Source: Candidatus Microgenomates bacterium
GTDB lineage: Bacteria; Patescibacteriota; Microgenomatia; UBA8517; JACQJR01
Length of the DNA stretch: 64,000 nucleotides
Direction of reading: 5' to 3'
NCBI GenBank assembly: GCA_016204995.1
Contig: JACQJR010000001.1
Span: 92,548-156,547 of the forward strand
The position numbers and the translations under genes were made by a program. The stretch's first letter is position 1. Each line of letters begins with the position of its first letter. The notes below the pieces were generated by a model that saw only the letters and a program-made list of their open reading frames with translations, had not been told where the DNA came from and made no database searches. Positions 1 to 64,000 of this stretch are shown here, one piece after another.

Positions 1-179
1 CACATTAATTGTTGCTTGGCAAAAAAAAATTTATCGCCAAATAAATTTTGGGCCTGCACCACCGAAGCGTTAGTCATCATTAAAAATCCCACCACAGTCA
101 AAACCAGAGTTAAAATTACTAAAATTCTATCGGGACTAGCCACAGAAAAACTTATTCTTTTCAAATATGTTTTTGCCAT
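1..179 (-). CDS. ftsW: FtsW/RodA (SEDS) family cell-division protein, N-terminal fragment; gene continues past the window start
   Basis: Minus-strand ATG at 179-177. Translation MAKTYLKRISFSVASPDRILVILTLVLTVVGFLMMTNASVVQAQNLFGDKFFFAKQQLM... has the SEDS-type N-terminal TM helix. Sits directly downstream of murD, as in canonical dcw clusters. The + strand ORF 16..201 in the track is its antisense shadow. Confidence 0.55.
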   Translation of the reverse strand, partial: MAKTYLKRISFSVASPDRILVILTLVLTVVGFLMMTNASVVQAQNLFGDKFFFAKQQLM

Positions 180-208
180 AAGTGGGCTCATGGGCTTATA
201 GGCTATTT

Positions 209-258
209 GGCTCTTAGGTAACCCAAGAGCCTAACTGCCCAATTGCCTAACAGCCTTT
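209..258. repeat. Hairpin repeat element GGCTCTTAGG-taac-CCAAGAGCC-TAACTGCC...GCCTAACAGCC spanning the murD stop codon, in the murD-ftsW spacer
   Basis: 9-bp stem GGCTCTTAG/CCAAGAGCC. The 3' part overlaps the last seven codons of murD (AVRQLGS). Shares GGCTCTT.GG / CCAAGAGCC / TAAC.GCC with the 36591-36650 element. Confidence 0.55.
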
Positions 259-1589
259 TTAAATTGCTCTCCCCTGTCTTTATAATCTTTAAACATATCA
301 AAAGAGGCAGCCGAAGGAGACAAAAGAACTATGTCACCGCTTTCAGCTATTTGGGCCGCATTTTTAATAATTTCGGCCATATTTTTACCGCCGCCAATTA
401 ATTGCCCCTTAAAACCGGCATTTTCTAAATCTTGCTTAATTTGCCCCCCCACCTCTCCCATATAAATAATGGCTTTGACATTTTTCTTAGCTGCCAGTTT
501 TCTGGCCATTTCCGTATAGTCCAAACCTTTACTACTCCCACCCAATATCAAAATTAAAGGCTTACTAAAAGAATTAACTGCCGCCAGGGTGGGGGTCGGA
601 CTGGTCGCAAAAGAGTCGTTATAAAATTTAATCCCCTGGTACTCTCCCGCTAATTCCAAGCGATGTGGTAGACCGGCAAATGTAAATACTGCTTGTTTAA
701 TTCCCTCCACTGTAGCGCCAGCTAGTTTTGCTGCGCAAGTAGCCAAAACAATATTTTCCCAATTATGAGTACCCAGCAATAATAATTTATCTACGCTACC
801 GATTTCCACCGCCTTCTCTACATTTAAAACAATTTTGCCTTTTTTGATATATCCTCCTTTAACTTCTTCTTTAATACTGGCCCAAAAAACCTCTGCTTTA
901 GTTTTTGGGGCAAAACTGCAAGGAGTTTCATAGTCTTTCATTAAAACTACAAAATCTTTTTCTGTTTGAAATCTAACAATATTTTCTTTTGCCTGGACAT
1001 ATTCTTCTCTATTTTTATGCCAATCCAAATGGTCGGTCGTGATGTTCAAGACTACGGCAATATGAGGACTTCTTTCTATATCAATTAATTGAAAGGAGGA
1101 CATTTCCAGTACTACCAGGTCGGACCTCGTCAGATGCGATAATAATTCTAAATATGGCGTGCCAATGTTACCAGCCAGGTAAGTGTTTTTCCCAGAAGCC
1201 TTTAAACACTCATGAATTAAAGTAGCAGTCGTGCCTTTCCCTTTAGTGCCGGTGACGCCGATAATTCTAGCAGGGCATAGTTCAAAAAAAATATTAATGG
1301 CGCTAGTTAGTTTGGCCCCGCTTTTAACTGCTTCTGCAATCTCTGGTAAATCGGGCCGCACGCCTGGAGAACGGACAACGTAATCAAAACCGATTAGGCC
1401 ACCTTTTAAATAATCTGGGCCTGTCACCAGCTCAAACCCCGATTTAATCGGAGCCAGTTGCTCTTTTTCTTTTTGATCAAAAACAGTTACTAACGCTCCG
1501 TTTTGGAGAAGAAACTGCAGCGAATCCTGACCTTCAACCCCCAAACCAATTACTGCTACTTTTTTACCCTGGAATTTCATACTATACAA
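231..1589 (-). CDS. murD: UDP-N-acetylmuramoylalanine--D-glutamate ligase
   Basis: Rossmann-like N-terminus KKVAVIGLGVEGQ, Mur ligase P-loop GVTGTKGKGTT, C-terminal domain LGGSSKG...; dcw context. Confidence 0.9.
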   Translation of the reverse strand: MYSMKFQGKKVAVIGLGVEGQDSLQFLLQNGALVTVFDQKEKEQLAPIKSGFELVTGPDYLKGGLIGFDYVVRSPGVRPDLPEIAEAVKSGAKLTSAINIFFELCPARIIGVTGTKGKGTTATLIHECLKASGKNTYLAGNIGTPYLELLSHLTRSDLVVLEMSSFQLIDIERSPHIAVVLNITTDHLDWHKNREEYVQAKENIVRFQTEKDFVVLMKDYETPCSFAPKTKAEVFWASIKEEVKGGYIKKGKIVLNVEKAVEIGSVDKLLLLGTHNWENIVLATCAAKLAGATVEGIKQAVFTFAGLPHRLELAGEYQGIKFYNDSFATSPTPTLAAVNSFSKPLILILGGSSKGLDYTEMARKLAAKKNVKAIIYMGEVGGQIKQDLENAGFKGQLIGGGKNMAEIIKNAAQIAESGDIVLLSPSAASFDMFKDYKDRGEQFKKAVRQLGS

Positions 1590-1626
1590 TCTTTAAACAA
1601 ATTGTACACTTTTTTGCTAAATTTTC

Positions 1627-3228
1627 CTACGGAGCCACTTCTTGCCAGAGGCGGGAATGGCGGGAGAGGTCGCGGGGGAAAGTGAAGATTAAATCAGGAG
1701 CATATTCAATATACTCGGCCGGTTTAGTGTCATTTTTACCGTTTTGTCTGGTAGGATCCAAATCCCGTTGAAAATTAATGCCTGCCCAAGCAATTAAACT
1801 ACCCCTAACATATAATTGATCATCGCCGCTAGGGTTATGGCCGGTAGAAATAGTACCATTGGTAATAAATAATCCTTCCAGGGCTGGTTGGTTGGGATGA
1901 GAAACAGAGGGATCAATATTAATATTGCCGCTGACAATAGCCATAAAGAAACCCGTACCCTTATTAAGATTTATTTTACCGCCAATAGTTAAATTGCCAT
2001 TCACCAAAAGTATCACTTTTCTATCATTTAAATTTACCGTGGAGTTAATATTTAAATCACCATTACGATAATGCCAAACATAGCCACCCGATTCATAGCC
2101 GGAAATTAAATTGCCACCACTAATCTCCCCATCATTAATAATTGAACCAGAATCCGTAAACACTGCCGGCGGAGCGAGTGGGGCAAACCAGTTATAATTA
2201 AAAAATTTACCTTTATAGAACGATTTACCAATCCAGCCTTTAGAAGAAACACTACCGCTGCCAAAGGAACTATTGCCGCTATAAACAGCTATACCGGGGA
2301 ATCCCCCAGTTCCATCCTCAATCAGCTTTTTACCGGAAGGGAGAGCCGAGCTTATATCCCCATTGCTCCAAAAATCGGCATCCTTCCCCTGCCACCAGGG
2401 AGCCGGTTTAGAGCCTCCCCCGCCACCACAGCTATTACAATTAGTACTGCAACTACTTTCCGTGGTTTGATATGACTCACAAACATTATTAGTGCAACGA
2501 TAGCAAGTAATCGTGGGTCGACCCGCACAATTATCACAGTCAGTATTGCAAGGGTTGTCACTACTATAAGAAGTACAGGTATTATTCTGGCATTCATAAC
2601 AAGTATAATTATCTTGTCCACAGGAATTATCTTGCTGATTACAATCTCCTACATCATAACCGCAAACTCCGCTACCGTCTGACCAGGTATATTCCTTAAC
2701 ATGCTGACTTTTTTTATTACCGCAACATTGATTATATTCCCGATTATAATCACAGGTAGGACCAGGGGGAGGAGGACACCAACCACCACAACCGCCATCT
2801 TCTTGAGTACTATGAACATGGAAACTGCAATCGGTATGCCGATGAACTGTCTGACTCTGATTACACCCAATACATTCGTTATAAGTAGCCTCTTCGCAAG
2901 AAGGAGGAGGAGCGGGACTACAACCACACTCTTCGGCACAAGAAGAATGACCAGCCGCTGGATCGTTAGATTCACCGTTACAAAAATAAACAGGGTCACC
3001 AATCTCATCATAGTAAACACTACAAGTACCACTCCAAGCAATATTACACAATGCACCAGATGGATAAGAACAGCAATAATTATCCCCTGTATAACTACAA
3101 GGAATACCTATATCCTCTGGTCCGCAAGCGAAAATTCTTTGAGAGTTAGCACCGAAAATAACAAATAATAAAACAAAAATCCCTAGGAGGATACTGAAAT
3201 GGGAGAACAGGAGAAGGCTTCTCAACAT
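1627..3228 (-). CDS. Secreted/membrane-anchored cysteine-rich protein with a C-terminal beta-helix-like repeat domain (hypothetical)
   Basis: N-terminal hydrophobic signal/anchor (LLLFSHFSILLGIFVLLFVIF). About 45 Cys in ~230 aa (CxxC, CGC, CNxxC motifs). Gly-rich linker. C-terminal ~250 aa with G/N/I-rich repeats (GNLTIGGKINLNKGTGFF, SGNINIDPSVS) typical of parallel beta-helix. Track ORFs 2352..2621, 2649..3056 and 2701..3168 are shadow ORFs of this low-complexity gene. Confidence 0.6.
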   Translation of the reverse strand: MLRSLLLFSHFSILLGIFVLLFVIFGANSQRIFACGPEDIGIPCSYTGDNYCCSYPSGALCNIAWSGTCSVYYDEIGDPVYFCNGESNDPAAGHSSCAEECGCSPAPPPSCEEATYNECIGCNQSQTVHRHTDCSFHVHSTQEDGGCGGWCPPPPGPTCDYNREYNQCCGNKKSQHVKEYTWSDGSGVCGYDVGDCNQQDNSCGQDNYTCYECQNNTCTSYSSDNPCNTDCDNCAGRPTITCYRCTNNVCESYQTTESSCSTNCNSCGGGGGSKPAPWWQGKDADFWSNGDISSALPSGKKLIEDGTGGFPGIAVYSGNSSFGSGSVSSKGWIGKSFYKGKFFNYNWFAPLAPPAVFTDSGSIINDGEISGGNLISGYESGGYVWHYRNGDLNINSTVNLNDRKVILLVNGNLTIGGKINLNKGTGFFMAIVSGNINIDPSVSHPNQPALEGLFITNGTISTGHNPSGDDQLYVRGSLIAWAGINFQRDLDPTRQNGKNDTKPAEYIEYAPDLIFTFPRDLSRHSRLWQEVAP

Positions 3229-3231
3229 GGT

Positions 3232-3786
3232 TTATTTCTGTAAACGTTTATCGTAAATAAATTGATCACCTAATATTCTGTTTTTATTATCTGCAATAGG
3301 CTTAATAAATAAACTTCCATATAACTGAACGCCTAGTGGGATAACCTCTAGTTTGACAGCCGTAGCGCCACCCTGGCCATTCTCCTCTACGATATAAAAC
3401 TTCGTAGCTATTTTATCGTCACCCCTAGAAAGTCGGTTAGGCACAGTTAAGGTGTGACCACTAGAATCTTGCAAAACAATTTTGTCATCGTCTTTGGCAA
3501 TAAGCTTACCCTTTGCACCAACTCTCCACTCATATAATAAAGGATTTTTCAAAAGCTCCAAGCTAATCGGCAATTCTGGTTCTTTAACTTGTTTTTCTTG
3601 GGTGAATGATCTATTAGAAGGTTGAGCGGGGTTATTAATATCTTTTTGAGGAAGAATATAAGGACTACTAAAAATACCTATTACCAAACCTAGAAAAAGT
3701 GTTAAAAAGGAAATAATTATCTTAAGACTATTATCAGAACCAGTTTTAATTATGTTTGATGATTGTGGAGCAGTTTGATCCATCAA
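3232..3786 (-). CDS. Hypothetical membrane-anchored protein
   Basis: 184-aa ORF with a single N-proximal TM helix (IIISFLTLFLGLVIGIFSS) and a soluble C-terminal domain. Co-oriented and tightly packed with its neighbours. Confidence 0.45.
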   Translation of the reverse strand: MMDQTAPQSSNIIKTGSDNSLKIIISFLTLFLGLVIGIFSSPYILPQKDINNPAQPSNRSFTQEKQVKEPELPISLELLKNPLLYEWRVGAKGKLIAKDDDKIVLQDSSGHTLTVPNRLSRGDDKIATKFYIVEENGQGGATAVKLEVIPLGVQLYGSLFIKPIADNKNRILGDQFIYDKRLQK

Positions 3787-3836
3787 TTCATCATTACAGA
3801 AAATTCTTGTGATGTCAACCTAAAGAATAGAAGTTT

Positions 3837-4580
3837 TTAGGGAAGAGAACATTTGCAAATTCCTTCTAAATTCTTCTGGCCTGTTTCTCTAGACACTGAA
3901 ACATTACCACCTAGTGATTTATTAAGAATATTCAGATAAGAAGATATAAGAGTATCTTTACCAACCCCATTTAATCTTAATGTAAATTGTCTAGTAACAC
4001 CCGGAACCCTTATGGGAGCAGTAGGTGGACCATAAGATCCCTCTTTTGCAGTTAGAGTACCAATGATGGAGTTATTATTAACCACTTGTCCCTCTATATG
4101 TCTGTATGTTCCGTAGTCAATTGTAAGATTGTTCTGATTATGGTCTCCTAAAATTTGAGAATTAAAAAGGCGACCCCCAGCACTGTCAGAAGGATATGGA
4201 TCAAATACAATAAAGAATAATTTGTTACTATCCGGAATGATTCCAACCAGCATATCTCCCTCATCCTTCCCCTCATTCTGCACTTTACCCACATAAACAC
4301 CATAAGGTTCAAATTTTAATTTGTCAGGAGAAACAGTTGGCTCGGGAGAAGGGGTAGAAGTTGAAGTTGATGTTGATGTGGGCTCTGGAGTATTAGTATA
4401 TATTGGTTCTGGTGTGGATGGTTCAGCCTGCACAGAAGCAGGAATAGACTTATTCAGCCTAGAAAGGGCTGCGCCCACGCCTCCGGCTACACCAGCTGCA
4501 CCTAGTGTTCCCAATACTAATTTTTTTAAAAAATTACGGCGTGATATTTCTCTTTCCATATTTTCAACTAGGTTTACCAA
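3837..4580 (-). CDS. Hypothetical exported protein with a twin-arginine-like signal and Thr/Pro-rich linker
   Basis: N-terminus SRRNFLKKLVLGTLGAAGVAGG resembles a Tat signal (RRxFLK). Followed by a TPEPTSTSTSTSTPSPEPT linker and a ~170-aa C-terminal domain of unknown function. Confidence 0.5.
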   Translation of the reverse strand: MVNLVENMEREISRRNFLKKLVLGTLGAAGVAGGVGAALSRLNKSIPASVQAEPSTPEPIYTNTPEPTSTSTSTSTPSPEPTVSPDKLKFEPYGVYVGKVQNEGKDEGDMLVGIIPDSNKLFFIVFDPYPSDSAGGRLFNSQILGDHNQNNLTIDYGTYRHIEGQVVNNNSIIGTLTAKEGSYGPPTAPIRVPGVTRQFTLRLNGVGKDTLISSYLNILNKSLGGNVSVSRETGQKNLEGICKCSLP

Positions 4581-5538
4581 ACATTACCACACAAAGCAAC
4601 ATTTGAATAGGTTCTTCGAATTGTGGTCTAAAGTAATTTTTTTCTAACGCGCAACCAGAAGCTATTTGTGTCCAATCGCCCATTATTACATCTCTATGTC
4701 CAGCACTTGATAACCATTGATTTACACGCTGAGATAATACAGTAAGCCAATCACTTTGAGTTTTTAATAAATCTAGTCTAAGTAATGTATTAAAGCCTAT
4801 TATTTCGCTAGCCCTCCCTTTGTAGCCCTCCTCCGCCGCTCTACTATTGGGTGTACCCTTATATGAATGGGGGTCTCCGGCCAAAGTGGTCCATGAAAGA
4901 GTAGGATCAGCACCAGGGTGATCAAGCCATTTTATATCATGTAAATATAAAGCATATTTTTCAGCTGTTGATTGCAAAATTGAAGATTGCTCTAAAGGTG
5001 GAAGACCATTTTTTTGACGGGCTTGATTGATTAAATTAGACACTATTTTAGATTTACTAACATCTACTTGAAAAAAAAGCTCTTGACTAACATCTATTTC
5101 TGGTTTAGCGGTAAGTACAACTTTAGGCACGACAATTTCGGGAACTGCAGTAGCGGTGGGAGGGACTGCTGTGCGGGTAGGAATGGCAGGGGTTCTTGTA
5201 GGGGGCACTGCTGTTTCGGTAGGCACTTCCGTAGGTACCTCGGTAGGAGTGGCCGTGGCAGTAGCGGTCGCAGTGGCAATTTCTGTGGCTGTCGCAATAG
5301 GAACAATAGTTGGTGTATCTATGGGAAGAGGAGGAGCAGGCTCGGTAATTGGAATATTACCCATCGGGGGAGCTTCAGTGGGTGTCCAGGCATTGGCCTG
5401 AACTCGCAAGACTACACCAGTCAAAGCAGCAGCCGCAGCCGCAGCCAAAGTGGTGGCAGCGGCCAAAATTGGAATTTTGTGCTTTCTAACAGCTTGAGGA
5501 ATGGGTTGATTTTCGGCTGTAGCCATACTCTCCTCCAT
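4564..5538 (-). CDS. Membrane-anchored CAP/SCP (PR-1-like, YkwD-type) domain protein with a T/A/P-rich repeat linker
   Basis: TM helix ILAAATTLAAAAAAALTGVVL. Repeat linker (ATATEIATATATATATPTEVPTEVPTE). The C-terminal domain carries the CAP-domain hallmark HRDVIMGDWTQIASGCA (cf. HYTQVVW..GCA) and an upstream NQARQKNGLPPL motif. Track ORFs 5068..5544, 5094..5306 and 5156..5401 are shadows of the repeat region. Confidence 0.6.
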   Translation of the reverse strand: MEESMATAENQPIPQAVRKHKIPILAAATTLAAAAAAALTGVVLRVQANAWTPTEAPPMGNIPITEPAPPLPIDTPTIVPIATATEIATATATATATPTEVPTEVPTETAVPPTRTPAIPTRTAVPPTATAVPEIVVPKVVLTAKPEIDVSQELFFQVDVSKSKIVSNLINQARQKNGLPPLEQSSILQSTAEKYALYLHDIKWLDHPGADPTLSWTTLAGDPHSYKGTPNSRAAEEGYKGRASEIIGFNTLLRLDLLKTQSDWLTVLSQRVNQWLSSAGHRDVIMGDWTQIASGCALEKNYFRPQFEEPIQMLLCVVMFGKPS

Positions 5539-5540
5539 AT

Positions 5541-5837
5541 TTAATTATACCATATTTCTGCACTTTTGGCTTTAAATATGCTGGCCTTGGGATGGATTTC
5601 TTCTAAAGCAGCAATTCTTTCTTCCTTATCAGAAACTTGACCTAAACCAACTTCATATTCTATCTTCCTTGTTTCCAAATCTCCTATTAACTCATCCATT
5701 TTGTCATAAAATTCCTTCTTAGTAGGTAGATGATTAATCTTTTCGTTGATATCATCAAGCTCCTGTTTAACCTCAACCTTTACGGTTTCCTGCACAATTT
5801 CTTGAATTTTGATTAAGTCATTTTGAGTTAGTGCCAT
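5541..5837 (-). CDS. Small charged coiled-coil protein (hypothetical)
   Basis: 98-aa ORF, K/E-rich with heptad-like periodicity, no TM. Abuts the CAP-domain gene with a 2-bp gap. Confidence 0.35.
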   Translation of the reverse strand: MALTQNDLIKIQEIVQETVKVEVKQELDDINEKINHLPTKKEFYDKMDELIGDLETRKIEYEVGLGQVSDKEERIAALEEIHPKASIFKAKSAEIWYN

Positions 5838-5897
5838 ACTTCTATTAAAGCTAGTGAAACATCTTCTGTCAATCTTTAAAGATACTTCAGCCTTACA

Positions 5898-5935
5898 CCT
5901 CGTAGGTTTCGTGCGTACGACCTACGAGGTCAAAC
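5898..5935. other. Strong hairpin (10-bp stem CCTCGTAGGT...ACCTACGAGG) in the 290-bp gap downstream of mraY
   Basis: Perfect inverted repeat read directly from the sequence. No U-tract on either strand, so it is not a canonical intrinsic terminator. Confidence 0.3.
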
Positions 5936-6130
5936 AAAATATTAAAAGTTATCTAGACAAAACATCCGACGATCGTCGTGTATTTTGTCAATTTAATCTC
6001 TCTATTCCGGAATGGGGGAGCATGAGCCCCTCAATTTTTCTCCACAGCTCTTGTGTAACCTCGTCAACACTACCAGAATTATCAATTTTTATATCGGCGT
6101 TTTTTATTACTTCCACTATTCCAGCTTCTC

Positions 6131-7171
6131 TCATATTAGCGCTAGCCATAAACCGAAAATAGCCAGGAGTGCCCCCGCCAGCCAGGCCCGCATGACAATT
6201 TTGGGCTCTTCCCATTTAATAGCCTGCAGCAGCAGGTGAAATGGGGCAATGGGTAATACGGGATGGCCTAAAAATTTACGAGCCCCAATTTGAATAAAAC
6301 TGGAAAAAGCTTCAGCGATAAAAATTCCGCTAATTACAGCCACGGCAAAAATTTTCCCGGTCAAAAGACCAATAACAGCTAGGGTCGCTCCAAAAGCCAG
6401 TGCCCCAGTGTCCCCCATAAAAATCCGGGCCGGCCAAATATTAAAGTATAGAAAGGCAAATAAAGCACCAATCCAGAGGGCAATAAATATAGACAGGGGG
6501 GTATCAAAAACAGTTCCGGCAATAATCCATAAAGCAAATAAACAAATAAGCAAAAGTCCACCGGCCAAACCATCTAAACCATCGGTGATATTAACAGCAT
6601 TGGTAAATGCCACCATCACAAAGGCGGCAAAAGGTACATACCACCAGCCTAAATGGAATAGATTTTCCATAATCGGAATATGCACAATATCAATCTTTAA
6701 ATTGTTCCACATTAAAAATCCTATCGCGAGAGCAATGATCCATTGAGCAGCAAATTTCCATCTGCGGCCAATACCAAATATATTGCCCATTTGACCAGCC
6801 TTTGGTTTGCCAAAAAACTTCATTAAATCATCATAAAATCCCAGCAGTCCAAAACCGATAAAAGTCAAGAAAATAATTCTGACTTCGTCTACTAAAGGAT
6901 AAGCCGAAGAGATGGGTATGCCGAGCAAGGAAAAAGCGGGAAATAGTACTACAAATAATAATGACACTACGCTAATGATCAAGAGGCCTCCTCCCACTGG
7001 TGTACCCGCTTTCCAGTCATGCATTTTGTCAAAAAAGGGAATTTTCTTTTTATTTTTAGGGGCTTCGTGCCTGCGGGTAAACTTTAGCCGATAAAGCAAA
7101 TTAATAAAGGGAATGATTAAAATACTGGTGATGATGAAGGAAAATATTAATAGTCCTAAAGATAGTGCCAT
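6131..7171 (-). CDS. mraY: Phospho-N-acetylmuramoyl-pentapeptide transferase
   Basis: Ten-TM polyprenyl-phosphate transferase. Carries NAVNITDGLDGLAGG (MraY/WecA DGxDGL motif) and a DDLMKFFG aspartate motif. dcw context. Confidence 0.9.
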   Translation of the reverse strand: MALSLGLLIFSFIITSILIIPFINLLYRLKFTRRHEAPKNKKKIPFFDKMHDWKAGTPVGGGLLIISVVSLLFVVLFPAFSLLGIPISSAYPLVDEVRIIFLTFIGFGLLGFYDDLMKFFGKPKAGQMGNIFGIGRRWKFAAQWIIALAIGFLMWNNLKIDIVHIPIMENLFHLGWWYVPFAAFVMVAFTNAVNITDGLDGLAGGLLLICLFALWIIAGTVFDTPLSIFIALWIGALFAFLYFNIWPARIFMGDTGALAFGATLAVIGLLTGKIFAVAVISGIFIAEAFSSFIQIGARKFLGHPVLPIAPFHLLLQAIKWEEPKIVMRAWLAGALLAIFGLWLALI

Positions 7172-7180
7172 ATAATAAAA

Positions 7181-7290
7181 TTAACCTAATTGCTCTAATT
7201 GACCTAATTTCTAAATAATGACCAAGATTAGAAATTTTTCCTGATTTGGGATTTATTTAGGTAAATTAGGAATTAGAATAATTAGAAATT
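7181..7290. repeat. AT-rich intergenic inverted-repeat element built from TTCTAATT/AATTAGAA units (copy 1, murA-mraY spacer)
   Basis: ttaacctaattgctctaattgacctaatttctaa...attagaaatt...aattagaataattagaaatt. The left and right arms are reverse complements. The same unit recurs at 12684-12766, 18388-18500 and 30988-31078. Confidence 0.6.
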
Positions 7291-7295
7291 TTCGT

Positions 7296-8555
7296 TTATT
7301 CTACTCTTGTTATTTCTGCGCCTAATTTGGCAAGTCTTCCATCTAAATCCTCGTAACCCCGATCAATAATTTCAGCATGTTCAATAGTGGACTCACCATC
7401 AGCACCAAGAGCTGCTAACACTAGAGCCGAACCTGCTCTAATATCATTAGAGGGAATATTATCCGCCCGTAGTTTAGTCGGCCCATTCACCACGATCCGA
7501 TGTGGATCGGCAATGGTGATGTCCGCCCCCATTTTGATTAAATGATCCACGAAAAATATCCGCCACTCATACATCCAATCGTGACAGATCACAGTTCCTT
7601 TAGACTGCGTTGCCAAAACAATGAAGGGGCTCATTAAATCAGTGGGAAAACCAGGCCATGGCCTGGTTTGGAAAGTTTTGCGGTTTGCCGCTAGCTCTCC
7701 CGGCATAATTTCCAGTTGATTTTCACTCGTCTTATATTGCACTCCTAAATGTCCTAAATAAGCCAAGATCATTTTTAGATTTTTAGTAGTAACTTCATTA
7801 ATCGTGATATGGCCGCCAGTTAAGGCCGCCGCGATAGCAAAGGTGCCTACGTCAATATGGTCATCAATTACTCGATGAGTAGTGCCAATAAGTTCCTTTT
7901 TGCCGGTAATATTTAAAATATTAGTGCCTCCGCCGATAATATCAGCTCCAGTTTTACTTAAAAACTGCGCTAAATCCTGAATATGAGGCTCTGCCGCCGC
8001 ATCTTCAATCACTGTATTACCTTCAATATTAGCCCCTAAAATCAATCCCATGGCGGTAGCCGTCACCGAAGCTTCTTCTAAAAAGATCTCGGCCGGTTTT
8101 AAATTAGCCCCATCTAACTCAAAAACCCCATTACGCTCATCAATAGTTACCCCGAATTCATGAAGCAAACTAAAATGTGTATCCAGCAGACGTTCGCCGA
8201 TAGAATCTCCGCCCGGAGGAGTAATGGTGGCTTTTTTAAAGCGGGCTAGGAGCGGAGCCGCCAAAAGTACTGAAGCCCGGAATTTGCTCATTAGGGTTGG
8301 ATCTGTCTCCCATTTAGAAAGGCCGGAAGGATCAATTTTTAAAATGTTCGTACCTACACCCTCCACTTTTACTCCCAAACCTTCCAAAATTTGGGCCATA
8401 AACATCACATCCCGAATAATAGGCACATTGGTAAGGGTAACCGGGGAATTAGTCACCAGTGAGGCTGCCATCAGAGGAAGAGCGGCATTCTTGTTGCCGG
8501 CGGCGCTAATTTCACCTGTCAGGGCCTTACCGCCCTTAACCTTAAATTGAGCCAT
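7296..8555 (-). CDS. murA: UDP-N-acetylglucosamine 1-carboxyvinyltransferase
   Basis: N-terminus MAQFKVKGGKALTGEISAAGNKNAALPLMAASL matches the EPSP-synthase-fold MurA signature; length 419 aa. Confidence 0.9.
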   Translation of the reverse strand: MAQFKVKGGKALTGEISAAGNKNAALPLMAASLVTNSPVTLTNVPIIRDVMFMAQILEGLGVKVEGVGTNILKIDPSGLSKWETDPTLMSKFRASVLLAAPLLARFKKATITPPGGDSIGERLLDTHFSLLHEFGVTIDERNGVFELDGANLKPAEIFLEEASVTATAMGLILGANIEGNTVIEDAAAEPHIQDLAQFLSKTGADIIGGGTNILNITGKKELIGTTHRVIDDHIDVGTFAIAAALTGGHITINEVTTKNLKMILAYLGHLGVQYKTSENQLEIMPGELAANRKTFQTRPWPGFPTDLMSPFIVLATQSKGTVICHDWMYEWRIFFVDHLIKMGADITIADPHRIVVNGPTKLRADNIPSNDIRAGSALVLAALGADGESTIEHAEIIDRGYEDLDGRLAKLGAEITRVE

Positions 8556-8575
8556 ACCTTTTTATTGTAGCATGA

Positions 8576-9748
8576 CTACAGTTTTTCCGCCATTTTGACC
8601 AGCTCGTCAAATTTAAGTTTTCTGGAGGCCTTAAGAAGCATCACTACATTTCTATCCAAGCTATCTTTAATAGCCTTTTTTAAAATGTTTTCGCTAGGAA
8701 CAATAATAATTTGGTTATTTTTCATACCGCCGTTTCTTGCCCCTTCCACCAAAAATGGAGCAAATTGGCCAAAGCAGATTAAATTATCTATCTTTTTTTT
8801 AGCTACCCATTCCCCTACTTCTTGATGTCCCTTCTCTGTATAATCTCCCAGTTCCAACATATCTCCTAAAACCGCTGCAGTTTTTTTACCTTTACCAACC
8901 TCTATTAAGGTATCTATGGCCGCTTTGGCTCCTAAAGGACTACTATTATAAGTATCATCCAGAATGATGGCACCGCTTTTGGTAGTAACTGGTTGCAGCC
9001 GGTGAGGGGTTGGAATAAAACTTTCTAAACCCAACTTAATATCTTCAGGCTCTACATTAAAGGACAAACCGACAGCGGCGGCAGCCAAAGCTGCATAAAC
9101 AAAATGGGCCCCTAAAACTGGTAGAGTAATTTCAATTAATTGTTGATCAAAATTTAAGGTGAAAGTGGTTTGTAAATTAATAACTTTAATGTCTTGCGCT
9201 TTTATCTCACAACCGCGCCCTAAACCATATAAAATAACTTTAGCTTTAGTTTTTTCTGAAATCTGCTTAACTAACCGGTCATCTCCATTAACGATAGCTA
9301 AACCCTTTTGGGAAAGACCGGCAATTAATTTGCCCTTTTCGCGAGCAACTCCCTCAATATCACCAAAAAATTCTGTGTGGGTCCAATAAATATTAGTCAA
9401 AATGCCGATATCTGGTTTAGAAAGGGCTAGATAAAAATCCATATCCCCCTTATGGTCTACTCCCATTTCCAAAACTAGAACTTTAGTACCAGGGGTCGTC
9501 TTAAGAATAGTGGTAGGAATATTGTAAACCGGATCAATATTGGCGTAAGAGACACGTATTTTATATTTTTGCGACAACACAGAAGCAACCATTTCTTTAG
9601 TGGTAGTTTTTCCCACGCTGCCAGTAATGCCGATTACTTTTATGTCAGTAAATTTCTTTAGAAAAAATAAATAATTTTTTGCCAGTTGTCTTTTAACGGG
9701 ATGGTAAATTAGTTTTTTAATCATACTTTTAGAAAAGTTTTGGCCCAC
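8576..9748 (-). CDS. murF: UDP-N-acetylmuramoyl-tripeptide--D-alanyl-D-alanine ligase (short form)
   Basis: Mur ligase P-loop VIGITGSVGKTTTKEM and C-terminal AVLGDMLELG..GHQEVG motif typical of MurF. Shorter than usual at the N-terminus. Confidence 0.75.
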   Translation of the reverse strand: MGQNFSKSMIKKLIYHPVKRQLAKNYLFFLKKFTDIKVIGITGSVGKTTTKEMVASVLSQKYKIRVSYANIDPVYNIPTTILKTTPGTKVLVLEMGVDHKGDMDFYLALSKPDIGILTNIYWTHTEFFGDIEGVAREKGKLIAGLSQKGLAIVNGDDRLVKQISEKTKAKVILYGLGRGCEIKAQDIKVINLQTTFTLNFDQQLIEITLPVLGAHFVYAALAAAAVGLSFNVEPEDIKLGLESFIPTPHRLQPVTTKSGAIILDDTYNSSPLGAKAAIDTLIEVGKGKKTAAVLGDMLELGDYTEKGHQEVGEWVAKKKIDNLICFGQFAPFLVEGARNGGMKNNQIIIVPSENILKKAIKDSLDRNVVMLLKASRKLKFDELVKMAEKL

Positions 9749-10455
9749 ATATCAATTTCGCCCGCTATGGCTGCCGGCCGATGATAAGGCAAACTGTGTC
9801 CAATATTTTTAAATACCTTCAGAATAGACTTGGAAATTTGAGCTTTGGTTTGGTAAGCCAATGCTGGCGGTAAAATTTTATCACTTCCTCCCCAAAGTAT
9901 CAGCACTGGCATGGCAAGTTTTCCTAAATTATAGTAATTATCTCCTGAACGGATGCTGCGTAAAATAAGCCTATTCCAAAAACCACTAGGCATTTCATAA
10001 TAGTGCGACAAAACCCACTTTCTAATATTAGGAAACCAGATTAACATACCACCTAATAATTTATAAAAAAAGTGTTTTAGTGATGATGGAGAGGAAACAG
10101 TAGAGGAGCAAATTACTAATCCCCTTACATTTTTATCACCTAAGGCTAGCGCTGTGGCCACTCTACCACCAAAAGAATGACCAAAAACTATATAAGGCAG
10201 ATTTCCCCATTTGTCTTTGACAAAATTACTAATCACAGTCTTATAACCATCGGTTGTTAAAGGAATCTCCGGCTTAAACGATTTGCCAAAACCAGGTAAA
10301 TCAACCGCTAAAACATGCCATCCTTTTTTGACTAGATCACGAGCTAAAGGCCTAAACTTTTCTTTATCCACTGCCCAACCATGAATCAACACAATATTTT
10401 TCTCTCCCTGCCTGCGCAGGCAGGCCTCGCCTAATTCAAAATAACTTAATTCCAC
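9721..10455 (-). CDS. Alpha/beta-fold hydrolase embedded in the dcw operon
   Basis: IVLIHGW (HG oxyanion motif), GHSFGG nucleophile elbow, C-terminal His. Its N-terminal extension carries an in-frame copy of the 18-bp palindrome (ACLRRQ). Confidence 0.7.
   Translation of the reverse strand: MELSYFELGEACLRRQGEKNIVLIHGWAVDKEKFRPLARDLVKKGWHVLAVDLPGFGKSFKPEIPLTTDGYKTVISNFVKDKWGNLPYIVFGHSFGGRVATALALGDKNVRGLVICSSTVSSPSSLKHFFYKLLGGMLIWFPNIRKWVLSHYYEMPSGFWNRLILRSIRSGDNYYNLGKLAMPVLILWGGSDKILPPALAYQTKAQISKSILKVFKNIGHSLPYHRPAAIAGEIDMWAKTFLKV
10407..10424. repeat. 18-bp perfect palindrome CCTGCCTGCGCAGGCAGG, copy 1 (in-frame in the hydrolase CDS, encodes ACLRRQ)
   Basis: Exact 18-mer read from the sequence. 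The palindrome has no stop codon in any frame. Confidence 0.8.
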
Positions 10456-11354
10456 ACATCCCCTTCAAAACCAATTAATTGAACTTCTGGTTCAAGAGCA
10501 ATCCCAAATTTTTCCTGCACTTTTTGTCTATAAACTTTCGCCAGTTTCACGAAATCTGCCGCCGTGCCACCGCCACTATTGATAAATAAATTACCATGCC
10601 AGGTAGCAATTTCTACCCCATCTTCCCGCGCTCCTTTGGCCCCGACTTCTTCCAATAACCAACCTGCCGGAATTTTACCAAACATAATCTTATCCGCCGG
10701 AATTCTGTCTAAAATATCCTGCGTTAATTTAGCCGCTTCTACATTTTTGAAAAAACTGCCGGGACAAGCGAGACCCGGATGATATCTAATTAATCTCTGT
10801 TGCATAATTTCTTGTGACGTTTTAATTAATTGAACACTATCTGCCGTGGCCGTTATATCAAATGCCGCCTCTAAAATAATTTCTCCAGTTTCTTTAAATC
10901 TGCTATGACGGTAAGATAAATTACATTCCGCGCGAGTGTATTTTTTTAGTTGATCCTCATGTGAATCGTATATCTGTACCCATAAAATTTTATCGGCAAT
11001 AGTTTGGCCGTAAGCTCCAGCATTGCCATAAATAGCTCCGCCAATTGTGCCGGGAATACCAACTAGCTTCTCAAAACCAGCTTTGCCTTTTTCATTAGCC
11101 CATTCCACAAGTGTTGCCAAATCAGTCCCCGATCCCACCGCCTCATTGATGGCAGTATAGGAATTTTTGATGACCAGTCCTTCAAAACCGCTGTCTGCCA
11201 CCAATAAATTACTGCCTCCGCCGATCACCAAGTAGGGCATTTGACCAGTTTGAGCTTTTCTAATTTCTTCTACCAGCCCTTCCTTAGTCTTTGCCTCTAC
11301 CAATTCGCGAATATGGCCGCCAATTTTAAGAGTAGTGATTTCGGAAAAGTTCAT
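10446..11354 (-). CDS. murB: UDP-N-acetylenolpyruvoylglucosamine reductase
   Basis: FAD-binding N-terminus TLKIGGHIREL...YLVIGGGSNLLVAD and the MurB C-terminal domain. Start overlaps murC stop by 4 nt. Confidence 0.88.
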   Translation of the reverse strand: MNFSEITTLKIGGHIRELVEAKTKEGLVEEIRKAQTGQMPYLVIGGGSNLLVADSGFEGLVIKNSYTAINEAVGSGTDLATLVEWANEKGKAGFEKLVGIPGTIGGAIYGNAGAYGQTIADKILWVQIYDSHEDQLKKYTRAECNLSYRHSRFKETGEIILEAAFDITATADSVQLIKTSQEIMQQRLIRYHPGLACPGSFFKNVEAAKLTQDILDRIPADKIMFGKIPAGWLLEEVGAKGAREDGVEIATWHGNLFINSGGGTAADFVKLAKVYRQKVQEKFGIALEPEVQLIGFEGDVWN

Positions 11355-12664
11355 TTAATTAAATGATATATTTGAAAAATATCGCCCGCACCTAATGTTA
11401 AAACTATATCACCAGGTTTAACATTAGTCTTAATCCATGATAGTATCGCCTTTTTGTCACCCGTATAAAAAGTATTGGTATGATTTTTCTTAATCTCTTC
11501 TGTTAATAATTCTCCTGACATACCTAAATCATCTGTTTCGCGAGCTGAAGCATATATATCCATAATTGCTACCATATCGGCATCACTAAAACTTCTTGAA
11601 AATTCAGATAGTAACGTCTTGGTTCGGGAATAAGTATGCGGTTGAAAAATTGCTACCAACCTCTTTTCTGGAAAATTTTGCTTAACTGCCGAAAGTACTG
11701 ATTTAATTTCGTGGGGAGTATGGGCATAATCATCATAAAAATCTGCTCCACGAAATTTCCCCATTTTTTCAAAACGGCGTCTCGTTCCAGTAAATTTTAC
11801 CAGTCCCTTTTTAATTTTTTCCTCACTTATATCGTAAAATCTAGCCACTTCGGCGGCTGCCGAGGCGTTTAATTGATTGAAATCTCCCAACACTTTAAGT
11901 TTAAAGTCACTCAAAGTATAATTTTTTACTGGGATAGATAAATTTTTAATTATTTCCATTATATTTTGATTATTTTCATTGGCAATTAATAATCCATCTG
12001 GTGGAACTTTGGCAAAAAATTCGCTAAAAGCTTTTTTGGTATCTTCTATGGTTGGATAAATATCCGGATGGTCGTGTTCAATATTAGTCGCTACTATCAC
12101 TTTGGGTGATAATAAAGAAAAACGTGGTCTATTATCTACCCCCGGTGAAATAGCAAATTCATCCGCCTCGGCCACAAACACTTTTCCTTCTTTATCATAT
12201 TTACCTGGTGCGCCTAATGAGTGGATATCACCAACACCTATTGCAAAGGAGGGGTGTAATCCGGCCGCCGCAAAAATATTAGCAATCATGGCCGAAGTAG
12301 TTGATTTACCACCCACCCCGCAAACGGCGATTGTTTCTTTACCACTTGCAAATTCTGCTAGAGCTTCAGCGTGAGTCATAACCGGAATTCCCATTTCGCG
12401 TGCCGCCACCACTTCGGGATTATTTAAACCACCATGAGCTCCAGTAGTAATTAATAATTCTGGTTTAGGCTTTAAATTTTCTTTATTAAAACCAATTTTC
12501 CAGGAAATTCCTCGCCTTTTTAGGGTTTCATCAGTCACAAACACCTCTGCTATATCACTACCAGTCACCTGAATTCCCAAATCTTGAGCACACAAGGCCA
12601 AAGCAGTCATACCGACTCCTTTAATCCCTGTAAAGTGGATAGTATGTAAGTTTTTTATATTCAT
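11351..12664 (-). CDS. murC: UDP-N-acetylmuramate--L-alanine ligase
   Basis: HFTGIKGVGMTALA (MurC N-terminal HFIGIGGxGMS-type motif), P-loop CGVGGKSTTSAM, DxYAHTPHE C-terminal motif. Confidence 0.88.
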   Translation of the reverse strand: MNIKNLHTIHFTGIKGVGMTALALCAQDLGIQVTGSDIAEVFVTDETLKRRGISWKIGFNKENLKPKPELLITTGAHGGLNNPEVVAAREMGIPVMTHAEALAEFASGKETIAVCGVGGKSTTSAMIANIFAAAGLHPSFAIGVGDIHSLGAPGKYDKEGKVFVAEADEFAISPGVDNRPRFSLLSPKVIVATNIEHDHPDIYPTIEDTKKAFSEFFAKVPPDGLLIANENNQNIMEIIKNLSIPVKNYTLSDFKLKVLGDFNQLNASAAAEVARFYDISEEKIKKGLVKFTGTRRRFEKMGKFRGADFYDDYAHTPHEIKSVLSAVKQNFPEKRLVAIFQPHTYSRTKTLLSEFSRSFSDADMVAIMDIYASARETDDLGMSGELLTEEIKKNHTNTFYTGDKKAILSWIKTNVKPGDIVLTLGAGDIFQIYHLIK

Positions 12665-12683
12665 AAAAACAAATTTAAATTAA

Positions 12684-12766
12684 CCAATTTCTAATTGTTC
12701 TAATTTCTAATCAAATCTCAATTCCCAAAATTTTAGGTCAATTAGGTTAATTAGAAATTAGAAATT
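12684..12766. repeat. AT-rich intergenic inverted-repeat element (copy 2, murE-murC spacer)
   Basis: Left arm aatttctaattgttctaatttctaat, ~30-bp spacer, right arm attaggttaattagaaattagaaatt. The arms are near-perfect reverse complements, giving a MITE/REP-like long hairpin. Confidence 0.6.
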
Positions 12767-14079
12767 TTATCCCCCATTCTTTTTACCCCTCCTTTCAGCG
12801 ATACTCTGGCTGCTTCCTGATCTGACCAGGGGTATTCCATATTATCAATGGCCATAGATCTTTCGTGGCCTTTGCCGCAAAGAGCAACAATATCACCCGG
12901 GGCAGCTAATTTTTGAATTGCCAAGGCGATCGCTTCACCTCTTTCCGGTACTTTAACCACCCATTTCCCGCCTTTTCTCCAATTAGTCTGTCCGTCCCAA
13001 ACTTGAGCCTCTTGCCTAATACCGCGCGTTATATCATCAATAATCCGTTCCACATCTTCTGTCCGGGGATCATCAGCCGTCAGTATAATAAAATCAGCCA
13101 ACTTTGCGGCCGCCTTCCCCATCAAAGGACGCTTTCCTAAATCCCGTTGACCAGGACAGCCAAATGCCACAATTAGTTTACTCTTAGGAGGTTTTATTTT
13201 ACCCAGGGCTGTCAGTAAATTTTCCAAAGATCCCGGCGTATGAGCAAAATCCACTACCACAGTAAATTTTTTCCCTTCATTTATTACTTCCATTCTACCC
13301 CTTAAACCGGCAAAACTACTAACTGCCTCTCTAATTTTATCCCAAGCCACATTTAAACTTCTCACTGCTCCAGCCGCCGCTAAAATATTCGCCGCGTTAT
13401 ATTCACCGATCAATTTAGTCTGGAAATTCATACTTTTACCTTCTGCCTTAACCTCAAATTCCATTCCACCAGGAGTTAAGTTGACACTTTTATATACGAT
13501 CATAGCATGTTTTGATACATCATAAGAACCATAAGAGATGATTTTAGCATCACTACTAGCTTTTTGTTGTAAATAATCAAACGATGGGTCATCTTGATTT
13601 AACACTGCCACTTTAACTCCCCTTAATAATTTTGCTTTAGCCTCCCGATATCTCTCAAAAGTTTTATGATAATCAAGGTGTTCATGGGTGATATTAGTTA
13701 CTACTCCTATCTTAAAATTACCACCCAAGACCCGATGCTGGTCTAAACCATGCGAAGTGGTTTCTATCACGACGTGAGTGACACCTCTCTGCCGAGCTTG
13801 AGCAAGGATTGATTGCATAACCCGCGGATCAGGAGTAGTCACATGCAAACCGGTATCAATTTCTTCACCATCTAAAAACGCCCCTAAAGTAGAAATTACG
13901 GCTGTTTTATAGCCAGCAATACTTAAAATATGACCGATTAAATGAGTGGTGGTGGTTTTGCCATCAGTACCTGTTACTCCAATGACGGTCAAATCGCGAG
14001 CCGGATAGCCATTTTTAATAACCTGCCAAACAGCTGTTAAAAGATGCTGAAAATTCCGCCACCGGCCGTAGAGATTCAT
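12751..14079 (-). CDS. murE: UDP-N-acetylmuramoyl-L-alanyl-D-glutamate--2,6-diaminopimelate (or L-lysine) ligase
   Basis: VIGVTGTDGKTTTTHLIGHIL P-loop and Mur ligase C-terminal domain. Positioned after ftsI, as in canonical dcw order. Confidence 0.88.
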   Translation of the reverse strand: MNLYGRWRNFQHLLTAVWQVIKNGYPARDLTVIGVTGTDGKTTTTHLIGHILSIAGYKTAVISTLGAFLDGEEIDTGLHVTTPDPRVMQSILAQARQRGVTHVVIETTSHGLDQHRVLGGNFKIGVVTNITHEHLDYHKTFERYREAKAKLLRGVKVAVLNQDDPSFDYLQQKASSDAKIISYGSYDVSKHAMIVYKSVNLTPGGMEFEVKAEGKSMNFQTKLIGEYNAANILAAAGAVRSLNVAWDKIREAVSSFAGLRGRMEVINEGKKFTVVVDFAHTPGSLENLLTALGKIKPPKSKLIVAFGCPGQRDLGKRPLMGKAAAKLADFIILTADDPRTEDVERIIDDITRGIRQEAQVWDGQTNWRKGGKWVVKVPERGEAIALAIQKLAAPGDIVALCGKGHERSMAIDNMEYPWSDQEAARVSLKGGVKRMGDKISNF

Positions 14080-14091
14080 AGCTAAAGTATA

Positions 14092-15837
14092 TCATTGTGA
14101 AGGACTAATTCCTAAGTAAGGGAAAAGGTCGCGAGCGATCGCAAACCAGGTGGGGGCGGCGGTTTGCGAGGCCCAGGGAGAAGAAGAAGGCTCCTGCAAA
14201 CTGACCAGCATCACAAATTGGGGATTTTGAGCCGGGGCAAAACCAATGAAAGAGGCGACAGTTTTTTTGCTGTAGTGACCAGCTAAGGGAACTTGGGCTG
14301 TCCCAGTTTTTCCGGCCACCGCAAAACCGGGAATAGCCAATCGTCTGGCTTCCCCGAGTTGGACTGCTTTGGTCATCATCTCGCTAATTTCACTGGCGGC
14401 TTTTTCACTAATTACCCTACCTTCATCGCGAACGGGAATAGATTGCGACCAGCCATCCCCGGTAATTTTATCTACCACTCGCGGGATCGGTAAAATGCCA
14501 TGATTGGCAATGGCCGCGGCTGCCCGAGTAAATTGAATAGGCGTCACCGCCACTCCCTGGCCAAAAGCAGAAGTAGCTAAATCCACGCTCGTCCACGCAC
14601 TTAATGGCCGTAGAGTTGGACTTTCTTCTTCCTGCAGATCAATACCAGTAATTCGTCCTATACCAAAACGACTAAGATAATCCAACAGTTTTTCTTGACC
14701 CAAACGTCTCACAGTAAAAACCATACCAGTATTATCGGAATGGATAATAGTCTCGGCCATAGTGGTATTAGGAAAATATTTATTGTCCCCCGTATGAATT
14801 TGGTATTCTGCTACCGAAACCGGCCCAGAACAGTTATCGCACTTGGTCTTGGGAGTAACTGCTCCGCTATCAAGAGCTGCAGCCATCACCAAAATCTTAA
14901 AAATTGACCCTGGTTCAAAAGCGTCGCTGACAATTGGATTTTTAAATAAAGTTGGATCAGATTGATTGTATTTGGCGGCATCATAGGAAGGCAAACTAGC
15001 CGCCGCCAGAACTTCACCCGTTGGCTTCATCACCACTACACTGCCGCCTTTAGCCCCATATTTGTCCATTGCCTCCTGTAAATGTTTAACCGCGGTATAC
15101 TGAATTGTTCTATCAATAAAAGTCACAATATCCAACCCTTTTTGCGCCCCTATTTCGCTCAATAGCCCAAAAGGAATGGGGTTACCCCGTAAATCTTTTT
15201 CTTCTCGCCTGATACCCTTTTTGCCAGACAAAGTGACATCATAAAATCCTTCCAAGCCAAAATAACCTTCTTCCCCGGTTTCGCTTTTACCGACAAAACC
15301 CAATAAATGGGCTGCCATTGTCCCTTCGGGATAGTATCTGGACTCTTGAGCCGTCCAACCTAAATCATCAAAATGCAACCCGTTTATTTTATTTTTGGAC
15401 TCGTCAGACACTTTATCAGCCAGCGATACCCAACGTAAATCTTTATTTGCCAAAGCTTTTTTCAGTTTAGCCTCTTGAGTGGCCACCAAAACAACTCTGG
15501 CGCTACCCGTAGCTAACTGATCTTCGTTATCAGCCAGAAGAGAGGCTAAAATATGAGCTAAATCATCTTTGTTTTCTTTAATTTTTTGGGGATCAGTCCA
15601 CATCTGCCAGTTAATTTGGGAGGTGGCTAGCGGCGCTCCGTCACTAGCTAAAATTGCCCCCCGATGCGCACTAATTTCTACACTGGTTACGTGTTGGGCC
15701 CGAGCGTATTTTGATAACTCTCCATTTTTCAGAATCTGCCAGTAGAAAAGTCGTAAAATTAAGAGACTAAAGCAAATCAAAAAAAGAATATTTATCAGCC
15801 GAAAGCGACTATTAAACAATGATAACTCTTTGACCAT
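14092..15837 (-). CDS. ftsI: Penicillin-binding protein / peptidoglycan D,D-transpeptidase
   Basis: N-terminal TM anchor. Transpeptidase motifs SxxK (GSIFK), SxN (HSDN) and KTG (AGKTGTAQ). Follows ftsL-like gene. Confidence 0.88.
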   Translation of the reverse strand: MVKELSLFNSRFRLINILFLICFSLLILRLFYWQILKNGELSKYARAQHVTSVEISAHRGAILASDGAPLATSQINWQMWTDPQKIKENKDDLAHILASLLADNEDQLATGSARVVLVATQEAKLKKALANKDLRWVSLADKVSDESKNKINGLHFDDLGWTAQESRYYPEGTMAAHLLGFVGKSETGEEGYFGLEGFYDVTLSGKKGIRREEKDLRGNPIPFGLLSEIGAQKGLDIVTFIDRTIQYTAVKHLQEAMDKYGAKGGSVVVMKPTGEVLAAASLPSYDAAKYNQSDPTLFKNPIVSDAFEPGSIFKILVMAAALDSGAVTPKTKCDNCSGPVSVAEYQIHTGDNKYFPNTTMAETIIHSDNTGMVFTVRRLGQEKLLDYLSRFGIGRITGIDLQEEESPTLRPLSAWTSVDLATSAFGQGVAVTPIQFTRAAAAIANHGILPIPRVVDKITGDGWSQSIPVRDEGRVISEKAASEISEMMTKAVQLGEARRLAIPGFAVAGKTGTAQVPLAGHYSKKTVASFIGFAPAQNPQFVMLVSLQEPSSSPWASQTAAPTWFAIARDLFPYLGISPSQ

Positions 15838-15840
15838 ACG

Positions 15841-16122
15841 TTACTTGGTCAAGTTTAAGGCTACTTCTGAAGAAGTCGCAAGATAAAGAACTTGTGGACT
15901 AACAAAACCTAAAGTTTCTGCTTGAGCAGCAGCAACTTTGAGAGATTCAGCCTGATAGATCCTGGTCATAATTTGGGAATTCTGAAAACTGAATTGGTTA
16001 GCTTGATCCTGTAAATCTCCCAAGGCCTTACCACTACTGGCGGCCATAAAACTAGCGGCGATTTGCGCGACGAGTAATACTCCTAATATAATTAAAGTTG
16101 GTTTATATAGTTTATCTATCAT
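15841..16122 (-). CDS. ftsL: FtsL-like small bitopic cell-division protein
   Basis: 93 aa with a single TM helix (LIILGVLLVAQIAASFMAA) and a short periplasmic tail. Lies between rsmH and ftsI. Assignment is by position and topology only. Confidence 0.45.
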   Translation of the reverse strand: MIDKLYKPTLIILGVLLVAQIAASFMAASSGKALGDLQDQANQFSFQNSQIMTRIYQAESLKVAAAQAETLGFVSPQVLYLATSSEVALNLTK

Positions 16123-16123
16123 C

Positions 16124-17014
16124 TTAAATCCTTTCCGCTATCCTTAATTTGGCGCTTTTCGCGCGGGGATTAGCCGCAATCTCCGCCTGACTTGGCCTAA
16201 TTGGTTTTTTAGTCAAAATTTTTAAATTATCCATCGCTTCCTGTTCTTTAAAAAAATTTTTAATAATGCTGTCCTCTCCCGAATGAAAACTAATCACTAC
16301 CAGCCTTCCTCTCTTGCCTAAAATTTCTACCGCACCTTTTAATCCCTCTTTTAAATTTTCCAATTCTCTATTTACCGCTATCCTCAAGGCTAAAAAAATT
16401 AAAGCTAGCGGACTAATACTTCTTTTCCGGCCTGCCTGTACTCTATCAATTACCGCCACCAGATCGCGAGTTTCCTCAAACTTTTTTAGCTCTCTGGCGC
16501 GGACAATAGCACGAGCAATTGTGCCAGCCACGTTTTTCGGCACAGTTTGGCTAAATAATTCATTTAATTGATCCTCTCTTAAGCTGTTTAACAGGTCGGC
16601 TGCCGTTACACCTTGAGCTTGCGGATTCATTCTCATATCCAACAGGTTGCTTTGAGTGAAAGAGAAACCTCGCGCACTGCCAAGCTGCGTGCTGGATATG
16701 CCTAAATCAAACAGCACTCCATCTACGGGCACGAAATTATGCTCCTTAGCCACTTCGGTGATCTTTGCGAAATTAGAATGGGCAAAAACAACATCAGGAC
16801 TCGCCTGCGCAGGCAGGCAGGATAAAAGATGTTGTCTAGCCGTCTCCAAGGCTTCTTTATCCCAATCCATCGCCAGTACTCTGGCACCTTGTTCACAGAT
16901 AGCCCTGGTGTGTCCTCCGCCACCTAAAGTTGCGTCTATGTACCGACCTTGTTTTTTAATGTGCAAATAATCTACTACCTCTTTAATTAATACCGGGATA
17001 TGGTTACTTTCCAT
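16124..17014 (-). CDS. rsmH: 16S rRNA (cytosine1402-N4)-methyltransferase RsmH (MraW)
   Basis: HIPVLIKEVVDYL, SAM-binding DATLGGGGH, and LLDMRMN motifs. Contains an in-frame palindrome variant (CLPAQAS). Confidence 0.9.
   Translation of the reverse strand: MESNHIPVLIKEVVDYLHIKKQGRYIDATLGGGGHTRAICEQGARVLAMDWDKEALETARQHLLSCLPAQASPDVVFAHSNFAKITEVAKEHNFVPVDGVLFDLGISSTQLGSARGFSFTQSNLLDMRMNPQAQGVTAADLLNSLREDQLNELFSQTVPKNVAGTIARAIVRARELKKFEETRDLVAVIDRVQAGRKRSISPLALIFLALRIAVNRELENLKEGLKGAVEILGKRGRLVVISFHSGEDSIIKNFFKEQEAMDNLKILTKKPIRPSQAEIAANPRAKSAKLRIAERI
16802..16821. repeat. Palindrome family variant CGCCTGCGCAGGCAGGCAGG inside rsmH (in-frame, encodes LPAQA)
   Basis: Core GCCTGCGCAGGC is perfectly palindromic; extended by CAGGCAGG. 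Confidence 0.6.
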
Positions 17015-17447
17015 CTTCCCGCCTTTCCCTGTACAACTTTTCTATTTGAGCGCCCGCTTGATCCATAATCTCTTTTTCATGCTCTTCCCAAGCGTTTTTA
17101 TCCCAAATTTCCACCCTATTTCCTAAACCGGCAAAAATAACTTCTCGTTTGATTTTGGCGTAATTGCGTAATGAAAGTGGCACAATAAAGCGGCTTTGCT
17201 TATCCAATTCCAGTTCAAACGATCCGGCCAACAAAAACCTATCAGTGTCACGGGCAGATAGGGTGGCCAGTTCACCACCGGTAAGACGAGATACCAGCTG
17301 GCTCCAGGAATTTTTATCAACCAGCAGGATACAGCCTTCATACCAACGGCTAGCCACCAAATTGTTGCCCAGTTCGCTCCTAACTTTTTTAGGAACAGCC
17401 AGGCGGCTTTTTTCATCAAGTTTGGCAAAGTAAGCACCCAACAGCAT
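17004..17447 (-). CDS. mraZ: Transcriptional regulator MraZ
   Basis: Duplicated MraZ motifs LDEKSRLAVPKKVRSEL and LDKQSRFIVPLSLRNYA. First gene of the dcw operon. Confidence 0.9.
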   Translation of the reverse strand: MLLGAYFAKLDEKSRLAVPKKVRSELGNNLVASRWYEGCILLVDKNSWSQLVSRLTGGELATLSARDTDRFLLAGSFELELDKQSRFIVPLSLRNYAKIKREVIFAGLGNRVEIWDKNAWEEHEKEIMDQAGAQIEKLYRERREDGK

Positions 17448-17456
17448 AATAATTGG

Positions 17457-17476
17457 GCAGGCCTGCCTGCGCAGGC
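17457..17476. repeat. Palindrome family variant GCAGGCCTGCCTGCGCAGGC, intergenic, 10 bp upstream of the mraZ start, flanked by GGGCAGGC direct repeats
   Basis: Read directly from the sequence. GGGCAGGC occurs at 17454-17461 and 17500-17507. Confidence 0.6.
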
Positions 17477-17543
17477 TAGAAGTTGGGGGATGGGCAGGCT
17501 AATCATGACTGAATGTGATGATTTTCCCCCACTTTTCACCACT

Positions 17544-17552
17544 TTATACCAT
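17544..17552 (-). promoter_or_regulatory. Candidate extended -10 (TGGTATAAA on the minus strand) for the dcw/mraZ promoter
   Basis: The reverse complement of tttatacca reads TGgTATAAA, ~95 bp upstream of the mraZ ATG. No convincing -35; speculative. Confidence 0.2.
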
Positions 17553-17658
17553 TTTGAAAGTTTTCACTGCGTTTGTCAAGGCCCAATCATGTAAACTGAT
17601 TGGGCCGCAGACCCTGAGCGAAGTCGAAGGGTCAATATTAAATATTATAGTGAGAAAA

Positions 17659-18384
17659 CTATTGGGTTGCTACGAAGACGCCGAGAGTTTTAGTGGCCCC
17701 GTCGGATAATACTTGCCATTTGTTGCCATCCCAGACTTGCCAAATACCTACCGTCGTAATTTTACCCCTCTGGGAACTTGAGCCGCTGGTAAACACCCCG
17801 TATGGACCTGCTACTACTGTGCCGCTAGACTCGCTGGGTAAACCGCTAGTTTGCATTACCACATAAAACCCAGTCGGAGTTTTATCTAAAGTCAAAGAAA
17901 ACTTATCATCAGTAGAAGCTAACTTTTTAGTTTTAGACAATAGAGATACGCCAGTTGCCACTTTAGCCAAAACTTTACCACTACTATTGCGTAATCTCAA
18001 AGTCAAAGTAATATCTTTAACCCCTTTATCATAACGACAAACTCCGGATGAACAAGTCCCAAGAGTTAATTTACGCTCTAAACTGCTTTTCCCGCTGACA
18101 GAAACTGATCCCGGTACTCCTTGCAGTACCCCGGCCGCAGTATTGTAAACTAGCTCATAATCCAGGGTAGCCACCGCTGAATCAATGCCAGTTACTGATA
18201 AAGTTAGTTCCTGGCCAACACCATCAGGCGTTAAAGCAACATAAGGCAAGGGGATGGTGGGAACCACGACCTCATCGGTGGATGGAGTGGTATCTTTAGA
18301 ACGGAGATTAAAAATAGAAAAACCGGCGATAGCGACAACTAAGACACCTAAAATGAGTAAAAATATTGGCAGGTAGGATTTCAT
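17659..18384 (-). CDS. Hypothetical membrane-anchored extracellular protein
   Basis: N-terminal TM/signal (IFLLILGVLVVAIAGFSIF) and a Ser/Thr/Gly/Val-rich beta-type domain. Sits directly upstream of the dcw promoter region. Confidence 0.45.
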   Translation of the reverse strand: MKSYLPIFLLILGVLVVAIAGFSIFNLRSKDTTPSTDEVVVPTIPLPYVALTPDGVGQELTLSVTGIDSAVATLDYELVYNTAAGVLQGVPGSVSVSGKSSLERKLTLGTCSSGVCRYDKGVKDITLTLRLRNSSGKVLAKVATGVSLLSKTKKLASTDDKFSLTLDKTPTGFYVVMQTSGLPSESSGTVVAGPYGVFTSGSSSQRGKITTVGIWQVWDGNKWQVLSDGATKTLGVFVATQ

Positions 18385-18387
18385 AGG

Positions 18388-18500
18388 AAATTTCTAATTT
18401 TCAATTTCTAATTTCTAATGAATTTTCAATGACTCAATGTTTAAAACATTAAAAATTGATCCCGATTCAATCGGGATTGATTGAAAATTGTAAATTAAGA
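18388..18500. repeat. AT-rich intergenic repeat element (copy 3) carrying the CCCGATTCAATCGGG palindrome
   Basis: aaatttctaattttcaatttctaatttctaatg ... gatCCCGATTCAATCGGGattgattgaaaattgtaaattaagaattaaaaatt. Lies downstream of the glyQS stop. Confidence 0.55.
18461..18475. repeat. Palindrome CCCGATTCAATCGGG (family 2, intergenic copy)
   Basis: Exact 15-bp palindrome. Longer CCCCGATT(C/G)AATCGGGG copies occur at 20156-20172 and 32111-32127. Confidence 0.75.
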
Positions 18501-18523
18501 ATTAAAAATTATTACTTTTCTAA

Positions 18524-19816
18524 CTATTCACTATTTCGTAATTTCTTGTCAAGTACTTCTTTTAATTGATCAACGCTAACTCTCTCTTGTTTAGTGGTAT
18601 CACGATCGCGAATAGTGACCGTATTATCTTCTAAAGTTTGATAATCAATTGTTACGCACCAAGGTGTCCCAATTTCATCTTGAGCGTAATATCGCTTGCC
18701 GATATTACCCCGTTCGTCAAAAAAAGTCGGATAGTTGGTACTTATGAGTTCATAGACAGAATGGGCTTTTTCAACTATTTCCGGCTTATTAGCCACCAAC
18801 GGGAATACTGCCACTTTGTAAGGAGCTACTTTTGGATTTAATTTGAGGATCATCCGGTCGCCATCTTCAGTATAAGCAGATAGTAATATGGTCAAAAAGG
18901 TTCTGCCGACTCCAAAAGTTGGTTCTACCACATGCGGGAAAAACTTTTCTCCGGTTTGCGGATCTTCGTATTGCAAATCCTGGCCAGATTTAGCAGTATG
19001 ATTTTTCAAGTCAAAATCAGTCCGGTAAGCTAAGCCATATAGTTCTCCCCAGCCAAAAGGAAATTCAAACTCAATATCTTCTGTCCTCTTTGAATAATGT
19101 GATAATTCATCATGGCCGTGAGCCCGCCACTTTAGTCTATCTTTATCTACACCCACATCCAGCAACCACTGCCACATTCTATTTTTCCATTCTTCAAATT
19201 CTTTTTCCCAACTATCAGGCCGGACAAACCATTCAATTTCCATCTGTTCAAATTCCAAAGTCCTAAAAATAAAATTGCCTGGAGTAATCTCGTTTCTGAA
19301 AGCCTTACCAATTTGAGCAATACCAAAAGGCAAGGTGGGCCGTTCGGTAATTAAAATATTTTTAAAGTTCACAAACATTCCTTGAGCAGTTTCCGGCCGC
19401 AAGTATGCAATACTGCCTTGCTCTTCCACCGGCCCGATAAAAGTTTTAAACATTAAATTAAACAGTTTTGCCTCTGCCAGCTCCCCGCTGCATTCCGGAC
19501 ATTTGTTACTATCTATGTGATCTGCCCGAAATCTTTTATGACAAGATTTACATTCTACCAATGGATCAGTAAATGAAGCGATATGTCCCGAAGCTTCCCA
19601 AACTTTAGGATTAGAAATGATGCCGGAATCCAAGGGAAAAACATTATCCCGCCTATCCACAAAACTATCCCACCAAAGTTTCTTAATATTAGCCAGCATC
19701 CGCGCTCCCAACGGGCCATAATCCCAAGTATTAGCCATCCCACCGTAAATTTCCGACCCCGGATAAACAAATCCCCGCCGCTTACACAAAGATACAATTT
19801 TGTCCATAGAAACCAT
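18524..19816 (-). CDS. glyQS: Glycine--tRNA ligase (dimeric class II form)
   Basis: N-terminus IVSLCKRRGFVYPGSEIYGGMANTWDYGPLG and the class II motif 2/3 region; 430 aa. Confidence 0.9.
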   Translation of the reverse strand: MVSMDKIVSLCKRRGFVYPGSEIYGGMANTWDYGPLGARMLANIKKLWWDSFVDRRDNVFPLDSGIISNPKVWEASGHIASFTDPLVECKSCHKRFRADHIDSNKCPECSGELAEAKLFNLMFKTFIGPVEEQGSIAYLRPETAQGMFVNFKNILITERPTLPFGIAQIGKAFRNEITPGNFIFRTLEFEQMEIEWFVRPDSWEKEFEEWKNRMWQWLLDVGVDKDRLKWRAHGHDELSHYSKRTEDIEFEFPFGWGELYGLAYRTDFDLKNHTAKSGQDLQYEDPQTGEKFFPHVVEPTFGVGRTFLTILLSAYTEDGDRMILKLNPKVAPYKVAVFPLVANKPEIVEKAHSVYELISTNYPTFFDERGNIGKRYYAQDEIGTPWCVTIDYQTLEDNTVTIRDRDTTKQERVSVDQLKEVLDKKLRNSE

Positions 19817-19819
19817 AAA

Positions 19820-20050
19820 TTATTGTTTTCTTGGAGTAATCAACATCCACATATCTACCATCTCAGCATCATCAGGAAACTCGTAAGCTGTTATGATGGT
19901 AATTTTCGCGCCTGGTAAATTTCGCAAACCCCTAGCTCTCACCAGTCTAACACAAAGCTCTTGCGGCAAAAAAGCTGGAATGGTACGTAACTCACCCGAT
20001 CTTTCCCTAAACGTCACCCAAGTATCAACTATTCTTTCCTGTCTATACAT
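19820..20050 (-). CDS. Hypothetical small protein
   Basis: 76-aa ORF ending 3 nt before the glyQS start. No recognisable motif. Confidence 0.3.
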   Translation of the reverse strand: MYRQERIVDTWVTFRERSGELRTIPAFLPQELCVRLVRARGLRNLPGAKITIITAYEFPDDAEMVDMWMLITPRKQ

Positions 20051-20074
20051 AAGTTTAGTATATCATTACCATAT

Positions 20075-20635
20075 CTAATTTAAAAACTTTAGAAATCTTC
20101 TGGTGCGAAGTCTCGCTTGGATTAAATTCTCAATAGTGGCATCTACATCAGCTTGCCCCGATTCAATCGGGGCTGACGGGTGCAAAAATCCTAAATCGGT
20201 CAATATGGCTTTTTTAAAGCGAATCACAAATTCAGCCATCCGGCTATAATCAATCTTGGTTAAATAGTTAAAAGCACTTTCCAGAATTTCATAAACCTTT
20301 TTTTGCTCCTGCTCTTCCCGCGTTAATTTATTAACCACTTCAGCCAAATGATAGGCAATGCCGACTTTGGCTAAATCTTTGCGCCATTCGTTGAAATTAT
20401 TTTTTACCTCTACTTCGGTAATAATATTAAAAGTTTTGCCCCGGGCCAAAAAAATACTTACTTGATTAAATAACTCTACACTGCCGCGCTTACGGCTCGT
20501 CGGTCTGCGCACGCCTTTGGCAATCACCCGCAGTTTCCCCTGCTGTTCAGAAAAAATTGTCAAAAGCCTGTCTGCCTCACCAATATTCCTTCTTGCCAAA
20601 ATAATCGCTTCTAGTTTATAGCTTCTTTGTTTCAT
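20075..20635 (-). CDS. recO: DNA repair protein RecO (short form)
   Basis: N-terminal OB-fold region LEAIILARRNIGEADRLLTIFSEQQGKLRVIAKGVRR matches the RecO signature. Carries an in-frame CCCCGATTCAATCGGGG copy (SAPIESGQ). Confidence 0.65.
   Translation of the reverse strand: MKQRSYKLEAIILARRNIGEADRLLTIFSEQQGKLRVIAKGVRRPTSRKRGSVELFNQVSIFLARGKTFNIITEVEVKNNFNEWRKDLAKVGIAYHLAEVVNKLTREEQEQKKVYEILESAFNYLTKIDYSRMAEFVIRFKKAILTDLGFLHPSAPIESGQADVDATIENLIQARLRTRRFLKFLN
20156..20172. repeat. Palindrome CCCCGATTCAATCGGGG (family 2) in-frame within recO
   Basis: Exact 17-bp palindrome; translated as PIESG on the minus strand. Confidence 0.75.
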
Positions 20636-20649
20636 AAAATTTATCTACC

Positions 20650-21408
20650 CTAAGAACAGTTTTTGGCTTTACGCCAGCCGGCGGCCACTGCTTCAACTTC
20701 TGTACAAAACCAACGCTCACCACTTTCCGTATTAATCATTGTTTTATCATAACTTTTACAACCGAGTAAATGATAAATTTTATCGCCACTAGCGCTGATA
20801 TTACCCTTGATTAGGCAGTTGGGCGATTGGCCTGCCTGCGCAGGCAGGGCTGTTGGGTCATTAGATTCTTGAATTACACCTTGTACTTGGCAGAAATCGC
20901 TCGCCCATAAACCGCGGCCGGCTTCCCTTGCTTCTTCTTCAGCAACTAAAAATTTATCTTTATATTTTACATCAGGTGGAAAAGTAGAAACGCGCGCCAT
21001 GCCTAACCTAATTAACTCTTCATTTACCATTAAATTATCTACATAAACGTATCTTAACAATCTACCGTATTTGTCCGTTTCTGAAATATCTTTTTCTAGT
21101 CTGACTTTTTTGCCCAACACCAGCTCTTTATTTTTCCTGGTGGACTCTTCTACCCCACATTTTCCGCTCTCTGGCGTATCCATACCGATATAACGAAGTT
21201 TTTTCCCGCCTTCTATCTCAATGGTATCTCCGTCAATAATTCGTGTTACCGCAACAAATTGACTGGCGATCGCAGAAGTATCTGTGGCACTAGGAACAAC
21301 TGAATTAGTAGGAAAGCTGGGAGATTTCTGATCGCGACTTTCGCCCCATAAAATAAAAGCGGCCAAGATGCTGATAATCCCGACTGCGGCTAGAAGTTTT
21401 TCTCTCAC
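20650..21408 (-). CDS. Secreted thermonuclease (staphylococcal-nuclease/SNase fold) with a Cys-containing C-terminal extension
   Basis: N-terminal TM/signal. SNase motifs VTRIIDGDTIEI, LRYIGMDTPE, YGRLLRYVYV, AREAGRGLW. C-terminal CxxxGNISASGDKIYHLLGCKSY...WFCTEVEA domain. An 18-bp palindrome sits in the linker (ALPAQAGQ). Confidence 0.8.
   Translation of the reverse strand: MREKLLAAVGIISILAAFILWGESRDQKSPSFPTNSVVPSATDTSAIASQFVAVTRIIDGDTIEIEGGKKLRYIGMDTPESGKCGVEESTRKNKELVLGKKVRLEKDISETDKYGRLLRYVYVDNLMVNEELIRLGMARVSTFPPDVKYKDKFLVAEEEAREAGRGLWASDFCQVQGVIQESNDPTALPAQAGQSPNCLIKGNISASGDKIYHLLGCKSYDKTMINTESGERWFCTEVEAVAAGWRKAKNCS
20831..20848. repeat. 18-bp palindrome CCTGCCTGCGCAGGCAGG, copy in the nuclease CDS linker (LPAQAG)
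   Basis: Exact 18-mer. Confidence 0.8.
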
Positions 21409-23438
21409 TACAGCCCAAATCTTAATATCTGATCAGTTTGCAGCTGGAATTCCTTGGTTTGACCATCTGCCTGGACAGTGTAATGAAAGGCAGGAGTACC
21501 TGGCTGCTTTTGAATTAACAATGTGTAATCTTTAGTTTTCAAAGGCACTTCATATTCAAGATTTATTTTAGCTACACCTTGGGGTCTCAACTCAAAAAAT
21601 CCACCAAAAACACTTTTACTCAAATCTTCCGACACGCTTTCATCTTTAAGACCGGAATTTTTAATAACTTTAGTGCCGGCTGGTAAATAAACTCTCACAT
21701 AATCTCGTTGTACGCTGTTGAGCCATCCATCATCTTTTTGGGGATTTTTATAGGTAATCTCCAATTGGTGCATAATTTTATCACCACTCTTTTTAATATT
21801 ATCCGTAACTTCCTGTTGAATATAAAGGTTAGACTTGCGACCACCTAAATTAGAATCAACAATAGCCAGATAATCGCCATTAGTATCTTTCAAACGGCCA
21901 GCAATATTAAAGGCCTCCAAAGCTTTTTGACTATCTTCGTCAAACATATAAAACAAAATATGTTTGCCCTGTAAATTAGTCAGAATGGTCTGGAAGAGAT
22001 CAGCCACTTTATCTTTCGGTTGAGCCATGACATTGGCCATAATGGAATTAACTAGAGGACCAACGATGCCTTTCCTGTTATCCAACAATCTGCCATAAAC
22101 AATTTTACCGGTATTGGGATCCCACACCACCGGTCCCTCAATATCCGCGTAAGTTTCCAATTCATAAATGACTTGTGGACAGCTGCAGCGTTTATCAGTT
22201 TCGGCCGAATAGTTACCGTAACCAGGCACACCAATTTTACCTACCACATTTAACAGACCGACCAACACCTCTGTATCAACAGCGATCACCCCGTCAATAT
22301 TTTTAATTCCGGCTGTAGCTGCCTCCTTAGTAAATAAATCCATCGCCACTTTAAAATCAGGCGACCAATTCATATCTCGTAAAGGCCAAATTTTGGAATG
22401 AGTATAGGGCACTCCGGGAGGTCCCCCTAAATATTTAATCAGCTGGGCTGGAGCTTCCAAGCGCGGTTTATAACGATCATCTAAATTATAAATATCATTA
22501 GAAGAGACTGTATCCATTTTGCCGTTTTTAACTTTCATTAATGAGTAGGCTGTCATAAAACCGCCGGTAGGACGCAATTCTTTATCATTTTGGAATAAAA
22601 CCAGGTAAGTTTTGGTGGTTTTGGTACCTAATAAATCTGGCAGACGCTCAAGCAATGGCTTGCCATCAATCAAGAAGGTGGTACCGCTATCCAATAAAGT
22701 GACTATTTCCTGGACATTTTCCCGCACCTTTTTACCCTGGAAATTTTCGGGATAGCGGGCAGGATCAACGGTTCGCACGGCATCCCTTGCTACTTGTAAA
22801 TGAGAGGCCACCTCATCCAGCTTTGGCAAAATGGCTGGCAGAGATTTCACAATAAAATCAATCCTGTCGGAGGCGGTTTTAGCTCCCTCCCCGCCCGGTT
22901 CGTCACCCTTTTTAAAACCTAAAAAATCAATATAGGGTTCAATGGCAGGGATTAAGATATTACCGGCGGCGATTGATTCTTTGCCGGCTTTGACTAACTG
23001 TTTGCCGTCCTGCCAATAGCTGCCTAGAACCGGAATCGGCCGCAGCCAAATCAGAGGGGCTAAGCTTTTATCTACATTATCTAAATCGTGATTTAATTGC
23101 CCTAAACTATCTTGGACTGCCTTTGCATCTTGTTTTTGAACTGCGTCTTGGACGGTGCGGGCCGACACCATCAGTTTATTAGCCGCCTTGGCCACGCCCA
23201 TGGCCGGCAAAACTAGAAAGAGAATTAAAAATATGGCCAGTCCACCTATGATGGCTAAAGGCAACCATAGTTTTTTCTTTTTCAAAAAGGGTTTAGTTGG
23301 CTGATTAATTTTCATTTTATTGTTAGTTGTGGGCAAATCTGTAACAATGGGAGCAGGACTGACTATTTCAGTTTCTGTTGTTTGATCAATATTTTCTTTT
23401 GCCAGTAAATTTTCTCCTAACGGGTCAGACTTTTTCAT
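21408..23438 (-). CDS. Large membrane-anchored extracellular protein, DUF4012-like (hypothetical)
   Basis: 676 aa. Single N-proximal TM (LWLPLAIIGGLAIFLILFLVLPA) and a PLIWLRPIPVLGSYWQDG region reminiscent of DUF4012 proteins found next to polysaccharide loci. Family name is from memory only. Confidence 0.45.
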   Translation of the reverse strand: MKKSDPLGENLLAKENIDQTTETEIVSPAPIVTDLPTTNNKMKINQPTKPFLKKKKLWLPLAIIGGLAIFLILFLVLPAMGVAKAANKLMVSARTVQDAVQKQDAKAVQDSLGQLNHDLDNVDKSLAPLIWLRPIPVLGSYWQDGKQLVKAGKESIAAGNILIPAIEPYIDFLGFKKGDEPGGEGAKTASDRIDFIVKSLPAILPKLDEVASHLQVARDAVRTVDPARYPENFQGKKVRENVQEIVTLLDSGTTFLIDGKPLLERLPDLLGTKTTKTYLVLFQNDKELRPTGGFMTAYSLMKVKNGKMDTVSSNDIYNLDDRYKPRLEAPAQLIKYLGGPPGVPYTHSKIWPLRDMNWSPDFKVAMDLFTKEAATAGIKNIDGVIAVDTEVLVGLLNVVGKIGVPGYGNYSAETDKRCSCPQVIYELETYADIEGPVVWDPNTGKIVYGRLLDNRKGIVGPLVNSIMANVMAQPKDKVADLFQTILTNLQGKHILFYMFDEDSQKALEAFNIAGRLKDTNGDYLAIVDSNLGGRKSNLYIQQEVTDNIKKSGDKIMHQLEITYKNPQKDDGWLNSVQRDYVRVYLPAGTKVIKNSGLKDESVSEDLSKSVFGGFFELRPQGVAKINLEYEVPLKTKDYTLLIQKQPGTPAFHYTVQADGQTKEFQLQTDQILRFGL

Positions 23439-23471
23439 AATTAATTATATCCTATTTCTCACTTTCTTTGC

Positions 23472-23498
23472 CAGACTTTCTTTCTTAAAGAAAGTCTG
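23472..23498. other. Perfect 12-bp-stem hairpin CAGACTTTCTTT-ctt-AAAGAAAGTCTG between the DUF4012-like gene and the sugar transferase gene
   Basis: Read directly from the sequence. No U-run on either side. Possible RNA processing/stability element or factor-dependent terminator. Confidence 0.3.
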
Positions 23499-23502
23499 AA
23501 TG

Positions 23503-24141
23503 TTATACCGCTCCCTTACCTGTCAGCATAATCCAAGGACTCTTTAATAATATCACAAAATCAAGCCATAAAGATTTGCTTCTGGCATATTTGGCATCCA
23601 TCCGAATCCTTTTATCAAAATTGACTTCAGAGCGGCCGGATACTTGCCACAAACCGGTAATGCCGGGGCGGATTGAAATTACCTCTTTAACTAACTGGCT
23701 AGTTTCGGGATATTTCTTCTGCTGTTCTACTAGCTCATCTTCATAATAAGGCCGCGGCCCGATCAAACTCATTTCTCCATTTAGGACATTAAAAAGCTGC
23801 GGCAGCTCATCCAAAGAATGATGACGTAAAAAATTTCCCACCGGCGTAATTCGGGGATCATTTCTCAATTTATAGCTGGATTTTTTGTATTCATCGTATA
23901 ATTTTTTAAACTTGGGATCGTGAGTTAATAAATCATGAGCATTAGCGATCATAGAGCGAAACTTATACAACCTGAACAATTCTCCATCTTTTCCTACCCG
24001 CAAGGGTGTTTGGGCGAGTATCGGCCCCGGCGAAGTAAATTTTATTAGAAAAGCAATTAAAAGCATGAAGGGAGAAAAAATAAGGAGTAAAATAATGGCT
24101 AAAGTTACATCCAATACTCGTTTAATAGAGTCGTAAAACAT
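23503..24141 (-). CDS. Initiating polyprenyl-phosphate sugar phosphotransferase (small 'bacterial sugar transferase', WbaP/PglC-like)
   Basis: VLDVTLAIILLLIFSPFMLLIAFLIKFTSPGPILAQTPLRVGKDGELFRLYKFRSM is the hallmark of the bacterial sugar transferase family. Confidence 0.88.
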   Translation of the reverse strand: MFYDSIKRVLDVTLAIILLLIFSPFMLLIAFLIKFTSPGPILAQTPLRVGKDGELFRLYKFRSMIANAHDLLTHDPKFKKLYDEYKKSSYKLRNDPRITPVGNFLRHHSLDELPQLFNVLNGEMSLIGPRPYYEDELVEQQKKYPETSQLVKEVISIRPGITGLWQVSGRSEVNFDKRIRMDAKYARSKSLWLDFVILLKSPWIMLTGKGAV

Positions 24142-24143
24142 AT

Positions 24144-25253
24144 CTAGAGAAATTCTTCCTCTTTTTCTTTTTTCAATTTATTTACCAGTTCTTTAACTTT
24201 TTCTGTCTGATTTTTATCAGCAATTAGGATAGCATCTTTAGTCTCAATCACAATTATATCCTTTAAACCAATTGTGGCAATTAACAGCTTTTCTGTCTGT
24301 ACCAAAGAATTCTCCGTCTCTAAATTTAACCAACGGCCTCTGCCGTTTAATTTCAAAGTCACATTTCCCTGATGGTCTTTTTTACTTAAAGCCCAAACCA
24401 CTTCCCAATCCCCCACGTCATGCCAATCAAAATCAGCCGCCAGCATCAAGAAATTTTTGGCTTTTTCCGAAACTGCATAATCAATGGAAATAGTTTCTAT
24501 TGACCGATAGGTTTTGGCAATCACTTCTCGCTCGTTAGATTGACCAATGGTTTGTTCCACCATCTCCAGACCATGACCAATTTTCGGAGCGTGTTTTTTG
24601 AGAGCCGCCATTAAAGTATCTGCTCGCCAGACATAAAAATTACCGTTCCAATAATACTGACCAGAAGCAGTAAATTTTTTGGCCAGAGTCAAGGGTGGTT
24701 TCTCTATAAACTTATCTACTCGGTAAACTGCCTTACCATCTATTCTATGTTCTATTTTGCCAGTTTTAATATGGCCCATGCCTACGTGAGGAAAATCCGG
24801 TTTCTTACCAATGGCTACCAACTCTTTAGTTTGATCTGCTGCTTCGGCTGCTACTTTTAAAGTATGGATGTAGGCTTCTAGGGGCTTGACTACATGATCC
24901 GATGACTCGTTAACTATCACAGCGTTGGGATCAATACTATGAATATAGGCTGCGGCCAAACCATGGGCAATCGCTGTTCCTCTAGCTTCCGGCTCTACTA
25001 AAATATGCTCCTCGCTCACTTTAGGCAATTCTTTTCTCACTTCTCGGCCGTAAAGCGGATTAGTAGTAACTATCCAAATTCTCTCCCAAGGCACTAATTC
25101 ACTAAATCTAGCAGCAGCCTGCTGTAATAAAGTTTGGTTGCCAAATAATTTAATAAATTGCTTGGGATTTTTCTTACGGGAGAGAGGCCAAAGCCTGGTA
25201 CCGCCGCCGCCGGCTAAAATGACAGCGAAAAGATGATCCTTAAGATTACTCAT
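24144..25253 (-). CDS. manC: Mannose-1-phosphate guanylyltransferase (nucleotidyltransferase only, no PMI domain)
   Basis: AVILAGGGGTRLWPLSRKKNPKQF signature of GDP-mannose pyrophosphorylase. Confidence 0.8.
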   Translation of the reverse strand: MSNLKDHLFAVILAGGGGTRLWPLSRKKNPKQFIKLFGNQTLLQQAAARFSELVPWERIWIVTTNPLYGREVRKELPKVSEEHILVEPEARGTAIAHGLAAAYIHSIDPNAVIVNESSDHVVKPLEAYIHTLKVAAEAADQTKELVAIGKKPDFPHVGMGHIKTGKIEHRIDGKAVYRVDKFIEKPPLTLAKKFTASGQYYWNGNFYVWRADTLMAALKKHAPKIGHGLEMVEQTIGQSNEREVIAKTYRSIETISIDYAVSEKAKNFLMLAADFDWHDVGDWEVVWALSKKDHQGNVTLKLNGRGRWLNLETENSLVQTEKLLIATIGLKDIIVIETKDAILIADKNQTEKVKELVNKLKKEKEEEFL

Positions 25254-26343
25254 TAATTAGTCTTTTAAATTTTTGCACAAACATTCTTTGCGAAAATCTT
25301 CTCGTATGGGCCTGAATAATTTTAACATCATAATTTTCTCTCTTAAAATTTTTGATTGTGCGCGCTAAACTCTCCACAGTTTGCTCTGTAAAAAATTCTC
25401 CGGTTTTCCCGGCTACTACCGTTTCTAAGGCTCCGCCGCCTTTATAGGCAATGACTGGCGTACCGCACATCTGCGCCTCAACGGCCACTATACCAAAATC
25501 TTCCTCTTGGGGGAAGATTAAAACCTGTGCCTTTTTATAGTACGCAACAAGTTCACTATCTGTCAAATGACCGGCAAAGTAAATATTGTTCTTGGCCATT
25601 TTTGATAATTTTCTATATTGGCTGCCTGTTCCCACAATTACCAGAGGCCAACCTAATTTATTAAAAGTTTTAACCACCAAATCTATTCTTTTATAAGATA
25701 CGAGTCGAGAAACCACTAAGAAATAGTTTTTAGATTTTAGATTTTGGATTTTAGATTTCTTACTAAACTCTAAGCTCAAACCTCTAACATCTAAATTCAC
25801 CGGCGGGTACACCACCTTTGACTTGCGTCCATAGTATTTATCTACTCTATTTCGCACCGCCTCGGAAATCGCCACCATCTCATCCGGCCTTTGCGCCGCC
25901 ATCTTATCCCAACTTTTTAGATATGAAAGCAGCCATTTGATGAAGAAACGCTTGATTCTATTGTGGAAATAAATTTCGTGTCCGCTCCATAGATATCTGG
26001 TGGGGGTCAAACAATAACAAATATGGCGGGTGCCGGGGTGAGTAATAATTCCCTTGGCCGCCTCACTGGTAACGGAAATTACTAAGTCATATTCAGAGAA
26101 ATCAAATTGTTCAAAGGCCAGGGGCATCAGCAGAGCTAGCCATTCATGATGTTCCCGAATCAAAGGAATTTTTTGTAAAAATGAAGTATAAACCTGCGGA
26201 AAAACTTGCGCCCACGGTGCATATTTGGCAGAATAAACCGAGGTATAAAGCGGAGCCTTAGGAAATATGTCATGTAGGGCCAGTAATACTCTTTCAGCAC
26301 CACCCCACTTATTCACCCGATCATAAACAATCGCAACTTTCAT
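25246..26343 (-). CDS. Glycosyltransferase family 4 (GT-B)
   Basis: C-terminal EDFGIVAVEAQMCGTPVIAYKGGGALETV (E-x7-E region). Contains an in-frame tandem heptamer repeat at 25731-25759. Confidence 0.85.
   Translation of the reverse strand: MKVAIVYDRVNKWGGAERVLLALHDIFPKAPLYTSVYSAKYAPWAQVFPQVYTSFLQKIPLIREHHEWLALLMPLAFEQFDFSEYDLVISVTSEAAKGIITHPGTRHICYCLTPTRYLWSGHEIYFHNRIKRFFIKWLLSYLKSWDKMAAQRPDEMVAISEAVRNRVDKYYGRKSKVVYPPVNLDVRGLSLEFSKKSKIQNLKSKNYFLVVSRLVSYKRIDLVVKTFNKLGWPLVIVGTGSQYRKLSKMAKNNIYFAGHLTDSELVAYYKKAQVLIFPQEEDFGIVAVEAQMCGTPVIAYKGGGALETVVAGKTGEFFTEQTVESLARTIKNFKRENYDVKIIQAHTRRFSQRMFVQKFKRLINE
25731..25759. repeat. Tandem heptamer repeat (TAGATTTT/AGATTTT/GGATTTT/AGATTT) in-frame inside the GT4 gene
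   Basis: tagattttagattttggattttagatttc. Minus-strand translation gives KIQNLKSKN in the inter-domain linker. Confidence 0.6.
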
Positions 26344-27449
26344 TCATTTGCCACTTTATTGTAGGTTGATAAAGTTTCTTGAACCATTTTCTTCCAACTA
26401 AAACTGGCAGCTCTTTTATAACCCAATCTAATTTTTTGGGCAAGGAGTTTTTTGTTTGATAAAGTTTCCTTAATAACTTTTGCTATATCTGCCGGATCGT
26501 TTTGATTAAAAAAAGTGGCAGCTTCGCCGTAGACTTCATGAAAGACTGGGATGTCAGAAACTATCACTGGACAGCCCAAATTCATCGCCTCCAGTGGCGG
26601 GATACCAAAGCCTTCCATTCGCGAAGCAGTCACTGAAGCGGAAGCAAAATAATACCAGGCACCAATTTGATTGTTATCCACTGCCCCTATTATTTCTACC
26701 TTATCCTGTAAATTTTGCTTTTTAACAAACTCCTCTATTTTAGGATAGAAAAATTTATCGCTGCCCACTAGCACTAATTTAAAATTAGGAATATCCTTCA
26801 TTGCCAAAACTAGACTTTCTACATTTTTATGCGGATGAACATTACCCACATATAAAATATAAGGCGCGAGCTTTTTCATTTGATTAAATTGACTCCCGGT
26901 AAACTTTTTTCTGATATCATCAATTTCTCCAGACTCATAAGTGACCACGATTTTATTTGGATCTACCGAGTAATGATCAACAATTTCACTTTTAGCGTCA
27001 TTGGATAAAGTAAAAATAGTGCGGGCGCGTCTAGTGGCAATCCATAACACGACGTGATATCCCAGTCTTTTAATTAAATAAAACCAATACGGGAGTGTAG
27101 AAGCTTTGCCAGTTTTATAATGGTCAAAAATTAAATCGTGAATTGTCACCACAAATTTTTTAGGATAAAAAATAGGGAAAGAAAAATAGGGAAAATGCAG
27201 TAAGTCTAAATTTTCGCGGTTAAAAACTTGCGGCAGATAAACTTGCTCAGCTAAAGTATGCCAATGAATATTAGTTTCAACTTTGCGCCACTTGGAATTA
27301 GGCATTTCTAAAGTGTCAAATTCCTGCTTTCCTAAAAACCAGACATATTCATTTTCTTGATCCAGTTCGGGTAGATATTTAAATAAACTCCTAATATACC
27401 GTCCCACCCCCGTCTCATTCCATAATCTACCATCAATACCAATCCGCAT
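26340..27449 (-). CDS. Glycosyltransferase family 4 (GT-B)
   Basis: EGFGIPPLEAMNLGCPVIVSDIPVFHEV motif. Confidence 0.85.
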   Translation of the reverse strand: MRIGIDGRLWNETGVGRYIRSLFKYLPELDQENEYVWFLGKQEFDTLEMPNSKWRKVETNIHWHTLAEQVYLPQVFNRENLDLLHFPYFSFPIFYPKKFVVTIHDLIFDHYKTGKASTLPYWFYLIKRLGYHVVLWIATRRARTIFTLSNDAKSEIVDHYSVDPNKIVVTYESGEIDDIRKKFTGSQFNQMKKLAPYILYVGNVHPHKNVESLVLAMKDIPNFKLVLVGSDKFFYPKIEEFVKKQNLQDKVEIIGAVDNNQIGAWYYFASASVTASRMEGFGIPPLEAMNLGCPVIVSDIPVFHEVYGEAATFFNQNDPADIAKVIKETLSNKKLLAQKIRLGYKRAASFSWKKMVQETLSTYNKVANE

Positions 27450-27577
27450 GAATTAAGTATAGCAAATTTACCTTAATTGCTTTAACAATTCAAATCGCTT
27501 GAACATACCTCCAAGGTCTCTCCTTGGAAACTCACAGGAGTGCTCTTGCTGGTTAATCTAATAAAAGTAATTTTATC

Positions 27578-27607
27578 TTGTAAATAAGAATAAAAATTGG
27601 TAAAAAT
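27578..27607 (+). promoter_or_regulatory. Candidate sigma70-type promoter TTGTAA-N17-TAAAAAT immediately upstream of the Bro-N/DinD-like gene (leaderless or near-leaderless start)
   Basis: ttgtaa at 27578-83, 17-bp spacer, taaaaat at 27601-07. Candidate starts are ATG 27608 or GTG 27612. Confidence 0.3.
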
Positions 27608-27611
27608 ATGA

Positions 27612-28448
27612 GTGGTGGAAGAAACAACTAAAATAGCTGTTTTCAAAGGCAAAGAAATTAGGAAAACTATTTATAAAAATGAATGGTGGTTTTCCATTGT
27701 TGATATTGTTGAAGCGTTAACCGGAACAGATAGACCAAGAAAATACTGGAGTGATCTCAAAAAAAAGTTACTTAAAGAAGGTTATGCTGAAGTGTCCGAA
27801 AAAATCGGACAGTTGAAGTTAGAAGCCCCTGATGGAAAGTTAAGAGAAACAGACTGTGCTAATACCGAGACTATATTTAGAATAATTCAAACTATTCCCT
27901 CACCTAAGGCTGAACCATTTAAGAGGTGGTTAGCAAGAGTGGGTTACGAGAGAATCCGAGAAATAGAAGATCCGGAGCTAGCCACTAAAAGAACCAGGGC
28001 GTTATATAAAGCCAAGGGATATTCTGATGCTTGGATTGAAAAACGAATGAGGGGAATTGAAATAAGGGAAACTTTAACTGATGAATGGAAAAAACGAAAA
28101 GTAGGCGGAGAAACAGAATATGCCATATTAACTGCTGAAATATCCAAAGCTACCTTTGGAATGACACCCAGCCAGTATAAAAAGTTTAAGAATCTAAAAA
28201 GAGAAAATTTAAGAGACCATATGAACGACCTTGAATTAATTTTCTCCATGCTTGGAGAAGCCTCAACAACAGAGATAGCTAAAAATAAGGATGCTCAAAG
28301 ATTTGTCCAAAATAAAAAAGCTGCGCAAGAAGGGGGAACTGTGGCAGGCAACGCTAGAAAAGAGCTGGAAAAAAGAAGCGGTCAAAAGGTTTCTATCAAA
28401 CAAAACTACCTTACCAAACCACAAAGTAGTAGATTACTAGAAAAGTAA
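27612..28448 (+). CDS. Bro-N domain protein, DinD (DNA-damage-inducible protein D)-like
   Basis: N-terminal IAVFKGKEIRKTIYKNEWWFSIVDIVEALTGTDRPRKYWSDLKKKL fits the Bro-N consensus. About 278 aa, like E. coli DinD. The only plus-strand gene in a long minus-strand run. GTG start in the track; start uncertain. Confidence 0.6.
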   Translation: MVEETTKIAVFKGKEIRKTIYKNEWWFSIVDIVEALTGTDRPRKYWSDLKKKLLKEGYAEVSEKIGQLKLEAPDGKLRETDCANTETIFRIIQTIPSPKAEPFKRWLARVGYERIREIEDPELATKRTRALYKAKGYSDAWIEKRMRGIEIRETLTDEWKKRKVGGETEYAILTAEISKATFGMTPSQYKKFKNLKRENLRDHMNDLELIFSMLGEASTTEIAKNKDAQRFVQNKKAAQEGGTVAGNARKELEKRSGQKVSIKQNYLTKPQSSRLLEK

Positions 28449-28464
28449 GACTAAACCTTAAAAA

Positions 28465-28851
28465 CTACTTTCTTATCAAAGGTATAGCTTCTTTGGGAAT
28501 TTTGCGCACTTTAATAGTTTTCATTCCTAGTTGTTTAGCTTTAACTAAACGATGTAGTCCATCCAATAATAGCCATCTATTCTTCCAAAACATAATATCT
28601 AATGGATATGAAAGATCAGACTTCATTGTTCTGTCAAATTCTTCTTTATACCCTTTTGGATTTGCCAAGACTTCATTAGGAGTTAAATCGTAAAATCCTC
28701 CTGGTTTATCCCAAAAGGGAATATCAAAATGCCATTCAAGTTCGGAAATATCCATTTCTTCTACTGGCAAATCCAATGCCCAAACTTTTTCCTCACTCCA
28801 ATGAAAATCAAATCCTACTTCTTCAATTATTTTTGGCAATTTTTTATCCAT
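28465..28851 (-). CDS. ParB/sulfiredoxin-like nuclease-domain protein (hypothetical)
   Basis: C-terminal LLDGLHRLVKAKQLGMKTIKVRKIP resembles the ParB N-terminal domain DGxHR...G...IP motif. 128 aa; convergent with the Bro-N gene. Confidence 0.45.
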   Translation of the reverse strand: MDKKLPKIIEEVGFDFHWSEEKVWALDLPVEEMDISELEWHFDIPFWDKPGGFYDLTPNEVLANPKGYKEEFDRTMKSDLSYPLDIMFWKNRWLLLDGLHRLVKAKQLGMKTIKVRKIPKEAIPLIRK

Positions 28852-28894
28852 GTAGCTAACCCGCGTTATATCATATATTCATATATGATATATC

Positions 28895-29791
28895 TCACCA
28901 AAACAGTAATCTGTATTTCTCTAGAATCCAGATACCGGTCCAGACTAGCCAAAGAATTGGGGCAGGGTATTGGCCGACATAATGCTTTTTATAAAAAATC
29001 CGCATGGCTTCTACTGATGCCAAAGCTGCTCTTCCTCGTGTACCACGAGTAGCAGATGAAACTGATTTTGTCTGTTTTTTGACCCCGGAGGAAATGCCTC
29101 GGTAATGTAAAATAGACACTGTTGGCACATACATAATTTTCCAGTTAGATTTTTTTAAACGATAGCAAAAATCTAAATCTTCTCCATACCAAAAATAATC
29201 CTCATCCCACCAACCAACCTGCTCGCCCGCCTCGCGTCTAACTATCATAAAAGCACCGGTTAGGGCATCAATTTCATGAATATTATGGCGGCTCATATAG
29301 CCAAGAGTGTAGCCGGAAAAAAGCCGCGACTTGGGGAATAAATTTTCTAAACCAAAAAAGTGGCAGAAAGCGTTCCAGGGGGTGGGGAAACCACGATGAG
29401 CTCCATCATCTAAACCGCCGCCAGGAGCATTAACTTGACAGGTGGCCGCCCCCACTTCACTGTTTTCATCCATAAATTTAATCATGGAAACAAAAGTATT
29501 TTTTTCTACCTCTGTATCAGGATTTAAAAATAAAATATAACGGCCTTTAGCTCCTGGAATTGCTACATTATTCCCTTTCGCAAATCCAAGATTATTTTTA
29601 TTCTCTATAATTTTGAACTTTTCACTTTGCACTTTTAACTCTTCTATCGATCCATCAGTTGAGGCGTTATCAGAAACAATTATCTCCCAGGAATATTTTC
29701 CAGCTACTGATCTTTTAATTGATTGAAGACATTTAATAATAAAATCTTTAGCATTATAATTAAGAATAATAATTGATAGGTCAATACTCAC
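28895..29791 (-). CDS. Glycosyltransferase family 2 (GT-A)
   Basis: LSIIILNYNAKDFIIKCLQSI...IIVSDNASTDGS with DxD-type motifs. Confidence 0.85.
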   Translation of the reverse strand: MSIDLSIIILNYNAKDFIIKCLQSIKRSVAGKYSWEIIVSDNASTDGSIEELKVQSEKFKIIENKNNLGFAKGNNVAIPGAKGRYILFLNPDTEVEKNTFVSMIKFMDENSEVGAATCQVNAPGGGLDDGAHRGFPTPWNAFCHFFGLENLFPKSRLFSGYTLGYMSRHNIHEIDALTGAFMIVRREAGEQVGWWDEDYFWYGEDLDFCYRLKKSNWKIMYVPTVSILHYRGISSGVKKQTKSVSSATRGTRGRAALASVEAMRIFYKKHYVGQYPAPILWLVWTGIWILEKYRLLFW

Positions 29792-30983
29792 CGCCCACCT
29801 CCCGATAAATATTATCTAAATGTTCGGCAATTTTAGTCCAATTATATTTTTCTTCAAATAGGCGACGCGCAGAACTGGTTATATTGGCATAAAACTTTTT
29901 ATCTTTTATTAAACTAATTGCGGCTTTGGCCATTTCTTCCGGTGCGTCTCTGACTAACACTTCCTGATTATTCTCTGCCGAAATCCCTTCAATGCCGATA
30001 GAAGTCGTGACTACCGGCACACCAGCCGCCATCGCCCCTAAAATTTTTAAGCGCGTTCCCCCTGGACCAGCCAACGGAGCCACGAAAATAGTCGCATTTC
30101 CATAAGCGCGCCTGACACCATCGATGTCCGATGATTTTAATTCATGGATTTCTATGCCATTACCAGCCAAATCACCGATTTTTTCCTTCACTCCTTGTCC
30201 CACGATCCAACAAACTGCCTCTGGAATTTCTTTCTTAATTAAAGGAAAAATATCTTTAGCTAAAATTTTGGCGGCTTCGGTATTTTGCAACCAATTAAAG
30301 TTGCCTTGATAAAGAATAATTGGAGTGGTAATTGATCTTCTCTTGCCCCATAAATTTACCAGATCTTCACCGGCGCCATTAGGAACAATATCCACATGTA
30401 AATTAGGAACTAGGGACAGCATTTTAGCTTTATCTGATTCTGACATGGCGATGACTCTTTTGGCCTTTTTCCAAAACCTTGATTCCCAAAACTTCAACTT
30501 GAAAACATCCAGATATAAAAATGGCTTTAAGGGAAAGATGCGAAAACTGTCTAAATAATGTTGATAGACTTGATACTCAATGGTTTGTTCAACCAAAAGT
30601 ATCGGCACCGTAGTTTTAGGAATATTAGTCATCACATAAAAAGTTTCCGAATGAATTAAATCATAGGGTTGTTTTTTTAATTCCTCTTTGACTGCCCGCC
30701 GAAAACTGGGTAAAAGATAAATTGCTACTAAAAAGGGGTAGGGAGTAGCACCGGATAGCAAAACATTAATCATTGACCAAGCTCTTCTTCTTTTAAAAAC
30801 CTTAACTTCTTTACAATATTTTGTGAGCTCTGCCACATATTTTTTCTCTGCTTCATCCCTGATATAGCAAAAAAGAGTAATGTCATGTTTTTTATAAAGC
30901 TGCTTGATTAAATTATAGGAACGGACCTGCCCGCCGGAAGAAGGCGGATAAGGCAGATAAGGAGTGAGCATTAAGATACGCAT
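29781..30983 (-). CDS. Glycosyltransferase family 4 (GT-B)
   Basis: MRILMLTPYLPYPPSSGGQVRSYNLIKQL N-terminal GT4 signature and a C-terminal GT-B domain. Confidence 0.85.
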   Translation of the reverse strand: MRILMLTPYLPYPPSSGGQVRSYNLIKQLYKKHDITLFCYIRDEAEKKYVAELTKYCKEVKVFKRRRAWSMINVLLSGATPYPFLVAIYLLPSFRRAVKEELKKQPYDLIHSETFYVMTNIPKTTVPILLVEQTIEYQVYQHYLDSFRIFPLKPFLYLDVFKLKFWESRFWKKAKRVIAMSESDKAKMLSLVPNLHVDIVPNGAGEDLVNLWGKRRSITTPIILYQGNFNWLQNTEAAKILAKDIFPLIKKEIPEAVCWIVGQGVKEKIGDLAGNGIEIHELKSSDIDGVRRAYGNATIFVAPLAGPGGTRLKILGAMAAGVPVVTTSIGIEGISAENNQEVLVRDAPEEMAKAAISLIKDKKFYANITSSARRLFEEKYNWTKIAEHLDNIYREVGGEY

Positions 30984-30987
30984 AGAT

Positions 30988-31078
30988 AATTGACCTAATT
31001 AACCTAATTTCTAATTGACCTAAAATTTGTACATTGGGATTTGATTAGAAATTAGAACAATTAGTAATTAGAATAATT
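30988..31078. repeat. AT-rich intergenic inverted-repeat element (copy 4)
   Basis: taattgacctaattaacctaatttctaattgacctaaaatttgtacattgggatttgattagaaattagaacaattagtaattagaat. Confidence 0.6.
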
Positions 31079-32570
31079 TCACAATCACATATTGGTCAGT
31101 TTTCTCCAATACTTTATATTGCTCCATAACTTCTTGAGTTTGTTTATCAAAATTTACTGACACATAATACTCGGCACCTAACCTTTTGATCATATACTCC
31201 ATCGGTAAAGTCACAAATGGCCAACCGTTACGATTTGTTTGGTATAAGAAAGCCGTATCACCGTTGTAAGGTGCGATAATGCGCGCATCGGGTGGAGTAA
31301 GTCTTTGAACCGCAGCGCCCGCTGTGATAATTTCCGGGTGATTAATTTTATAATATTCTTTAACTTGATAAGCGGATAAGGCAAATCCTATTAAAATGCT
31401 AGTAATCAAGATGCCTCTAGTTAAAAATTTATTGAATTCTTTTAAATTCCACAACAGTAAAGTTCCGTAAGCTAAAGATAAACAAACTGCAGGTATAATC
31501 AGGGTCTGATAATAATCATGACGAACACTGGCTGTTGCCACTACCGTCATATAAAGAATTTGTGACGCAACAAAAATATGAACTATGTAGGGAAAAGCTT
31601 TAGCTTTATTAACCATTCCAAACAAAAATGGCAAAACCGCTCCTATTCCTAAAATTAATTGGCCTAGACGGGCGCTAAATATCCAATACCACCAAGCCGG
31701 CCGAAAACGAATATTGTCGCCATTAAAGGCCCATTGCCAATGCGGTATACCAACTAAATTGGTAATTTGATTCATCCAAATTCGCCAAGAGAGAAAGGGA
31801 ATTAAAGATAATGACAAAAATATCCATAATTTAGGTTGTTTAAGCCAGCCAACTAATCCAAATTTAACAACGGCTAGATAAACCATTGGTAAAGCATAAA
31901 AACCGATGTAGGGTTTAAGGAGTAAAGCCATGGCAAAGAAAAAAGCAGAAACAAAAATATTTATGGCCCACTTCCCATCAATCCATCTGATAAAGAACCA
32001 TAAGGAGACTAAAATGAAGGCCACCGCCATTGGTTCTGGCAAAATTACCCTAGAAAAATAAATATTAAATGGCAAAAAGGCAAAGAAAAAGGCAGCCAGC
32101 AGTCCTCCAACCCCGATTGAATCGGGGCCAGCTGAACCTGCCTGCGCAGGCAGGTCAAAAAACCTTCTGCCCAATAGAAACATCATTACCACCGAAACTA
32201 AAGAGAATAACACTGACAATAATCTACCCCACATCTCCAAAGACCAATTAGGATATAGTTTATAAAGCAAGGCATGAGCCGCGTTAAAAACCGGAAACTC
32301 TACATAGCGCAAACCACGAGGATTTTCATAACTTGTTTGGGTGCTGGAAAGATCATGATATTGAGGATAAAGCAGATTGATACCATCTTTGACAAAAGTT
32401 CTACTAACCGAAGAAGTGTCTGCTTGTCTCCAGCTGTGCCAGTCAGCAATCGGGCTATCTATTTTATAAAGCCGCACAATCAGCGCCATTACCACTATGA
32501 GAGTTAATACTCCATACTCAAAATATGGCAAGTTGATTATTTTTTTAGACAAACCCTTGATTAGCATCAT
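31068..32570 (-). CDS. GT-C-type integral-membrane glycosyltransferase (ArnT/PMT_2-like)
   Basis: About 12 TM helices. The WHSWRQADTSSVSR first-loop motif is typical of polyprenyl-P-sugar-dependent GT-C enzymes. Contains a composite in-frame insertion of both palindromes (DLPAQAGSAGPDSIGVGG). Confidence 0.6.
   Translation of the reverse strand: MMLIKGLSKKIINLPYFEYGVLTLIVVMALIVRLYKIDSPIADWHSWRQADTSSVSRTFVKDGINLLYPQYHDLSSTQTSYENPRGLRYVEFPVFNAAHALLYKLYPNWSLEMWGRLLSVLFSLVSVVMMFLLGRRFFDLPAQAGSAGPDSIGVGGLLAAFFFAFLPFNIYFSRVILPEPMAVAFILVSLWFFIRWIDGKWAINIFVSAFFFAMALLLKPYIGFYALPMVYLAVVKFGLVGWLKQPKLWIFLSLSLIPFLSWRIWMNQITNLVGIPHWQWAFNGDNIRFRPAWWYWIFSARLGQLILGIGAVLPFLFGMVNKAKAFPYIVHIFVASQILYMTVVATASVRHDYYQTLIIPAVCLSLAYGTLLLWNLKEFNKFLTRGILITSILIGFALSAYQVKEYYKINHPEIITAGAAVQRLTPPDARIIAPYNGDTAFLYQTNRNGWPFVTLPMEYMIKRLGAEYYVSVNFDKQTQEVMEQYKVLEKTDQYVIVKLF
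32111..32127. repeat. Palindrome CCCCGATTGAATCGGGG (family 2) in-frame in the GT-C gene, 9 bp from an 18-bp palindrome
   Basis: Exact 17-bp palindrome. Confidence 0.75.
32137..32154. repeat. 18-bp palindrome CCTGCCTGCGCAGGCAGG (extends to a 20-bp palindrome ACCTGCCTGCGCAGGCAGGT), in-frame in the GT-C gene
   Basis: Exact. Confidence 0.8.
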
Positions 32571-33939
32571 GTTTATAAATCGCGCCTATAGCCGCTCCTG
32601 ATATTAACCAAAAAATAATGGATACTTTGGAGGCTTCAAAAACATCAATAAAAGTGGCATTGATTAACATTGCCACCAAACTGCCGGCAAAGCCTGCCAC
32701 AAAGGCTGTTTGAACGTTAAACTTTTTGGTATGATGGAAAAAATTAAGCATCAATTTAAACAATCTGGCAATTATTAAGAAAAAGGCTAGGGCACCGATT
32801 AAACCAACTTCTCCTAATAATCTTAAATAATCATTATCTGTGGCTAGGGTAATAGAAGAATAGCCTGTCCCTAAAAGTGGATTTTTATAAAAAGAACGTA
32901 AGGCGCGGGGCCATTCTACATTCAAGCGAATAGAAGTAGAACGATCTTCAATCACATTTGGACTTGGAGTTTTTTCTAAGATGGTTGACTCTTTTCTCTT
33001 AGGCGCTGTCGCCCCTTCCACTTCCTGTGCCCAAACTGGAGTCGGCAGTAAATTAAGTTGAATTTTCTGTAAGATTTTATCCTGATAAATTTTAAGTGTG
33101 TGGAGGTAGCGGTTACCCAAGTTACTGAAAGTCAACATTACCAAGATACTACCTACTACCACCGGCACAATTAGTAATTTTTTCTTCAGTAGCCAAAGGG
33201 TTAAAGTCACGCCGACTAGATAAGCGGCGAAAGAAATTCTGGATTCGGTCTGGATTAACAACCAAAATCCTGGTATCACCGTACCAATTAATAGTAAAAA
33301 ACGATACCCCCATTTTTTAATAGTAAAAAAATAAGCAAAGCAGATTGGAAAAACCAGAGCCACAAAAGCTGCCAAGTCGTAATGACCGCCAAAGGTGGAA
33401 TGGAGTCGGGCACCCGGCACCAGTCTTAAAGCCAGACCTTTGGCAAATTCAGAATTTTGAGTGGAAATTACCGGCCAGTCAAAATACTTTTGTCCCACTG
33501 CATACAAAAAAATTAAAAGGATATCAATAAATAAAATCTCGCCAAAAAAACGGACTCCTTTATATTTACGGACAAAGATAAAAGCCGCAAAGAAAGGAAT
33601 AACATATTCAATCCGCCTAGCCCAATGTAATAAGCCGATATGGGGAACAACAGTTTGAGTTAAAAAAATGCCGGAGAGAAGTGAGATAAAACCGGCAATG
33701 AAAAATAAAAAGAAGGCCTGATTTAATTTATCACGCCAAAAGGTTTGCCAATTACCCGCTAAATACCAAAAAAGTAAAGCAGAAATAATGGTTAGTAAAA
33801 AGTCTTCTGCTCGTACTGCCACGTAAGTACCGGGAACATTGAAAAGAGGAAATTTGGGATAAAGCGGGATCACCAGCAAGGTAGCCGCCAAAAACCACTT
33901 CAAAATACCCGTATTAAATTTTGCCCAAAGCGCCAACAT
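32545..33939 (-). CDS. O-antigen ligase/polymerase family (Wzy_C/WaaL-like) membrane protein
   Basis: Multi-TM. Large outward loop with RLNVEWPRALRSFYKNPLLGTGYSS...DNDYLRLLGEVGLIGALAF resembles the Wzy_C signature (R..w..a....PllG.G.G....HN.yL..l.E.G.iG). Confidence 0.6.
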   Translation of the reverse strand: MLALWAKFNTGILKWFLAATLLVIPLYPKFPLFNVPGTYVAVRAEDFLLTIISALLFWYLAGNWQTFWRDKLNQAFFLFFIAGFISLLSGIFLTQTVVPHIGLLHWARRIEYVIPFFAAFIFVRKYKGVRFFGEILFIDILLIFLYAVGQKYFDWPVISTQNSEFAKGLALRLVPGARLHSTFGGHYDLAAFVALVFPICFAYFFTIKKWGYRFLLLIGTVIPGFWLLIQTESRISFAAYLVGVTLTLWLLKKKLLIVPVVVGSILVMLTFSNLGNRYLHTLKIYQDKILQKIQLNLLPTPVWAQEVEGATAPKRKESTILEKTPSPNVIEDRSTSIRLNVEWPRALRSFYKNPLLGTGYSSITLATDNDYLRLLGEVGLIGALAFFLIIARLFKLMLNFFHHTKKFNVQTAFVAGFAGSLVAMLINATFIDVFEASKVSIIFWLISGAAIGAIYKHDANQGFV

Positions 33940-34843
33940 AGATTTTAGCCCGCGTGGGGCGGGCTATGGTAAAAATAATAATTCTCAACAAGCTTCCTAT
34001 CAATAATAATAAACGCAAAATGAGTCTTTGCCAAAATGGAAAATGTTTTTGGTAAAGCAATTTTAAGCCCTTAATTTCTCCATAAATTGTGCCACTCCTT
34101 GTGCCGCTGGCTCCGCCATAATGGATAATTGAAGTAATTGGGGTATAAGCAATATTCCATCCTGCTTTTTTGACTCGCCAGCAGTACTCCAATTCCTCCA
34201 CATAGAGAAAAAAGTCTTCATCTAATAAACCAACTTTGTTTATCACTTCCCGCCGGATTAAAAAAAACGCTCCGGTTACCCAATCTAAACCGCGTTCTTC
34301 TCTGTAAAAATTACTATCTCTGTGGGGATGATATGATCCAACTAAATCCCCTACTCCAGGGATGTCATCCAAAAGAGTCGCCCATAAAAAAAGACGGGGT
34401 AAATTAGGGAAAAAACCACCGGTGGCTTGAACACTACCGTCCGGATTTTTCAACATACAACTGGCAATTCCTACTTGCGAATGTTTTTCCATCCAATCAA
34501 GCATTTTTGCCAGCGAATTTTCGGTTAATTTGGTATCAGAATTTAGAAGCAGAATATATTTTCCTTTGGCAATTTTTATTCCCTGATTATTAGCCGCCGC
34601 AAAACCCAAGTTGTCCAAATTTTCAATTAATTTTAAATTATAAATTTTAAATTTTAAATTCCGTATGGCAGCCATGCTGCCATCGGATGATGCATTGTCC
34701 ACCACAATTACCTCATAACTTATGCCCTTAGTCCACTTTTTAATTGATGCTAAACACTCCAATAACAAATCTTTAGTATTGTAAGAAACGATAATGATGG
34801 AAAGATCAGCCATTTTTAGTAAAAAGAGTTTTTCGCCACTCAT
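33914..34843 (-). CDS. Glycosyltransferase family 2 (GT-A)
   Basis: LSIIIVSYNTKDLLLECLASIKKW...VIVVDNASSDGS. Likely true start at the internal Met (MADLSIIIV, ~34813). Contains an in-frame AT-rich tandem repeat at 34631-34660 (NLKFKIYNLKLI). Confidence 0.85.
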   Translation of the reverse strand: MSGEKLFLLKMADLSIIIVSYNTKDLLLECLASIKKWTKGISYEVIVVDNASSDGSMAAIRNLKFKIYNLKLIENLDNLGFAAANNQGIKIAKGKYILLLNSDTKLTENSLAKMLDWMEKHSQVGIASCMLKNPDGSVQATGGFFPNLPRLFLWATLLDDIPGVGDLVGSYHPHRDSNFYREERGLDWVTGAFFLIRREVINKVGLLDEDFFLYVEELEYCWRVKKAGWNIAYTPITSIIHYGGASGTRSGTIYGEIKGLKLLYQKHFPFWQRLILRLLLLIGSLLRIIIFTIARPTRAKIYVGALGKI

Positions 34844-35363
34844 TCAATAACAAGAGCAGTAGTGCAAAACTAACCGCCGCCAATGTTATCCGCACGAATA
34901 TATTACTTCGGTAGTAACGCATGGATATCTTCTCCTTAAACTCTCGATCGTTAATAATAATGGCATCTTTGGCTACCTGCGGAATAAAACCATTGACGAA
35001 AAACGATTCCCGAAAAGGATGAACAATTTCTTCCAGATACCAGCTTCTGGTTTGATCTTTAATGAAAGTATAAGCTTCTTCTGGAGGATAGTTGAGACGA
35101 TAAGTGGGCAGGGGAATATTTATTGTGCGACCAACTAAATTAAGGGAGGTTGAATTTAGTTGTGAGGTATGAAAAGCTAACACTTCATCCCGACTTAGAT
35201 CAGTAAAGTAAGCCCGGCGGTTTTTAAAATCTTCTGTATCCCCTCTCTCATCAGATAAGGGAGAGTTAGGAGGATTTTCAGGATATGGAGGAATAGGTAG
35301 GGCAATGTAAAAAATAAAAGCCGAAAAAATTAGTAAAATTATTACTCTGGTAATTATCTTCAT
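34806..35363 (-). CDS. Hypothetical membrane protein (N- and C-terminal TM helices)
   Basis: 185 aa, two hydrophobic helices. Start overlaps the acetyltransferase stop. Confidence 0.4.
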   Translation of the reverse strand: MKIITRVIILLIFSAFIFYIALPIPPYPENPPNSPLSDERGDTEDFKNRRAYFTDLSRDEVLAFHTSQLNSTSLNLVGRTINIPLPTYRLNYPPEEAYTFIKDQTRSWYLEEIVHPFRESFFVNGFIPQVAKDAIIINDREFKEKISMRYYRSNIFVRITLAAVSFALLLLLLNEWRKTLFTKNG

Positions 35364-35965
35364 TATTGGAAAAGTCTGGCACGACCTAGACGATAATGTG
35401 GATCCTTATTTTTCCGTTCTCCGATCACTTTGGCTGGTACCCCACCAACAATGGCAAATTCTGGCACGTCGCGAGTTACCACCGCTCCTGCACCTACTAC
35501 TGCCCCGCGACCGATGGTTACTCCCGGTAAAATAATGGCTCTCGGTCCGATAAAAACATAATCGCCAATCTCTACAGGAGCTACATGCGCTCCAAAATTT
35601 TCACTGTTAACATCATGCTCGCTGTTATAAATCATTACATATGAGGCAATATCCACATGGTTTCCTATTTTTAAGGGGGCCCGGCCGTCCAAAAAGACAT
35701 GATCACCGATAATCGTCCCCTGCCCGATCTTAATTCCGGCAGGATTGTAGAAATTGGCCCACATGTGGATGGTGGAACCACGGCCAATCTGCATTCCAGC
35801 TAATCTATAAAACATTCGTCTGGTCCAATGAAGCGGAATATTCCCTATCCAGCGTAAAATCATCAGTTCTAAATCCAGAAGATAGTTAAATAAGCGGTTG
35901 GCAATTTTACCTCCAGCCTCGCCAGGTCCCAGTTCTCTCCCCATCCGATCGCGAAACATCACCAT
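35363..35965 (-). CDS. Hexapeptide-repeat (left-handed beta-helix) sugar O-acetyltransferase
   Basis: Tandem hexapeptide repeats [28 protein letters not shown]...[31 protein letters not shown], WcaF/Maa-like. Confidence 0.85.
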
Positions 35966-36019
35966 ATCTAAATTAATTATAGCATCAAATTAAACAATAT
36001 GGAGTTAAAATAATAGGCT

Positions 36020-36144
36020 ACACCTTGATTACACCTTCGGGGTGTCTTACGATTACACCTAAGGTCATTAGATATTTCTCTACCATTATTCCCGATGTGT
36101 CAACCTAATACACTCCCGATGTGGAACATCTTCACACATCAGGA
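36020..36144. promoter_or_regulatory. Repeat-rich intergenic region upstream of the acetyltransferase gene: two pairs of 10-bp direct repeats at 24-bp spacing plus an inverted copy
   Basis: GATTACACCT at 36027 and 36051. TCCCGATGTG at 36090 and 36114, with an inverted, imperfect copy (TCCTGATGTG, read on the minus strand) at 36135-36144. The ACACCttcggGGTGT hairpin lies between. The 166-bp gap suggests an internal promoter/operator. Confidence 0.3.
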
Positions 36145-37292
36145 TTAACAACCTTTTCCAAAACTCCTAAAGTTTGGTGGGCGGTTTTTTGCCAGTCAAA
36201 CATTTTAACCCTTACCAAACCCTTTTTAGAAAGTTTCTTGTGATTTTTCAGAGCTTTTTCTATCCCTTTGGCAATATCTTCTGGCATATTTGGATCTACC
36301 AGAATATCGGCATTACCCACTACCTCGGGCAAACTACCCACATTAGAAGCTACCACCGGCGTACCCACTGCCATAGCTTCTACCGCCGGAATACCAAACC
36401 CTTCCCAAAAACTCGGCAAAACAAAAACTTTAGCACCAGACAGTAATGATGGCACATCTTCATCGGCAACAAAATCAGTAAAAATTACTTTTTCCTCTAA
36501 ACCTAATTCCTTAACAAGGCTAAAAATTGAATCGTATAGCCATCCTCGTTTTCCGGCAATCACTAAAGAGAGGTCATTGGGCTCTTGGGTCATTGGGCTC
36601 TTGGGTTTATTATTCCTAGAAGCCAAAGAGCCTAACAGCCTAAAAGCCTGAATAAGTCCTTCCACATTCTTACTTGGTTTAAGAGTCCCCAAAAACAAAA
36701 TATAATCACCATCAATTTTATATTTTTCTTTTACTTGTTTTAATTGGAAATTGGAAATTGGAAATTGGAAATTCTTCCTATCATAGCCTGGATATGTTAC
36801 TGTAATCTTTTTATCTGGAACACCATAAGACTTTACTATATCTTTCTTTGTGCTTTCAGAAATAGCCAAGATATGATTAGCGTTTTTAATGGAATGGCCA
36901 GTCCAACGAGACAGCTGTAACCAATCCCTTTTAGTAAATTGTTCAGGATATCGCAAATATCCTAAATCCATAATGGAGACGACTGTGGGAATAGGCGACC
37001 AGCGGGGCCGATAATGCCCGGGTGTAAAAAAGATATCAAGGTGTTTACCGAAAAATAGAGAAAAGGGGAGGGCCAACTGCGTCCAAAAATACTTGGGGCC
37101 AAAAACTTTATATTCCCAACCCTCGCGTCTTTTTGGCATATCGGGCAGGGGATTACTCCGCAGATAAATTATGAACTGATGCTCCTGGCTCTCTGGTAAA
37201 TCATACAGTGCCAGAAGTAATTCAAAAGCGTATTGGTTAGCCCCTACCCGATTTTTAACATTGGCCTCATTTCCGTCTATACCAATTATCAT
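36132..37292 (-). CDS. Glycosyltransferase family 4 (GT-B)
   Basis: C-terminal EGFGIPAVEAMAVGTPVVASNVGSLPEVVG. Contains two in-frame repeat insertions: a (GGAAATT)x4 tandem at 36744-36773 (NFQFPISNFQ) and the GGCTCTTGGG...CCAAAGAGCC hairpin element at 36591-36650. Confidence 0.85.
   Translation of the reverse strand: MIIGIDGNEANVKNRVGANQYAFELLLALYDLPESQEHQFIIYLRSNPLPDMPKRREGWEYKVFGPKYFWTQLALPFSLFFGKHLDIFFTPGHYRPRWSPIPTVVSIMDLGYLRYPEQFTKRDWLQLSRWTGHSIKNANHILAISESTKKDIVKSYGVPDKKITVTYPGYDRKNFQFPISNFQLKQVKEKYKIDGDYILFLGTLKPSKNVEGLIQAFRLLGSLASRNNKPKSPMTQEPNDLSLVIAGKRGWLYDSIFSLVKELGLEEKVIFTDFVADEDVPSLLSGAKVFVLPSFWEGFGIPAVEAMAVGTPVVASNVGSLPEVVGNADILVDPNMPEDIAKGIEKALKNHKKLSKKGLVRVKMFDWQKTAHQTLGVLEKVVNPDV
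36591..36650. repeat. Hairpin repeat element GGGCTCTTGGG...CCAAAGAGCC-TAACAGCC, in-frame inside the GT4 gene (related to the element at 209-258)
   Basis: gggctcttgggtcattgggctcttgggtttattattcctagaagccaaagagcctaacagcc. Compare ggctcttaggtaacccaagagcctaactgcccaattgcctaacagcc at 209-258. Confidence 0.55.
36744..36773. repeat. Perfect tandem repeat (GGAAATT)x4 in-frame in the GT4 gene
   Basis: ttggaaattggaaattggaaattggaaatt. Confidence 0.7.
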
Positions 37293-38401
37293 TTCCTCAC
37301 TACCTCCTCATAAACATTTAAAGTTTCCCTGGCAGCTTTTTCCCAGGAGAATTGTTTAACTCGCATTAGACCTTTCTTAATTAAATCCTTTCTTTTATCA
37401 AGCGCTTCTTCTATGCCTTTTTCTATATCGTCTATTTCATATGGGTTTACTAAAACCGCCGCGTTTTTGGCTATTTCTGCCATACTGGAAAGATTAGAAG
37501 TTACTACTGGTACCTCACAAGTAAAAGCATCTAGAATCGGTAAACCAAAACCTTCATAGAGTGAAGCATAAACCAAAGCGCTGGCTCCTGATAAAATGGT
37601 AGAAAATTCCCGATCGTCACCAATATGTCCCAAATGAATTACTTTTCCTTGCCCTGTGGAAGTAGATCTCACCGCTTTAGCCCATCTTCTCCCAACTACC
37701 ACTAATGGGGGACCATCTTTAATTTTGGCAACTGCTTGAATAATTCTATCAATATTTTTCCGCGGATTAACTCCCACCGTCAGTAGATATTCCTTAGGAA
37801 GCTGGTATTTTTTTTTCAATTCCCCTATTGCTACCTCCCCCATCTTTTTCACGCTACTATCAGACGCTTCATAAACAACCGCTATTTTCTGCTCAGGAAT
37901 TCCCAGATGCTCAATAATATCTTTTTTTGTAGCCTCTGAAACCGCGATTATCATATCTGCTTCTTTTTTCACCCATGTTAATCGCCTTTGGTGTGCTGCC
38001 ACAATTTTAGGATGGGAACTGTCGGGAAATAAAATCGGTACTAAATCATGAATAGTGGTGACGAGTGTTGCCTCTCTGGCCGGCGGCTGAGTCCAATCAG
38101 AAGCATGAAAAACATCAATCTTACCTACAAAATTCTCTATAGGAAATTTATGCAATCTATTCCATAAAAAATCTGCCATGGTGGGCGAAAGAGGAAAAAC
38201 TTTTAAAGTACTTTTAGCAGGATGGTATTTTTGCAGCTCCCCTATTTTACGTAGAGAACCGCCAAAAAGCACATACTCATTCTTTTGATCAATTTCCAAA
38301 AGGGCATCTACTAAATTTTTAGTGTATTTAGAAACACCGGTGCCATAAACAATCTGCGATATATCAATACCTATTTTCATATTTCCATACCCCCACTCCA
38401 T
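37289..38401 (-). CDS. Glycosyltransferase family 4 (GT-B)
   Basis: EGFGLPILDAFTCEVPVVTSNLSSMAEIA. True start probably the internal Met MKIGIDIS (~38380). Confidence 0.85.
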   Translation of the reverse strand: MEWGYGNMKIGIDISQIVYGTGVSKYTKNLVDALLEIDQKNEYVLFGGSLRKIGELQKYHPAKSTLKVFPLSPTMADFLWNRLHKFPIENFVGKIDVFHASDWTQPPAREATLVTTIHDLVPILFPDSSHPKIVAAHQRRLTWVKKEADMIIAVSEATKKDIIEHLGIPEQKIAVVYEASDSSVKKMGEVAIGELKKKYQLPKEYLLTVGVNPRKNIDRIIQAVAKIKDGPPLVVVGRRWAKAVRSTSTGQGKVIHLGHIGDDREFSTILSGASALVYASLYEGFGLPILDAFTCEVPVVTSNLSSMAEIAKNAAVLVNPYEIDDIEKGIEEALDKRKDLIKKGLMRVKQFSWEKAARETLNVYEEVVRK

Positions 38402-39722
38402 TAAAGTCCCATTCTACCGTTTTTTCAAAGCCTATATTTTCTAACTTATATCTCACTTCATCTTGGGGATCAAAAATGGGCTGAGCATAACGCATCAGAT
38501 AAATAACATTAAACTTATTTTTTGATATGTCTTCTATTTTGACATCTGGCACAAATTTAGCATAATAGTGATATGCTTCTCTTTGCCCATTACCGATAAA
38601 CAAAGTAGCGGCAGTTTTTTGACGAGCGTTTTCTTCAATCCAAATCACGGCTTTGCGCCAGTCCTCCCGATGAAAACGGGGATTAAAAAGATAAATAGAA
38701 GAGGCAATAATATTTACTATTAATATACCGCCTATTACTATTAATTTTAAGACTTTTTGATTAATTGATATACCTCCATAAGCCACCAGCAGATAAAAAG
38801 CTGGTAAAATAAAAATTAATCTAAAGTAGGAAAAACCAGAAAATATGGTGCCAAATAAGGATGATAAAATTAATGGTCCGGCCAACCACCACCAAAGTAA
38901 TTTAGTCTTGGAAAATTGCGATAAACTTTCTATTAGGGTTATAAAAAATGGTACAGCAGCTACTGCCACGATACTACCATAAAATATTTTGTTGTAGGAA
39001 GAAATCCGGCCAATTATAAATTTAACTGGTACTAAAGCCAACTCTTTTAAATCAGTTCTGCCCAAAGTTTGCCACCAAAGCGGCGCATTTTGGCGCACCC
39101 CAACTCCACTTTGTATTTGAGTTAATAAAGTAGGAATCCAAGGAAGAAAAATAACTCCTGTAGCAATAATCCATCCAAAAACATACACAATATACTTTTT
39201 TTCATAAATAATTAGATAAACCACTAAACTTGCTAACAAAAATACCGGTAAATAATCTGTATATAGAAGAGCTGCGCTAAAAATAGTCAGCCATAAAAAT
39301 TTCTTGGTAATCACAAAATAGACAACAATCGTCGCCAAAAGCGTTTCCATTGAATACATTCTGGCTTCTTGAGAATAATAGAGGTGAAGAGGGGCCGTTG
39401 CTAAAAATAAGGCAGACACTAAACCAATATTTTTGTTAAACAGCTTTTTACCAATTAAAAAGACTATATAAATAGTAGATATCCCTAAAACTACCGATAA
39501 ACTTCGTGCTGCTACCTCGCTTGATCCAAGCATCATCATCCATACTTTTAGCATAAGGTAGTAAAGGGGTGGGTGGAAATCTCCCGGAGAAAATTTAGTT
39601 AAGATATCAGAAAAAGTTAGATCACGAGCCGTTAAAATACTGGTAGCCTCATCCAGCCATAAAGATTGGTTAAGGGAAACAAATCTAAGTATAAGACCAA
39701 GTATAAGTATCAGAAAAATCAT
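38364..39722 (-). CDS. GT-C-type integral-membrane glycosyltransferase (ArnT/PMT_2-like)
   Basis: ILRFVSLNQSLWLDEATSILTARDL is the first-loop acidic motif typical of ArnT-like enzymes. About 11 TM helices and a C-terminal soluble domain. Confidence 0.65.
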   Translation of the reverse strand: MIFLILILGLILRFVSLNQSLWLDEATSILTARDLTFSDILTKFSPGDFHPPLYYLMLKVWMMMLGSSEVAARSLSVVLGISTIYIVFLIGKKLFNKNIGLVSALFLATAPLHLYYSQEARMYSMETLLATIVVYFVITKKFLWLTIFSAALLYTDYLPVFLLASLVVYLIIYEKKYIVYVFGWIIATGVIFLPWIPTLLTQIQSGVGVRQNAPLWWQTLGRTDLKELALVPVKFIIGRISSYNKIFYGSIVAVAAVPFFITLIESLSQFSKTKLLWWWLAGPLILSSLFGTIFSGFSYFRLIFILPAFYLLVAYGGISINQKVLKLIVIGGILIVNIIASSIYLFNPRFHREDWRKAVIWIEENARQKTAATLFIGNGQREAYHYYAKFVPDVKIEDISKNKFNVIYLMRYAQPIFDPQDEVRYKLENIGFEKTVEWDFNGVGVWKYENRY

Positions 39723-40534
39723 TTAGCTCCTTTTCCAGTTAACAAATATTCTAAAATTCCCACAAAAACTCCTAAGTCATAAACAAGCTTAAAAATTAAA
39801 AATTGTGGTTTTAAATAAATGAAAGATTTAACTAAACCTACTATTAGGGATATAGGTAGTAAAATTCTAATCAACCCCACTAATATTCCTAATATCCCCA
39901 GTTTATAACGCCGTTTGGCCGTCCACTTTGCTTGCAAAAAAACTTCTGTCAAGTTTTCTGGATTTTTATGATAGAATTTGGCACCTTCTGCCGCTACTGC
40001 TTCATATCCCAATTTCTGGCTTAAACTCCAATCGTCAGTGTAATGTCCGCCTTTTTCAAATCCCCCTACCAGATTAAATTCACTGGCCAGAATTGCCCGA
40101 AAAACTTTTTGTTTGTCCGGATAATTTTTAGGGTGTCTTTTTCCTTTTTCCCAGCCTTCGTTAATACCCCAACATTCTGACCAGATATTTTCTGGATTTA
40201 CTACATACTCTTCGCGACTCCAAGTCCCTTTGGTTTTTCCCTGTAGAATGGGTTCCACTAGCTTTTTAATAAAGTCTTTATCAAAAGTCATATCCGCATC
40301 CACAAATACCAAAATCTCACCTTTTGCTTTACTTGCCCCCAAATTCCTCGCCTCTCCTGGACCTTTATGCTCTTTTCTTAAAATTTGACATTTCTTGATT
40401 GTGTTATCAGTAGACCCATCATCCACCACTATCACTTCCATGTTCTTATAACTCTGCTGGGCAAGTGAAGATAAACACTCTCCTATTACCTTTTCCTCAT
40501 TAAAAACCGGAATAATAATAGTTACTTTTTCCAT
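39719..40534 (-). CDS. Glycosyltransferase family 2 with C-terminal TM helices
   Basis: VTIIIPVFNEEKVIGECLSSLAQQSY...VIVVDDGSTDNT. Start placed at the internal Met MEKVTIII (40534); the 40654 start in the track would overlap the upstream GT4 by 92 nt. Confidence 0.75.
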   Translation of the reverse strand: MEKVTIIIPVFNEEKVIGECLSSLAQQSYKNMEVIVVDDGSTDNTIKKCQILRKEHKGPGEARNLGASKAKGEILVFVDADMTFDKDFIKKLVEPILQGKTKGTWSREEYVVNPENIWSECWGINEGWEKGKRHPKNYPDKQKVFRAILASEFNLVGGFEKGGHYTDDWSLSQKLGYEAVAAEGAKFYHKNPENLTEVFLQAKWTAKRRYKLGILGILVGLIRILLPISLIVGLVKSFIYLKPQFLIFKLVYDLGVFVGILEYLLTGKGAK

Positions 40535-40562
40535 CTTGAATGAAATGAAAGATAGTCCACGT

Positions 40563-41504
40563 CTATAGCTCTTTAAATAAATTTTCGTATTGTTCTGCAA
40601 TCTTATCCCAGGAAAATTTTTCCGCTTGTTTGCGAGGTTTATTCTTCCAATCAATTTTTAAAGCTTCATCAATGGCAGTAGCATATTTTTCTAAATCTGA
40701 CACATCGGTTAAAATACCAGCTTGTCCAATAATTTCCCTCCGGGATTGATCATCGGGTGCCACCACAACCAGCCCACAAGCCATAGCTTCTACATAAACA
40801 ATGCCGAAAGATTCTCTATCCCAAGAAGGCAAAACAAATAAATCGCAAGAACGGTAATATTTTGGCAAATCTTTATAACCAGCCTGAATTATTTGAAACC
40901 TGTCTTCACCTAAAAGCTGCATACCCATCTTTTGTAATTTATCTTCCTCTGATCCTGCACCAATAATTAAAAGTGAACCTTTGTTAAATTCTGCCATTGC
41001 CCGTATCGTCCTCTCATGATGTTTGTACCATTCTAAAGCCCCTACGCTAAGGATAATAGGTTTAGGTAAATTAATTTTTACCTTCTGGCTAGTGGTAGAG
41101 AATTTTTCTAAATCAACGCCGTTATTAATTTTTACAATCCTTGTTTTCCACGCCCATTTTTGAGCCCAATGTTTTTCAAAATCAGTTAAAGCTACATAGA
41201 CATCAGGCGCAGTTAGGAAAATATTCCAAATATCATCCTTACCTACTCCGGCCTGACCGGAAATAATAATTTTATAACCACCAGATATTCTCCCTATGCT
41301 TGCTTTCAAAGCTTGTAATCTACCATTGGTAGGAATAACCAAATCATATTTTCCTTTTATTATCCGGCTAAAAGAATCTGCGTCCTGGCCACTTAAAACT
41401 TCTACTTCATGATTCTGGTTAAGTCTAGCCGAAAGCTCTGCCACATAAGTTTCTACCCCCCTATTAACTTTATTTTGATAGCGTGATAAAAAGGCAATTC
41501 TCAT
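40563..41504 (-). CDS. Glycosyltransferase family 4 (GT-B)
   Basis: MRIAFLSRYQNKVNRGVETYVAEL...FGIVYVEAMACGLVVVAPDD. Confidence 0.85.
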   Translation of the reverse strand: MRIAFLSRYQNKVNRGVETYVAELSARLNQNHEVEVLSGQDADSFSRIIKGKYDLVIPTNGRLQALKASIGRISGGYKIIISGQAGVGKDDIWNIFLTAPDVYVALTDFEKHWAQKWAWKTRIVKINNGVDLEKFSTTSQKVKINLPKPIILSVGALEWYKHHERTIRAMAEFNKGSLLIIGAGSEEDKLQKMGMQLLGEDRFQIIQAGYKDLPKYYRSCDLFVLPSWDRESFGIVYVEAMACGLVVVAPDDQSRREIIGQAGILTDVSDLEKYATAIDEALKIDWKNKPRKQAEKFSWDKIAEQYENLFKEL

Positions 41505-41517
41505 CCTTCGACTCCCT

Positions 41518-42951
41518 TCATTCGCTCAGGACAGGTTTTTTCTCCCACAACCATATCCCTGGCGTAACTTCCTCTATCTTAGTATAGTTGTCTTTGATCC
41601 ACTTCACAATTTTCTGCGGTTGGTAGGTTCCCAAATCAAACCAATTACCTTGCGAGGGAATGCGCCAGAAAATAAATTGAGGTAGACCTGCCTGCGCAGG
41701 CAAGTTTTCCTCCCAACGGCTGATAATTTCTCTTTGCACACCCGGAATTTCCAGATACCAGCCAAAATTATCTGTCCAGCGTTTAGGAGGTAACCGATTA
41801 GACATGACATAGAGATTAGCCGGCAGCCCTAAAAGGAAGACTTTTTCTGCTGGTGCGACTCTTTGGGAGATTAAATCGGCCAGTGCTAACTCATCTCTGC
41901 CATAAAAACGAGCTTCTTTACCCCATTCCAAAGTAATCACTGAACGGTGAACAAAAAATAACAATAAGGCACTAGGCACTAGAAAATAGGCAATAGTAGA
42001 AGAGGAAATTTTGATCTTTGACAACAAAATACCATATAAAATTACTAAAAATGCCAAAGCAATTTGAAAATGAAAAAAAGAAAAGCGGGGATAGATAGCA
42101 ATCAGGCTGGCCAGAAAAAATAATAAAATTAATTGACTGTCTTTATCTTTTAAGATCTTTCTTCGCCGCCACAAGAAAGCCAGAGGGAAAAATAGAATAC
42201 CCAAAACAATTAACTCTCTTTTGGAAGAAATAGACTGTAAATATCCAGGAAATTTACCAAACCAAAGAAGAGGATAAATAATCACCCAATTTATAAAGTC
42301 TCCTAAAGCTCCTTCTTGGATCAGACGAATTAGTAATGGTATTCCAAAGATTAAGAGTCCAATTAGAAAAGATTTTGGGCCAGAGGCCCATCCGCCTTTG
42401 GCGGACAATTGATTAAAACTTTTCCTTTTGATAAATATTAAATACAAAAAGGCCAAGATAAAAAATATTATCGCTGTTTGTTTAATAAAAATCGCTACCG
42501 ACAGAGCAAGGCCTGCCAGAAAAATATTGCCCCGTAAGATAAATAAGGTACCCAATAAAATCGGGGGGATGATTGCCAAGTCAAACCATAGCATATTCCC
42601 ATCTAAAAATGGCTGCAGCAATATATAAATAAATAAAGTTAAAATAGCTACTATATTATTGTGTGTTAATTGCTTCGTAATTAAAAAAATCAAAATATCG
42701 CTTGTTAAAATTACGGCCCATGCCAGCATCTTTAAAACCCATAGCTCGTGACCTAAGATATAATAAAACCATGATAAAACCATTGTCAGTAGGGGTGGGT
42801 AAGGATGAATCATATCCTTGTAAATCAGAAATTGTGACTCGCGTAAATAAGGATAAGCCAACATTTCCGGCCAAGCAGTAAATTGCAGATTAATTAAGAA
42901 AAAAAGGTGAATCCCTAGAAGAATTACTATCCAAAACCAAAATTTATTCAT
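41518..42951 (-). CDS. Polytopic membrane protein, possibly another GT-C-type transferase (hypothetical)
   Basis: At least 12 TM helices and no soluble catalytic domain. Contains an in-frame palindrome variant (ENLPAQAGLPQF). Confidence 0.45.
   Translation of the reverse strand: MNKFWFWIVILLGIHLFFLINLQFTAWPEMLAYPYLRESQFLIYKDMIHPYPPLLTMVLSWFYYILGHELWVLKMLAWAVILTSDILIFLITKQLTHNNIVAILTLFIYILLQPFLDGNMLWFDLAIIPPILLGTLFILRGNIFLAGLALSVAIFIKQTAIIFFILAFLYLIFIKRKSFNQLSAKGGWASGPKSFLIGLLIFGIPLLIRLIQEGALGDFINWVIIYPLLWFGKFPGYLQSISSKRELIVLGILFFPLAFLWRRRKILKDKDSQLILLFFLASLIAIYPRFSFFHFQIALAFLVILYGILLSKIKISSSTIAYFLVPSALLLFFVHRSVITLEWGKEARFYGRDELALADLISQRVAPAEKVFLLGLPANLYVMSNRLPPKRWTDNFGWYLEIPGVQREIISRWEENLPAQAGLPQFIFWRIPSQGNWFDLGTYQPQKIVKWIKDNYTKIEEVTPGIWLWEKKPVLSE
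41687..41704. repeat. 18-bp palindrome variant CCTGCCTGCGCAGGCAAG (one mismatch), in-frame in the membrane protein gene
   Basis: Read from the sequence. Confidence 0.7.
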
Positions 42952-43783
42952 GAACTTTTTCCGCCACCACCGTTAATCCGCTACCAGCTCCCATTTTACT
43001 GGAGATTAATGAAGGGATTAAAGTTATGATATTCACAAAAAACCTTTTTTTGAAAGTAGTTAAGCTTTCCCATAATTCTTGCAGAGGATTGCCATAATCC
43101 CAAATACCAGAATGAGTTTCCCAATACAAAACCTTAAAACCAGCTTTTTGCAAAAGCATAAAAAGAGCAGTAGGGGTAAAATGCCACAAATGCTCTTTTG
43201 GTAAAATATAACGCCATGTTTCTCTCTCAACTCTTGCAGAAAAAGAAGCAAAATTAGGCACATCAATAAAAACTAAGCCTTTTTTTCGCAAAACCTTATT
43301 GGTTTTTTGAAGAGTTTTAACAGGATCTGTCAGATGCTCTAAAACATGATTAAAAATTACTAAATCAAAACTGCGCGGCGGCAGTTTGGCATTTTCAAAA
43401 GTGGTATTCAAAGTAGCAATCCCTTTCTCGCGAGCGTTGCTGGCGGCAGTGTGCGAAGGTTCTATACCTAATACTTCCCAGCCACTCTCCTTTAAGAGCG
43501 ATAAGATCAGGCCTGTGGAGGAACCAACTTCCAAAGCTTTGCCGTTATAATTGGCATCGCGAAATTCAGATAAAATCTGCATTCTTTTAGAGAAAATATT
43601 CCTAAATTGTTTTTGGGAAGTAAGATAAACGGGATCGCGATGATAAGTTTGATAATTTTCTTGTCTAACTGATTGGGTCACTCCTAAGCCGCATTTTAAG
43701 CATTTAAAAATTGAAGCGCCCTTATTTTTGCCTAGAAGTGTTAATTTTCTACCGCAAGCCAAACAATTTTGTTCTTTTTTCAT
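42944..43783 (-). CDS. Class I SAM-dependent methyltransferase with N-terminal Zn-ribbon
   Basis: CLACGRK...CLKCG zinc ribbon, followed by a LEVGSSTGLILSLL glycine-rich SAM motif. Confidence 0.8.
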   Translation of the reverse strand: MKKEQNCLACGRKLTLLGKNKGASIFKCLKCGLGVTQSVRQENYQTYHRDPVYLTSQKQFRNIFSKRMQILSEFRDANYNGKALEVGSSTGLILSLLKESGWEVLGIEPSHTAASNAREKGIATLNTTFENAKLPPRSFDLVIFNHVLEHLTDPVKTLQKTNKVLRKKGLVFIDVPNFASFSARVERETWRYILPKEHLWHFTPTALFMLLQKAGFKVLYWETHSGIWDYGNPLQELWESLTTFKKRFFVNIITLIPSLISSKMGAGSGLTVVAEKVHE

Positions 43784-44601
43784 ATTAATCGCCTCTTAAT
43801 TTTTTTCAAGGGTGTCTGCCATAAGGCTTTGGCTTTATAAGATAAATCCATTTTTGGCCAGGGTGAAGAAACTATAGCGGGTCTCGCCTTAAATAACACT
43901 TCTGGATAATAAAAATCTCGCGGGAACTCTATTCCTATTTCATATTTTAATTTATGAGCTCTTTTGGGGACTAATATATCTCCAGTCCGAGCTAGTGAAC
44001 GAGGCAAATGAGTAGCATGTAAATACGGTGCATCCACAAAAAATACTTTTTGCGGGTCTCTATATTGGATCATTTTGTCCTCCTCGTCTACCCACCCCCA
44101 ACTACCATGTGGTTTATCTGACTTTAAACCAGGAATATGACGATTTACCCCTCGCAAGTTGAGGTGACCATTTCTACCGGCTAAATGATATCTGCCCGCC
44201 TTTTCTTCTTGATAATGATAAATGTCTCCTAATAAATTAATAGTTGGCACCACCACTGATTCAATAGTACTATCTTTGTTATTAATAGCATCCACCACTT
44301 TCTTAATTGAATCATTCCACCAAATTTCATCCCCATCAACTACAATAAACCAATCAGTATTCGTTGCTTCCAGCATTTCCTGTCTGATTTTCATAAAACC
44401 AGCTGGATCAACTTCGCCTACTTCTTTAAAATCAATTTTAGTTGGTCCTGCTCTTTTAATTGTTTTTATAATCTCTGGAGTTTGATCAGAGCTACCTGTA
44501 TCCCATAATAATACCTTATCAACATAGTCTATGACCGACATTACTGCAAACCAGACGAAACGGGCTTCATTCTTAACTAAACAATGGGCTGTAATAGTCA
44601 T
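43780..44601 (-). CDS. GT2-like (GT-A fold) glycosyltransferase
   Basis: TAHCLVKNEARFVWFAVMSVIDYVDKVLLWDTGSSDQT and DxD-like VVDGDE. Start placed at the internal Met MTITAH (44601) to avoid a 79-nt overlap with the flippase gene. Confidence 0.5.
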   Translation of the reverse strand: MTITAHCLVKNEARFVWFAVMSVIDYVDKVLLWDTGSSDQTPEIIKTIKRAGPTKIDFKEVGEVDPAGFMKIRQEMLEATNTDWFIVVDGDEIWWNDSIKKVVDAINNKDSTIESVVVPTINLLGDIYHYQEEKAGRYHLAGRNGHLNLRGVNRHIPGLKSDKPHGSWGWVDEEDKMIQYRDPQKVFFVDAPYLHATHLPRSLARTGDILVPKRAHKLKYEIGIEFPRDFYYPEVLFKARPAIVSSPWPKMDLSYKAKALWQTPLKKIKRRLI

Positions 44602-45869
44602 AGTTTTTTTAGATAATGCCAAGTAAATATGCCAGTTACTACTAGGGTGGAAAGATTCCATAAACCAATTATCCAAACTGGACCATAAACTCCAAATTGA
44701 GGAATTAAATAAATATTACCTAATACAATCAAAGGTAGCTGACATAACGATAAAATAGTAATGATTTTTGGTTTACTAAAGGCATAAATTAAAATATTGA
44801 CTGTGGCGGTAGATAAAGCAAAAGGAATGTAGGCAACTAATAACCACTGCAAAACAGGAACTGCCGTAGCATATTTGTCACCGAATAAACTCATAACAGA
44901 CGGCGCTAGAAATACCCCCGTTAGTATTCCCAGAGCGATGATTATTGATAACCACAGGGTTTTCTTAAAAGATTCCTTCAACACCCCCCCCTGATAGCTG
45001 GCAAAGCCTGGCGCAATAACTGTGGCAAAACTACCCACCACAATTGGCACACCATTAGCTAGTTGTCTAGCGGCCGCAAATATACCAGTAGCTAATGGGT
45101 TTGACAAATGCAACAGCAGTAAAATGTCAATCCTGGAAGTTATTGCACTTACCATCCTGTTTACCGCTAGCCATGAGCTAAAAGGCACCACATCTTTAAC
45201 GATCTTTTGCCAACCTTTACTAACTTTTAAGGCTGGTTTATTAACAATCAGGGATAGAAAAAAAGCCGACAATGGACTTACGGCAAATACAGCCACTGTT
45301 GTTGATATAGACAAATAAGATTGACTCACGGCAATATAAACACCCAAGATTCTTAAAAGATTGGTTAAAGTAATAAATACAGCGGCTAGTCTCCAATCCT
45401 GTTTTGCTTCCAAACTGGTAATTTGAAAATCAATTAATAGTGAACCTGCTATACCAAAAGCTGCCCAGACGATTAACAAATTTTCATTAGTTTTAGTTAC
45501 TAGAGGGGCAAGCCATGGAGAAATAATAAACAATGAAACTAATAAAAAGATTGTTGCTATTAATCTTAAAGAAAAAATAATACCTAAAATTTCGCGGGCT
45601 TTTGACCCCTCGCCCTCACTCAAAGCACGAGACATAAAACGAAATAAACTAGCCCCCAAACCCAAATCTCCAAAAGCAACTAAAATAGTGATAAAACTGA
45701 TGACCGCTGCCACAATTCCCCAACTTTCCGGCCCTAAAAAGCGGGCTACTAGAATTGTAAAAATAATGCCAAAAATAGAAGCAAAAAGATTACCTAAAAA
45801 TATCAACGAGGTAACTTTGGTGGTTTTGGAAAATAATAATTGCCCAAATTTTTCTAAGGATTTCCACAT
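44598..45869 (-). CDS. wzx: Wzx-type oligosaccharide flippase (MOP superfamily polysaccharide biosynthesis protein)
   Basis: About 12 TM helices. N-terminus LIFLGNLFASIFGIIFTILVARFLGPESWGIV is typical of polysaccharide_biosynth/Wzx. Confidence 0.7.
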   Translation of the reverse strand: MWKSLEKFGQLLFSKTTKVTSLIFLGNLFASIFGIIFTILVARFLGPESWGIVAAVISFITILVAFGDLGLGASLFRFMSRALSEGEGSKAREILGIIFSLRLIATIFLLVSLFIISPWLAPLVTKTNENLLIVWAAFGIAGSLLIDFQITSLEAKQDWRLAAVFITLTNLLRILGVYIAVSQSYLSISTTVAVFAVSPLSAFFLSLIVNKPALKVSKGWQKIVKDVVPFSSWLAVNRMVSAITSRIDILLLLHLSNPLATGIFAAARQLANGVPIVVGSFATVIAPGFASYQGGVLKESFKKTLWLSIIIALGILTGVFLAPSVMSLFGDKYATAVPVLQWLLVAYIPFALSTATVNILIYAFSKPKIITILSLCQLPLIVLGNIYLIPQFGVYGPVWIIGLWNLSTLVVTGIFTWHYLKKL

Positions 45870-45879
45870 ACTTTACATT

Positions 45880-48453
45880 TTAGCTTTCCTCTTTTTTATC
45901 GTAAGGCAGTAAACAGATAATTACAAGTAAAAACAAAGTAGTCATGGAAATTTTCGCTCCCAGTTCTACTTTTTCTTGGTCAATAAACTTGAGATGAAAA
46001 TTGTCCTCTGCACCATTAATGTAAAAACCATTTATCATGGAATAAATAGGCCACGAAGATAATAAAGCTTTATCAGATACTAATTGCCATTGCGGGTGAT
46101 AAGAGTCAGTAAAAATTAGCCAGTGATTTGCCGGAAAATTTTTAATTTCATACTTAACAGAACTTACCATTTGATATTCGATGGGCAACCATTTTGAATT
46201 TGCTTTAGCTATCTCACCTAAATTTAAAGTGGTAAATTTATTCATTAATTGCTGGGTTATATTTTCTGCTTCTTCAAAATCCTTCTTAGGTACTAACGCT
46301 AGAATATTAAGCATCTCTAATTCTTGAGAGTTAATAAATTCTTTTTTTAGGTTTCCTTTTTTTAATGATGTTTCTTCCAGTATCTGCCACTTAAAATTAC
46401 CATTATTTGACATGGATCTTACAGCCAAAATATAATCACCATCCTTCGGCACTTTAATATCGAAATAAATTCTTTCACCTTTAACTGTAGAAAAAGCTAT
46501 GCCTTTGCCATAATTAAATTCATGTGTTTCCATACCATAAGTTAGGAGTTCATACTTCCATTTCAAATAGTCCTGGTTCTCCCTAATAGCCCACTCTGAT
46601 TTAGTGGCCGAGACAGGACTAATAAAATGCCTCTGCAATAAACTCATTGTTAAATCCAAAGGCTGCTTGTCATTGAAAACTAAATTTACCGATTTAGATG
46701 ACAGATTAAAATTAATTAAATTCTTCGGATCAAATTTACCATCTTCCACAAAAATAAATGCCTGATTGCCAACAGAAAAATTTATATTCTGTTTTTTGAT
46801 TTTTTCATAGATATCATCACTGCCGACAACTGCTATCAATTTGGGGACAGCAAAAATATGTGGCTTTGATTGGTTTAATTTAAAAAGTGGGATATTAGGT
46901 GAAATGTTTATTTTTTCCAATCCTTTAACATTCGCAGTTAGTTTTAGAAGATTTGACCAATCTTGTTTCTCGGCATCAGTTAGAGATTTTCTTTGTTCTC
47001 CGGAAAAAATTAAATAATGGATTCCCAAAAGATTAAACCAATCTAGAAATTGACTGTTATTTAGAAAGTTAAAGTGGTCAAAGGTACCTATATTTATACT
47101 AGCAAAGGGCCGATTATTTACTAAATCTTTTGCATCAAGTGCTGGCTTTTCTTCCATTTGGAAAACAAAAGGATGCCGTTCGGGAAACCAAATAGTCCGG
47201 TAAAACCCGGCTTCATTTTTTAATTGATTAACCAGTGTATAAAATTCTGCTGGAAATTCTTTATCTCCCAAAACTCCATTTAAGTTAGCCGTGAGAGCTG
47301 GATAAACTAAAAAAAGAAGATATAAATAAATTAATAAAATACTAATTCTGCCAAATACCATTTTAGAAAGTTTACTGGCGGCATTACCTAGTAAAATACC
47401 GGCAAAAATTAATAAAGGAGCAAAAAATTTAGTGGCATCACGCAGGGCTATTCCGAAAGGTAGATTAACTATTCTCAAATACCATTCCCCTAGTGGTTCG
47501 CCGCTACCCTTAGCTAAGAACGCGAATAATAAAAAACAAAGTGTGAGGGAGAATATCCTTTTAGTCTTAGTTAAGATAAATCCCGCAAAAATTAATAAGG
47601 GTAAGCCAATAAAGTAAAAAGGTGGTGGTGAAATTTTACCAAACTCATTGCTCGGAAAATGAGGTTGAAAAATTAATAGAGTATCCAGCAAAGAAATAAA
47701 GTTAGAATTTGATGGAATAGTTGGGATACTATTCAACAAGCCGCTTAAAGGAATTAGCCAATAGAGATTAATTAAAGCTGTAACTATTCCCGATAGGGAT
47801 ATGATCGCAAATATTTTCCAGTTAAATTTGCGATTAATTATTTGCTTAATTATCTTCCAAAAAGTAACTGTTAAAATAGCAATTAAGGCAATCCGTAAGT
47901 CACAAATAGTTAGAACTACTAAAGATAAAGTCGCAATTAAAAAATTAATTCTAGAAATTTTGCTTATTAGCTTATGAAGAAAAAATAACGACAATGGAAA
48001 CAAACCATAAGCCAAAGATACCCCTACTTGTCCTCCATCAATTAACAGTAGATTATAGGTATTTATTCCGTATAACAAGGATGAAAAAAATTGAATAACC
48101 GGGGAAAATTTTAAATAGCGAGTCAAAATAATTGGTCCAATAAAAGCCAGGATGACTGAAGGAAAATAAAATAAAATTCTTAAAATGAAATCATTTGATA
48201 AGCCAAAAGTATTATGCAAAAATCCATAAATAAACATTAAAGGATACAAAGATAAAAATAAATTTGGTCCGCCGAAATTATTACCACGTTCTACCCATAC
48301 ATAAAACTGTTGCTGTAATTCCTTAAGTCCATCACTGTAAAAAAATGGCGCATCTCCCCAAACTAAAGGACTATTAGTAAAAAATGAGCGGAAAACGAGT
48401 ATGGCAGGAATCATCAGGCCTATAAGAAAGAGAGTCTTTTCATTCAGCTTCAT
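45880..48453 (-). CDS. YfhO-like large GT-C membrane glycosyltransferase (hypothetical)
   Basis: 857 aa. N-terminal multi-TM domain (VWGDAPFFYSDGLKELQQQFYVW...GGPNL) and a C-terminal extracytoplasmic domain. Architecture is like the YfhO family. Confidence 0.45.
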   Translation of the reverse strand: MKLNEKTLFLIGLMIPAILVFRSFFTNSPLVWGDAPFFYSDGLKELQQQFYVWVERGNNFGGPNLFLSLYPLMFIYGFLHNTFGLSNDFILRILFYFPSVILAFIGPIILTRYLKFSPVIQFFSSLLYGINTYNLLLIDGGQVGVSLAYGLFPLSLFFLHKLISKISRINFLIATLSLVVLTICDLRIALIAILTVTFWKIIKQIINRKFNWKIFAIISLSGIVTALINLYWLIPLSGLLNSIPTIPSNSNFISLLDTLLIFQPHFPSNEFGKISPPPFYFIGLPLLIFAGFILTKTKRIFSLTLCFLLFAFLAKGSGEPLGEWYLRIVNLPFGIALRDATKFFAPLLIFAGILLGNAASKLSKMVFGRISILLIYLYLLFLVYPALTANLNGVLGDKEFPAEFYTLVNQLKNEAGFYRTIWFPERHPFVFQMEEKPALDAKDLVNNRPFASINIGTFDHFNFLNNSQFLDWFNLLGIHYLIFSGEQRKSLTDAEKQDWSNLLKLTANVKGLEKINISPNIPLFKLNQSKPHIFAVPKLIAVVGSDDIYEKIKKQNINFSVGNQAFIFVEDGKFDPKNLINFNLSSKSVNLVFNDKQPLDLTMSLLQRHFISPVSATKSEWAIRENQDYLKWKYELLTYGMETHEFNYGKGIAFSTVKGERIYFDIKVPKDGDYILAVRSMSNNGNFKWQILEETSLKKGNLKKEFINSQELEMLNILALVPKKDFEEAENITQQLMNKFTTLNLGEIAKANSKWLPIEYQMVSSVKYEIKNFPANHWLIFTDSYHPQWQLVSDKALLSSWPIYSMINGFYINGAEDNFHLKFIDQEKVELGAKISMTTLFLLVIICLLPYDKKEES

Positions 48454-48619
48454 AATTTAATCCAATTAATAAGATAACGCCTAGGAAAATGAAATAAAAA
48501 TAATTAACCAATTTATTAGCTAACCCAAAGTGATTAGTATAAATTAGAGCAGCCAACAAAAAGAATCCTCCTAGCACTAACAATTTTAGAAACATCACGT
48601 AATTATATCAAAGCGAAGA

Positions 48620-49153
48620 TTAAGGAGCGGTATTAAGTCTTTCAATATCTTGCTTAACGTAGTTAACATCATCCTCTACAAATCTCCATTCTGCTGTAGT
48701 AGGGTGATAAGTATCTCTCAAGGCGTTTAATAGTAAAATGTGTTTTCCGAGGTCTTCTTTAAGCTCTTGATACTTTCCAGAAATTTTATTAGAAACAGCA
48801 AGATCAGTTAATTTGCCGGCCGTTGTAAAGTATCGTTGGGTAGCTTTTTCAAAAAAACCCATTTGTTTATTGTCAATGATATATTTTAATTCCGCCATTC
48901 GGACGTCAGTTTCCTTTTTCAATTGCTTAAACTTTTGATCCGAGGAAAAAGCAAAGAAAAGAGCGATTTTTTCTTTTAATCTTTTTAAGATATACTGGGT
49001 ACCATTATCTGGATTAACAGTTTCATAAGAAATAGCGGGCATGGGGACAGGGGTTGGAGTAGGGGCAGGGGACATTTTCGCCATTATCTCTCCTACACTT
49101 AAAATTCCCAAAGATAGCACTAAAAAGAAAGTAATAGTAACTTTTCTAATCAT
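48620..49153 (-). CDS. Hypothetical secreted protein
   Basis: Signal peptide/anchor (ITFFLVLSLGILSVGEIMA), PTPTPVP linker, helical C-terminal domain. Confidence 0.4.
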   Translation of the reverse strand: MIRKVTITFFLVLSLGILSVGEIMAKMSPAPTPTPVPMPAISYETVNPDNGTQYILKRLKEKIALFFAFSSDQKFKQLKKETDVRMAELKYIIDNKQMGFFEKATQRYFTTAGKLTDLAVSNKISGKYQELKEDLGKHILLLNALRDTYHPTTAEWRFVEDDVNYVKQDIERLNTAP

Positions 49154-49172
49154 GGCTTAATATTAAATTAAC

Positions 49173-51125
49173 ATGAAGCGCTTTTCTAGTCAATGGCCGA
49201 TTATAATTCTAATAATCACTACTCTTGTGATCTATTTACCAATTTTGATAAATCCTCATATTTTACTTAACAGGAATAATGATTTACAAGAATTTTTCTT
49301 CCCATTATTTGATTTTTCCAAAAGGCAAATTTTGGATACTCATACTCTACCTTTATGGAATAATATGTTTTTTTCCGGTAGTCCTCTCCTATCCGATCCC
49401 CAATCGCCAATTTTTTATCCACCCAATTTAATCTTTCTTTTTTTACCCTTAAATGTTGCTTTTATATTTTCTTTACTAATTCACTCTTTATTTATGGTTA
49501 TAACAATGTACTGGTTAACTCGTTATGGACTAAAAATGTCAAATCTAGCTAGCACTGTTTCCGCCCTTATTTATCTTACATCACCTCGCTTGGCTGGTTA
49601 TTTGGAAGCTGGACATTTTGGTTTAGCAGCCACTCTGGCCTGGCTACCATTAGCAATACTTACTGTTATTAAATTAAGTCGGAATCCAAAACTGATTTGG
49701 TCTATAATTTTTTCTTTCAGTTTAGCTGGCATTTTTTATACTCACACCGTCACTTTTATTCTCGCATCAATTAGCGCTTTTTTATTTTTTATAATCTGTT
49801 TATTTTATCAAAAAAATCCAAAACATTTACAGAAAAAAATTACCTTCTTTACTATTGGTGCAATATTAACTTTAGGCCTTACTGCTATTGCCTTATTTCC
49901 CCAATTAGAGTGGACTCCTACTACCACCCGCTTCCTGCTTCTCCAAGATGAAGATGTTTACCCCAAATGGGCTTCCTTTAAAGAATCTCTAACAGTTACT
50001 TTTGCACCCTGGTTAGGATATAAAAATAATATTTGGGGGTTTGATTCAGAAAAATGGTTAACGGTTGGTTTATTACCAACCATCTTAGGACTAATTGGAT
50101 TTTGGTCATTAAAGAATAAAGTAAAATTTTCTATTATTGCCCTCATATTAGTTGTTTTATTTATATCTTTGAATAATTTATCCCCTTTTCATAATTTTTT
50201 ATTATCTCAAGATTGGTATGTTCTAATGAGGGTGTCTACGCGAATTTGGTTTATATTACAAATTTTAGTTGCAATTTTAGTAGGCATTGGGGTTGAAAAA
50301 ATGATTAAATCAAAAGGTAAAAATATTTTTCCTTTTTTGATAATTTTAATGACATTGGCAGAATTAATTTTTATTAATTGGACAAGAATAAATAAGCCTA
50401 TCTCCCCACCAGAAATAGTTGTACCAGAGGAAGTATATAACTTTCTCGCAAATGACCTAGGTTATTTTAGAGTATTTTGTGTTACTAGATGTCTTTCGCA
50501 GAAATTGGTAGCCCAATATAAGTTGGAAACCGTTGAAGGATATGGTACTCTCCAGCAGAAAAATTATTTCAATCAATTTATTCAACTATCGCAGCAATAT
50601 TGGAATCACTACACTTTAGCTCTACCACCATTTGAAATTTATAAATTTAGCGAGATTCAACCATACGCCCCAGAATTGGCTGATTACAATGTTAAGTATG
50701 TTATCTCTCCTTATAAGTTAACCGATAAAAGATTGGTTCTAGAAAAACAGTTTGGTAATTATTCTATTTATATAAATTCTATTAATAAAACCAGAGCCTA
50801 TTACTCTAATGATAAAGAGGCATCAATTCTCTATTATTCGCCAAATAAAATAATTATTAATACTTCATTACATCAAACCGATCAGGTAATCTTGGCTGAA
50901 GTTTATAATTCCGGCTGGCAAGCAAAACTGAATGGTAAAGATTATACACCAATTAACGAAACTAAAAATGCTCTTCGCCAAATAACAATTAAGCCAGACA
51001 CCCAATTTGTAGAATTTAGCTATCAACCAAAAAGCTATTTTATTGGTAGAATTATCACCCTAGCTACTTTGTTAATTATTATTTTGTTATTTTTCAAGGG
51101 AAGGAAAAATAAAAATGTCTTTTAA
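49173..51125 (+). CDS. YfhO-family GT-C membrane glycosyltransferase
   Basis: HTLPLWNNMFFSGSPLLSDPQSPIFYPPNL matches the YfhO hallmark (PLWNP..GTP...FYP). Multi-TM plus a C-terminal beta-rich domain. Confidence 0.55.
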   Translation: MKRFSSQWPIIILIITTLVIYLPILINPHILLNRNNDLQEFFFPLFDFSKRQILDTHTLPLWNNMFFSGSPLLSDPQSPIFYPPNLIFLFLPLNVAFIFSLLIHSLFMVITMYWLTRYGLKMSNLASTVSALIYLTSPRLAGYLEAGHFGLAATLAWLPLAILTVIKLSRNPKLIWSIIFSFSLAGIFYTHTVTFILASISAFLFFIICLFYQKNPKHLQKKITFFTIGAILTLGLTAIALFPQLEWTPTTTRFLLLQDEDVYPKWASFKESLTVTFAPWLGYKNNIWGFDSEKWLTVGLLPTILGLIGFWSLKNKVKFSIIALILVVLFISLNNLSPFHNFLLSQDWYVLMRVSTRIWFILQILVAILVGIGVEKMIKSKGKNIFPFLIILMTLAELIFINWTRINKPISPPEIVVPEEVYNFLANDLGYFRVFCVTRCLSQKLVAQYKLETVEGYGTLQQKNYFNQFIQLSQQYWNHYTLALPPFEIYKFSEIQPYAPELADYNVKYVISPYKLTDKRLVLEKQFGNYSIYINSINKTRAYYSNDKEASILYYSPNKIIINTSLHQTDQVILAEVYNSGWQAKLNGKDYTPINETKNALRQITIKPDTQFVEFSYQPKSYFIGRIITLATLLIIILLFFKGRKNKNVF

Positions 51126-52695
51126 TAAAAACGCATTTATTATTACCCTCATCGTTATTTCGTCTTTTATTTTAAAACTTATAATTTTACTTAATTCTTC
51201 CTTTACTTTTAATTCTGATGATGCAATTTACGCAGAAATTGCTAGATTTTGGACCCAAGGTAAACTTAATTTAATTTTCCACCCTACCTGGCAACCACTT
51301 TTTCCTGCTTTATCTACTTTATTCTACTTACTAACTAATAATTGGGAAGTATCGCTAAGGCTTGTCTCCAGCGTAGCTGGTTCTTTACTAATTATTCCTC
51401 TATTTTTATTAATTAAAAAAACTATCTCAAATCTGCACGCAACATTATTTGCTATTTATTTCTTTTTCTTTACACCTATTATTGAAGCCTCAATTACTCC
51501 ACTTTCTGACATGTTATCAACCACCCTGATTGTTTCATCTATTATTGCTATTTTCTTAGGACTCTATCAAAAAAATCATAAATTATTTTTATTGGGAACA
51601 TTTTTTAATGGATTAACTTTTTTAACCCGTTCGGAAGGCGTCATGTTTTTCGGATTAACTTTTATTTATCTCTCGCTTTATTTTCTTATTCAATTAATCA
51701 AAAAACGTATTTTAATTAAAAGCGCTTTAGCTAATTTAATATTATTTGTTGCTATATTTTTATTAACTATCCTCCCCTACGCCATCACTACTGGAATTCA
51801 AATGGGTCAGTGGACATTATCGCAAAAGTTTTCGGCTCAAATCCAACAAGAACATGCTTTTAAGCTTAATTCCCGAGGCACTACCTGGTCGCAAGAAATC
51901 GTCTCTGTTAAATCTCCCAATTACCATTCTGATTATTTTAAAAATGGGCTACAATACGTTGCCAAAAACATTTTTTGGCTGACTGAATGGTATGGACAAA
52001 AATTAGCAGGGTGGAAAACAGTTTTGCTAAATAATTTGCCAGCCTGGGGGCTAATTTTTATAGTACTAGGAACTTTTTATTTAATTAAAAGGTCCGGAAT
52101 ATGGGCTAGTGGTTATATTTTGTTTATCTTACTGACTGCTGTTTTCCTATCTATCTTTTCCACACCTATTTGGGACATTCGTTATCTACTCTGGACGCTT
52201 CCTATTCTTATTTTTCTTTTTTATTACGGGTTTTATGCTACAACCAGCGTGATTTTTAAATCTAAAATTAATTTTATTTTCCCTCTTATTGTCTTATTTT
52301 TATTACCATCTTTTTCACCTAAATATTTAATTAACCCGCAAGAAGTTGCAACCAATTTTACCAGGAAATATTATAAAGAAGAAATTAAAGAGGCTGGAAT
52401 ATGGATTAAAGAAAATAACCAACACTCTAACCCCAAAATTGTCATGCGACATGAAGGAGTAGAATTTTATGCTGATGGCACCACAATTTATTTACCACAA
52501 AATTTATCTTACCAAGAATCAATTAATTACGCTAAGAAAAATAAAGCTGATTTTATCATTATTTGGCCGGATGAATTGAATAGTAAAGATGGTTTATTTG
52601 TTCTGACAGATCATAGAATCAATGGTTTTGGTTTAAAAAAAGTTTATCAATATCCATTTAATGACCCCAAAATTATAATTTATAAATTAATTTAA
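51115..52695 (+). CDS. GT-C-type integral-membrane glycosyltransferase (ArnT/PMT_2-like)
   Basis: LLNSSFTFNSDDAIYAEIARFW acidic first-loop motif. About 13 TM helices and a C-terminal soluble domain. Confidence 0.6.
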   Translation: MSFNKNAFIITLIVISSFILKLIILLNSSFTFNSDDAIYAEIARFWTQGKLNLIFHPTWQPLFPALSTLFYLLTNNWEVSLRLVSSVAGSLLIIPLFLLIKKTISNLHATLFAIYFFFFTPIIEASITPLSDMLSTTLIVSSIIAIFLGLYQKNHKLFLLGTFFNGLTFLTRSEGVMFFGLTFIYLSLYFLIQLIKKRILIKSALANLILFVAIFLLTILPYAITTGIQMGQWTLSQKFSAQIQQEHAFKLNSRGTTWSQEIVSVKSPNYHSDYFKNGLQYVAKNIFWLTEWYGQKLAGWKTVLLNNLPAWGLIFIVLGTFYLIKRSGIWASGYILFILLTAVFLSIFSTPIWDIRYLLWTLPILIFLFYYGFYATTSVIFKSKINFIFPLIVLFLLPSFSPKYLINPQEVATNFTRKYYKEEIKEAGIWIKENNQHSNPKIVMRHEGVEFYADGTTIYLPQNLSYQESINYAKKNKADFIIIWPDELNSKDGLFVLTDHRINGFGLKKVYQYPFNDPKIIIYKLI

Positions 52696-53042
52696 GCTCT
52701 TTTGCTGCGTTTAAGTAAATTAGTAATAGCATCTTTTCTAATTAATTGAGTTAGTTTTTGATTGACTTCTTCTAGAGCGGAAAAAAGCTTAAAAATCAGA
52801 TAAAAAATAATAATCACTGACAGATAAAGCCCCAAGTCAACTCCCCTGCTGACACCAAAAAAATGGGCGATATTGGAAAGAAGCTGCTGCTGATAGATAA
52901 AAAATAATAATACCAGCCAAAATAACAGCCATAAAAACGTAAATACTTTTGTCAGTTTACCTTTTCGGTAAGTCGCGAAAGTCCGATGAATTATGAAAAC
53001 AATGATGGCGGTGAGAATAATCTGGGCTGATTGCATAATCAA
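52692..53042 (-). CDS. Small 3-4 TM membrane protein, DUF2304-like, partner of the upstream polyprenyl-P-sugar synthase
   Basis: 116 aa. Translationally coupled to the GT2 (4-nt overlap), resembling DUF2304 proteins that accompany GtrB/DPM1-like GT2 enzymes. Confidence 0.45.
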   Translation of the reverse strand: MIMQSAQIILTAIIVFIIHRTFATYRKGKLTKVFTFLWLLFWLVLLFFIYQQQLLSNIAHFFGVSRGVDLGLYLSVIIIFYLIFKLFSALEEVNQKLTQLIRKDAITNLLKRSKRA

Positions 53043-53704
53043 GATAGTTTTTTAGTAATTAAATCAAAAAATAATTTAAAAGCATTAATATTTCTTAATC
53101 CCTTGTTAAAAGTATTCTTATTATAAATAACCGTTACCGGTACTTCAACAAATTTTAATTTATGTAGTTGAATTTGATCTATAATCTCTGCGGCATGAGC
53201 CATTCTGTTTTGGGTAAGATTAATCTTATGAATAGCCCCACTACTAAATGCTCTAAAACCATTAAAGGTATCAGTTAATTTAATACCATAAAAAATATTA
53301 GTAAATATTATCCCTAATCTCAAAGTCATCCTTCTTGATAATGGCATATCAACCGTGCCCCCTAAAAAACGAGAACCTAATACCGCGTCAATCCTGCCTT
53401 CCAGAATCGGTTTTATCACTCGGGGTATTTCCGAGGCTTTAAATTGACCATCGGCATCAAAAGTGATCACGATATCAGCGTTAATTTTTTTGGCGTAATC
53501 AAATCCAGTCTGCAGAGCCGCACCCTGACCCAAATTGAATCTATGAGTTAAAACAATTGCTTTGCGATTTTTGACTTGTTGAGCGGTTTTATCGCAAGAC
53601 CCATCATCCACTACGATAATTTTATCAACATATTTCGCTGCATCGCGAATAACTTTCCATATTCTTTTTTCTTCATTAAAAGCAGGAATCACTGCTGCCA
53701 CCAT
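53039..53704 (-). CDS. Polyprenyl-phosphate sugar synthase (GT2, DPM1/GtrB-like, soluble short form)
   Basis: AAVIPAFNEEKRIWKVI...IIVVDDGSCDKT...TFDADGQ. 221 aa with no TM helices. Confidence 0.8.
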   Translation of the reverse strand: MVAAVIPAFNEEKRIWKVIRDAAKYVDKIIVVDDGSCDKTAQQVKNRKAIVLTHRFNLGQGAALQTGFDYAKKINADIVITFDADGQFKASEIPRVIKPILEGRIDAVLGSRFLGGTVDMPLSRRMTLRLGIIFTNIFYGIKLTDTFNGFRAFSSGAIHKINLTQNRMAHAAEIIDQIQLHKLKFVEVPVTVIYNKNTFNKGLRNINAFKLFFDLITKKLS

Positions 53705-53705
53705 G

Positions 53706-54716
53706 TTAATGATTCCATCCCTGCGGATGTAGATTATACCATTTGACCAAAGAACTAACCGAGTCCTTTATTGTTCTCTTCGGTTGCCAATCTAAAATTT
53801 TTTTGGCTTTCTTGATGGAGGCCACCATCTTGGCTACTTCGCCGACCCTCGGAGCGCTACTTTTTAAATCAAAATCTTTTTTGGTAGCTTTTTTAACTGC
53901 TTTAATTATCTCTAAAACAGAATAGCCTCTGCCTGTTCCCAAATTAATAATTTCGCTACTTCCCCTTTTTAATAAATAATTGGCCGCTTTGAGATGGGCC
54001 AAACTTAAATCTACCACATTAATAAAATCACGAATGGGAGTATGATCTCGCGTCTTAACCTGCTGACAAGTTAAAAAGAACTGTTCCAGTCCTAAAACAC
54101 CCATTACTGCGTTATGCACCAGACGAACATGGGGTTTTTGGGAATCACCAATTAATCCATCATCACTGGCGCCGCAAACGTTGAAATAGCGTAGAACAAC
54201 ATATTTTAAATCAAACAATTTACCATACCAACTAATTATTTGTTCTGCCATCAATTTTGATTGACCATAAGGGTTATCAGGAATGGTGGGATGTTTTTCG
54301 TCTACCGGCACGTAAAGAGCCTTGCCGTAAACGGCACAAGTGGAAGAAAAAATAATTTTGCGGACATTATATTTAATCATAGTTGACAATAAGTTCAGAG
54401 AACCATAAGTATTATTAGAAAAATATTTTTGTGGATCTTTCATTGATTCATCGACTTCGCAAACTCCGGCAAAGTGGACTACTAAATCAATCTCTTCTTG
54501 CTTAAAAACACTATCTAAATTATCTCTAATATCAGCTTTGTAATAGCGAAGTTTCTTAGCGGTAAATTTTTCTTGCAACAGTTTTAATGGCTCTTTAAAT
54601 CCTTTGGAAAAATTATCTATTACCACTACCTCATAATTATTTTGTAAAAAAATAGAAGTTGCCACCGATCCGATAAAGCCGCCGCCGCCGGTAATGAGAA
54701 TTTTCCTTTTTGCCAT
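53706..54716 (-). CDS. galE: UDP-glucose/UDP-galactose 4-epimerase (NAD-dependent SDR)
   Basis: KILITGGGGFIGS Rossmann motif and YGQSKLMAE catalytic YxxxK; 336 aa. Confidence 0.88.
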   Translation of the reverse strand: MAKRKILITGGGGFIGSVATSIFLQNNYEVVVIDNFSKGFKEPLKLLQEKFTAKKLRYYKADIRDNLDSVFKQEEIDLVVHFAGVCEVDESMKDPQKYFSNNTYGSLNLLSTMIKYNVRKIIFSSTCAVYGKALYVPVDEKHPTIPDNPYGQSKLMAEQIISWYGKLFDLKYVVLRYFNVCGASDDGLIGDSQKPHVRLVHNAVMGVLGLEQFFLTCQQVKTRDHTPIRDFINVVDLSLAHLKAANYLLKRGSSEIINLGTGRGYSVLEIIKAVKKATKKDFDLKSSAPRVGEVAKMVASIKKAKKILDWQPKRTIKDSVSSLVKWYNLHPQGWNH

Positions 54717-54767
54717 AAATCACTTTTAAGCATTATATATGATAATATCTAAAATGTAATTATTAAA

Positions 54768-56138
54768 ATGGCGAAAATTTTGTTTGCTATTACTTTAGTT
54801 ATTTTTTTATTGCGACTGATATTCCTTTCGCCCTGGCTGGAAGATTGGGATTCGGTTCAATTTGCCATGGCTTTACATCATTATTCAATAGTAGAAAATC
54901 TACCCCATGCTCCTGGTTACCCTCTTTATATTTTACTAGGAAAAATATTCTATTTTTTCTTCCGAGATGACAATAAAGCTTTAACTATGATGAGCGCTCT
55001 TTTTGGTTCTCTTTCTGTAATTCCTCTTTACATGCTAGCTAAAAGTATGTTTGGAAAATTAACCGCTATATTTGCTGTATTAATTTTTGTCTCTACTCCC
55101 ATAGAATGGACACTATCAGAAGTGGCGTTAACTAATATCCCAGGGTTATTTTTTCTACTACTAATCGGGTATTTGGGGTATAAATCTCTTTCTAATAAGA
55201 AATTATTATTGCCATTTAGTTTTGTAAGTGGTTTTATTTTAGGCATCCGCTTCACAGAAATACCAATAATTACTGGTCTATGGGCCTTTATTTTCCTAAG
55301 GAAGGGAAATAGTAGCTATCTTTTTAAAGGTATTTCAATTTTTATACTAGGGATTGCTATATGGTTTATTCCTTTAATTTTTATTAGCGGAGTTAATAAT
55401 TTCTTTTCCTCCTATAATTGGATTGCTAACTATATCATTCATCATGATGCCCAAGGCGGACAAATAAATAGAATCTACCAATTATGGAATTTATTAAAAA
55501 TTGGCTACACTCCATTTTTTATTCTATTAGGAATAGTTAGCTTTATTTGGTGCGCCACCAGCAAGAATTTGAGAAGCAACACTGCTTTTAAGTTGTTATT
55601 CATCTGGTTATTTTCTTATCTCGTACCTTTAATTTTTATCTATAACCTGGAAGTGCCCCGCTATACCTTGCCACTTTTACCACCATTGGCGATTATAACA
55701 GCTCTATTTTTTTCCAGATTAATTTCCAAGAATAGAATATTTCTAATTTCTTTTGTGATATTTTGGGTCGCTCTCTTTAGAGAGAGTTGGCGTCAGGTTA
55801 GTATTTTTCAACAAGCTCTGCCACCCGCCATCTCTCCTGTACTCCACGTCAAAGAAAACTTTAATCCCAGCCAGACCACCCTAGTAACAACTTTTATCTA
55901 TAGACAATTTCAATATTATGCACCAGAATTTTCTAATTATTATGGAGTCAACAACACACCAGCTAAATTTGAGAGTGAAATAGTGATTATAGATTATGAT
56001 AAAATTAAAGATCAACTGCCGGCTTTACACCAATATGATATTAAGGATATTAAAAAGTTTTCCGGCCCGGCAGATATTTTTCCCCGAATATCACAAACTA
56101 ATTTATATATTTTAAAACGACATGCTGAAAACAAATGA
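54768..56138 (+). CDS. DUF2723/TMEM260-like GT-C membrane glycosyltransferase
   Basis: WLEDWDSVQFAMALHHYSIVENLPHAPGYPLYILLGK matches the D-x-x-E/F...HPPGYPL signature of DUF2723 (TMEM260-type protein O-mannosyltransferase). Confidence 0.5.
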   Translation: MAKILFAITLVIFLLRLIFLSPWLEDWDSVQFAMALHHYSIVENLPHAPGYPLYILLGKIFYFFFRDDNKALTMMSALFGSLSVIPLYMLAKSMFGKLTAIFAVLIFVSTPIEWTLSEVALTNIPGLFFLLLIGYLGYKSLSNKKLLLPFSFVSGFILGIRFTEIPIITGLWAFIFLRKGNSSYLFKGISIFILGIAIWFIPLIFISGVNNFFSSYNWIANYIIHHDAQGGQINRIYQLWNLLKIGYTPFFILLGIVSFIWCATSKNLRSNTAFKLLFIWLFSYLVPLIFIYNLEVPRYTLPLLPPLAIITALFFSRLISKNRIFLISFVIFWVALFRESWRQVSIFQQALPPAISPVLHVKENFNPSQTTLVTTFIYRQFQYYAPEFSNYYGVNNTPAKFESEIVIIDYDKIKDQLPALHQYDIKDIKKFSGPADIFPRISQTNLYILKRHAENK

Positions 56139-56760
56139 TTTAGAGAAAATTTGGCAACAAGTACCGCCGGATTATTATGAGAAAGGCGTGACAGAAAATA
56201 TTTTACAATGGTGGTGGCACGGACAAAAAATAAATACCTTCCAGAAATTAGTTGACAAAAAAAATCCCCCAAACATTCTAGATGTAGGTTGTGCCGGCGG
56301 CATGATGACTTATAAGATCTCCCAGCTTCTACCGGCTAGTCAAATTACAGGAATTGATGTATATGACAAAGCCATTCAACATGCCAAAAAAAAATATCCT
56401 CGCCTTAAATTTATCGTTTGCGATGCACATCGTTTACCTTTTAAGGATAATACATTTGATTTAGTCATCTGCTACGAAACCATAGAACATGTGGTAAAAC
56501 CGGAAACAGTTTTAAGTGAAATTAGAAGGGTGATGAAAAAAAATGGCATCGCCATTGTCACTATGGATTCCGGCAGTCTGTTATTTAGAATCGTCTGGTG
56601 GTTTTGGGAAAGAACTCGCGGTAAGGTTTGGCAAGGGGCTCATCTTCATCCTTTTCATCACCAAGAGTTGGGACAATTAATTAAAAAGACTAAATTTAAA
56701 ATTCTGCAGAAGCATTTTTCTCATCTAGGAATGGAGGTTTCCTTTATCCTAACTAAATGA
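56122..56760 (+). CDS. Class I SAM-dependent methyltransferase
   Basis: ILDVGCAGGMMTYKISQLL (motif I), FDLVICYETIEHV. Confidence 0.8.
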   Translation: MLKTNDLEKIWQQVPPDYYEKGVTENILQWWWHGQKINTFQKLVDKKNPPNILDVGCAGGMMTYKISQLLPASQITGIDVYDKAIQHAKKKYPRLKFIVCDAHRLPFKDNTFDLVICYETIEHVVKPETVLSEIRRVMKKNGIAIVTMDSGSLLFRIVWWFWERTRGKVWQGAHLHPFHHQELGQLIKKTKFKILQKHFSHLGMEVSFILTK

Positions 56761-56763
56761 AGA

Positions 56764-58473
56764 TTACTTTTCAATTAAATAGTTTTCCAACACTAAAGCA
56801 TCTAGGCCGCTTTTCATGAAAGTGCCATAAGCTTCCATGCTCGTATTAACAATCGGCTCTCCCTTTAAATTAAAAGAGGTATCTAATAATACCGGCACGC
56901 CCGTAGCATTACCAAAACTTTTAACCAAATTGTAATATTGAGGTTGAATTTCTCTCTTAATAAATTGAGGGCGAGCTGTCCCATCTACATGAGTGATTGC
57001 TCCTAGTTTTGGCTGCCACTCTTTTCTGACTGGCACCACCGCTAACATGTATTCCAAAAGTGGTGAAGGTTGACCATTACCAATGTCAAAGAATTTTTTA
57101 CCTTGATCGTACAATACTACAGGAGCAAATGGACGGAAAGCCTCTCGGAATTTAATTTTAGCATTGACTAAATCTCTCATTTTTTTATCTCTCGGGTCAG
57201 CCAAAATACTTCTGGCCCCTAGAGCCCTAGGCCCCCATTCAAACCTGCCTTTGACCCAACCAATTACCTTCTTCTTGGTTAACATATTGACCAAACGTTC
57301 CTCTAACTGTTTATCGCTCAAATGTTTGGCTTTGATATTATTCTCTTGTAAAAATTTATTAATATCTTTCTCATTATTTTCTTCTCCCCAAAAGACATGC
57401 TGAAATCTCCACTTTCTAGGTTTATTAAAGACATGGTGATAAACATATAAAGCCGCGCCCAATGCTCCCCCTGAATCACCGGCGGCCGGATGAACAAAAA
57501 CATTTTTGAATCCCGCTTCGCGAAATATCCGCCAGTTAGCTACGCCATTTAAGGCGACTCCGCCGGCAAGGCATAAATTATCCTCGCCGGTTTTTTGATA
57601 AACGATTTTGGCAATAACTAATAATTTTTCTTCTAGAACTTTTTGAGCGCTGGCTGCAATATCAGCATATATTTGACTCACTTGATCTGTTTTACGAGGC
57701 TCTTGAGGATCAACCCCAAATAATTTAATAAATTTATCATTAAAGCTGACTTTATCGGAGAGATGAAAATTGAAATAATTAAGATTTAACTGGAAGGAAC
57801 CATCGGTTGATTGGTGAATTAGTTTTTCCACTTTATCTATATATTTAGGCTGCCCATACGGAGAAAGCCCCATCACTTTATATTCACCTTCATTAATTTC
57901 AAAACCTAAAAATTGCGTAAAAACACTATAAAATAAACCCAGGGAATGCGGAAATCTAATCTCTTGATTTAAAAATAATTTATTACCGCGAGCTCTCCCC
58001 CAAGTGGTAGTAGTCCATTCACCCACTCCGTCGCTAGTTATTATGGCTGATGATTCAAATGGCGAGGTATAAAAAGAACTGGCAGCATGTGATAGATGAT
58101 GACCGGAAAAGATTATTTTTTTACTAGAAATTTTTAGGTGTTTGGCGATTAGAGCTTTAATCCATAATTTATCTTTCAACCAGACTTTATAAGCGTTAAC
58201 GAATGACTCGCGAGAACGGGGAGCGGTTGCTAGAAATGACAAAGTTAAACGCTCAAACTTTAGAAAAGGTTTCTCATAAAAAACTACCCAATCAATATCC
58301 TGGCTTTTGATATTTGCTTTTCTTAAACAAAAATCTATAGCATGTTTAGGAAAACCAGAATCATGTTTTTTGCGGGAAAATCTTTCCTCTTCGGCGGCGG
58401 CAATAATTACTCCATTATCAATTAAAGCAGCGGCGGCATCGTGATAAAAACATGCTATACCTAAAATTTTCAC
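56764..58473 (-). CDS. NodU/CmcH-family O-carbamoyltransferase
   Basis: MKILGIACFYHDAAAALIDNGVIIAAAEEERFSRKKHDSGFP (Carbam_trans_N). The C-terminal domain carries a GPRALGARSILAD motif. Confidence 0.88.
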   Translation of the reverse strand: MKILGIACFYHDAAAALIDNGVIIAAAEEERFSRKKHDSGFPKHAIDFCLRKANIKSQDIDWVVFYEKPFLKFERLTLSFLATAPRSRESFVNAYKVWLKDKLWIKALIAKHLKISSKKIIFSGHHLSHAASSFYTSPFESSAIITSDGVGEWTTTTWGRARGNKLFLNQEIRFPHSLGLFYSVFTQFLGFEINEGEYKVMGLSPYGQPKYIDKVEKLIHQSTDGSFQLNLNYFNFHLSDKVSFNDKFIKLFGVDPQEPRKTDQVSQIYADIAASAQKVLEEKLLVIAKIVYQKTGEDNLCLAGGVALNGVANWRIFREAGFKNVFVHPAAGDSGGALGAALYVYHHVFNKPRKWRFQHVFWGEENNEKDINKFLQENNIKAKHLSDKQLEERLVNMLTKKKVIGWVKGRFEWGPRALGARSILADPRDKKMRDLVNAKIKFREAFRPFAPVVLYDQGKKFFDIGNGQPSPLLEYMLAVVPVRKEWQPKLGAITHVDGTARPQFIKREIQPQYYNLVKSFGNATGVPVLLDTSFNLKGEPIVNTSMEAYGTFMKSGLDALVLENYLIEK

Positions 58474-58682
58474 TGTAGTTTTAGCTTCTCTAAAAAGGAA
58501 GTGTTATCTTCCATTTTTTTCCAAGTTGGGAAATTCTTAGTGTCTAAAAAATCTTTGAATAAACTGGCTATGAAACCTAAAGGAGAAATTAAGACAAAAT
58601 AGATTAAGGAAAAAATTAATAAGATTTGAAGATTACCAATTTTCTCTGCAACAATTTTCCATTTTTCCCACAAATTTTTCAT
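58470..58682 (-). CDS. Small membrane protein co-transcribed with the carbamoyltransferase
   Basis: 70 aa, one TM helix. Stop overlaps the carbamoyltransferase start by 4 nt. Confidence 0.4.
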   Translation of the reverse strand: MKNLWEKWKIVAEKIGNLQILLIFSLIYFVLISPLGFIASLFKDFLDTKNFPTWKKMEDNTSFLEKLKLQ

Positions 58683-58692
58683 AGATTAAAGT

Positions 58693-58890
58693 CTAAAAAA
58701 GCGGATATACAAGAGGGGCCAGGGGGGAGGAACCGACGAAAAGAATTAATATACCTATAATCATAAAAACTGCTACCATTGGAATTAGCCACCATAATTT
58801 TTGCTTCCATAAAAAGGAAAAAAGCTCTTTCAAAATACTAAATCGCTCCAAGATTTCCATTTTCCAAATAGTATTTTGAGTATAACACAA
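58693..58890 (-). CDS. Small membrane protein (hypothetical)
   Basis: 65 aa, one C-terminal TM helix (LWWLIPMVAVFMIIGILILFV). Confidence 0.35.
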   Translation of the reverse strand: MCYTQNTIWKMEILERFSILKELFSFLWKQKLWWLIPMVAVFMIIGILILFVGSSPLAPLVYPLF

Positions 58891-58915
58891 CTAAAATTAA
58901 TTACACAATAGATAT

Positions 58916-60103
58916 TTAAATTATTTTAAGGCTATCTTTTAACTGATCTAAAGAATCATTATTTAAAAATTCAGATTTATCAATTCCGCTAAAATCAAAA
59001 TTATTAATATCACTTTTGCCATTACTGGCTACGTAGCTAACTAAATCATGCAAAAGACGATTTTTAGCAGCAATTAATACCTTTCCAAAACCTTCATCAC
59101 AAGATATCTTTGGCTTCCAACCAAGTTTGGAGATTAATTGAATATCAGAATAGCGATGAGTTACCCCTACTGGTTTATCCACTAAAGGCTTAATTTCAGG
59201 TTTATAACCTTCAAGGCTAGAAAATACTTCCAAAACCTCCAAAAATGACAAAATTTTTCCTGAACCAATATTACAACCAGAACCATCATGAATCTTGTCC
59301 ATAATTATAAAAAAAGCATCTATGCAATCATCAATATGAATAAAATCCCTTCCTTGTTTACCTGTTCCCCAAACAGTTAAAGGGTTTTCTCTCAAAGCTA
59401 CTCGGCGAGCGATAGCAGGAATAGGATAAGATAAATCCTGGTCTTCACCATAACCGGAGAAAGGCCGGACACAAGCAATGGATAAACCATATCTACCAGC
59501 TGCTAGTCTACTTAAATATTCACCAGTTAATTTGCTCCATCCATAAGTCATATCTGGCAAACCAAATTTCTCGCTGAAATTGATCATCGCCTCTTGTAAG
59601 GCAATATGTTTTTTGTTATTTTGAATATGGATAGGATAGGCAGCGCTGGAACTTGCATAAAGAATCCTTTTAATTCTTTTCACTCTTCTAGTAGCCCAAA
59701 GAAAGAATAAAGAATCAATTGCCAAATCTTTGGCTACCAGTATTGGATCTCCATCTATAATCGCCCTTCCACCAACAATTGAAGCCAAATGAAAAACATC
59801 AGAAAAATCAGGCAAAAGATTATTAAACTTGATATCTTCTGTTAAAGCGTTAATAACGTCATCGTTAACAAAAAATATCCTTTGTTCATCACTTTGATAA
59901 CAAATTATTTTATCTTTATTAGTTTGTTTTTTAAATTTTTTATCAAGCCAAATATCCGGATGCTTACCAGTAAATAAATTATCAATAATCCATATATCAG
60001 ATCCTTGGGGTATTAATTTATTTATTAGATGTCTACCAACAAAACCACATCCACCAGTCACTAAAAAAGGTAATTTATTAATTTTAGGACTATTACTTGT
60101 CAT
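58916..60103 (-). CDS. NAD-dependent sugar-nucleotide epimerase/dehydratase (extended SDR)
   Basis: FLVTGGCGFVGRHLINKL Rossmann motif and YGWSKLTGE YxxxK. 395 aa with a C-terminal extension. Confidence 0.8.
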   Translation of the reverse strand: MTSNSPKINKLPFLVTGGCGFVGRHLINKLIPQGSDIWIIDNLFTGKHPDIWLDKKFKKQTNKDKIICYQSDEQRIFFVNDDVINALTEDIKFNNLLPDFSDVFHLASIVGGRAIIDGDPILVAKDLAIDSLFFLWATRRVKRIKRILYASSSAAYPIHIQNNKKHIALQEAMINFSEKFGLPDMTYGWSKLTGEYLSRLAAGRYGLSIACVRPFSGYGEDQDLSYPIPAIARRVALRENPLTVWGTGKQGRDFIHIDDCIDAFFIIMDKIHDGSGCNIGSGKILSFLEVLEVFSSLEGYKPEIKPLVDKPVGVTHRYSDIQLISKLGWKPKISCDEGFGKVLIAAKNRLLHDLVSYVASNGKSDINNFDFSGIDKSEFLNNDSLDQLKDSLKII

Positions 60104-60107
60104 TTAT

Positions 60108-61106
60108 TTACTTATTTAGCAAATCGTCAATTTCACAAGCCCAAGCAGTAACAATTGGTAACTCTTCCTTGGGAAAGAATTTTTCTTTGACTAATACCCT
60201 ATAAACTTTTAACAACGACTCCAAAGGGTCTTTATACAAAGAGGTAGCGTCTAAAATATCAATTAGTTTTTTAGTATTTAAAAAAAGCGGTACCTCTAAT
60301 TTAAAATCGTCCAGATAGTTGTGCGGATTACGATTACTGGTATAAGCAGTAGGATAAGTAAATACCACTTTAGCATCCATCTCCCATAAAATTCTTTGGG
60401 CAATATATCCCCTGATAATGTCTTCAACATGAAAACCAGAAGTCGCTGGCAAATAAAGCAAGGGGTAGGCCATCGGATGAGTAAAAGTATTTTGAGTATT
60501 CATCGGCGCATAACTACCTTTTCCTAAAGCATAATTACCCGTAGGTTTCAATTCTAACCAATGGTTATAAAGGAAACGATAAATAGCATCAAAATCGCTA
60601 TCTTTATCCTGTACTGAATTTTGCATAGGAGAAATAACTTTTTCTTTCTTCTGTTTTATTCCTTCTTGATCTTTAATAAATTCTAAAGGGAAACCTCGTA
60701 CCCAAACAGGATTTTCCACATGGTTTTTTAAGAAATATTGGTAGACATTAATAAATTTCTTACCAGATAAAGTGGTTACTTTTTTTTCTAAACTAACATC
60801 GGGTGGATAATTTTTATCGGGAAACATATCATCATCACTTTCACCTATCACCTTTGCTCCATTTTTAATAGCGTATAAATAACCTAAATTTTTCCTAGCA
60901 TACATTTTCCAAGGGAAAAATTTAGAAAATGTGGGGAATAATTTATCCTGCATTTCCGGAGACAAATAATCTACATTTTCAACAGACCAATTGAGAGGAG
61001 TTTTAGTATCACCAACACAAATTAACTTCCAATCTGGAATTTGGGCAAACTTATATATTTCTTCTTTGGGAGGATTAATTGTCGTGATGATAATCACTTT
61101 GTCCAT
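60108..61106 (-). CDS. DUF288/STELLO-like putative glycosyltransferase (hypothetical)
   Basis: VIIITTINPPKEEI ... MYARKNLGYLYAIKNGAKVIGESDDD resembles STELLO/DUF288 (GT75-like) proteins. Family name is from memory. Confidence 0.35.
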   Translation of the reverse strand: MDKVIIITTINPPKEEIYKFAQIPDWKLICVGDTKTPLNWSVENVDYLSPEMQDKLFPTFSKFFPWKMYARKNLGYLYAIKNGAKVIGESDDDMFPDKNYPPDVSLEKKVTTLSGKKFINVYQYFLKNHVENPVWVRGFPLEFIKDQEGIKQKKEKVISPMQNSVQDKDSDFDAIYRFLYNHWLELKPTGNYALGKGSYAPMNTQNTFTHPMAYPLLYLPATSGFHVEDIIRGYIAQRILWEMDAKVVFTYPTAYTSNRNPHNYLDDFKLEVPLFLNTKKLIDILDATSLYKDPLESLLKVYRVLVKEKFFPKEELPIVTAWACEIDDLLNK

Positions 61107-61178
61107 ACATTACCCAAGCTGCTTTAAGTTTCACATATTATAAAGAGCCATCATAATAAAGCAATAGTGAATTTTACT

Positions 61179-62105
61179 TCAATTTTTGCTAAAACCAATC
61201 TTTTCTTCAATAATATATTTGGGCCGATTTTTTACCTCATCATATATCCTAGCTAAGTATTCACCTAATATTCCTAAAGTAATAAGCTGAATTCCACCCA
61301 CCAGGAGTATAGTGGACATAGTAGAAGCCCAACCGGCAATACCAAAACCAAAAAATATTCTTAAGATAAAAACACCAATAATAGAAATAAAGGCCACCAG
61401 GGCGCAGATAAATCCCAAAAAACTAGCCAGCCTTAATGGTAGATAAGAGAAAGAAATGACCCCATCTAAGGCAAGTTTTATTAATCTTCTTATGCTGGCT
61501 TGTTGGCCACTACTTCTTTTCCCACGCTCGTAAACTACACCTACTTGGGTAAAACCTGTCCAAGCCCTTAAACCACTTAAGTATTTATTTCTCTCGGGTA
61601 AATTAGTCAATATTTTTACTACCCTTTGGCTCATTAAAGAAAAGGTACCAGCATCCAGGGGCATTTTATAAATGGAAACCATATTTAATAATCGATAAAA
61701 AATTGTAAATAAAAATCTTCTTAATAGGCTTTCCTTTCTCTTTTGTTTAACACCATACACTACCTCAAAACCTTCTTTAGCTTTAGCAACCATTTGAGGA
61801 ATTATTTCTGGAGGATCTTGTAGATCAGCGTCCATTAAAACAACCCAATCGCCTTTAGCATGAATTAGACCAGCATCAATGGCTGGCATATGCCCGAAGT
61901 TTCTAGAAAAAGATATTAATCTAATCTTTTTATCCCTACCTCTTAATTTTTTTATTACTCCTAGGGTATTATCTATACTACCGTCATTAATAAAAATTAT
62001 TTCGTGATCACGACCTACCTTTCTTAGAACTGGTTTTAATCTTTGATAAAGTAGTGGCAAATTTTTTTCCTCGTTAAAAGCTGGTATTACCAAGCTAATT
62101 TTCAT
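61179..62105 (-). CDS. Polyprenyl-phosphate glycosyltransferase (GT2, ArnC/GtrB-like, with C-terminal TM helices)
   Basis: ISLVIPAFNEEKNLPLLYQRL...IIFINDGSIDNT...MDADLQDPPE, two C-terminal TM helices. Confidence 0.85.
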   Translation of the reverse strand: MKISLVIPAFNEEKNLPLLYQRLKPVLRKVGRDHEIIFINDGSIDNTLGVIKKLRGRDKKIRLISFSRNFGHMPAIDAGLIHAKGDWVVLMDADLQDPPEIIPQMVAKAKEGFEVVYGVKQKRKESLLRRFLFTIFYRLLNMVSIYKMPLDAGTFSLMSQRVVKILTNLPERNKYLSGLRAWTGFTQVGVVYERGKRSSGQQASIRRLIKLALDGVISFSYLPLRLASFLGFICALVAFISIIGVFILRIFFGFGIAGWASTMSTILLVGGIQLITLGILGEYLARIYDEVKNRPKYIIEEKIGFSKN

Positions 62106-62176
62106 GCTTTGTCAATACTATGCTCACTCTCAACTTTTGTCAACGATTCTTAAATTATTGCGTCTCATAATATATA

Positions 62177-62833
62177 ATGTCTTACATGACCGCTGATTCT
62201 GTTAAAAAAACTATCTATTTGTATTCTGGGCTGGGCTGGAAAAGTATCTTTGCAAAGGTACGATTTTGGGATGCTCCTTATGTAGAGGTAGAAAAAATCG
62301 TTCCTAAAAAGGGAACCATTACTGATTTGGGGTGTGGGGATGGAATATTCACCAATTTCTTAGCCCTTACTTCCCCTAAGAGAAAACTAACTGGAATAGA
62401 TATAGACAGCAAAAGATTGACTGCAGCTGATAAAGGGTTAAAAAACGTTCAATTTAAACTGGCTGATGCTAATAAGGTTAATCTCCCTAAAAGTGATGCT
62501 GTTATTCTTTTTCATTTATTGCACCATCTTAAATCGCAAGAACTGCAGACAGAAGTGTTAAGAAAATGCATTGATAGTTTAAGAAAAAATGGCAAAATAA
62601 TAATTATAGAAATTGATGTGAAATTTAGTTTTAAATATTTCTTAACTTTGTTCACTGACCACTTAATTGTACCGTGGTTTTTTGACAATAAGTTATACGA
62701 GCCAAAGATTTTTTTCCGTCATACAAAAGAGTGGTTAATATTATTAAATGATCTGGGTCTCTCTTGTAAAGTAATAATGGCTGAAGAAAATAAACCATTC
62801 ACCCACATTATTTTTAATTGTCATAAGAGATAA
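62177..62833 (+). CDS. Class I SAM-dependent methyltransferase
   Basis: TITDLGCGDGIFTNFLA (motif I), AVILFHLLHHL. Confidence 0.7.
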   Translation: MSYMTADSVKKTIYLYSGLGWKSIFAKVRFWDAPYVEVEKIVPKKGTITDLGCGDGIFTNFLALTSPKRKLTGIDIDSKRLTAADKGLKNVQFKLADANKVNLPKSDAVILFHLLHHLKSQELQTEVLRKCIDSLRKNGKIIIIEIDVKFSFKYFLTLFTDHLIVPWFFDNKLYEPKIFFRHTKEWLILLNDLGLSCKVIMAEENKPFTHIIFNCHKR

Positions 62834-62845
62834 TCTTAATAATCA

Positions 62846-63982
62846 CTAAGATTTTGTTAAAGATTTAAGTAAAGCTGGGGTTAGTTGGCCTGGATAATAT
62901 TTTCTTAATTTTTCAGAATGATCATAAATTTCATAGGTATGAGGATCTTGAGTAAATAAATAAACTTCTTGTTTTTCAGGCTGATATTTTTCTAATAATT
63001 TAATAAATTCGCCTGCGTCATTTTGGATATAAATTGGCTCTCTAATACGGTAAAGCTCATAAAATTCGTAAATATAACGAGATAGAATCTCCGATGGCGG
63101 AGAAGCATATATCACTTTGAGTTTCCCATTTCCCGGTAAAAGATGCATTAATTGCGGATTAGAAGCCCGTTCGGGAGCAGAATATATCTTGGCCCATTCA
63201 GTATCACTGTGCAACATCGTCAAAGAGTTAACCAAAATAAGAATTATGAGTAACCTCTGAAAAATTTTATATTTGATAACCAAACTTAGTCCTAAAAGGA
63301 TAATCATCATTCCAAAGGTGGCTGATAAACCATAAGAAGTGGGGGCAATAGGGAAAGTGTCATTGTATTGGGAAGTCAAAGGTTGAATACTTTGCACCAT
63401 CCGAATACCGGATAAAGTTGGTCCTATCATGGAAATTATCAGCATTACTTCACCTATTACAATTAGCTTTGCTGCAAGAAATCTTTTCTCTTTCAAAAGC
63501 CAAACAATTAATCCCACTAATCCCAAAACTACAACCCCACCTAAAATAGAAGAAATATAAAAAGCTTGAGGAAACCATGATCTTAAAGTATTAATGAGGG
63601 GATAAGCTAAGGCGTGTGGTAGGCTAACGGCAAATATGCTATCGGCTAGCCTTACTAAATGAGGCCAATTGCTTAATAAATTACTATAATTTATTACCTG
63701 AGGCCTCATCGCCACCAAAACAGGCCAGTAAAGAAAAAATATTAAAGGAAAAGCTAGTAGGGTTAGAACCCACTCCCATCTCTGACTTTTAATTTTTGCC
63801 ACCAACAATATGCTTATTAGTAATAGTGGAATAGCAATATAATGGAGCCGCGACAGACCAAATTCCAAAGCTGCAGCATAAAAGATAATAGCACCTAAAT
63901 AAAATTTAGAAACTAATAAATAAATTGCCAAAGAAAAGAGCAATAAGGAGAAACCATCACCGATATATTCTTGCATTTGCAA
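62846..63982 (-). CDS. Polytopic membrane protein (hypothetical; start may lie beyond 63982)
   Basis: At least 10 predicted TM helices and a C-terminal soluble segment. No catalytic motif recognised. Confidence 0.4.
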   Translation of the reverse strand: MQMQEYIGDGFSLLLFSLAIYLLVSKFYLGAIIFYAAALEFGLSRLHYIAIPLLLISILLVAKIKSQRWEWVLTLLAFPLIFFLYWPVLVAMRPQVINYSNLLSNWPHLVRLADSIFAVSLPHALAYPLINTLRSWFPQAFYISSILGGVVVLGLVGLIVWLLKEKRFLAAKLIVIGEVMLIISMIGPTLSGIRMVQSIQPLTSQYNDTFPIAPTSYGLSATFGMMIILLGLSLVIKYKIFQRLLIILILVNSLTMLHSDTEWAKIYSAPERASNPQLMHLLPGNGKLKVIYASPPSEILSRYIYEFYELYRIREPIYIQNDAGEFIKLLEKYQPEKQEVYLFTQDPHTYEIYDHSEKLRKYYPGQLTPALLKSLTKS

Positions 63983-64000
63983 TATCTGCCGCCAATAGGT

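Follow-up and report, generated by a model that had tools for sequence, protein, structure and literature searches.

What does a Candidatus Microgenomates (CPR) bacterium build with a surface-glycan locus of more than 40 kb, eight of whose GT-C membrane transferases lie within the 64,000-nucleotide stretch of DNA that we have analyzed (the window)? An earlier note on this DNA had treated positions 23503-63982 as one unusual, genome-specific cluster in which a Wzx/Wzy-type route is combined with several independent three-component decoration systems, each consisting of a synthase, a flippase and a GT-C enzyme.

Gene Content

A protein encoded here has the NCBI locus tag HY404_00770, on a 609-kb contig of Candidatus Microgenomates. 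Searches of Pfam, NCBIfam and PDB sequences placed the enzymes in families (Table 1), and annotation of the ORFs bore out the gene inventory of the earlier note almost item by item. The ~12 GT2/GT4 enzymes that had been counted resolve in Pfam into six GT4 (25246, 26340, 29781, 36132, 37289, 40563) and six GT2 (28895, 33914, 39719, 43780, 53039, 61179), the last two of the GT2 being polyprenyl-phosphate sugar synthases, and profile matches are likewise obtained for the Wzx flippase and Wzy/WaaL-like protein, ManC, GalE, the extended SDR, the acetyltransferase, all three methyltransferases, the carbamoyltransferase and the STELLO-like protein. For the TM-anchored GT2 at 39719 the true start probably lies downstream of the listed TTG (40654); the best match of this protein is chondroitin synthase, not DPMS/GtrB. 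The Wzy_C protein has at least 481 relatives in metagenomes, gave no match in a PDB sequence search and carries an invariant Asp, D368, at what we take to be the site where the conserved His of WaaL/PglL would fall. Profile searches of the 64-kb window found neither an LCP-type wall ligase nor a Wzz/PCP chain-length regulator at the locus, so that attachment to peptidoglycan is only putative. The two genes at 27612-28851 are a phage-derived insert that stands outside the pathway and is specific to the window, missing from 128/128 related loci.

Table 1. Features of the locus in window coordinates, with supporting matches and occurrence in related loci.
Feature	Position	Strand	Evidence and occurrence
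DUF4012 bitopic envelope protein, 676 aa; distal end of conserved locus	21408-23438	-	Pfam 81 bits; 17/18 Wzy-centered loci
Bac_transf PGT, small, initiating	23503-24141	-	204 bits; matches WbaP/EPS-type C-terminal domain; 17/18 loci
ManC, mannose-1-phosphate guanylyltransferase, no PMI domain	24144-25253	-	Pfam, NCBIfam; 16/18 loci
Two cytoplasmic GT4, 365 and 369 aa (from 25246, 26340)	25246-27449	-	Pfam; 17/18 and 18/18 loci
Bro-N/phrog_15286 gene	27612-28448	+	profile match
phrog_17560 gene, 128 aa	28465-28851	-	profile match
GT2, 298 aa (28895), and GT4, 400 aa, stp1-like (29781)	28895-30983	-	14/18 and 18/18 loci
GT-C no. 1, 500 aa, GT39/83-like	31068-32570	-	~10 predicted TM segments; 18/18 loci
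Wzy_C protein (polymerase, ligase or O-oligosaccharyltransferase)	32545-33939	-	Pfam Wzy_C 47 bits
GT2, 309 aa	from 33914, within 33914-35965	-	14/18 loci
Conserved 185-aa protein, two predicted TM segments, family without assigned function	within 33914-35965	-	18/18 loci
Hexapeptide O-acetyltransferase, WcaF family	35363-35965	-	18/18 loci
Two paralogous GT4, 386 and 370 aa (36132, 37289)	36132-38401	-	Pfam; conserved
GT-C no. 2, 452 aa, PMT_2	38364-39722	-	PMT_2 39 bits; 25/26 loci
TM-anchored GT2 (~280 aa, 39719) and short GT4 (313 aa, 40563)	39719-41504	-	each in 25/26 loci
GT-C no. 3, 477 aa	41518-42951	-	26/26 loci
SAM methyltransferase, N-terminal zinc ribbon, 279 aa (42944)	42944-44676, with GT2	-	26/26 loci
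GT2, 298 aa (43780)	42944-44676, with methyltransferase	-	26/26 loci
Wzx/MOP flippase, 423 aa, ~11 predicted TM segments	44598-45869	-	Polysacc_synt 76 bits; 26/26 loci
GT-C no. 4, 857 aa	45880-48453	-	Microgenomates family without Pfam model
DUF5667 membrane-anchored protein, 177 aa, between two large GT-C genes	48620-49153	-	Pfam
GT-C no. 5, 650 aa, YfhO-like architecture, divergent, marks core end	49173-51125	+	hhalign
Module 1: GT-C no. 6 (526 aa, + strand, 51115), DUF2304, PpgS-like GT2, GalE	51115-54716	mixed	
DUF2304 protein, partner of PpgS-like synthase (module 1)	52692-53042		Pfam
PpgS-like GT2, 221 aa (module 1)	53039-53704		PpgS full length, E 1e-50 (NCBIfam)
GalE (module 1)	53706-54716		331 bits vs equivalog cutoff 262
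Module 2: GT-C no. 7 (456 aa, PMT_2 and TMEM260-like), methyltransferase (212 aa, 56122)	54768-56760	+	
Module 3: carbamoyltransferase, extended SDR, STELLO-like, GtrB/PgfS-type GT	56764-62105	-	
NodU-type carbamoyltransferase	56764-58473	-	294 and 220 bits, two domains
Extended SDR, 395 aa	58916-60103	-	
STELLO-like protein	60108-61106	-	29.6 bits vs cutoff 27.8
GtrB/PgfS-type polyprenyl-phosphate glycosyltransferase, 308 aa	61179-62105	-	
Third SAM methyltransferase, 218 aa	62177-62833	+	profile match
GT-C no. 8, cut by window end	62846-64000	-	true gene 576 aa (L001:1435-3165)
GT-C no. 9, tandem paralog of no. 8, at least 478 aa, 50% identical	beyond window, next to no. 8		

The GT-C candidates are all polytopic, with 7-10 TM segments each by hydropathy prediction, and all eight are confirmed as GT-C proteins; reassignment to transporters or unrelated families, which the earlier note had named in advance as its refutation, failed. 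The earlier note had counted seven to nine; eight are in the window and a ninth follows just beyond. Matches to PMT_2, PMT and TMEM260-like models are spread over five of these proteins. The PMT_2 threshold of Pfam is passed by 38364, 51115 and 54768, the last of which also passes TMEM260-like, as anticipated for one protein. GT-C no. 1 (31068) lies just under it (24.6 vs 26.1), with PMT_2 matched in 25/25 orthologs, and no. 3 (41518) has no Pfam match of its own, while homologs 45-57% identical to it carry PMT_2 or GT87. GT-C fold matches among the locus proteins include PimE, AftA, AftB and AftD. The 857-aa protein resembles AftD, whose substrate is a polysaccharide, and comprises a GT-C membrane domain, a predicted CBM6/35-like ectodomain and, at its C-terminus, a TM segment; for this protein the ectodomain leans toward a glycan acceptor. 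The 650-aa protein is related to the 857-aa family (hhalign probability 97.2%, E 3e-11) and adjoins the 857-aa homolog in 16/26 loci. The proposal of two YfhO-like proteins holds at the level of architecture, with some homologs of the 650-aa protein matching YfhO, PTPS_related or DUF6541, but not at that of the YfhO Pfam model, which neither window protein matches.

Extent and Conservation

That the genes form one contiguous locus stands; its limits do not. The logical start is the DUF4012 gene at 21408, at lower coordinates than the boundary at 23503, and at the other end the locus continues past the window, where the full-length version of the last window gene is followed by the ninth GT-C. 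Nearly all genes are on the same strand and overlap or are less than 170 bp apart. The GC content drops in the distal half.

Comparison with related genomes, proposed in the earlier note, contradicts a genome-specific cluster. A conserved core (21408-51125; 25 genes, five of them GT-C) is perfectly collinear with the window in 99 of the 108 related loci that contain at least four core genes. The order aaRS, RecO, DUF4012, PGT, ManC, ..., Wzx, 857-aa GT-C, DUF5667, 650-aa GT-C is found again in metagenome contigs and in the genomes of 48 species representatives. The related loci come from several candidate phyla or orders (Woesebacteria, Daviesbacteria, Blackburnbacteria and other Microgenomates), and their core proteins have amino-acid identities of 35-70%. 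In loci with full flanks core genes are present in 14-18 of the 18 centered on Wzy or, for the other core genes, in 25-26 of 26; the short and divergent DUF5667 protein is discernible in 8/48 loci and also in L051. Variation is confined to the part from 51115 onward, which extends beyond the window by 2 kb or more and whose genes are scarce beside the core (526-aa GT-C and DUF2304, 1/26 loci each; 456-aa GT-C, 4/26; carbamoyltransferase, 5/26). The core is a co-directional superoperon that occurs lineage-wide, and a variable arm is joined to it. Because gene order over the first ~30 kb is shared by many related lineages, the product of the locus is probably a core envelope glycan and not a coat specific to one strain.

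The Variable Arm and Donor Supply

Both synthases that the earlier note had recognized lie in the arm. That at 53039 is PpgS-like with a DUF2304 partner, as in the paradigm pairs GacI/GacJ and PpgS/Rv3632, where GacJ and Rv3632 are the DUF2304 activators of GacI and PpgS; synthases of this type supply the GT-C enzyme GacL. The GT2, DUF2304 and GT-C genes of module 1 also occur together in L017, and the module 2 pair recurs beside the core in L006 and L038. The second synthase, at 61179, matches GtrB over its full length (5EKP, E 5e-74) and ArnC too, with PgfS (E 5e-77) its best NCBIfam match.

These two clear synthases compare with eight or nine GT-C proteins. Profile and PDB sequence searches found no recognizable polyprenyl-phosphate sugar synthase in the conserved core, and Pfam no GtrA-family flippase among window ORFs of at least 100 aa. 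The core GT-C enzymes must therefore draw their donors either on the variable arm or on other parts of the genome. Several independent three-component systems are thus a fair description of the arm but not of the core, with its five GT-C and no recognizable synthase, and a GtrA flippase is missing from the scheme; the coexistence of a PGT/Wzx/Wzy_C route with synthase and GT-C modules in a single locus is as had been claimed.

Proposed Pathway and Alternatives

We favor, at a probability of roughly 60%, a two-layer envelope-glycan assembly line, with a conserved core whose product would be a core cell-wall glycopolymer and a variable decoration arm. The family assignments, GT-C folds, conservation, collinearity and arm variability are observed; how the steps follow one another, which sugars are used, what donates to the core GT-C enzymes and what accepts the glycan are inferred from here on. 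ManC would supply GDP-mannose and the small WbaP-type PGT would start the glycan on undecaprenyl phosphate, to be extended at the cytoplasmic face by six GT4 enzymes and three or four of the GT2 family and modified by the WcaF-type O-acetyltransferase and a methyltransferase. After export through the single Wzx-type flippase the Wzy_C protein may polymerize the glycan or ligate it to an acceptor, and five GT-C enzymes (three GT39/83-like, two large YfhO-like) would add outer-face sugars from lipid-phosphate-linked donors; DUF4012, the 185-aa protein and DUF5667 are possible accessory envelope factors. The arm may serve as a strain- or species-variable toolbox for side-chain sugars, O-methyl and O-carbamoyl groups, comprising the PpgS/Rv3632-like synthase with GalE and a GT-C, the GtrB/PgfS-like synthase, three more GT-C, the carbamoyltransferase and methyltransferases. 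Judged from sequence, the product is most likely a structurally conserved cell-wall glycopolymer, which in Microgenomates would take the functional place of teichoic acid, rhamnose polysaccharide or arabinogalactan.

The same enzymes might instead form a general system that O-glycosylates surface proteins, for example those of the S-layer or pilins, a possibility that we regard as real but doubtful. Here the PGT and GT4/GT2 enzymes would make a lipid-linked oligosaccharide that Wzx flips and the Wzy_C protein transfers en bloc to Ser/Thr in the manner of PglL/PilO/WsaB, Wzy_C being also a domain of protein O-oligosaccharyltransferases, with the GT39-like GT-C proteins acting as protein O-mannosyl- or hexosyltransferases, cf. 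the PMT of Actinobacteria and PgfM1/M2 of Streptococcus mutans. The PMT_2, PMT and TMEM260-like matches in five GT-C proteins and the similarity to PgfS, itself from a protein-glycosylation system, are equally compatible with this scheme, and the lack of an LCP ligase and chain-length regulator at the locus and the T/P-rich linkers of nearby dcw-region envelope proteins (3837-4580 and 4564-5538) speak for it. Against it are the CBM6/35-like domain and AftD resemblance of the 857-aa GT-C, D368 at the putative position of the WaaL/PglL His, a conserved block with no embedded target protein gene, and a set of ten GTs in the cytoplasm and five conserved GT-C, which is large for a typical O-glycan, although long S-layer glycans exist.

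It seems improbable that the product is a lipoglycan like lipomannan or LAM, held in the membrane by a lipid anchor rather than linked to the wall. In such a scheme ManC would provide the GDP-mannose with which GT4 mannosyltransferases assemble a lipid-linked mannan core intracellularly; once flipped, this core would be elongated and branched on the outside by GT-C enzymes with polyprenyl-phosphate sugars as donors. The conserved ManC beside six GT4, the PimE and AftA/B/D fold matches, the PpgS/Rv3632-like module (cf. mycobacterial arabinogalactan modification) and the missing wall ligase fit this picture; the WbaP-type PGT, Wzx and Wzy_C, however, point to an undecaprenyl-diphosphate route and not to a phosphatidylinositol or glycolipid anchor, and no Ppm1-type polyprenyl-phosphate mannose synthase was found in the core. 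Least credible, to the point of being very unlikely, is a capsule, EPS or O-antigen-type locus of the ordinary, strain-variable sort that happens to be large. Its typical content (PGT, GTs, Wzx, Wzy, acetyl- and methyltransferases) is indeed present, as are a distal half of lower GC content and a phage-derived insert, but such loci are defined by hypervariability, and collinearity across several candidate phyla or orders is the reverse of this and contradicts this reading for the core; only the right arm behaves variably.

Comparison with Known Systems

The slg clusters of Geobacillus and Paenibacillus, also monoderm, resemble the locus in combining a PGT, multiple GTs, a methyltransferase, export and a Wzy_C-type O-oligosaccharyltransferase (WsaB/WsfB). 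To our knowledge they are strain-variable and contain no GT-C enzymes, and no S-layer gene is seen at the present locus. The Pgf system of Streptococcus mutans (PgfS, PgfM1, PgfE, PgfM2), considered with bacterial GT39 O-mannosyltransferases, similarly clusters a PgfS homolog, an epimerase and PMT_2-type GT-C, whereas our locus is much larger, lacks an adhesin or target gene and is coupled to PGT/Wzx/Wzy_C. With CsbB/GtrB-GtcA-YfhO teichoic-acid glycosylation and the Shigella-phage Gtr systems it shares a GtrB-type synthase (61179) and, in its large GT-C proteins, the YfhO-like architecture of N-terminal GT-C domain, big ectodomain and C-terminal TM segment; it differs in having no GtrA/GtcA flippase, in GT-C enzymes that far outnumber synthases, and in a YfhO Pfam model that matches some homologs only.

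Relative to mycobacterial arabinogalactan/LAM (AftA-D, Emb, PimE; PpgS-Rv3632-Rv3779), the locus lacks GlfT, WecA and a pathway to decaprenyl-phosphate arabinose, sequence identity to the mycobacterial enzymes is 7-13%, and its genes, Wzx and Wzy_C among them, are arranged in a single collinear operon of 30 kb. The streptococcal Group A carbohydrate genes gacA-L (GacI/GacJ/GacK/GacL; rhamnose) are, as our locus probably is, a conserved wall-polysaccharide operon. In them polyprenyl-phosphate HexNAc is made by a GT2 synthase that has a DUF2304 partner (counterparts here 53039 and 52692), and a Wzx-type protein and a GT-C that adds side chains outside are found (counterparts here 44598 and 51115). 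Our locus, in a CPR host, differs in lacking rhamnose pathway genes and an ABC exporter, in initiation by a WbaP-type PGT rather than the GacO/WecA type, in its Wzy_C protein and carbamoyl- and methyltransferases, and in possessing eight or nine GT-C proteins where the streptococcal operon has one.

Materials and Methods

All 37 ORFs of at least 100 aa in window 23503-63982 were compared with Pfam, and with NCBIfam where useful. Related loci were collected in two sets, 48 from species-representative genomes around homologs of the 857-aa GT-C protein and 80 from metagenomes around homologs of the Wzy_C protein, together with one extra Blackburnbacteria locus, and each window protein was mapped onto them by tblastn. 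The conservation of acidic residues was followed in five aligned GT-C families, those of 857, 650, 477, 500 and 576 aa (GT-C proteins are named here by their length). Fold comparison was needed because single-sequence and profile searches of the PDB returned nothing significant for the 857-aa, 650-aa, Wzy_C and 576-aa families.

Features of the window discussed in the text (window positions; a single number is a gene start)
Position	Feature	Length (aa)	Remark
1627-3228	ORF	533	
3232-3786	ORF	184	
3837-4580	Protein with T/P-rich linker		
4564-5538	Protein with T/P-rich linker		
17659-18384	ORF	241	
20650-21408	Staphylococcal-nuclease-domain protein		Best PHROG match a phage nuclease, E 1.7e-34
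21408-51125	Conserved core		
23503-24141	PGT		Small Bac_transf, 204 bits; aligns with C-terminal domain of WbaP/EPS-type enzymes
27612-28851	Two-gene insert		
31068	GT-C	500	
32545-33939	Wzy_C protein		47 bits (Pfam)
38000-64000	Stretch of lowered GC content		
38364	GT-C	452	
39719-40654	TM-anchored GT2	311 (as listed)	
40563-41504	GT4	313	
41518	GT-C	477	
43780-44676	GT2		Weak SunS match only (NCBIfam)
44598-45869	MOP/Wzx flippase		Polysacc_synt, 76 bits (Pfam)
45880	GT-C	857	
49173	GT-C	650	Opposite strand
51115 onward	Variable arm		
51115	GT-C	526	
53039-53704	PpgS-like GT2	221	No TM segment
54768	GT-C	456	
61179-62105	GtrB-type synthase		
62846	GT-C	576	

Results and Discussion

The locus is an envelope-glycan superoperon, rich in GT-C genes and conserved across lineages, to which a variable decoration arm is attached. 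Its genes follow the order tRNA synthetase, RecO, DUF4012, PGT, ManC, GT4, GT4, GT2, GT4, GT-C(500), Wzy_C, GT2, a conserved 185-aa protein, acetyltransferase, GT4, GT4, GT-C(452), TM-anchored GT2, GT4, GT-C(477), methyltransferase, GT2, Wzx, GT-C(857), DUF5667 and, on the opposite strand, GT-C(650), and this order is found again in Woesebacteria, Daviesbacteria, Blackburnbacteria and other Microgenomates. Of the 108 loci with four or more core genes, 99 are perfectly collinear with the window. A given core gene occurs in 25-26 of the 26 full-flank loci around the 857-aa gene and in 14-18 of the 18 around Wzy_C, with amino-acid identities of 35-70%, and in 16 of the 26 the 650-aa gene lies alongside. 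Genes of the right arm are found next to the core far more rarely, that is in 1/26 full-flank loci for GT-C(526), 1/26 for DUF2304, 4/26 for GT-C(456) and 5/26 for the carbamoyltransferase, and where present they come as modules, GT2 + DUF2304 + GT-C in one related locus (L017) and GT-C(456) + methyltransferase in two others (L006 and L038). Because the core is collinear and the arm genes are rare beside it, we regard the core as one superoperon that spans the lineage and contains five GT-C genes; the remainder is a variable decoration arm, with three GT-C genes in the window and another past its end. The earlier note had described an envelope-glycan locus with GT-C proteins, which is borne out; its interpretation is supported in part, and it had missed the division into conserved core and variable arm that emerges from tblastn against the related loci.

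Several features of the source and setting deserve mention. The window is from a Candidatus Microgenomates (CPR/Patescibacteria) genome; NCBI protein HY404_00770, encoded on a contig of 609,565 bp, has the same sequence as the 857-aa protein. Window 46764-64000 is matched at 100% identity by an independent Logan contig, L001, which continues for a further 2,010 bp. Upstream of the glycan locus lies a dcw/peptidoglycan cluster (RsmH, PBP, Mur ligases, MurA, MraY, MurD), separated from it by a class II tRNA synthetase, RecO, a staphylococcal-type nuclease and a DUF4012 protein, and nearly all genes from 51 kb down to 0.2 kb are on the minus strand. Pfam matched none of three ORFs in or beside the dcw cluster (533, 184 and 241 aa), and the 241-aa ORF lacks a PHROG match as well. 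Over the distal core and the variable arm the GC content drops from about 0.40 to 0.30-0.34, which may come from the make-up of membrane-protein genes or from a separate history of the arm. Many TPA-assembled MAGs carrying the Microgenomates-specific locus (among related loci L003-L050) bear the title 'uncultured Gammaproteobacteria bacterium', apparently a placeholder or a wrong label in the public databases.

In the window the conserved operon is broken between a GT4 and a GT2 by a two-gene insert. Its first gene, on the plus strand, encodes a Bro-N protein with a full-length match to phrog_15286 (E 2.5e-91), and its second a 128-aa protein matching phrog_17560, in which the sequence DGLHR is read as a ParB-like motif. 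The insert, found in 0 of 128 related loci, is phage-derived; repeat and tRNA searches of its surroundings gave no att-like flanking repeats and no tRNA. The staphylococcal-nuclease gene, between RecO and DUF4012, was seen at that position in no related locus and for this reason may be a second small insertion.

The gene inventory of the earlier note proved correct. An initiating PGT and a MOP-family flippase are both present, as in a Wzx/Wzy pathway, and ManC comprises the guanylyltransferase part only. Pfam assigns six GT4 and six GT2 enzymes to the locus, which further encodes three SAM methyltransferases, a hexapeptide acetyltransferase of the WcaF family, GalE (331 bits, over the equivalog cutoff), a second extended SDR, a two-domain carbamoyltransferase (294 and 220 bits) with NodU as its top NCBIfam match, a DUF2304 protein (78 bits, 3 TM segments) and a STELLO-like protein whose match is weak and above threshold. 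The GT4 at 40563 misses ∼40 residues of the N-terminal domain relative to its Blackburnbacteria ortholog (357 aa, 41% identity), with the frame intact. The TTG starts listed for the TM-anchored GT2 and for the GT2 at 43780 are probably over-extended: orthologs of the former measure about 275-285 aa and a shorter start abolishes its 92-nt overlap with the upstream GT4, so that its true length would be about 280 aa, and the latter similarly overlaps Wzx by 79 nt.

Each of the eight GT-C proteins has 7-10 hydropathy-predicted TM segments. The PMT_2 profile is passed by the 452-, 526- and 456-aa proteins, the last of which passes TMEM260-like as well; the 500-aa protein scores 24.6 bits against a PMT_2 cutoff of 26.1, and among its orthologs PMT_2 is found in 25 of 25 scanned and PMT in 15. 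The 477-aa protein is without a match of its own, and its homologs at 45-57% identity are mostly PMT_2 or GT87, one being named GT39-family. The 857-aa protein is one of a Microgenomates family that Pfam hardly covers, for which an AlphaFold2 model from 29 homologs reached pLDDT 85.7 and pTM 0.82, and the 650-aa protein is a remote homolog of this family (hhalign 97.2%, E 3e-11). Neither of the two matches the YfhO profile, even at E <= 1, and a minority of the 650-aa homologs match YfhO, PTPS_related or DUF6541 (PF09586, PF10131, PF20176). Both have a YfhO-like architecture and are at most putative members of YfhO (PF09586).

The eight GT-C candidates of the earlier note stand, as polytopic proteins with profile matches (their own or those of orthologs or homologs), hhalign similarity to the 857-aa family, or the fold. 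That note had allowed for their reassignment to transporters or unrelated families, which is not what we find. An acidic residue of the first extracytoplasmic loop is invariant or nearly so in all five aligned families: D34 (857 aa), D46 (477 aa), D43 and D51 (500 aa) and D106 (576 aa) are invariant, and D37 (650 aa) and E29 (477 aa) are at least 90% conserved.

The last gene of the window was listed as an ORF of 378 aa from a TTG, with a frame that does not close before the edge of the window; read on into L001, the gene encodes 576 aa. The family is very rare, with 26 cluster representatives among 1.84 billion proteins, and has no Pfam match; hhalign gives probabilities of 20% to the 650-aa, 2% to the 857-aa and 88.9% to the 477-aa family. 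A 48%-identical member was modelled with pLDDT 86.7, and it is this predicted structure, not sequence, that places the family among GT-C. A tandem paralog, 50% identical, follows just past the window and is cut by the contig end (the two genes lie in window 62846-64000 and L001:1-3165), bringing the GT-C genes to nine in about 45 kb.

Both polyprenyl-phosphate sugar synthases that had been proposed hold. The GtrB-type protein matches Synechocystis GtrB (5EKP) over its full length (E 5e-74), with ArnC and PgfS matched too, and the PpgS-like GT2 aligns end to end with mycobacterial PpgS (E 1e-50). The latter adjoins DUF2304 and is convergent with the 526-aa GT-C, and in L017 all three co-occur. 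GacI/GacJ and PpgS/Rv3632 are synthase-activator pairs, DUF2304 acting as activator and not as flippase (bioRxiv 10.1101/180810), and their arrangement of a soluble GT2, a three-TM DUF2304 protein and a nearby GT-C is reproduced at 51115-53704. Of the three-component systems suggested by the earlier note, which in the Gtr type consist of GtrA flippase, GtrB synthase and GT-C, the synthases are present; among ORFs of at least 100 aa no Pfam match to a GtrA-family flippase was found, DUF2304 being the only small membrane protein. In the core, no gene is a convincing candidate for a synthase of this kind. The TM-anchored GT2 was considered and rejected, since its family profile matches chondroitin synthase (E 3e-35) far above DPMS, GtrB and ArnC, with matches to these three confined to the N-terminus.

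In the Wzy_C family the loop 'GTGYSSITLATDNDYLRLLGEVG' is invariant, including Asp D368. It resembles the WaaL motif, which we take to be H-N-x9-G-x2-G, with D368 at the position of the His. No solved structure was matched by the family profile, and the protein may act as polymerase, as ligase or as protein O-oligosaccharyltransferase. Among ORFs of at least 100 aa at 20-64 kb there is no Pfam domain of a Wzz/PCP chain-length regulator or of an LCP wall ligase.

These data establish the enzyme families and their folds, a packing like that of an operon, and the split into conserved and variable parts, and a route through the locus can be proposed. The PGT would initiate on undecaprenyl phosphate, about ten GT4/GT2 enzymes would extend the chain in the cytoplasm, with GDP-mannose among the donors and with O-acetylation and O-methylation, the single Wzx would export it, the Wzy_C protein would polymerise or ligate, and the five GT-C enzymes would glycosylate on the outer face. 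The arm might add a HexNAc or Gal-type side chain via GalE, the PpgS-like GT2/DUF2304 pair and GT-C(526), further sugars via the GtrB/PgfS-like synthase and the remaining GT-C proteins, and O-carbamoyl and O-methyl groups.

To the reading as a whole, that the 25-gene block makes an undescribed signature envelope polymer of the Microgenomates, assembled by GT-C enzymes and diversified by the arm, we assign a probability of about 45%. On this reading the polymer would be a functional equivalent of teichoic acid or arabinogalactan, its outer assembly would rest on the CBM-bearing 857-aa and the 650-aa GT-C, from families without Pfam models, and the arm would vary it between species, plausibly for host attachment or phage evasion. 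Deep conservation, the resemblance of the 857-aa enzyme to AftD and its CBM-like domain argue for a structural envelope polymer, and a gene order kept at such low ortholog identity (only 35-70%) speaks for a core structural glycan. For the core we reject an ordinary strain-variable capsule locus, given the collinearity in 99/108 loci; the varying gene content typical of O-antigen and capsule loci is seen only in the arm. We consider a lipomannan-like lipoglycan less probable, since PGT, Wzx and Wzy_C together indicate an undecaprenyl-diphosphate route.

The locus might instead be a system for protein O-glycosylation, which we think unlikely and which nevertheless draws on several observations, namely the PMT/TMEM260/PgfS-type similarities, the missing wall ligase and nearby envelope proteins with T/P-rich linkers. 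Two such proteins, one of them with a CAP domain, are encoded inside the dcw cluster (linker, for example, 'PSTPEPIYTNTPEPTSTSTSTSTPS'); they are the only window ORFs (at least 90 aa) with at least 9 Thr/Pro in a 15-residue stretch and are candidate O-glycosylation substrates.

Almost nothing is known of what the CPR cell envelope consists of, since these bacteria are largely uncultivated. The locus takes up ∼30 kb of genomes of about 0.8-1.1 Mb (the range of complete Woesebacteria chromosomes). A survey of CPR protein families found that many Microgenomates-enriched families are hypothetical membrane proteins and that DUF4012 is CPR-enriched, with its role unknown (PMC6744442). Two uncharacterised GT-C families, a Wzy_C variant, DUF4012 and the conserved 185-aa protein now become testable targets, and a conserved core with a variable decoration arm offers a natural case for how episymbionts vary their surface.

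Comparison with Known Systems

Full-text literature searches found no published description of the locus. The systems nearest to it in function are the streptococcal rhamnose-polysaccharide loci with GacI/J/K/L, the mycobacterial arabinogalactan/LAM GT-C machinery including PpgS-Rv3632-Rv3779, the CsbB/GtcA/YfhO and Gtr three-component systems, the S. mutans Pgf system, and S-layer glycan clusters with Wzy_C-type transferases. The Microgenomates locus differs from all five in being without GtrA, LCP and Wzz (within the locus), in having two GT-C families without a Pfam model, in combining a PGT/Wzx/Wzy_C route with five conserved GT-C in one collinear operon, and in its host, the CPR bacteria.

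Follow-up and report, generated by a model that had tools for sequence, protein, structure and literature searches.

Two genes that converge within a glycosylation operon of a Candidatus Microgenomates genome, one of them the only gene for many kilobases to run against its neighbours, raise the question of whether they form a functional unit and how they came to lie there. A sequence-only reading of the window (the whole 64,000-nucleotide stretch of DNA that was analysed) had described them as an islet that might be a remnant mobile or defence-related module, or else a toxin/antitoxin-like pair.

Layout of the locus

Both open reading frames, one encoding a DinD-like protein and the other a protein of 128 residues, were found where the sequence-only reading had placed them. 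The principal features of the locus are:

27450..28894, no strand: lineage-specific insertion of 1,445 bp between GT2 and GT4, with an empty junction in relatives
27615..28448, plus strand: DinD-family gene, 277 aa, with an N-terminal Bro-N domain and a putative helical DinD-type C-terminal domain (Pfam, PADLOC, PHROG)
28449..28464, no strand: 16-bp gap separating the convergent stop codons (sequence; terminator scan)
28465..28851, minus strand: stand-alone protein of 128 aa with a predicted ParB/sulfiredoxin fold and a DGLHR motif; HTH and further domains absent (AF2, Foldseek, motif)
26340..27449, minus strand: GT4 gene flanking the insertion (Pfam)
28895..29791, minus strand: GT2 gene flanking the insertion (Pfam)

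As proposed, the DinD-like gene stands alone on its strand: in the ORF listing it is the sole plus-strand open reading frame of at least 110 aa between 231 and 49153, and the minus-strand run around it, first put at ~40 kb, is longer, at ~49 kb. The description of the whole islet as lying on the opposite strand holds for this Bro-N gene only; the 128-aa gene is co-directional with the glycosyltransferase genes and follows GT2 on the same strand after 43 bp. The convergence of the two genes across 16 bp and the interruption of glycosyltransferase blocks were both borne out, by the ORF coordinates and by Pfam annotation of the flanks, which places GT4, GT4, ManC and Bac_transf on one side of the pair and GT2, GT4, PMT_2 and Wzy_C on the other. 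A terminator scan of 27300-29000 returned 0 sites, and the 16-bp gap contains no terminator-like hairpin.

An insertion in a conserved glycosylation operon

Neighbouring genomes had been suggested as a check on the islet, and they proved informative. Three relatives (L200, L201 and L202) share the gene order Wzy_C-PMT_2-GT4-GT2-GT4-GT4-ManC-Bac_transf-DUF4012, which is collinear with the window, and their GT4 orthologues are 66-68% identical. Both inserted genes are absent from all three, where the orthologous GT2-GT4 spacer measures 21, 36 and 51 bp, respectively. Because GT2 and GT4 lie so close together in three collinear relatives, the 1,445 bp that part them here are a lineage-specific insertion in a conserved, otherwise continuous glycosylation operon.

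The same comparison contradicts the idea that the two genes are native to the glycosylation locus, for example as a ParB/Srx SerK-like kinase acting on a glycan precursor and a Bro-N protein regulating the operon. This idea draws on the position of the small gene, co-directional with GT2 and just downstream of it, and on the existence of ParB/Srx kinases, reflected in the SbnI and SerK matches described below. However, besides the lack of both genes in the collinear clusters, an orthologous glycosyltransferase neighbour was found in 0/160 homologous loci, the only glycosyltransferase matches being 24-26% identical, and we regard a native origin as highly improbable.

A chimeric join inside the widely shared Bro-N gene was also considered. 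Three Logan contigs from independent assemblies match the window at 100% identity, and each of them ends at 27788-27792, inside the Bro-N gene; they thus do not confirm the left junction independently, which counts in favour of an artefact. Against this, the right junction (GT2, the small gene and the 3' part of the Bro-N gene) is reproduced in three assemblies, and the flanks joined across the insertion are the very GT2 and GT4 genes that neighbour each other in the relatives, an arrangement that a random chimera would not restore. We therefore give an artefactual junction almost no weight.

Three short elements lie in the non-coding parts of the insertion:

27456..27461, minus strand: -10-like TATACT, lying 6 nt before the ATG of GT4, the gene downstream, with a similar element in relatives
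27509..27527, no strand: palindrome TCCAAGG-TCTCT-CCTTGGA in the divergent intergenic region (palindrome scan)
28867..28892, no strand: perfect palindrome with 12-bp arms, TATATCATATAT-tc-ATATATGATATA, within the 43 bp that separate GT2 from the 128-aa gene (repeat search)

An element similar to TATACT, TATGATATACT, occurs in L200 and L202 within their short spacer between GT2 and GT4, and the TATACT of the window may be an internal operon promoter that was kept after the insertion. The palindrome at 28867..28892 is in part similar to TATGATATAC, an element in the spacer that separates GT2 from GT4 in the relatives.

The DinD-family gene

The start of this gene, placed at 27612 by the sequence-only reading, is most likely GTG 27615, according to the NCBI annotation and alignment to homologues, with GTG 27612 as the alternative. 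The proposed Bro-N domain was confirmed with Pfam PF02498 (residues 16-108, E=2.1e-12), at 47.9 bits against a gathering cutoff of 25.6. The proposed likeness to DinD was recovered with profiles, although direct comparison was insignificant both by BLASTP of the window protein against E. coli DinD (E=0.1) and by hhalign of a profile of the family against the single E. coli DinD sequence (E=0.26). The window protein matches the PADLOC PDC-S13 model PDLC04920 at E=1.1e-117, with residues 4-272 covering profile positions 3-272 of 286. E. coli DinD, which also carries a Bro-N domain, matches the PDC-S13 model PDLC04919 at E=2.4e-121; its C-terminal half (residues 122-250) matches PDLC04920 at E=2.2e-16. 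Because both proteins are thus PDC-S13, 'DinD-like' is correct at the profile level, and at that level the window protein belongs to the same family as E. coli DinD; homology of the C-terminal domains is suggested by the PADLOC cross-match. The best PHROG match, phrog_15286 (E=2.5e-91), is a family without assigned function, and matches to the PHROG 'anti-repressor Ant' families were weak (E=6.5e-5 to 1e-2). A search of NCBIfam with the protein and a PDB sequence search with the family profile gave no match. In the AF2 model the N-terminal domain has a pLDDT of about 75-88, while the C-terminal half, below 50, is unreliable.

The family is 78-88% identical across phyla. For the window protein the best non-self identity is 84-88%, across different phyla, compared with only 71% for the flanking GT4, and full-length relatives were found in only 14 viral contigs. 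Among 66 loci of at least 3 kb, restriction-modification (R-M) or cas genes lay within 4 kb of the DinD-like gene in 19, and in four loci the gene stood between cas4 and cas1. PDC candidates are nominated by embedding in, or adjacency to, a known defence system, and PDC-S13 is a single-gene candidate for phage defence; embedded dinD-domain genes have also been described in type I R-M loci (PMC9881135). The phage/defence link drawn by the sequence-only reading thus applies to the DinD-like family in 19/66 loci; in the window neither gene has prophage surroundings, and the DinD-like gene there, with glycosyltransferase neighbours, is not itself beside a defence system. Literature searches for PDC-S13 and for Bro-N with Patescibacteria returned nothing, and the PDC supplementary tables contain no PDC-S13 entry.

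In E. coli, dinD is LexA-regulated (PMC6590174), and its product is described as regulating RecA filaments (Uranga et al. 2011, as cited in PMC4457935). In three Microgenomates genomes the DinD-like gene is linked to recA/lexA, but this was so in 0/80 metagenome loci, and we therefore treat the linkage as lineage synteny rather than as a family property.

Candidate promoter and search for a LexA box

The sequence-only reading had assigned the DinD-like gene its own promoter:

27578..27607, plus strand: promoter-like TTGTAA-N17-TAAAAAT, ending 7 nt before GTG 27615 and conserved in homologous loci

The element is present and abuts the start codon, but its match to the consensus (8/12) is no better than chance, being reached by 30% of shuffles and by 17-30% of control ORFs, and an automated promoter scan does not list it. 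The setting of these statistics is AT-rich DNA. We retain the candidate because of its conservation across homologous loci and not for its consensus match: in an alignment of six such loci from different contexts, the -35 TTG, the -10 A-AAAT, the spacing and the distance of 6-8 nt to the start are invariant. At so short a distance the putative promoter would give a leaderless transcript.

A LexA/SOS-box equivalent had also been suggested upstream. None of the nine known LexA-box consensus classes was found in 27450-27614, though the CPR LexA motif may differ from these, and SOS control of the window gene is accordingly unsupported. A lexA gene is present in a relative (L198).

The 128-aa gene

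The small gene had been read as encoding a ParB/Srx-like nuclease-domain protein, and it was the structural evidence that upheld the fold. The AF2 model is a single domain of high confidence (pLDDT 94.6, pTM 0.88). Its top Foldseek hits in the PDB belong to the ParB/Srx superfamily (best E=2.4e-3, probability 0.99, with a modest TMq of about 0.4), which dominates the top 50 with Srx, ParB, Noc, KorB, SbnI, SerK and PadC. Against BFVD there were 14 hits below 1e-3 (best 1.4e-6, TMq up to 0.71), of which the named ones are all 'ParB/Sulfiredoxin'. The W-L-x-L-D-G-L-H-R-L motif is invariant, D96-G97-L98-H99-R100 being unchanged in 31 aligned sequences, and D96-R100 aligns with DGVHR of SbnI (profile match E=0.005). 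Model, fold searches and motif together place the protein in the ParB/sulfiredoxin fold. Curated families gave a different result: no Pfam family, the ParBc model included, matched at E<=1, the NCBIfam SbnI (E=0.023) was far below cutoff, a phrog ParB-like family reached E=0.19, and PADLOC models did not match. The closest solved relatives by sequence are SbnI/SerK kinases and sulfiredoxin. The 'nuclease' in 'ParB-like nuclease' is a family label, and none of these results speaks for such an activity.

The family is found mainly in CPR bacteria and DPANN archaea, across which it is 55-79% identical. The best non-self identity of the window protein, 84%, spans phyla and domains, against only 71% for the flanking GT4, and its relatives on viral contigs are remote and partial only. 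Recurrent neighbours or fusion partners include NUDIX, phosphatases, hydrolases, ASCH and ATP-grasp; a literature search for ParB/Srx with ASCH found nothing. We considered assigning a pathway from the fusion partners and rejected it, as they are too heterogeneous and some are perhaps gene-calling fusions.

Are the two genes coupled?

A two-gene system, toxin/antitoxin-like or for defence, with the ParB/Srx protein as effector and the Bro-N protein as sensor or regulator, would suit the tight convergent arrangement. Both domains, Bro-N and ParB/Srx, turn up in phages and in defence loci, PADLOC lists the DinD-like family as a candidate, and jumbo phages commonly carry small ParB/Srx proteins. 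Co-occurrence across genomes largely refutes it. Among 80 species-representative loci of the small gene, a DinD-like gene lay within 10 kb in one (L067), where the two are 2.5 kb apart and not adjacent, and the small gene was found in 0/80 metagenome DinD-like loci (585 kb of flank). Seven contexts inspected individually showed no pairing either, and hundreds to thousands of homologues of each gene stand alone, in diverse contexts. Moreover, PDC-S13 is single-gene in PADLOC, the small protein matches none of its models, and genes that are convergent are not co-transcribed. The toxin/antitoxin and paired-defence readings thus fail on the co-occurrence counts, and we consider a functional two-gene system extremely unlikely. 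The two are real but unrelated accessory genes, neighbours in this lineage only, and their pairing is accidental; since they stand side by side nowhere else, the stretch is an insertion of an ordinary, lineage-specific kind rather than a novel system of two genes.

Origin of the insertion

Evidence of mobility was sparse. Scans of the window for tRNAs and for Rfam families gave no hit; no recombinase or other mobility gene lies at the insertion, where the neighbours are glycosyltransferase genes; and a repeat search gave nothing convincing in the way of bounding direct repeats, terminal inverted repeats or a target-site duplication. The likeness of TATGATATA(A)C and TGCTATACT at the two junctions was too weak to be taken as such a duplication. 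The suggested check for foreign composition was likewise negative: compared with the window's genes, GC and GC3 place the DinD-like gene within 1 SD and the small gene at about 1.5 SD, with no clear anomaly, though both are slightly more AT-rich than their immediate flanks. Of the suspected remnant mobile module there is accordingly the islet itself, missing from three collinear relatives, while a recognisable mobile-element remnant is not shown, given the lack of mobility genes, bounding repeats and tRNA and a composition within about 1.5 SD.

At a probability of roughly 0.7, the best explanation is a lineage-specific insertion in the conserved glycosyltransferase operon that carries two functionally independent accessory genes, adjacent only here. 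Whether they arrived in one insertion event or two, we can only infer. Both might have come in together on a single piece of a variable or defence island, a decayed mobile-element remnant in which they are co-inherited and not functionally coupled. Their immediate adjacency within a single insertion that relatives lack is consistent with this, as are the slight AT-richness relative to the flanks and the accessory nature of both families, which elsewhere occur near recombinases (serine recombinases in 5/80 small-gene loci, tyrosine integrases in 4/80) or in R-M/cas islands. The absence of a recombinase, tRNA or repeat at the insertion bounds, the unremarkable composition and the near-absence of shared neighbourhoods elsewhere argue against it; because the two families are almost never co-located (1/80, 0/80), we saw no island carrying both genes that could have been the donor. 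We consider co-acquisition possible but doubtful.

Proposed roles and significance

Under the favoured explanation of two independent genes, the DinD-family gene is a very widely, horizontally spread single-gene cassette that in the present subclade seems to bring along its own promoter, 6-8 nt from the start codon; a leaderless mRNA would result. As for the activities that we infer for the proteins, the Bro-N domain would bind DNA and the C-terminal domain would act on a nucleoprotein partner, by analogy with E. coli DinD, which is LexA-regulated and inhibits post-synaptic RecA filaments, and in keeping with the frequent embedding in R-M/CRISPR-Cas loci; the protein would then likely be a stand-alone modulator in DNA-damage or foreign-DNA responses. 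The 128-aa gene, which follows GT2 by 43 bp on the same strand, is for that reason probably transcribed by read-through from the glycosyltransferase operon, and its product may bind nucleotides (ATP/CTP) and serve as a phosphotransfer or NTPase module whose target would be a protein or a small molecule.

Since the genes are paired by accident, the locus has no importance as a two-gene system; its value lies mainly in what is ruled out and clarified. An opposite-strand gene is tolerated inside a conserved CPR glycosylation operon, at the boundary between GT2 and GT4, which in relatives has a promoter-like element. The very widespread CPR annotation 'phage antirepressor / Bro-N' is placed in the DinD/PDC-S13 family, whose embedding in defence loci (R-M; between cas4 and cas1) is reproduced independently, and a predicted fold is assigned to a hypothetical protein family that is frequent among CPR and DPANN genomes and that no Pfam model covers. 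Both genes are additional members of known families or folds. There is a small chance that either has an uncharacterised activity of wider importance, the 128-aa protein as a new nucleotide-dependent enzyme exchanged between ultra-small CPR/DPANN episymbionts, or the DinD-family protein as a self-contained single-gene factor against phages or recombination, inserted as a cassette with its own promoter. Neither possibility needs both genes acting together. Should experiments show that the DinD family acts in defence or modulates RecA, this clade would provide a compact, highly conserved and probably leaderless example from minimal-genome organisms.

Comparison with known systems

Type II toxin-antitoxin and two-gene defence modules resemble the locus in having two small, tightly spaced accessory genes within an insertion, but here the genes are convergent, their co-occurrence is not conserved and the small protein has no PADLOC match. 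Phage Bro-N/KilA-N antirepressors (Ant, Bro) share the Bro-N domain, and NCBI calls some homologues 'phage antirepressor protein', whereas the window gene and the inspected chromosomal homologue loci are without prophage context. E. coli DinD (PcsA; CDD PRK11525) is closer: it is of similar length (274 aa, against 277 aa for the window protein) and, like the window protein, combines an N-terminal Bro-N domain with a full-length match to a PDC-S13 sub-model. Unlike dinD, the window gene has no upstream LexA box of known class, and unlike the PDC-S13 loci at R-M/CRISPR-Cas systems it lies within a glycosylation operon.

The 128-aa protein differs from partition ParB, a CTPase clamp with an HTH, a C-terminal dimerisation domain and a GERRxR CTP-binding motif, in lacking all three and in having DGLHR. 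The Cys of the sulfiredoxin GCHR motif is replaced by Leu98, and the C-terminal domain of SbnI and SerK is missing. What it shares with the DGxHR branch of ParB/Srx proteins, which comprises the SbnI/SerK serine kinases, sulfiredoxin, 'ParB-like nuclease domain' proteins and stand-alone jumbo-phage ParB/Srx proteins, is the core motif P-[LI]-D-[IV]-M...W-x-[LI]-L-D-G-[LIV]-H-R-L and the predicted fold. The stand-alone phage proteins are also of similar size, for example that of phage EL (119 aa, E=1.4e-6), and within this branch the family is set apart by its own Trp-rich N-terminal ~60 residues.

Two convergent genes in a glycosyltransferase operon

Direct reading and the ORF listing both recover the two ORFs described in the sequence-only reading, which converge with 16 bp between their stop codons inside a glycosyltransferase (GT) operon. 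The plus-strand ORF is, as had been claimed, alone in a long minus-strand run: no other ORF of 110 aa or more occurs on its strand between 231 and 49153. Minus-strand genes assigned by Pfam flank the pair, with GT2, GT4, PMT_2 and Wzy_C upstream and GT4, GT4, a ManC-type nucleotidyltransferase, Bac_transf and DUF4012 downstream.

Insertion, inserted genes and flank (window coordinates)
25246-27449: GT4 genes flanking the insertion, sub-threshold for Pfam PF20706
27450-28894: GT2/GT4 junction in the window, 1,445 bp, both genes inside
27612..28448, plus strand: DinD-like ORF
28465..28851, minus strand: 128-aa ORF

The flanking GT4 and its nearest orthologs are 66–71% identical. Three of these orthologs come from long contigs (L200, L201 and L202) that have in common with the window the gene order Wzy_C-PMT_2-GT4-GT2-GT4-GT4-ManC-Bac_transf-DUF4012, followed by RecO. 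In these relatives the GT2-GT4 spacer is gene-free and measures 21, 36 and 51 bp, respectively. The 1,445 bp at this junction are a lineage-specific insertion, and the proposal of an islet, for which presence or absence in collinear relatives had been suggested as a test, is thereby borne out. The flanking GT4 genes score 24.4 and 20.5 bits against PF20706 (‘Family 4 glycosyltransferase in conflict systems’), below the cutoff of 26; many GT4 orthologs (P0392-P0410) carry a precomputed PF20706 annotation.

That the islet junction is instead a chimeric assembly is unlikely, since the insertion is flanked by precisely the genes that adjoin each other in the relatives, and its right-hand junction is reproduced at 100% identity by three Logan contigs (L194, L195 and L196), assembled independently from three sequencing runs. 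On the other side, all three contigs stop at 27788-27792, inside the DinD-like gene and within 5 bp of one another, leaving the left junction without independent confirmation; these ends probably mark a branch in the assembly graph that arose from strain variation or from k-mers common to several copies of this widespread gene.

The hallmarks of a mobile element, a remnant of which had been suggested, are missing. Neither a recombinase, a tRNA nor a convincing bounding repeat was found at the insertion by Pfam annotation of neighbours and by tRNA and repeat scans, and over the whole window the tRNA scan found none and Rfam gave zero matches. Composition is unremarkable (GC 0.369 and GC3 0.294 for the DinD-like gene, 0.328 and 0.240 for the 128-aa gene, against window gene averages of 0.381 ± 0.038 and 0.324 ± 0.051), and the codon-usage distances of both genes are typical for their length. 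Their best foreign homologs, in other phyla, are 84–88% (DinD-like) and 84% (128-aa) identical, closer than the nearest relatives of the flanking GT4 core gene (71%), which fits horizontally circulating accessory genes.

The suggestion that the two genes form a pair was not upheld. A DinD-like gene occurs near the small gene in 1 of 80 species-representative loci (up to 10 kb each side), where the two are 2.5 kb apart (L067), and the small gene near the DinD-like gene in none of 80 metagenome loci (585 kb of flank). Individually inspected contexts agree in showing no pairing, and neighbour clustering with Pfam confirmation found no conserved partner for either gene among its 80 loci. A two-gene module is all but ruled out by these frequencies. 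Most likely, a single-gene cassette of the DinD family and an unrelated ParB/Srx-fold gene that stands alone entered at a permissive boundary within the operon, in one insertion or in two.

Identity of the DinD-like gene

NCBI labels the plus-strand gene a 277-aa “Bro-N domain-containing protein”. Its favoured start codon is GTG 27615, as GTG GAA GAA ACA aligns to ATG GAA GAA ACT in homologs. The Bro-N assignment made from sequence holds: the Pfam domain covers residues 16-108 at 47.9 bits (cutoff 25.6). PDLC04920, a PADLOC model of the phage-defence candidate PDC-S13, covers residues 4-272 (E=1.1e-117), and the full-length PHROG match is a family of unknown function (2.5e-91); “Ant” antirepressor PHROGs match weakly. 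In the AF2 model the Bro-N domain alone is reliable, as pLDDT stays below 50 in the helical half at the C-terminus.

Direct comparison with Escherichia coli K-12 DinD was not significant by BLASTP (E=0.1), nor was hhalign of the family profile with the single DinD sequence (E=0.26), in which the stretch LK(K/R)..(L/I)(R/L)DHM...EL is aligned at equivalent positions. E. coli DinD itself has a Bro-N domain and matches PDC-S13 over its full length through model PDLC04919 (2.4e-121), and its C-terminal residues 122-250 match PDLC04920, the sub-model of the window protein, at 2.2e-16. The name “DinD-like” is thus correct at the profile level for both domains, the decisive link being an indirect one through the PADLOC sub-models.

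E. coli DinD (L009 2761-3582) also matches positions 6-267 of the 717-position PADLOC model ‘Specificity_I’ (type I HsdS; E=3.1e-114). The model therefore includes a DinD-like N-terminal module, through which stand-alone DinD-like proteins could be miscalled HsdS.

Putative promoters and palindromes

Regulatory elements (window coordinates)
27456-27461, minus strand: -10-like TATACT, 6 nt before the GT4 ATG (6-9 nt with the relatives included)
27509-27527: palindrome TCCAAGG-TCTCT-CCTTGGA, between the diverging GT4 and DinD-like genes
27578-27607, plus strand: TTGTAA-N17-TAAAAAT, ending 7 nt before GTG 27615
28867-28892: perfect palindrome TATATCATATAT-tc-ATATATGATATA, 12-bp arms

The promoter proposed for the DinD-like gene is present and conserved in six loci, but as a consensus match it does not rise above chance. 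It scores 8/12 and is absent from the listing of a promoter scan that found 5 sites against 5.2 expected. Equally good matches at that distance are found at 25% of DinD-like loci; among control ORFs the figure is 17%, or 30% where the upstream region is AT-rich, and shuffling the window’s own upstream region also gives 30%. With controls and shuffles at 17–30%, the element alone is no evidence. In an alignment of six loci from different genomic contexts (the window, L010, L198, L121, L122 and L159), the -35 TTG, the -10 A-AAAT, their spacing and their distance of 6-8 nt from the start codon do not vary, although the sequence around them does. No Shine-Dalgarno sequence is visible in these six, and more distant homologs (65–70% identity) have clear GGAGG leaders; a leaderless transcript is therefore plausible for this subclade. 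A scan of 27450-27614 found none of nine known classes of LexA box. No terminator-like hairpin was found between the convergent genes.

TATACT, before the downstream GT4, resembles TATGATATACT in the short GT2-GT4 spacer of the relatives (L200 8980-9000; L202 8950-9000), where this -10-like element is conserved. It points to a promoter within the glycosylation operon that may be leaderless. If this putative promoter is retained, the downstream half of the operon could be expressed despite the insertion. The palindrome at 28867-28892 lies within the 43 bp that separate the GT2 stop codon from the 128-aa gene, and its right arm resembles TATGATATAC of the relatives’ GT2-GT4 spacer.

Genomic contexts of the DinD-like family

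PDC systems are candidates that were nominated for lying inside loci of BREX, DISARM or type I R-M systems (bioRxiv 10.1101/2024.01.29.577857), and an independent study reports that genes with a dinD domain occur among type I R-M loci, between their core genes (PMC9881135). In the metagenome loci, neighbours include N6_N4 methyltransferases (7), TdeIII/HNH restriction enzymes (5), type I cas genes (10 loci), reverse transcriptases (3) and Fic (3). R-M or cas genes lie within 4 kb in 19 of 66 loci of at least 3 kb, and in four the gene stands between cas4 and cas1, on the same strand, in a type I CRISPR-Cas operon (L155 7292-9875; L166 679-4086; L190 1-2251; L192 7097-9856). The defence association is real at the family level; it concerns the DinD-like gene alone and excludes the window context, where GT genes adjoin. 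Viral association is weak for both genes: full-length DinD-like relatives occur in 14 IMG/VR contigs (41–73% identity over the best aligned segment), and the small protein has remote, partial matches only.

dinD is LexA-regulated (PMC6590174), and its product regulates RecA filaments (Uranga et al. 2011, as cited in PMC4457935). The closest DinD-like homologs are found at a distance of 2.5-6 kb from recA in three Microgenomates genomes (L010 2274-6834; L011-L013 1-6879; L198 1500-8444; L199); lexA adjoins recA in L198, an XRE-HTH gene is directly upstream of the DinD-like gene in L198/L199, and a palindrome, CGTTGTA-N6-TACAACG, is common to L198 and L010 about 55 nt upstream of the promoter. 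In the 80 metagenome loci recA was never found within 8 kb. The DinD-like protein probably binds DNA or nucleoprotein and acts as a modulator linked to the response to DNA damage or to foreign DNA.

The 128-aa gene and the ParB/sulfiredoxin fold

Pfam gives zero matches to the 128-aa protein at E<=1, and NCBIfam and PHROG give weak SbnI or ParB-like ones. The ParB/Srx-like fold proposed earlier is nevertheless supported by the predicted structure and the motif. The AF2 model of this single-domain protein is very confident (pLDDT 94.6, pTM 0.88), and its top Foldseek PDB matches, modest in score (best E=2.4e-3, TMq about 0.4), belong to the ParB/Srx superfamily: sulfiredoxin, ParB and Noc CTPase domains, KorB, PadC, SbnI and SerK. 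Predicted viral structures give a much stronger signal, with 14 matches below 1e-3, the named ones all “ParB/Sulfiredoxin domain-containing”; among them are proteins from Pseudomonas phage EL (119 aa, E=1.4e-6) and from a Faunusvirus (TMq 0.71, rmsd 2.7 Å over 128 columns). Across 31 aligned homologs the motif W-L-x-L-D-G-L-H-R-L, preceded by P-L-D-I-M, is invariant, and the best PDB-sequence match of the profile, SbnI (E=0.005), aligns exactly over it; sulfiredoxin is much weaker in that search.

An exhaustive profile search returned 1,104 cluster representatives at E<=1e-3. Proteins 55–79% identical to that of the window occur in many CPR bacterial lineages and also in DPANN archaea (Micrarchaeota, Woesearchaeota, Nanoarchaeota and Pacearchaeota), which account for 13 of the best 80 loci (L014-L093). 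Such cross-domain conservation is unusually high for a small hypothetical protein. Neighbours in the 80 species-representative loci (up to 10 kb each side) include NUDIX (12), Ser_hydrolase (7), histidine phosphatase (7), the secA 3' end (7), serine recombinases (5), SDR (5) and integrases (4). Several fusion partners are also frequent neighbours; ASCH/DUF3850 is fused recurrently, ATP-grasp twice, and NUDIX, SDR, peptidase S51, GNAT+HD, EEP, arginase and nucleotidyltransferase once each (P0083, P0096, P0242, P0246, P0263, P0288, P0245 and others), and some of these fusions may be gene-calling artefacts.

The “nuclease” label is not supported. Unlike partition ParB, the protein has neither an HTH nor the GERRxR CTP motif, and it differs from sulfiredoxin in lacking the sulfiredoxin cysteine. 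The protein probably acts as a nucleotide-dependent module for phosphotransfer or as an NTPase.
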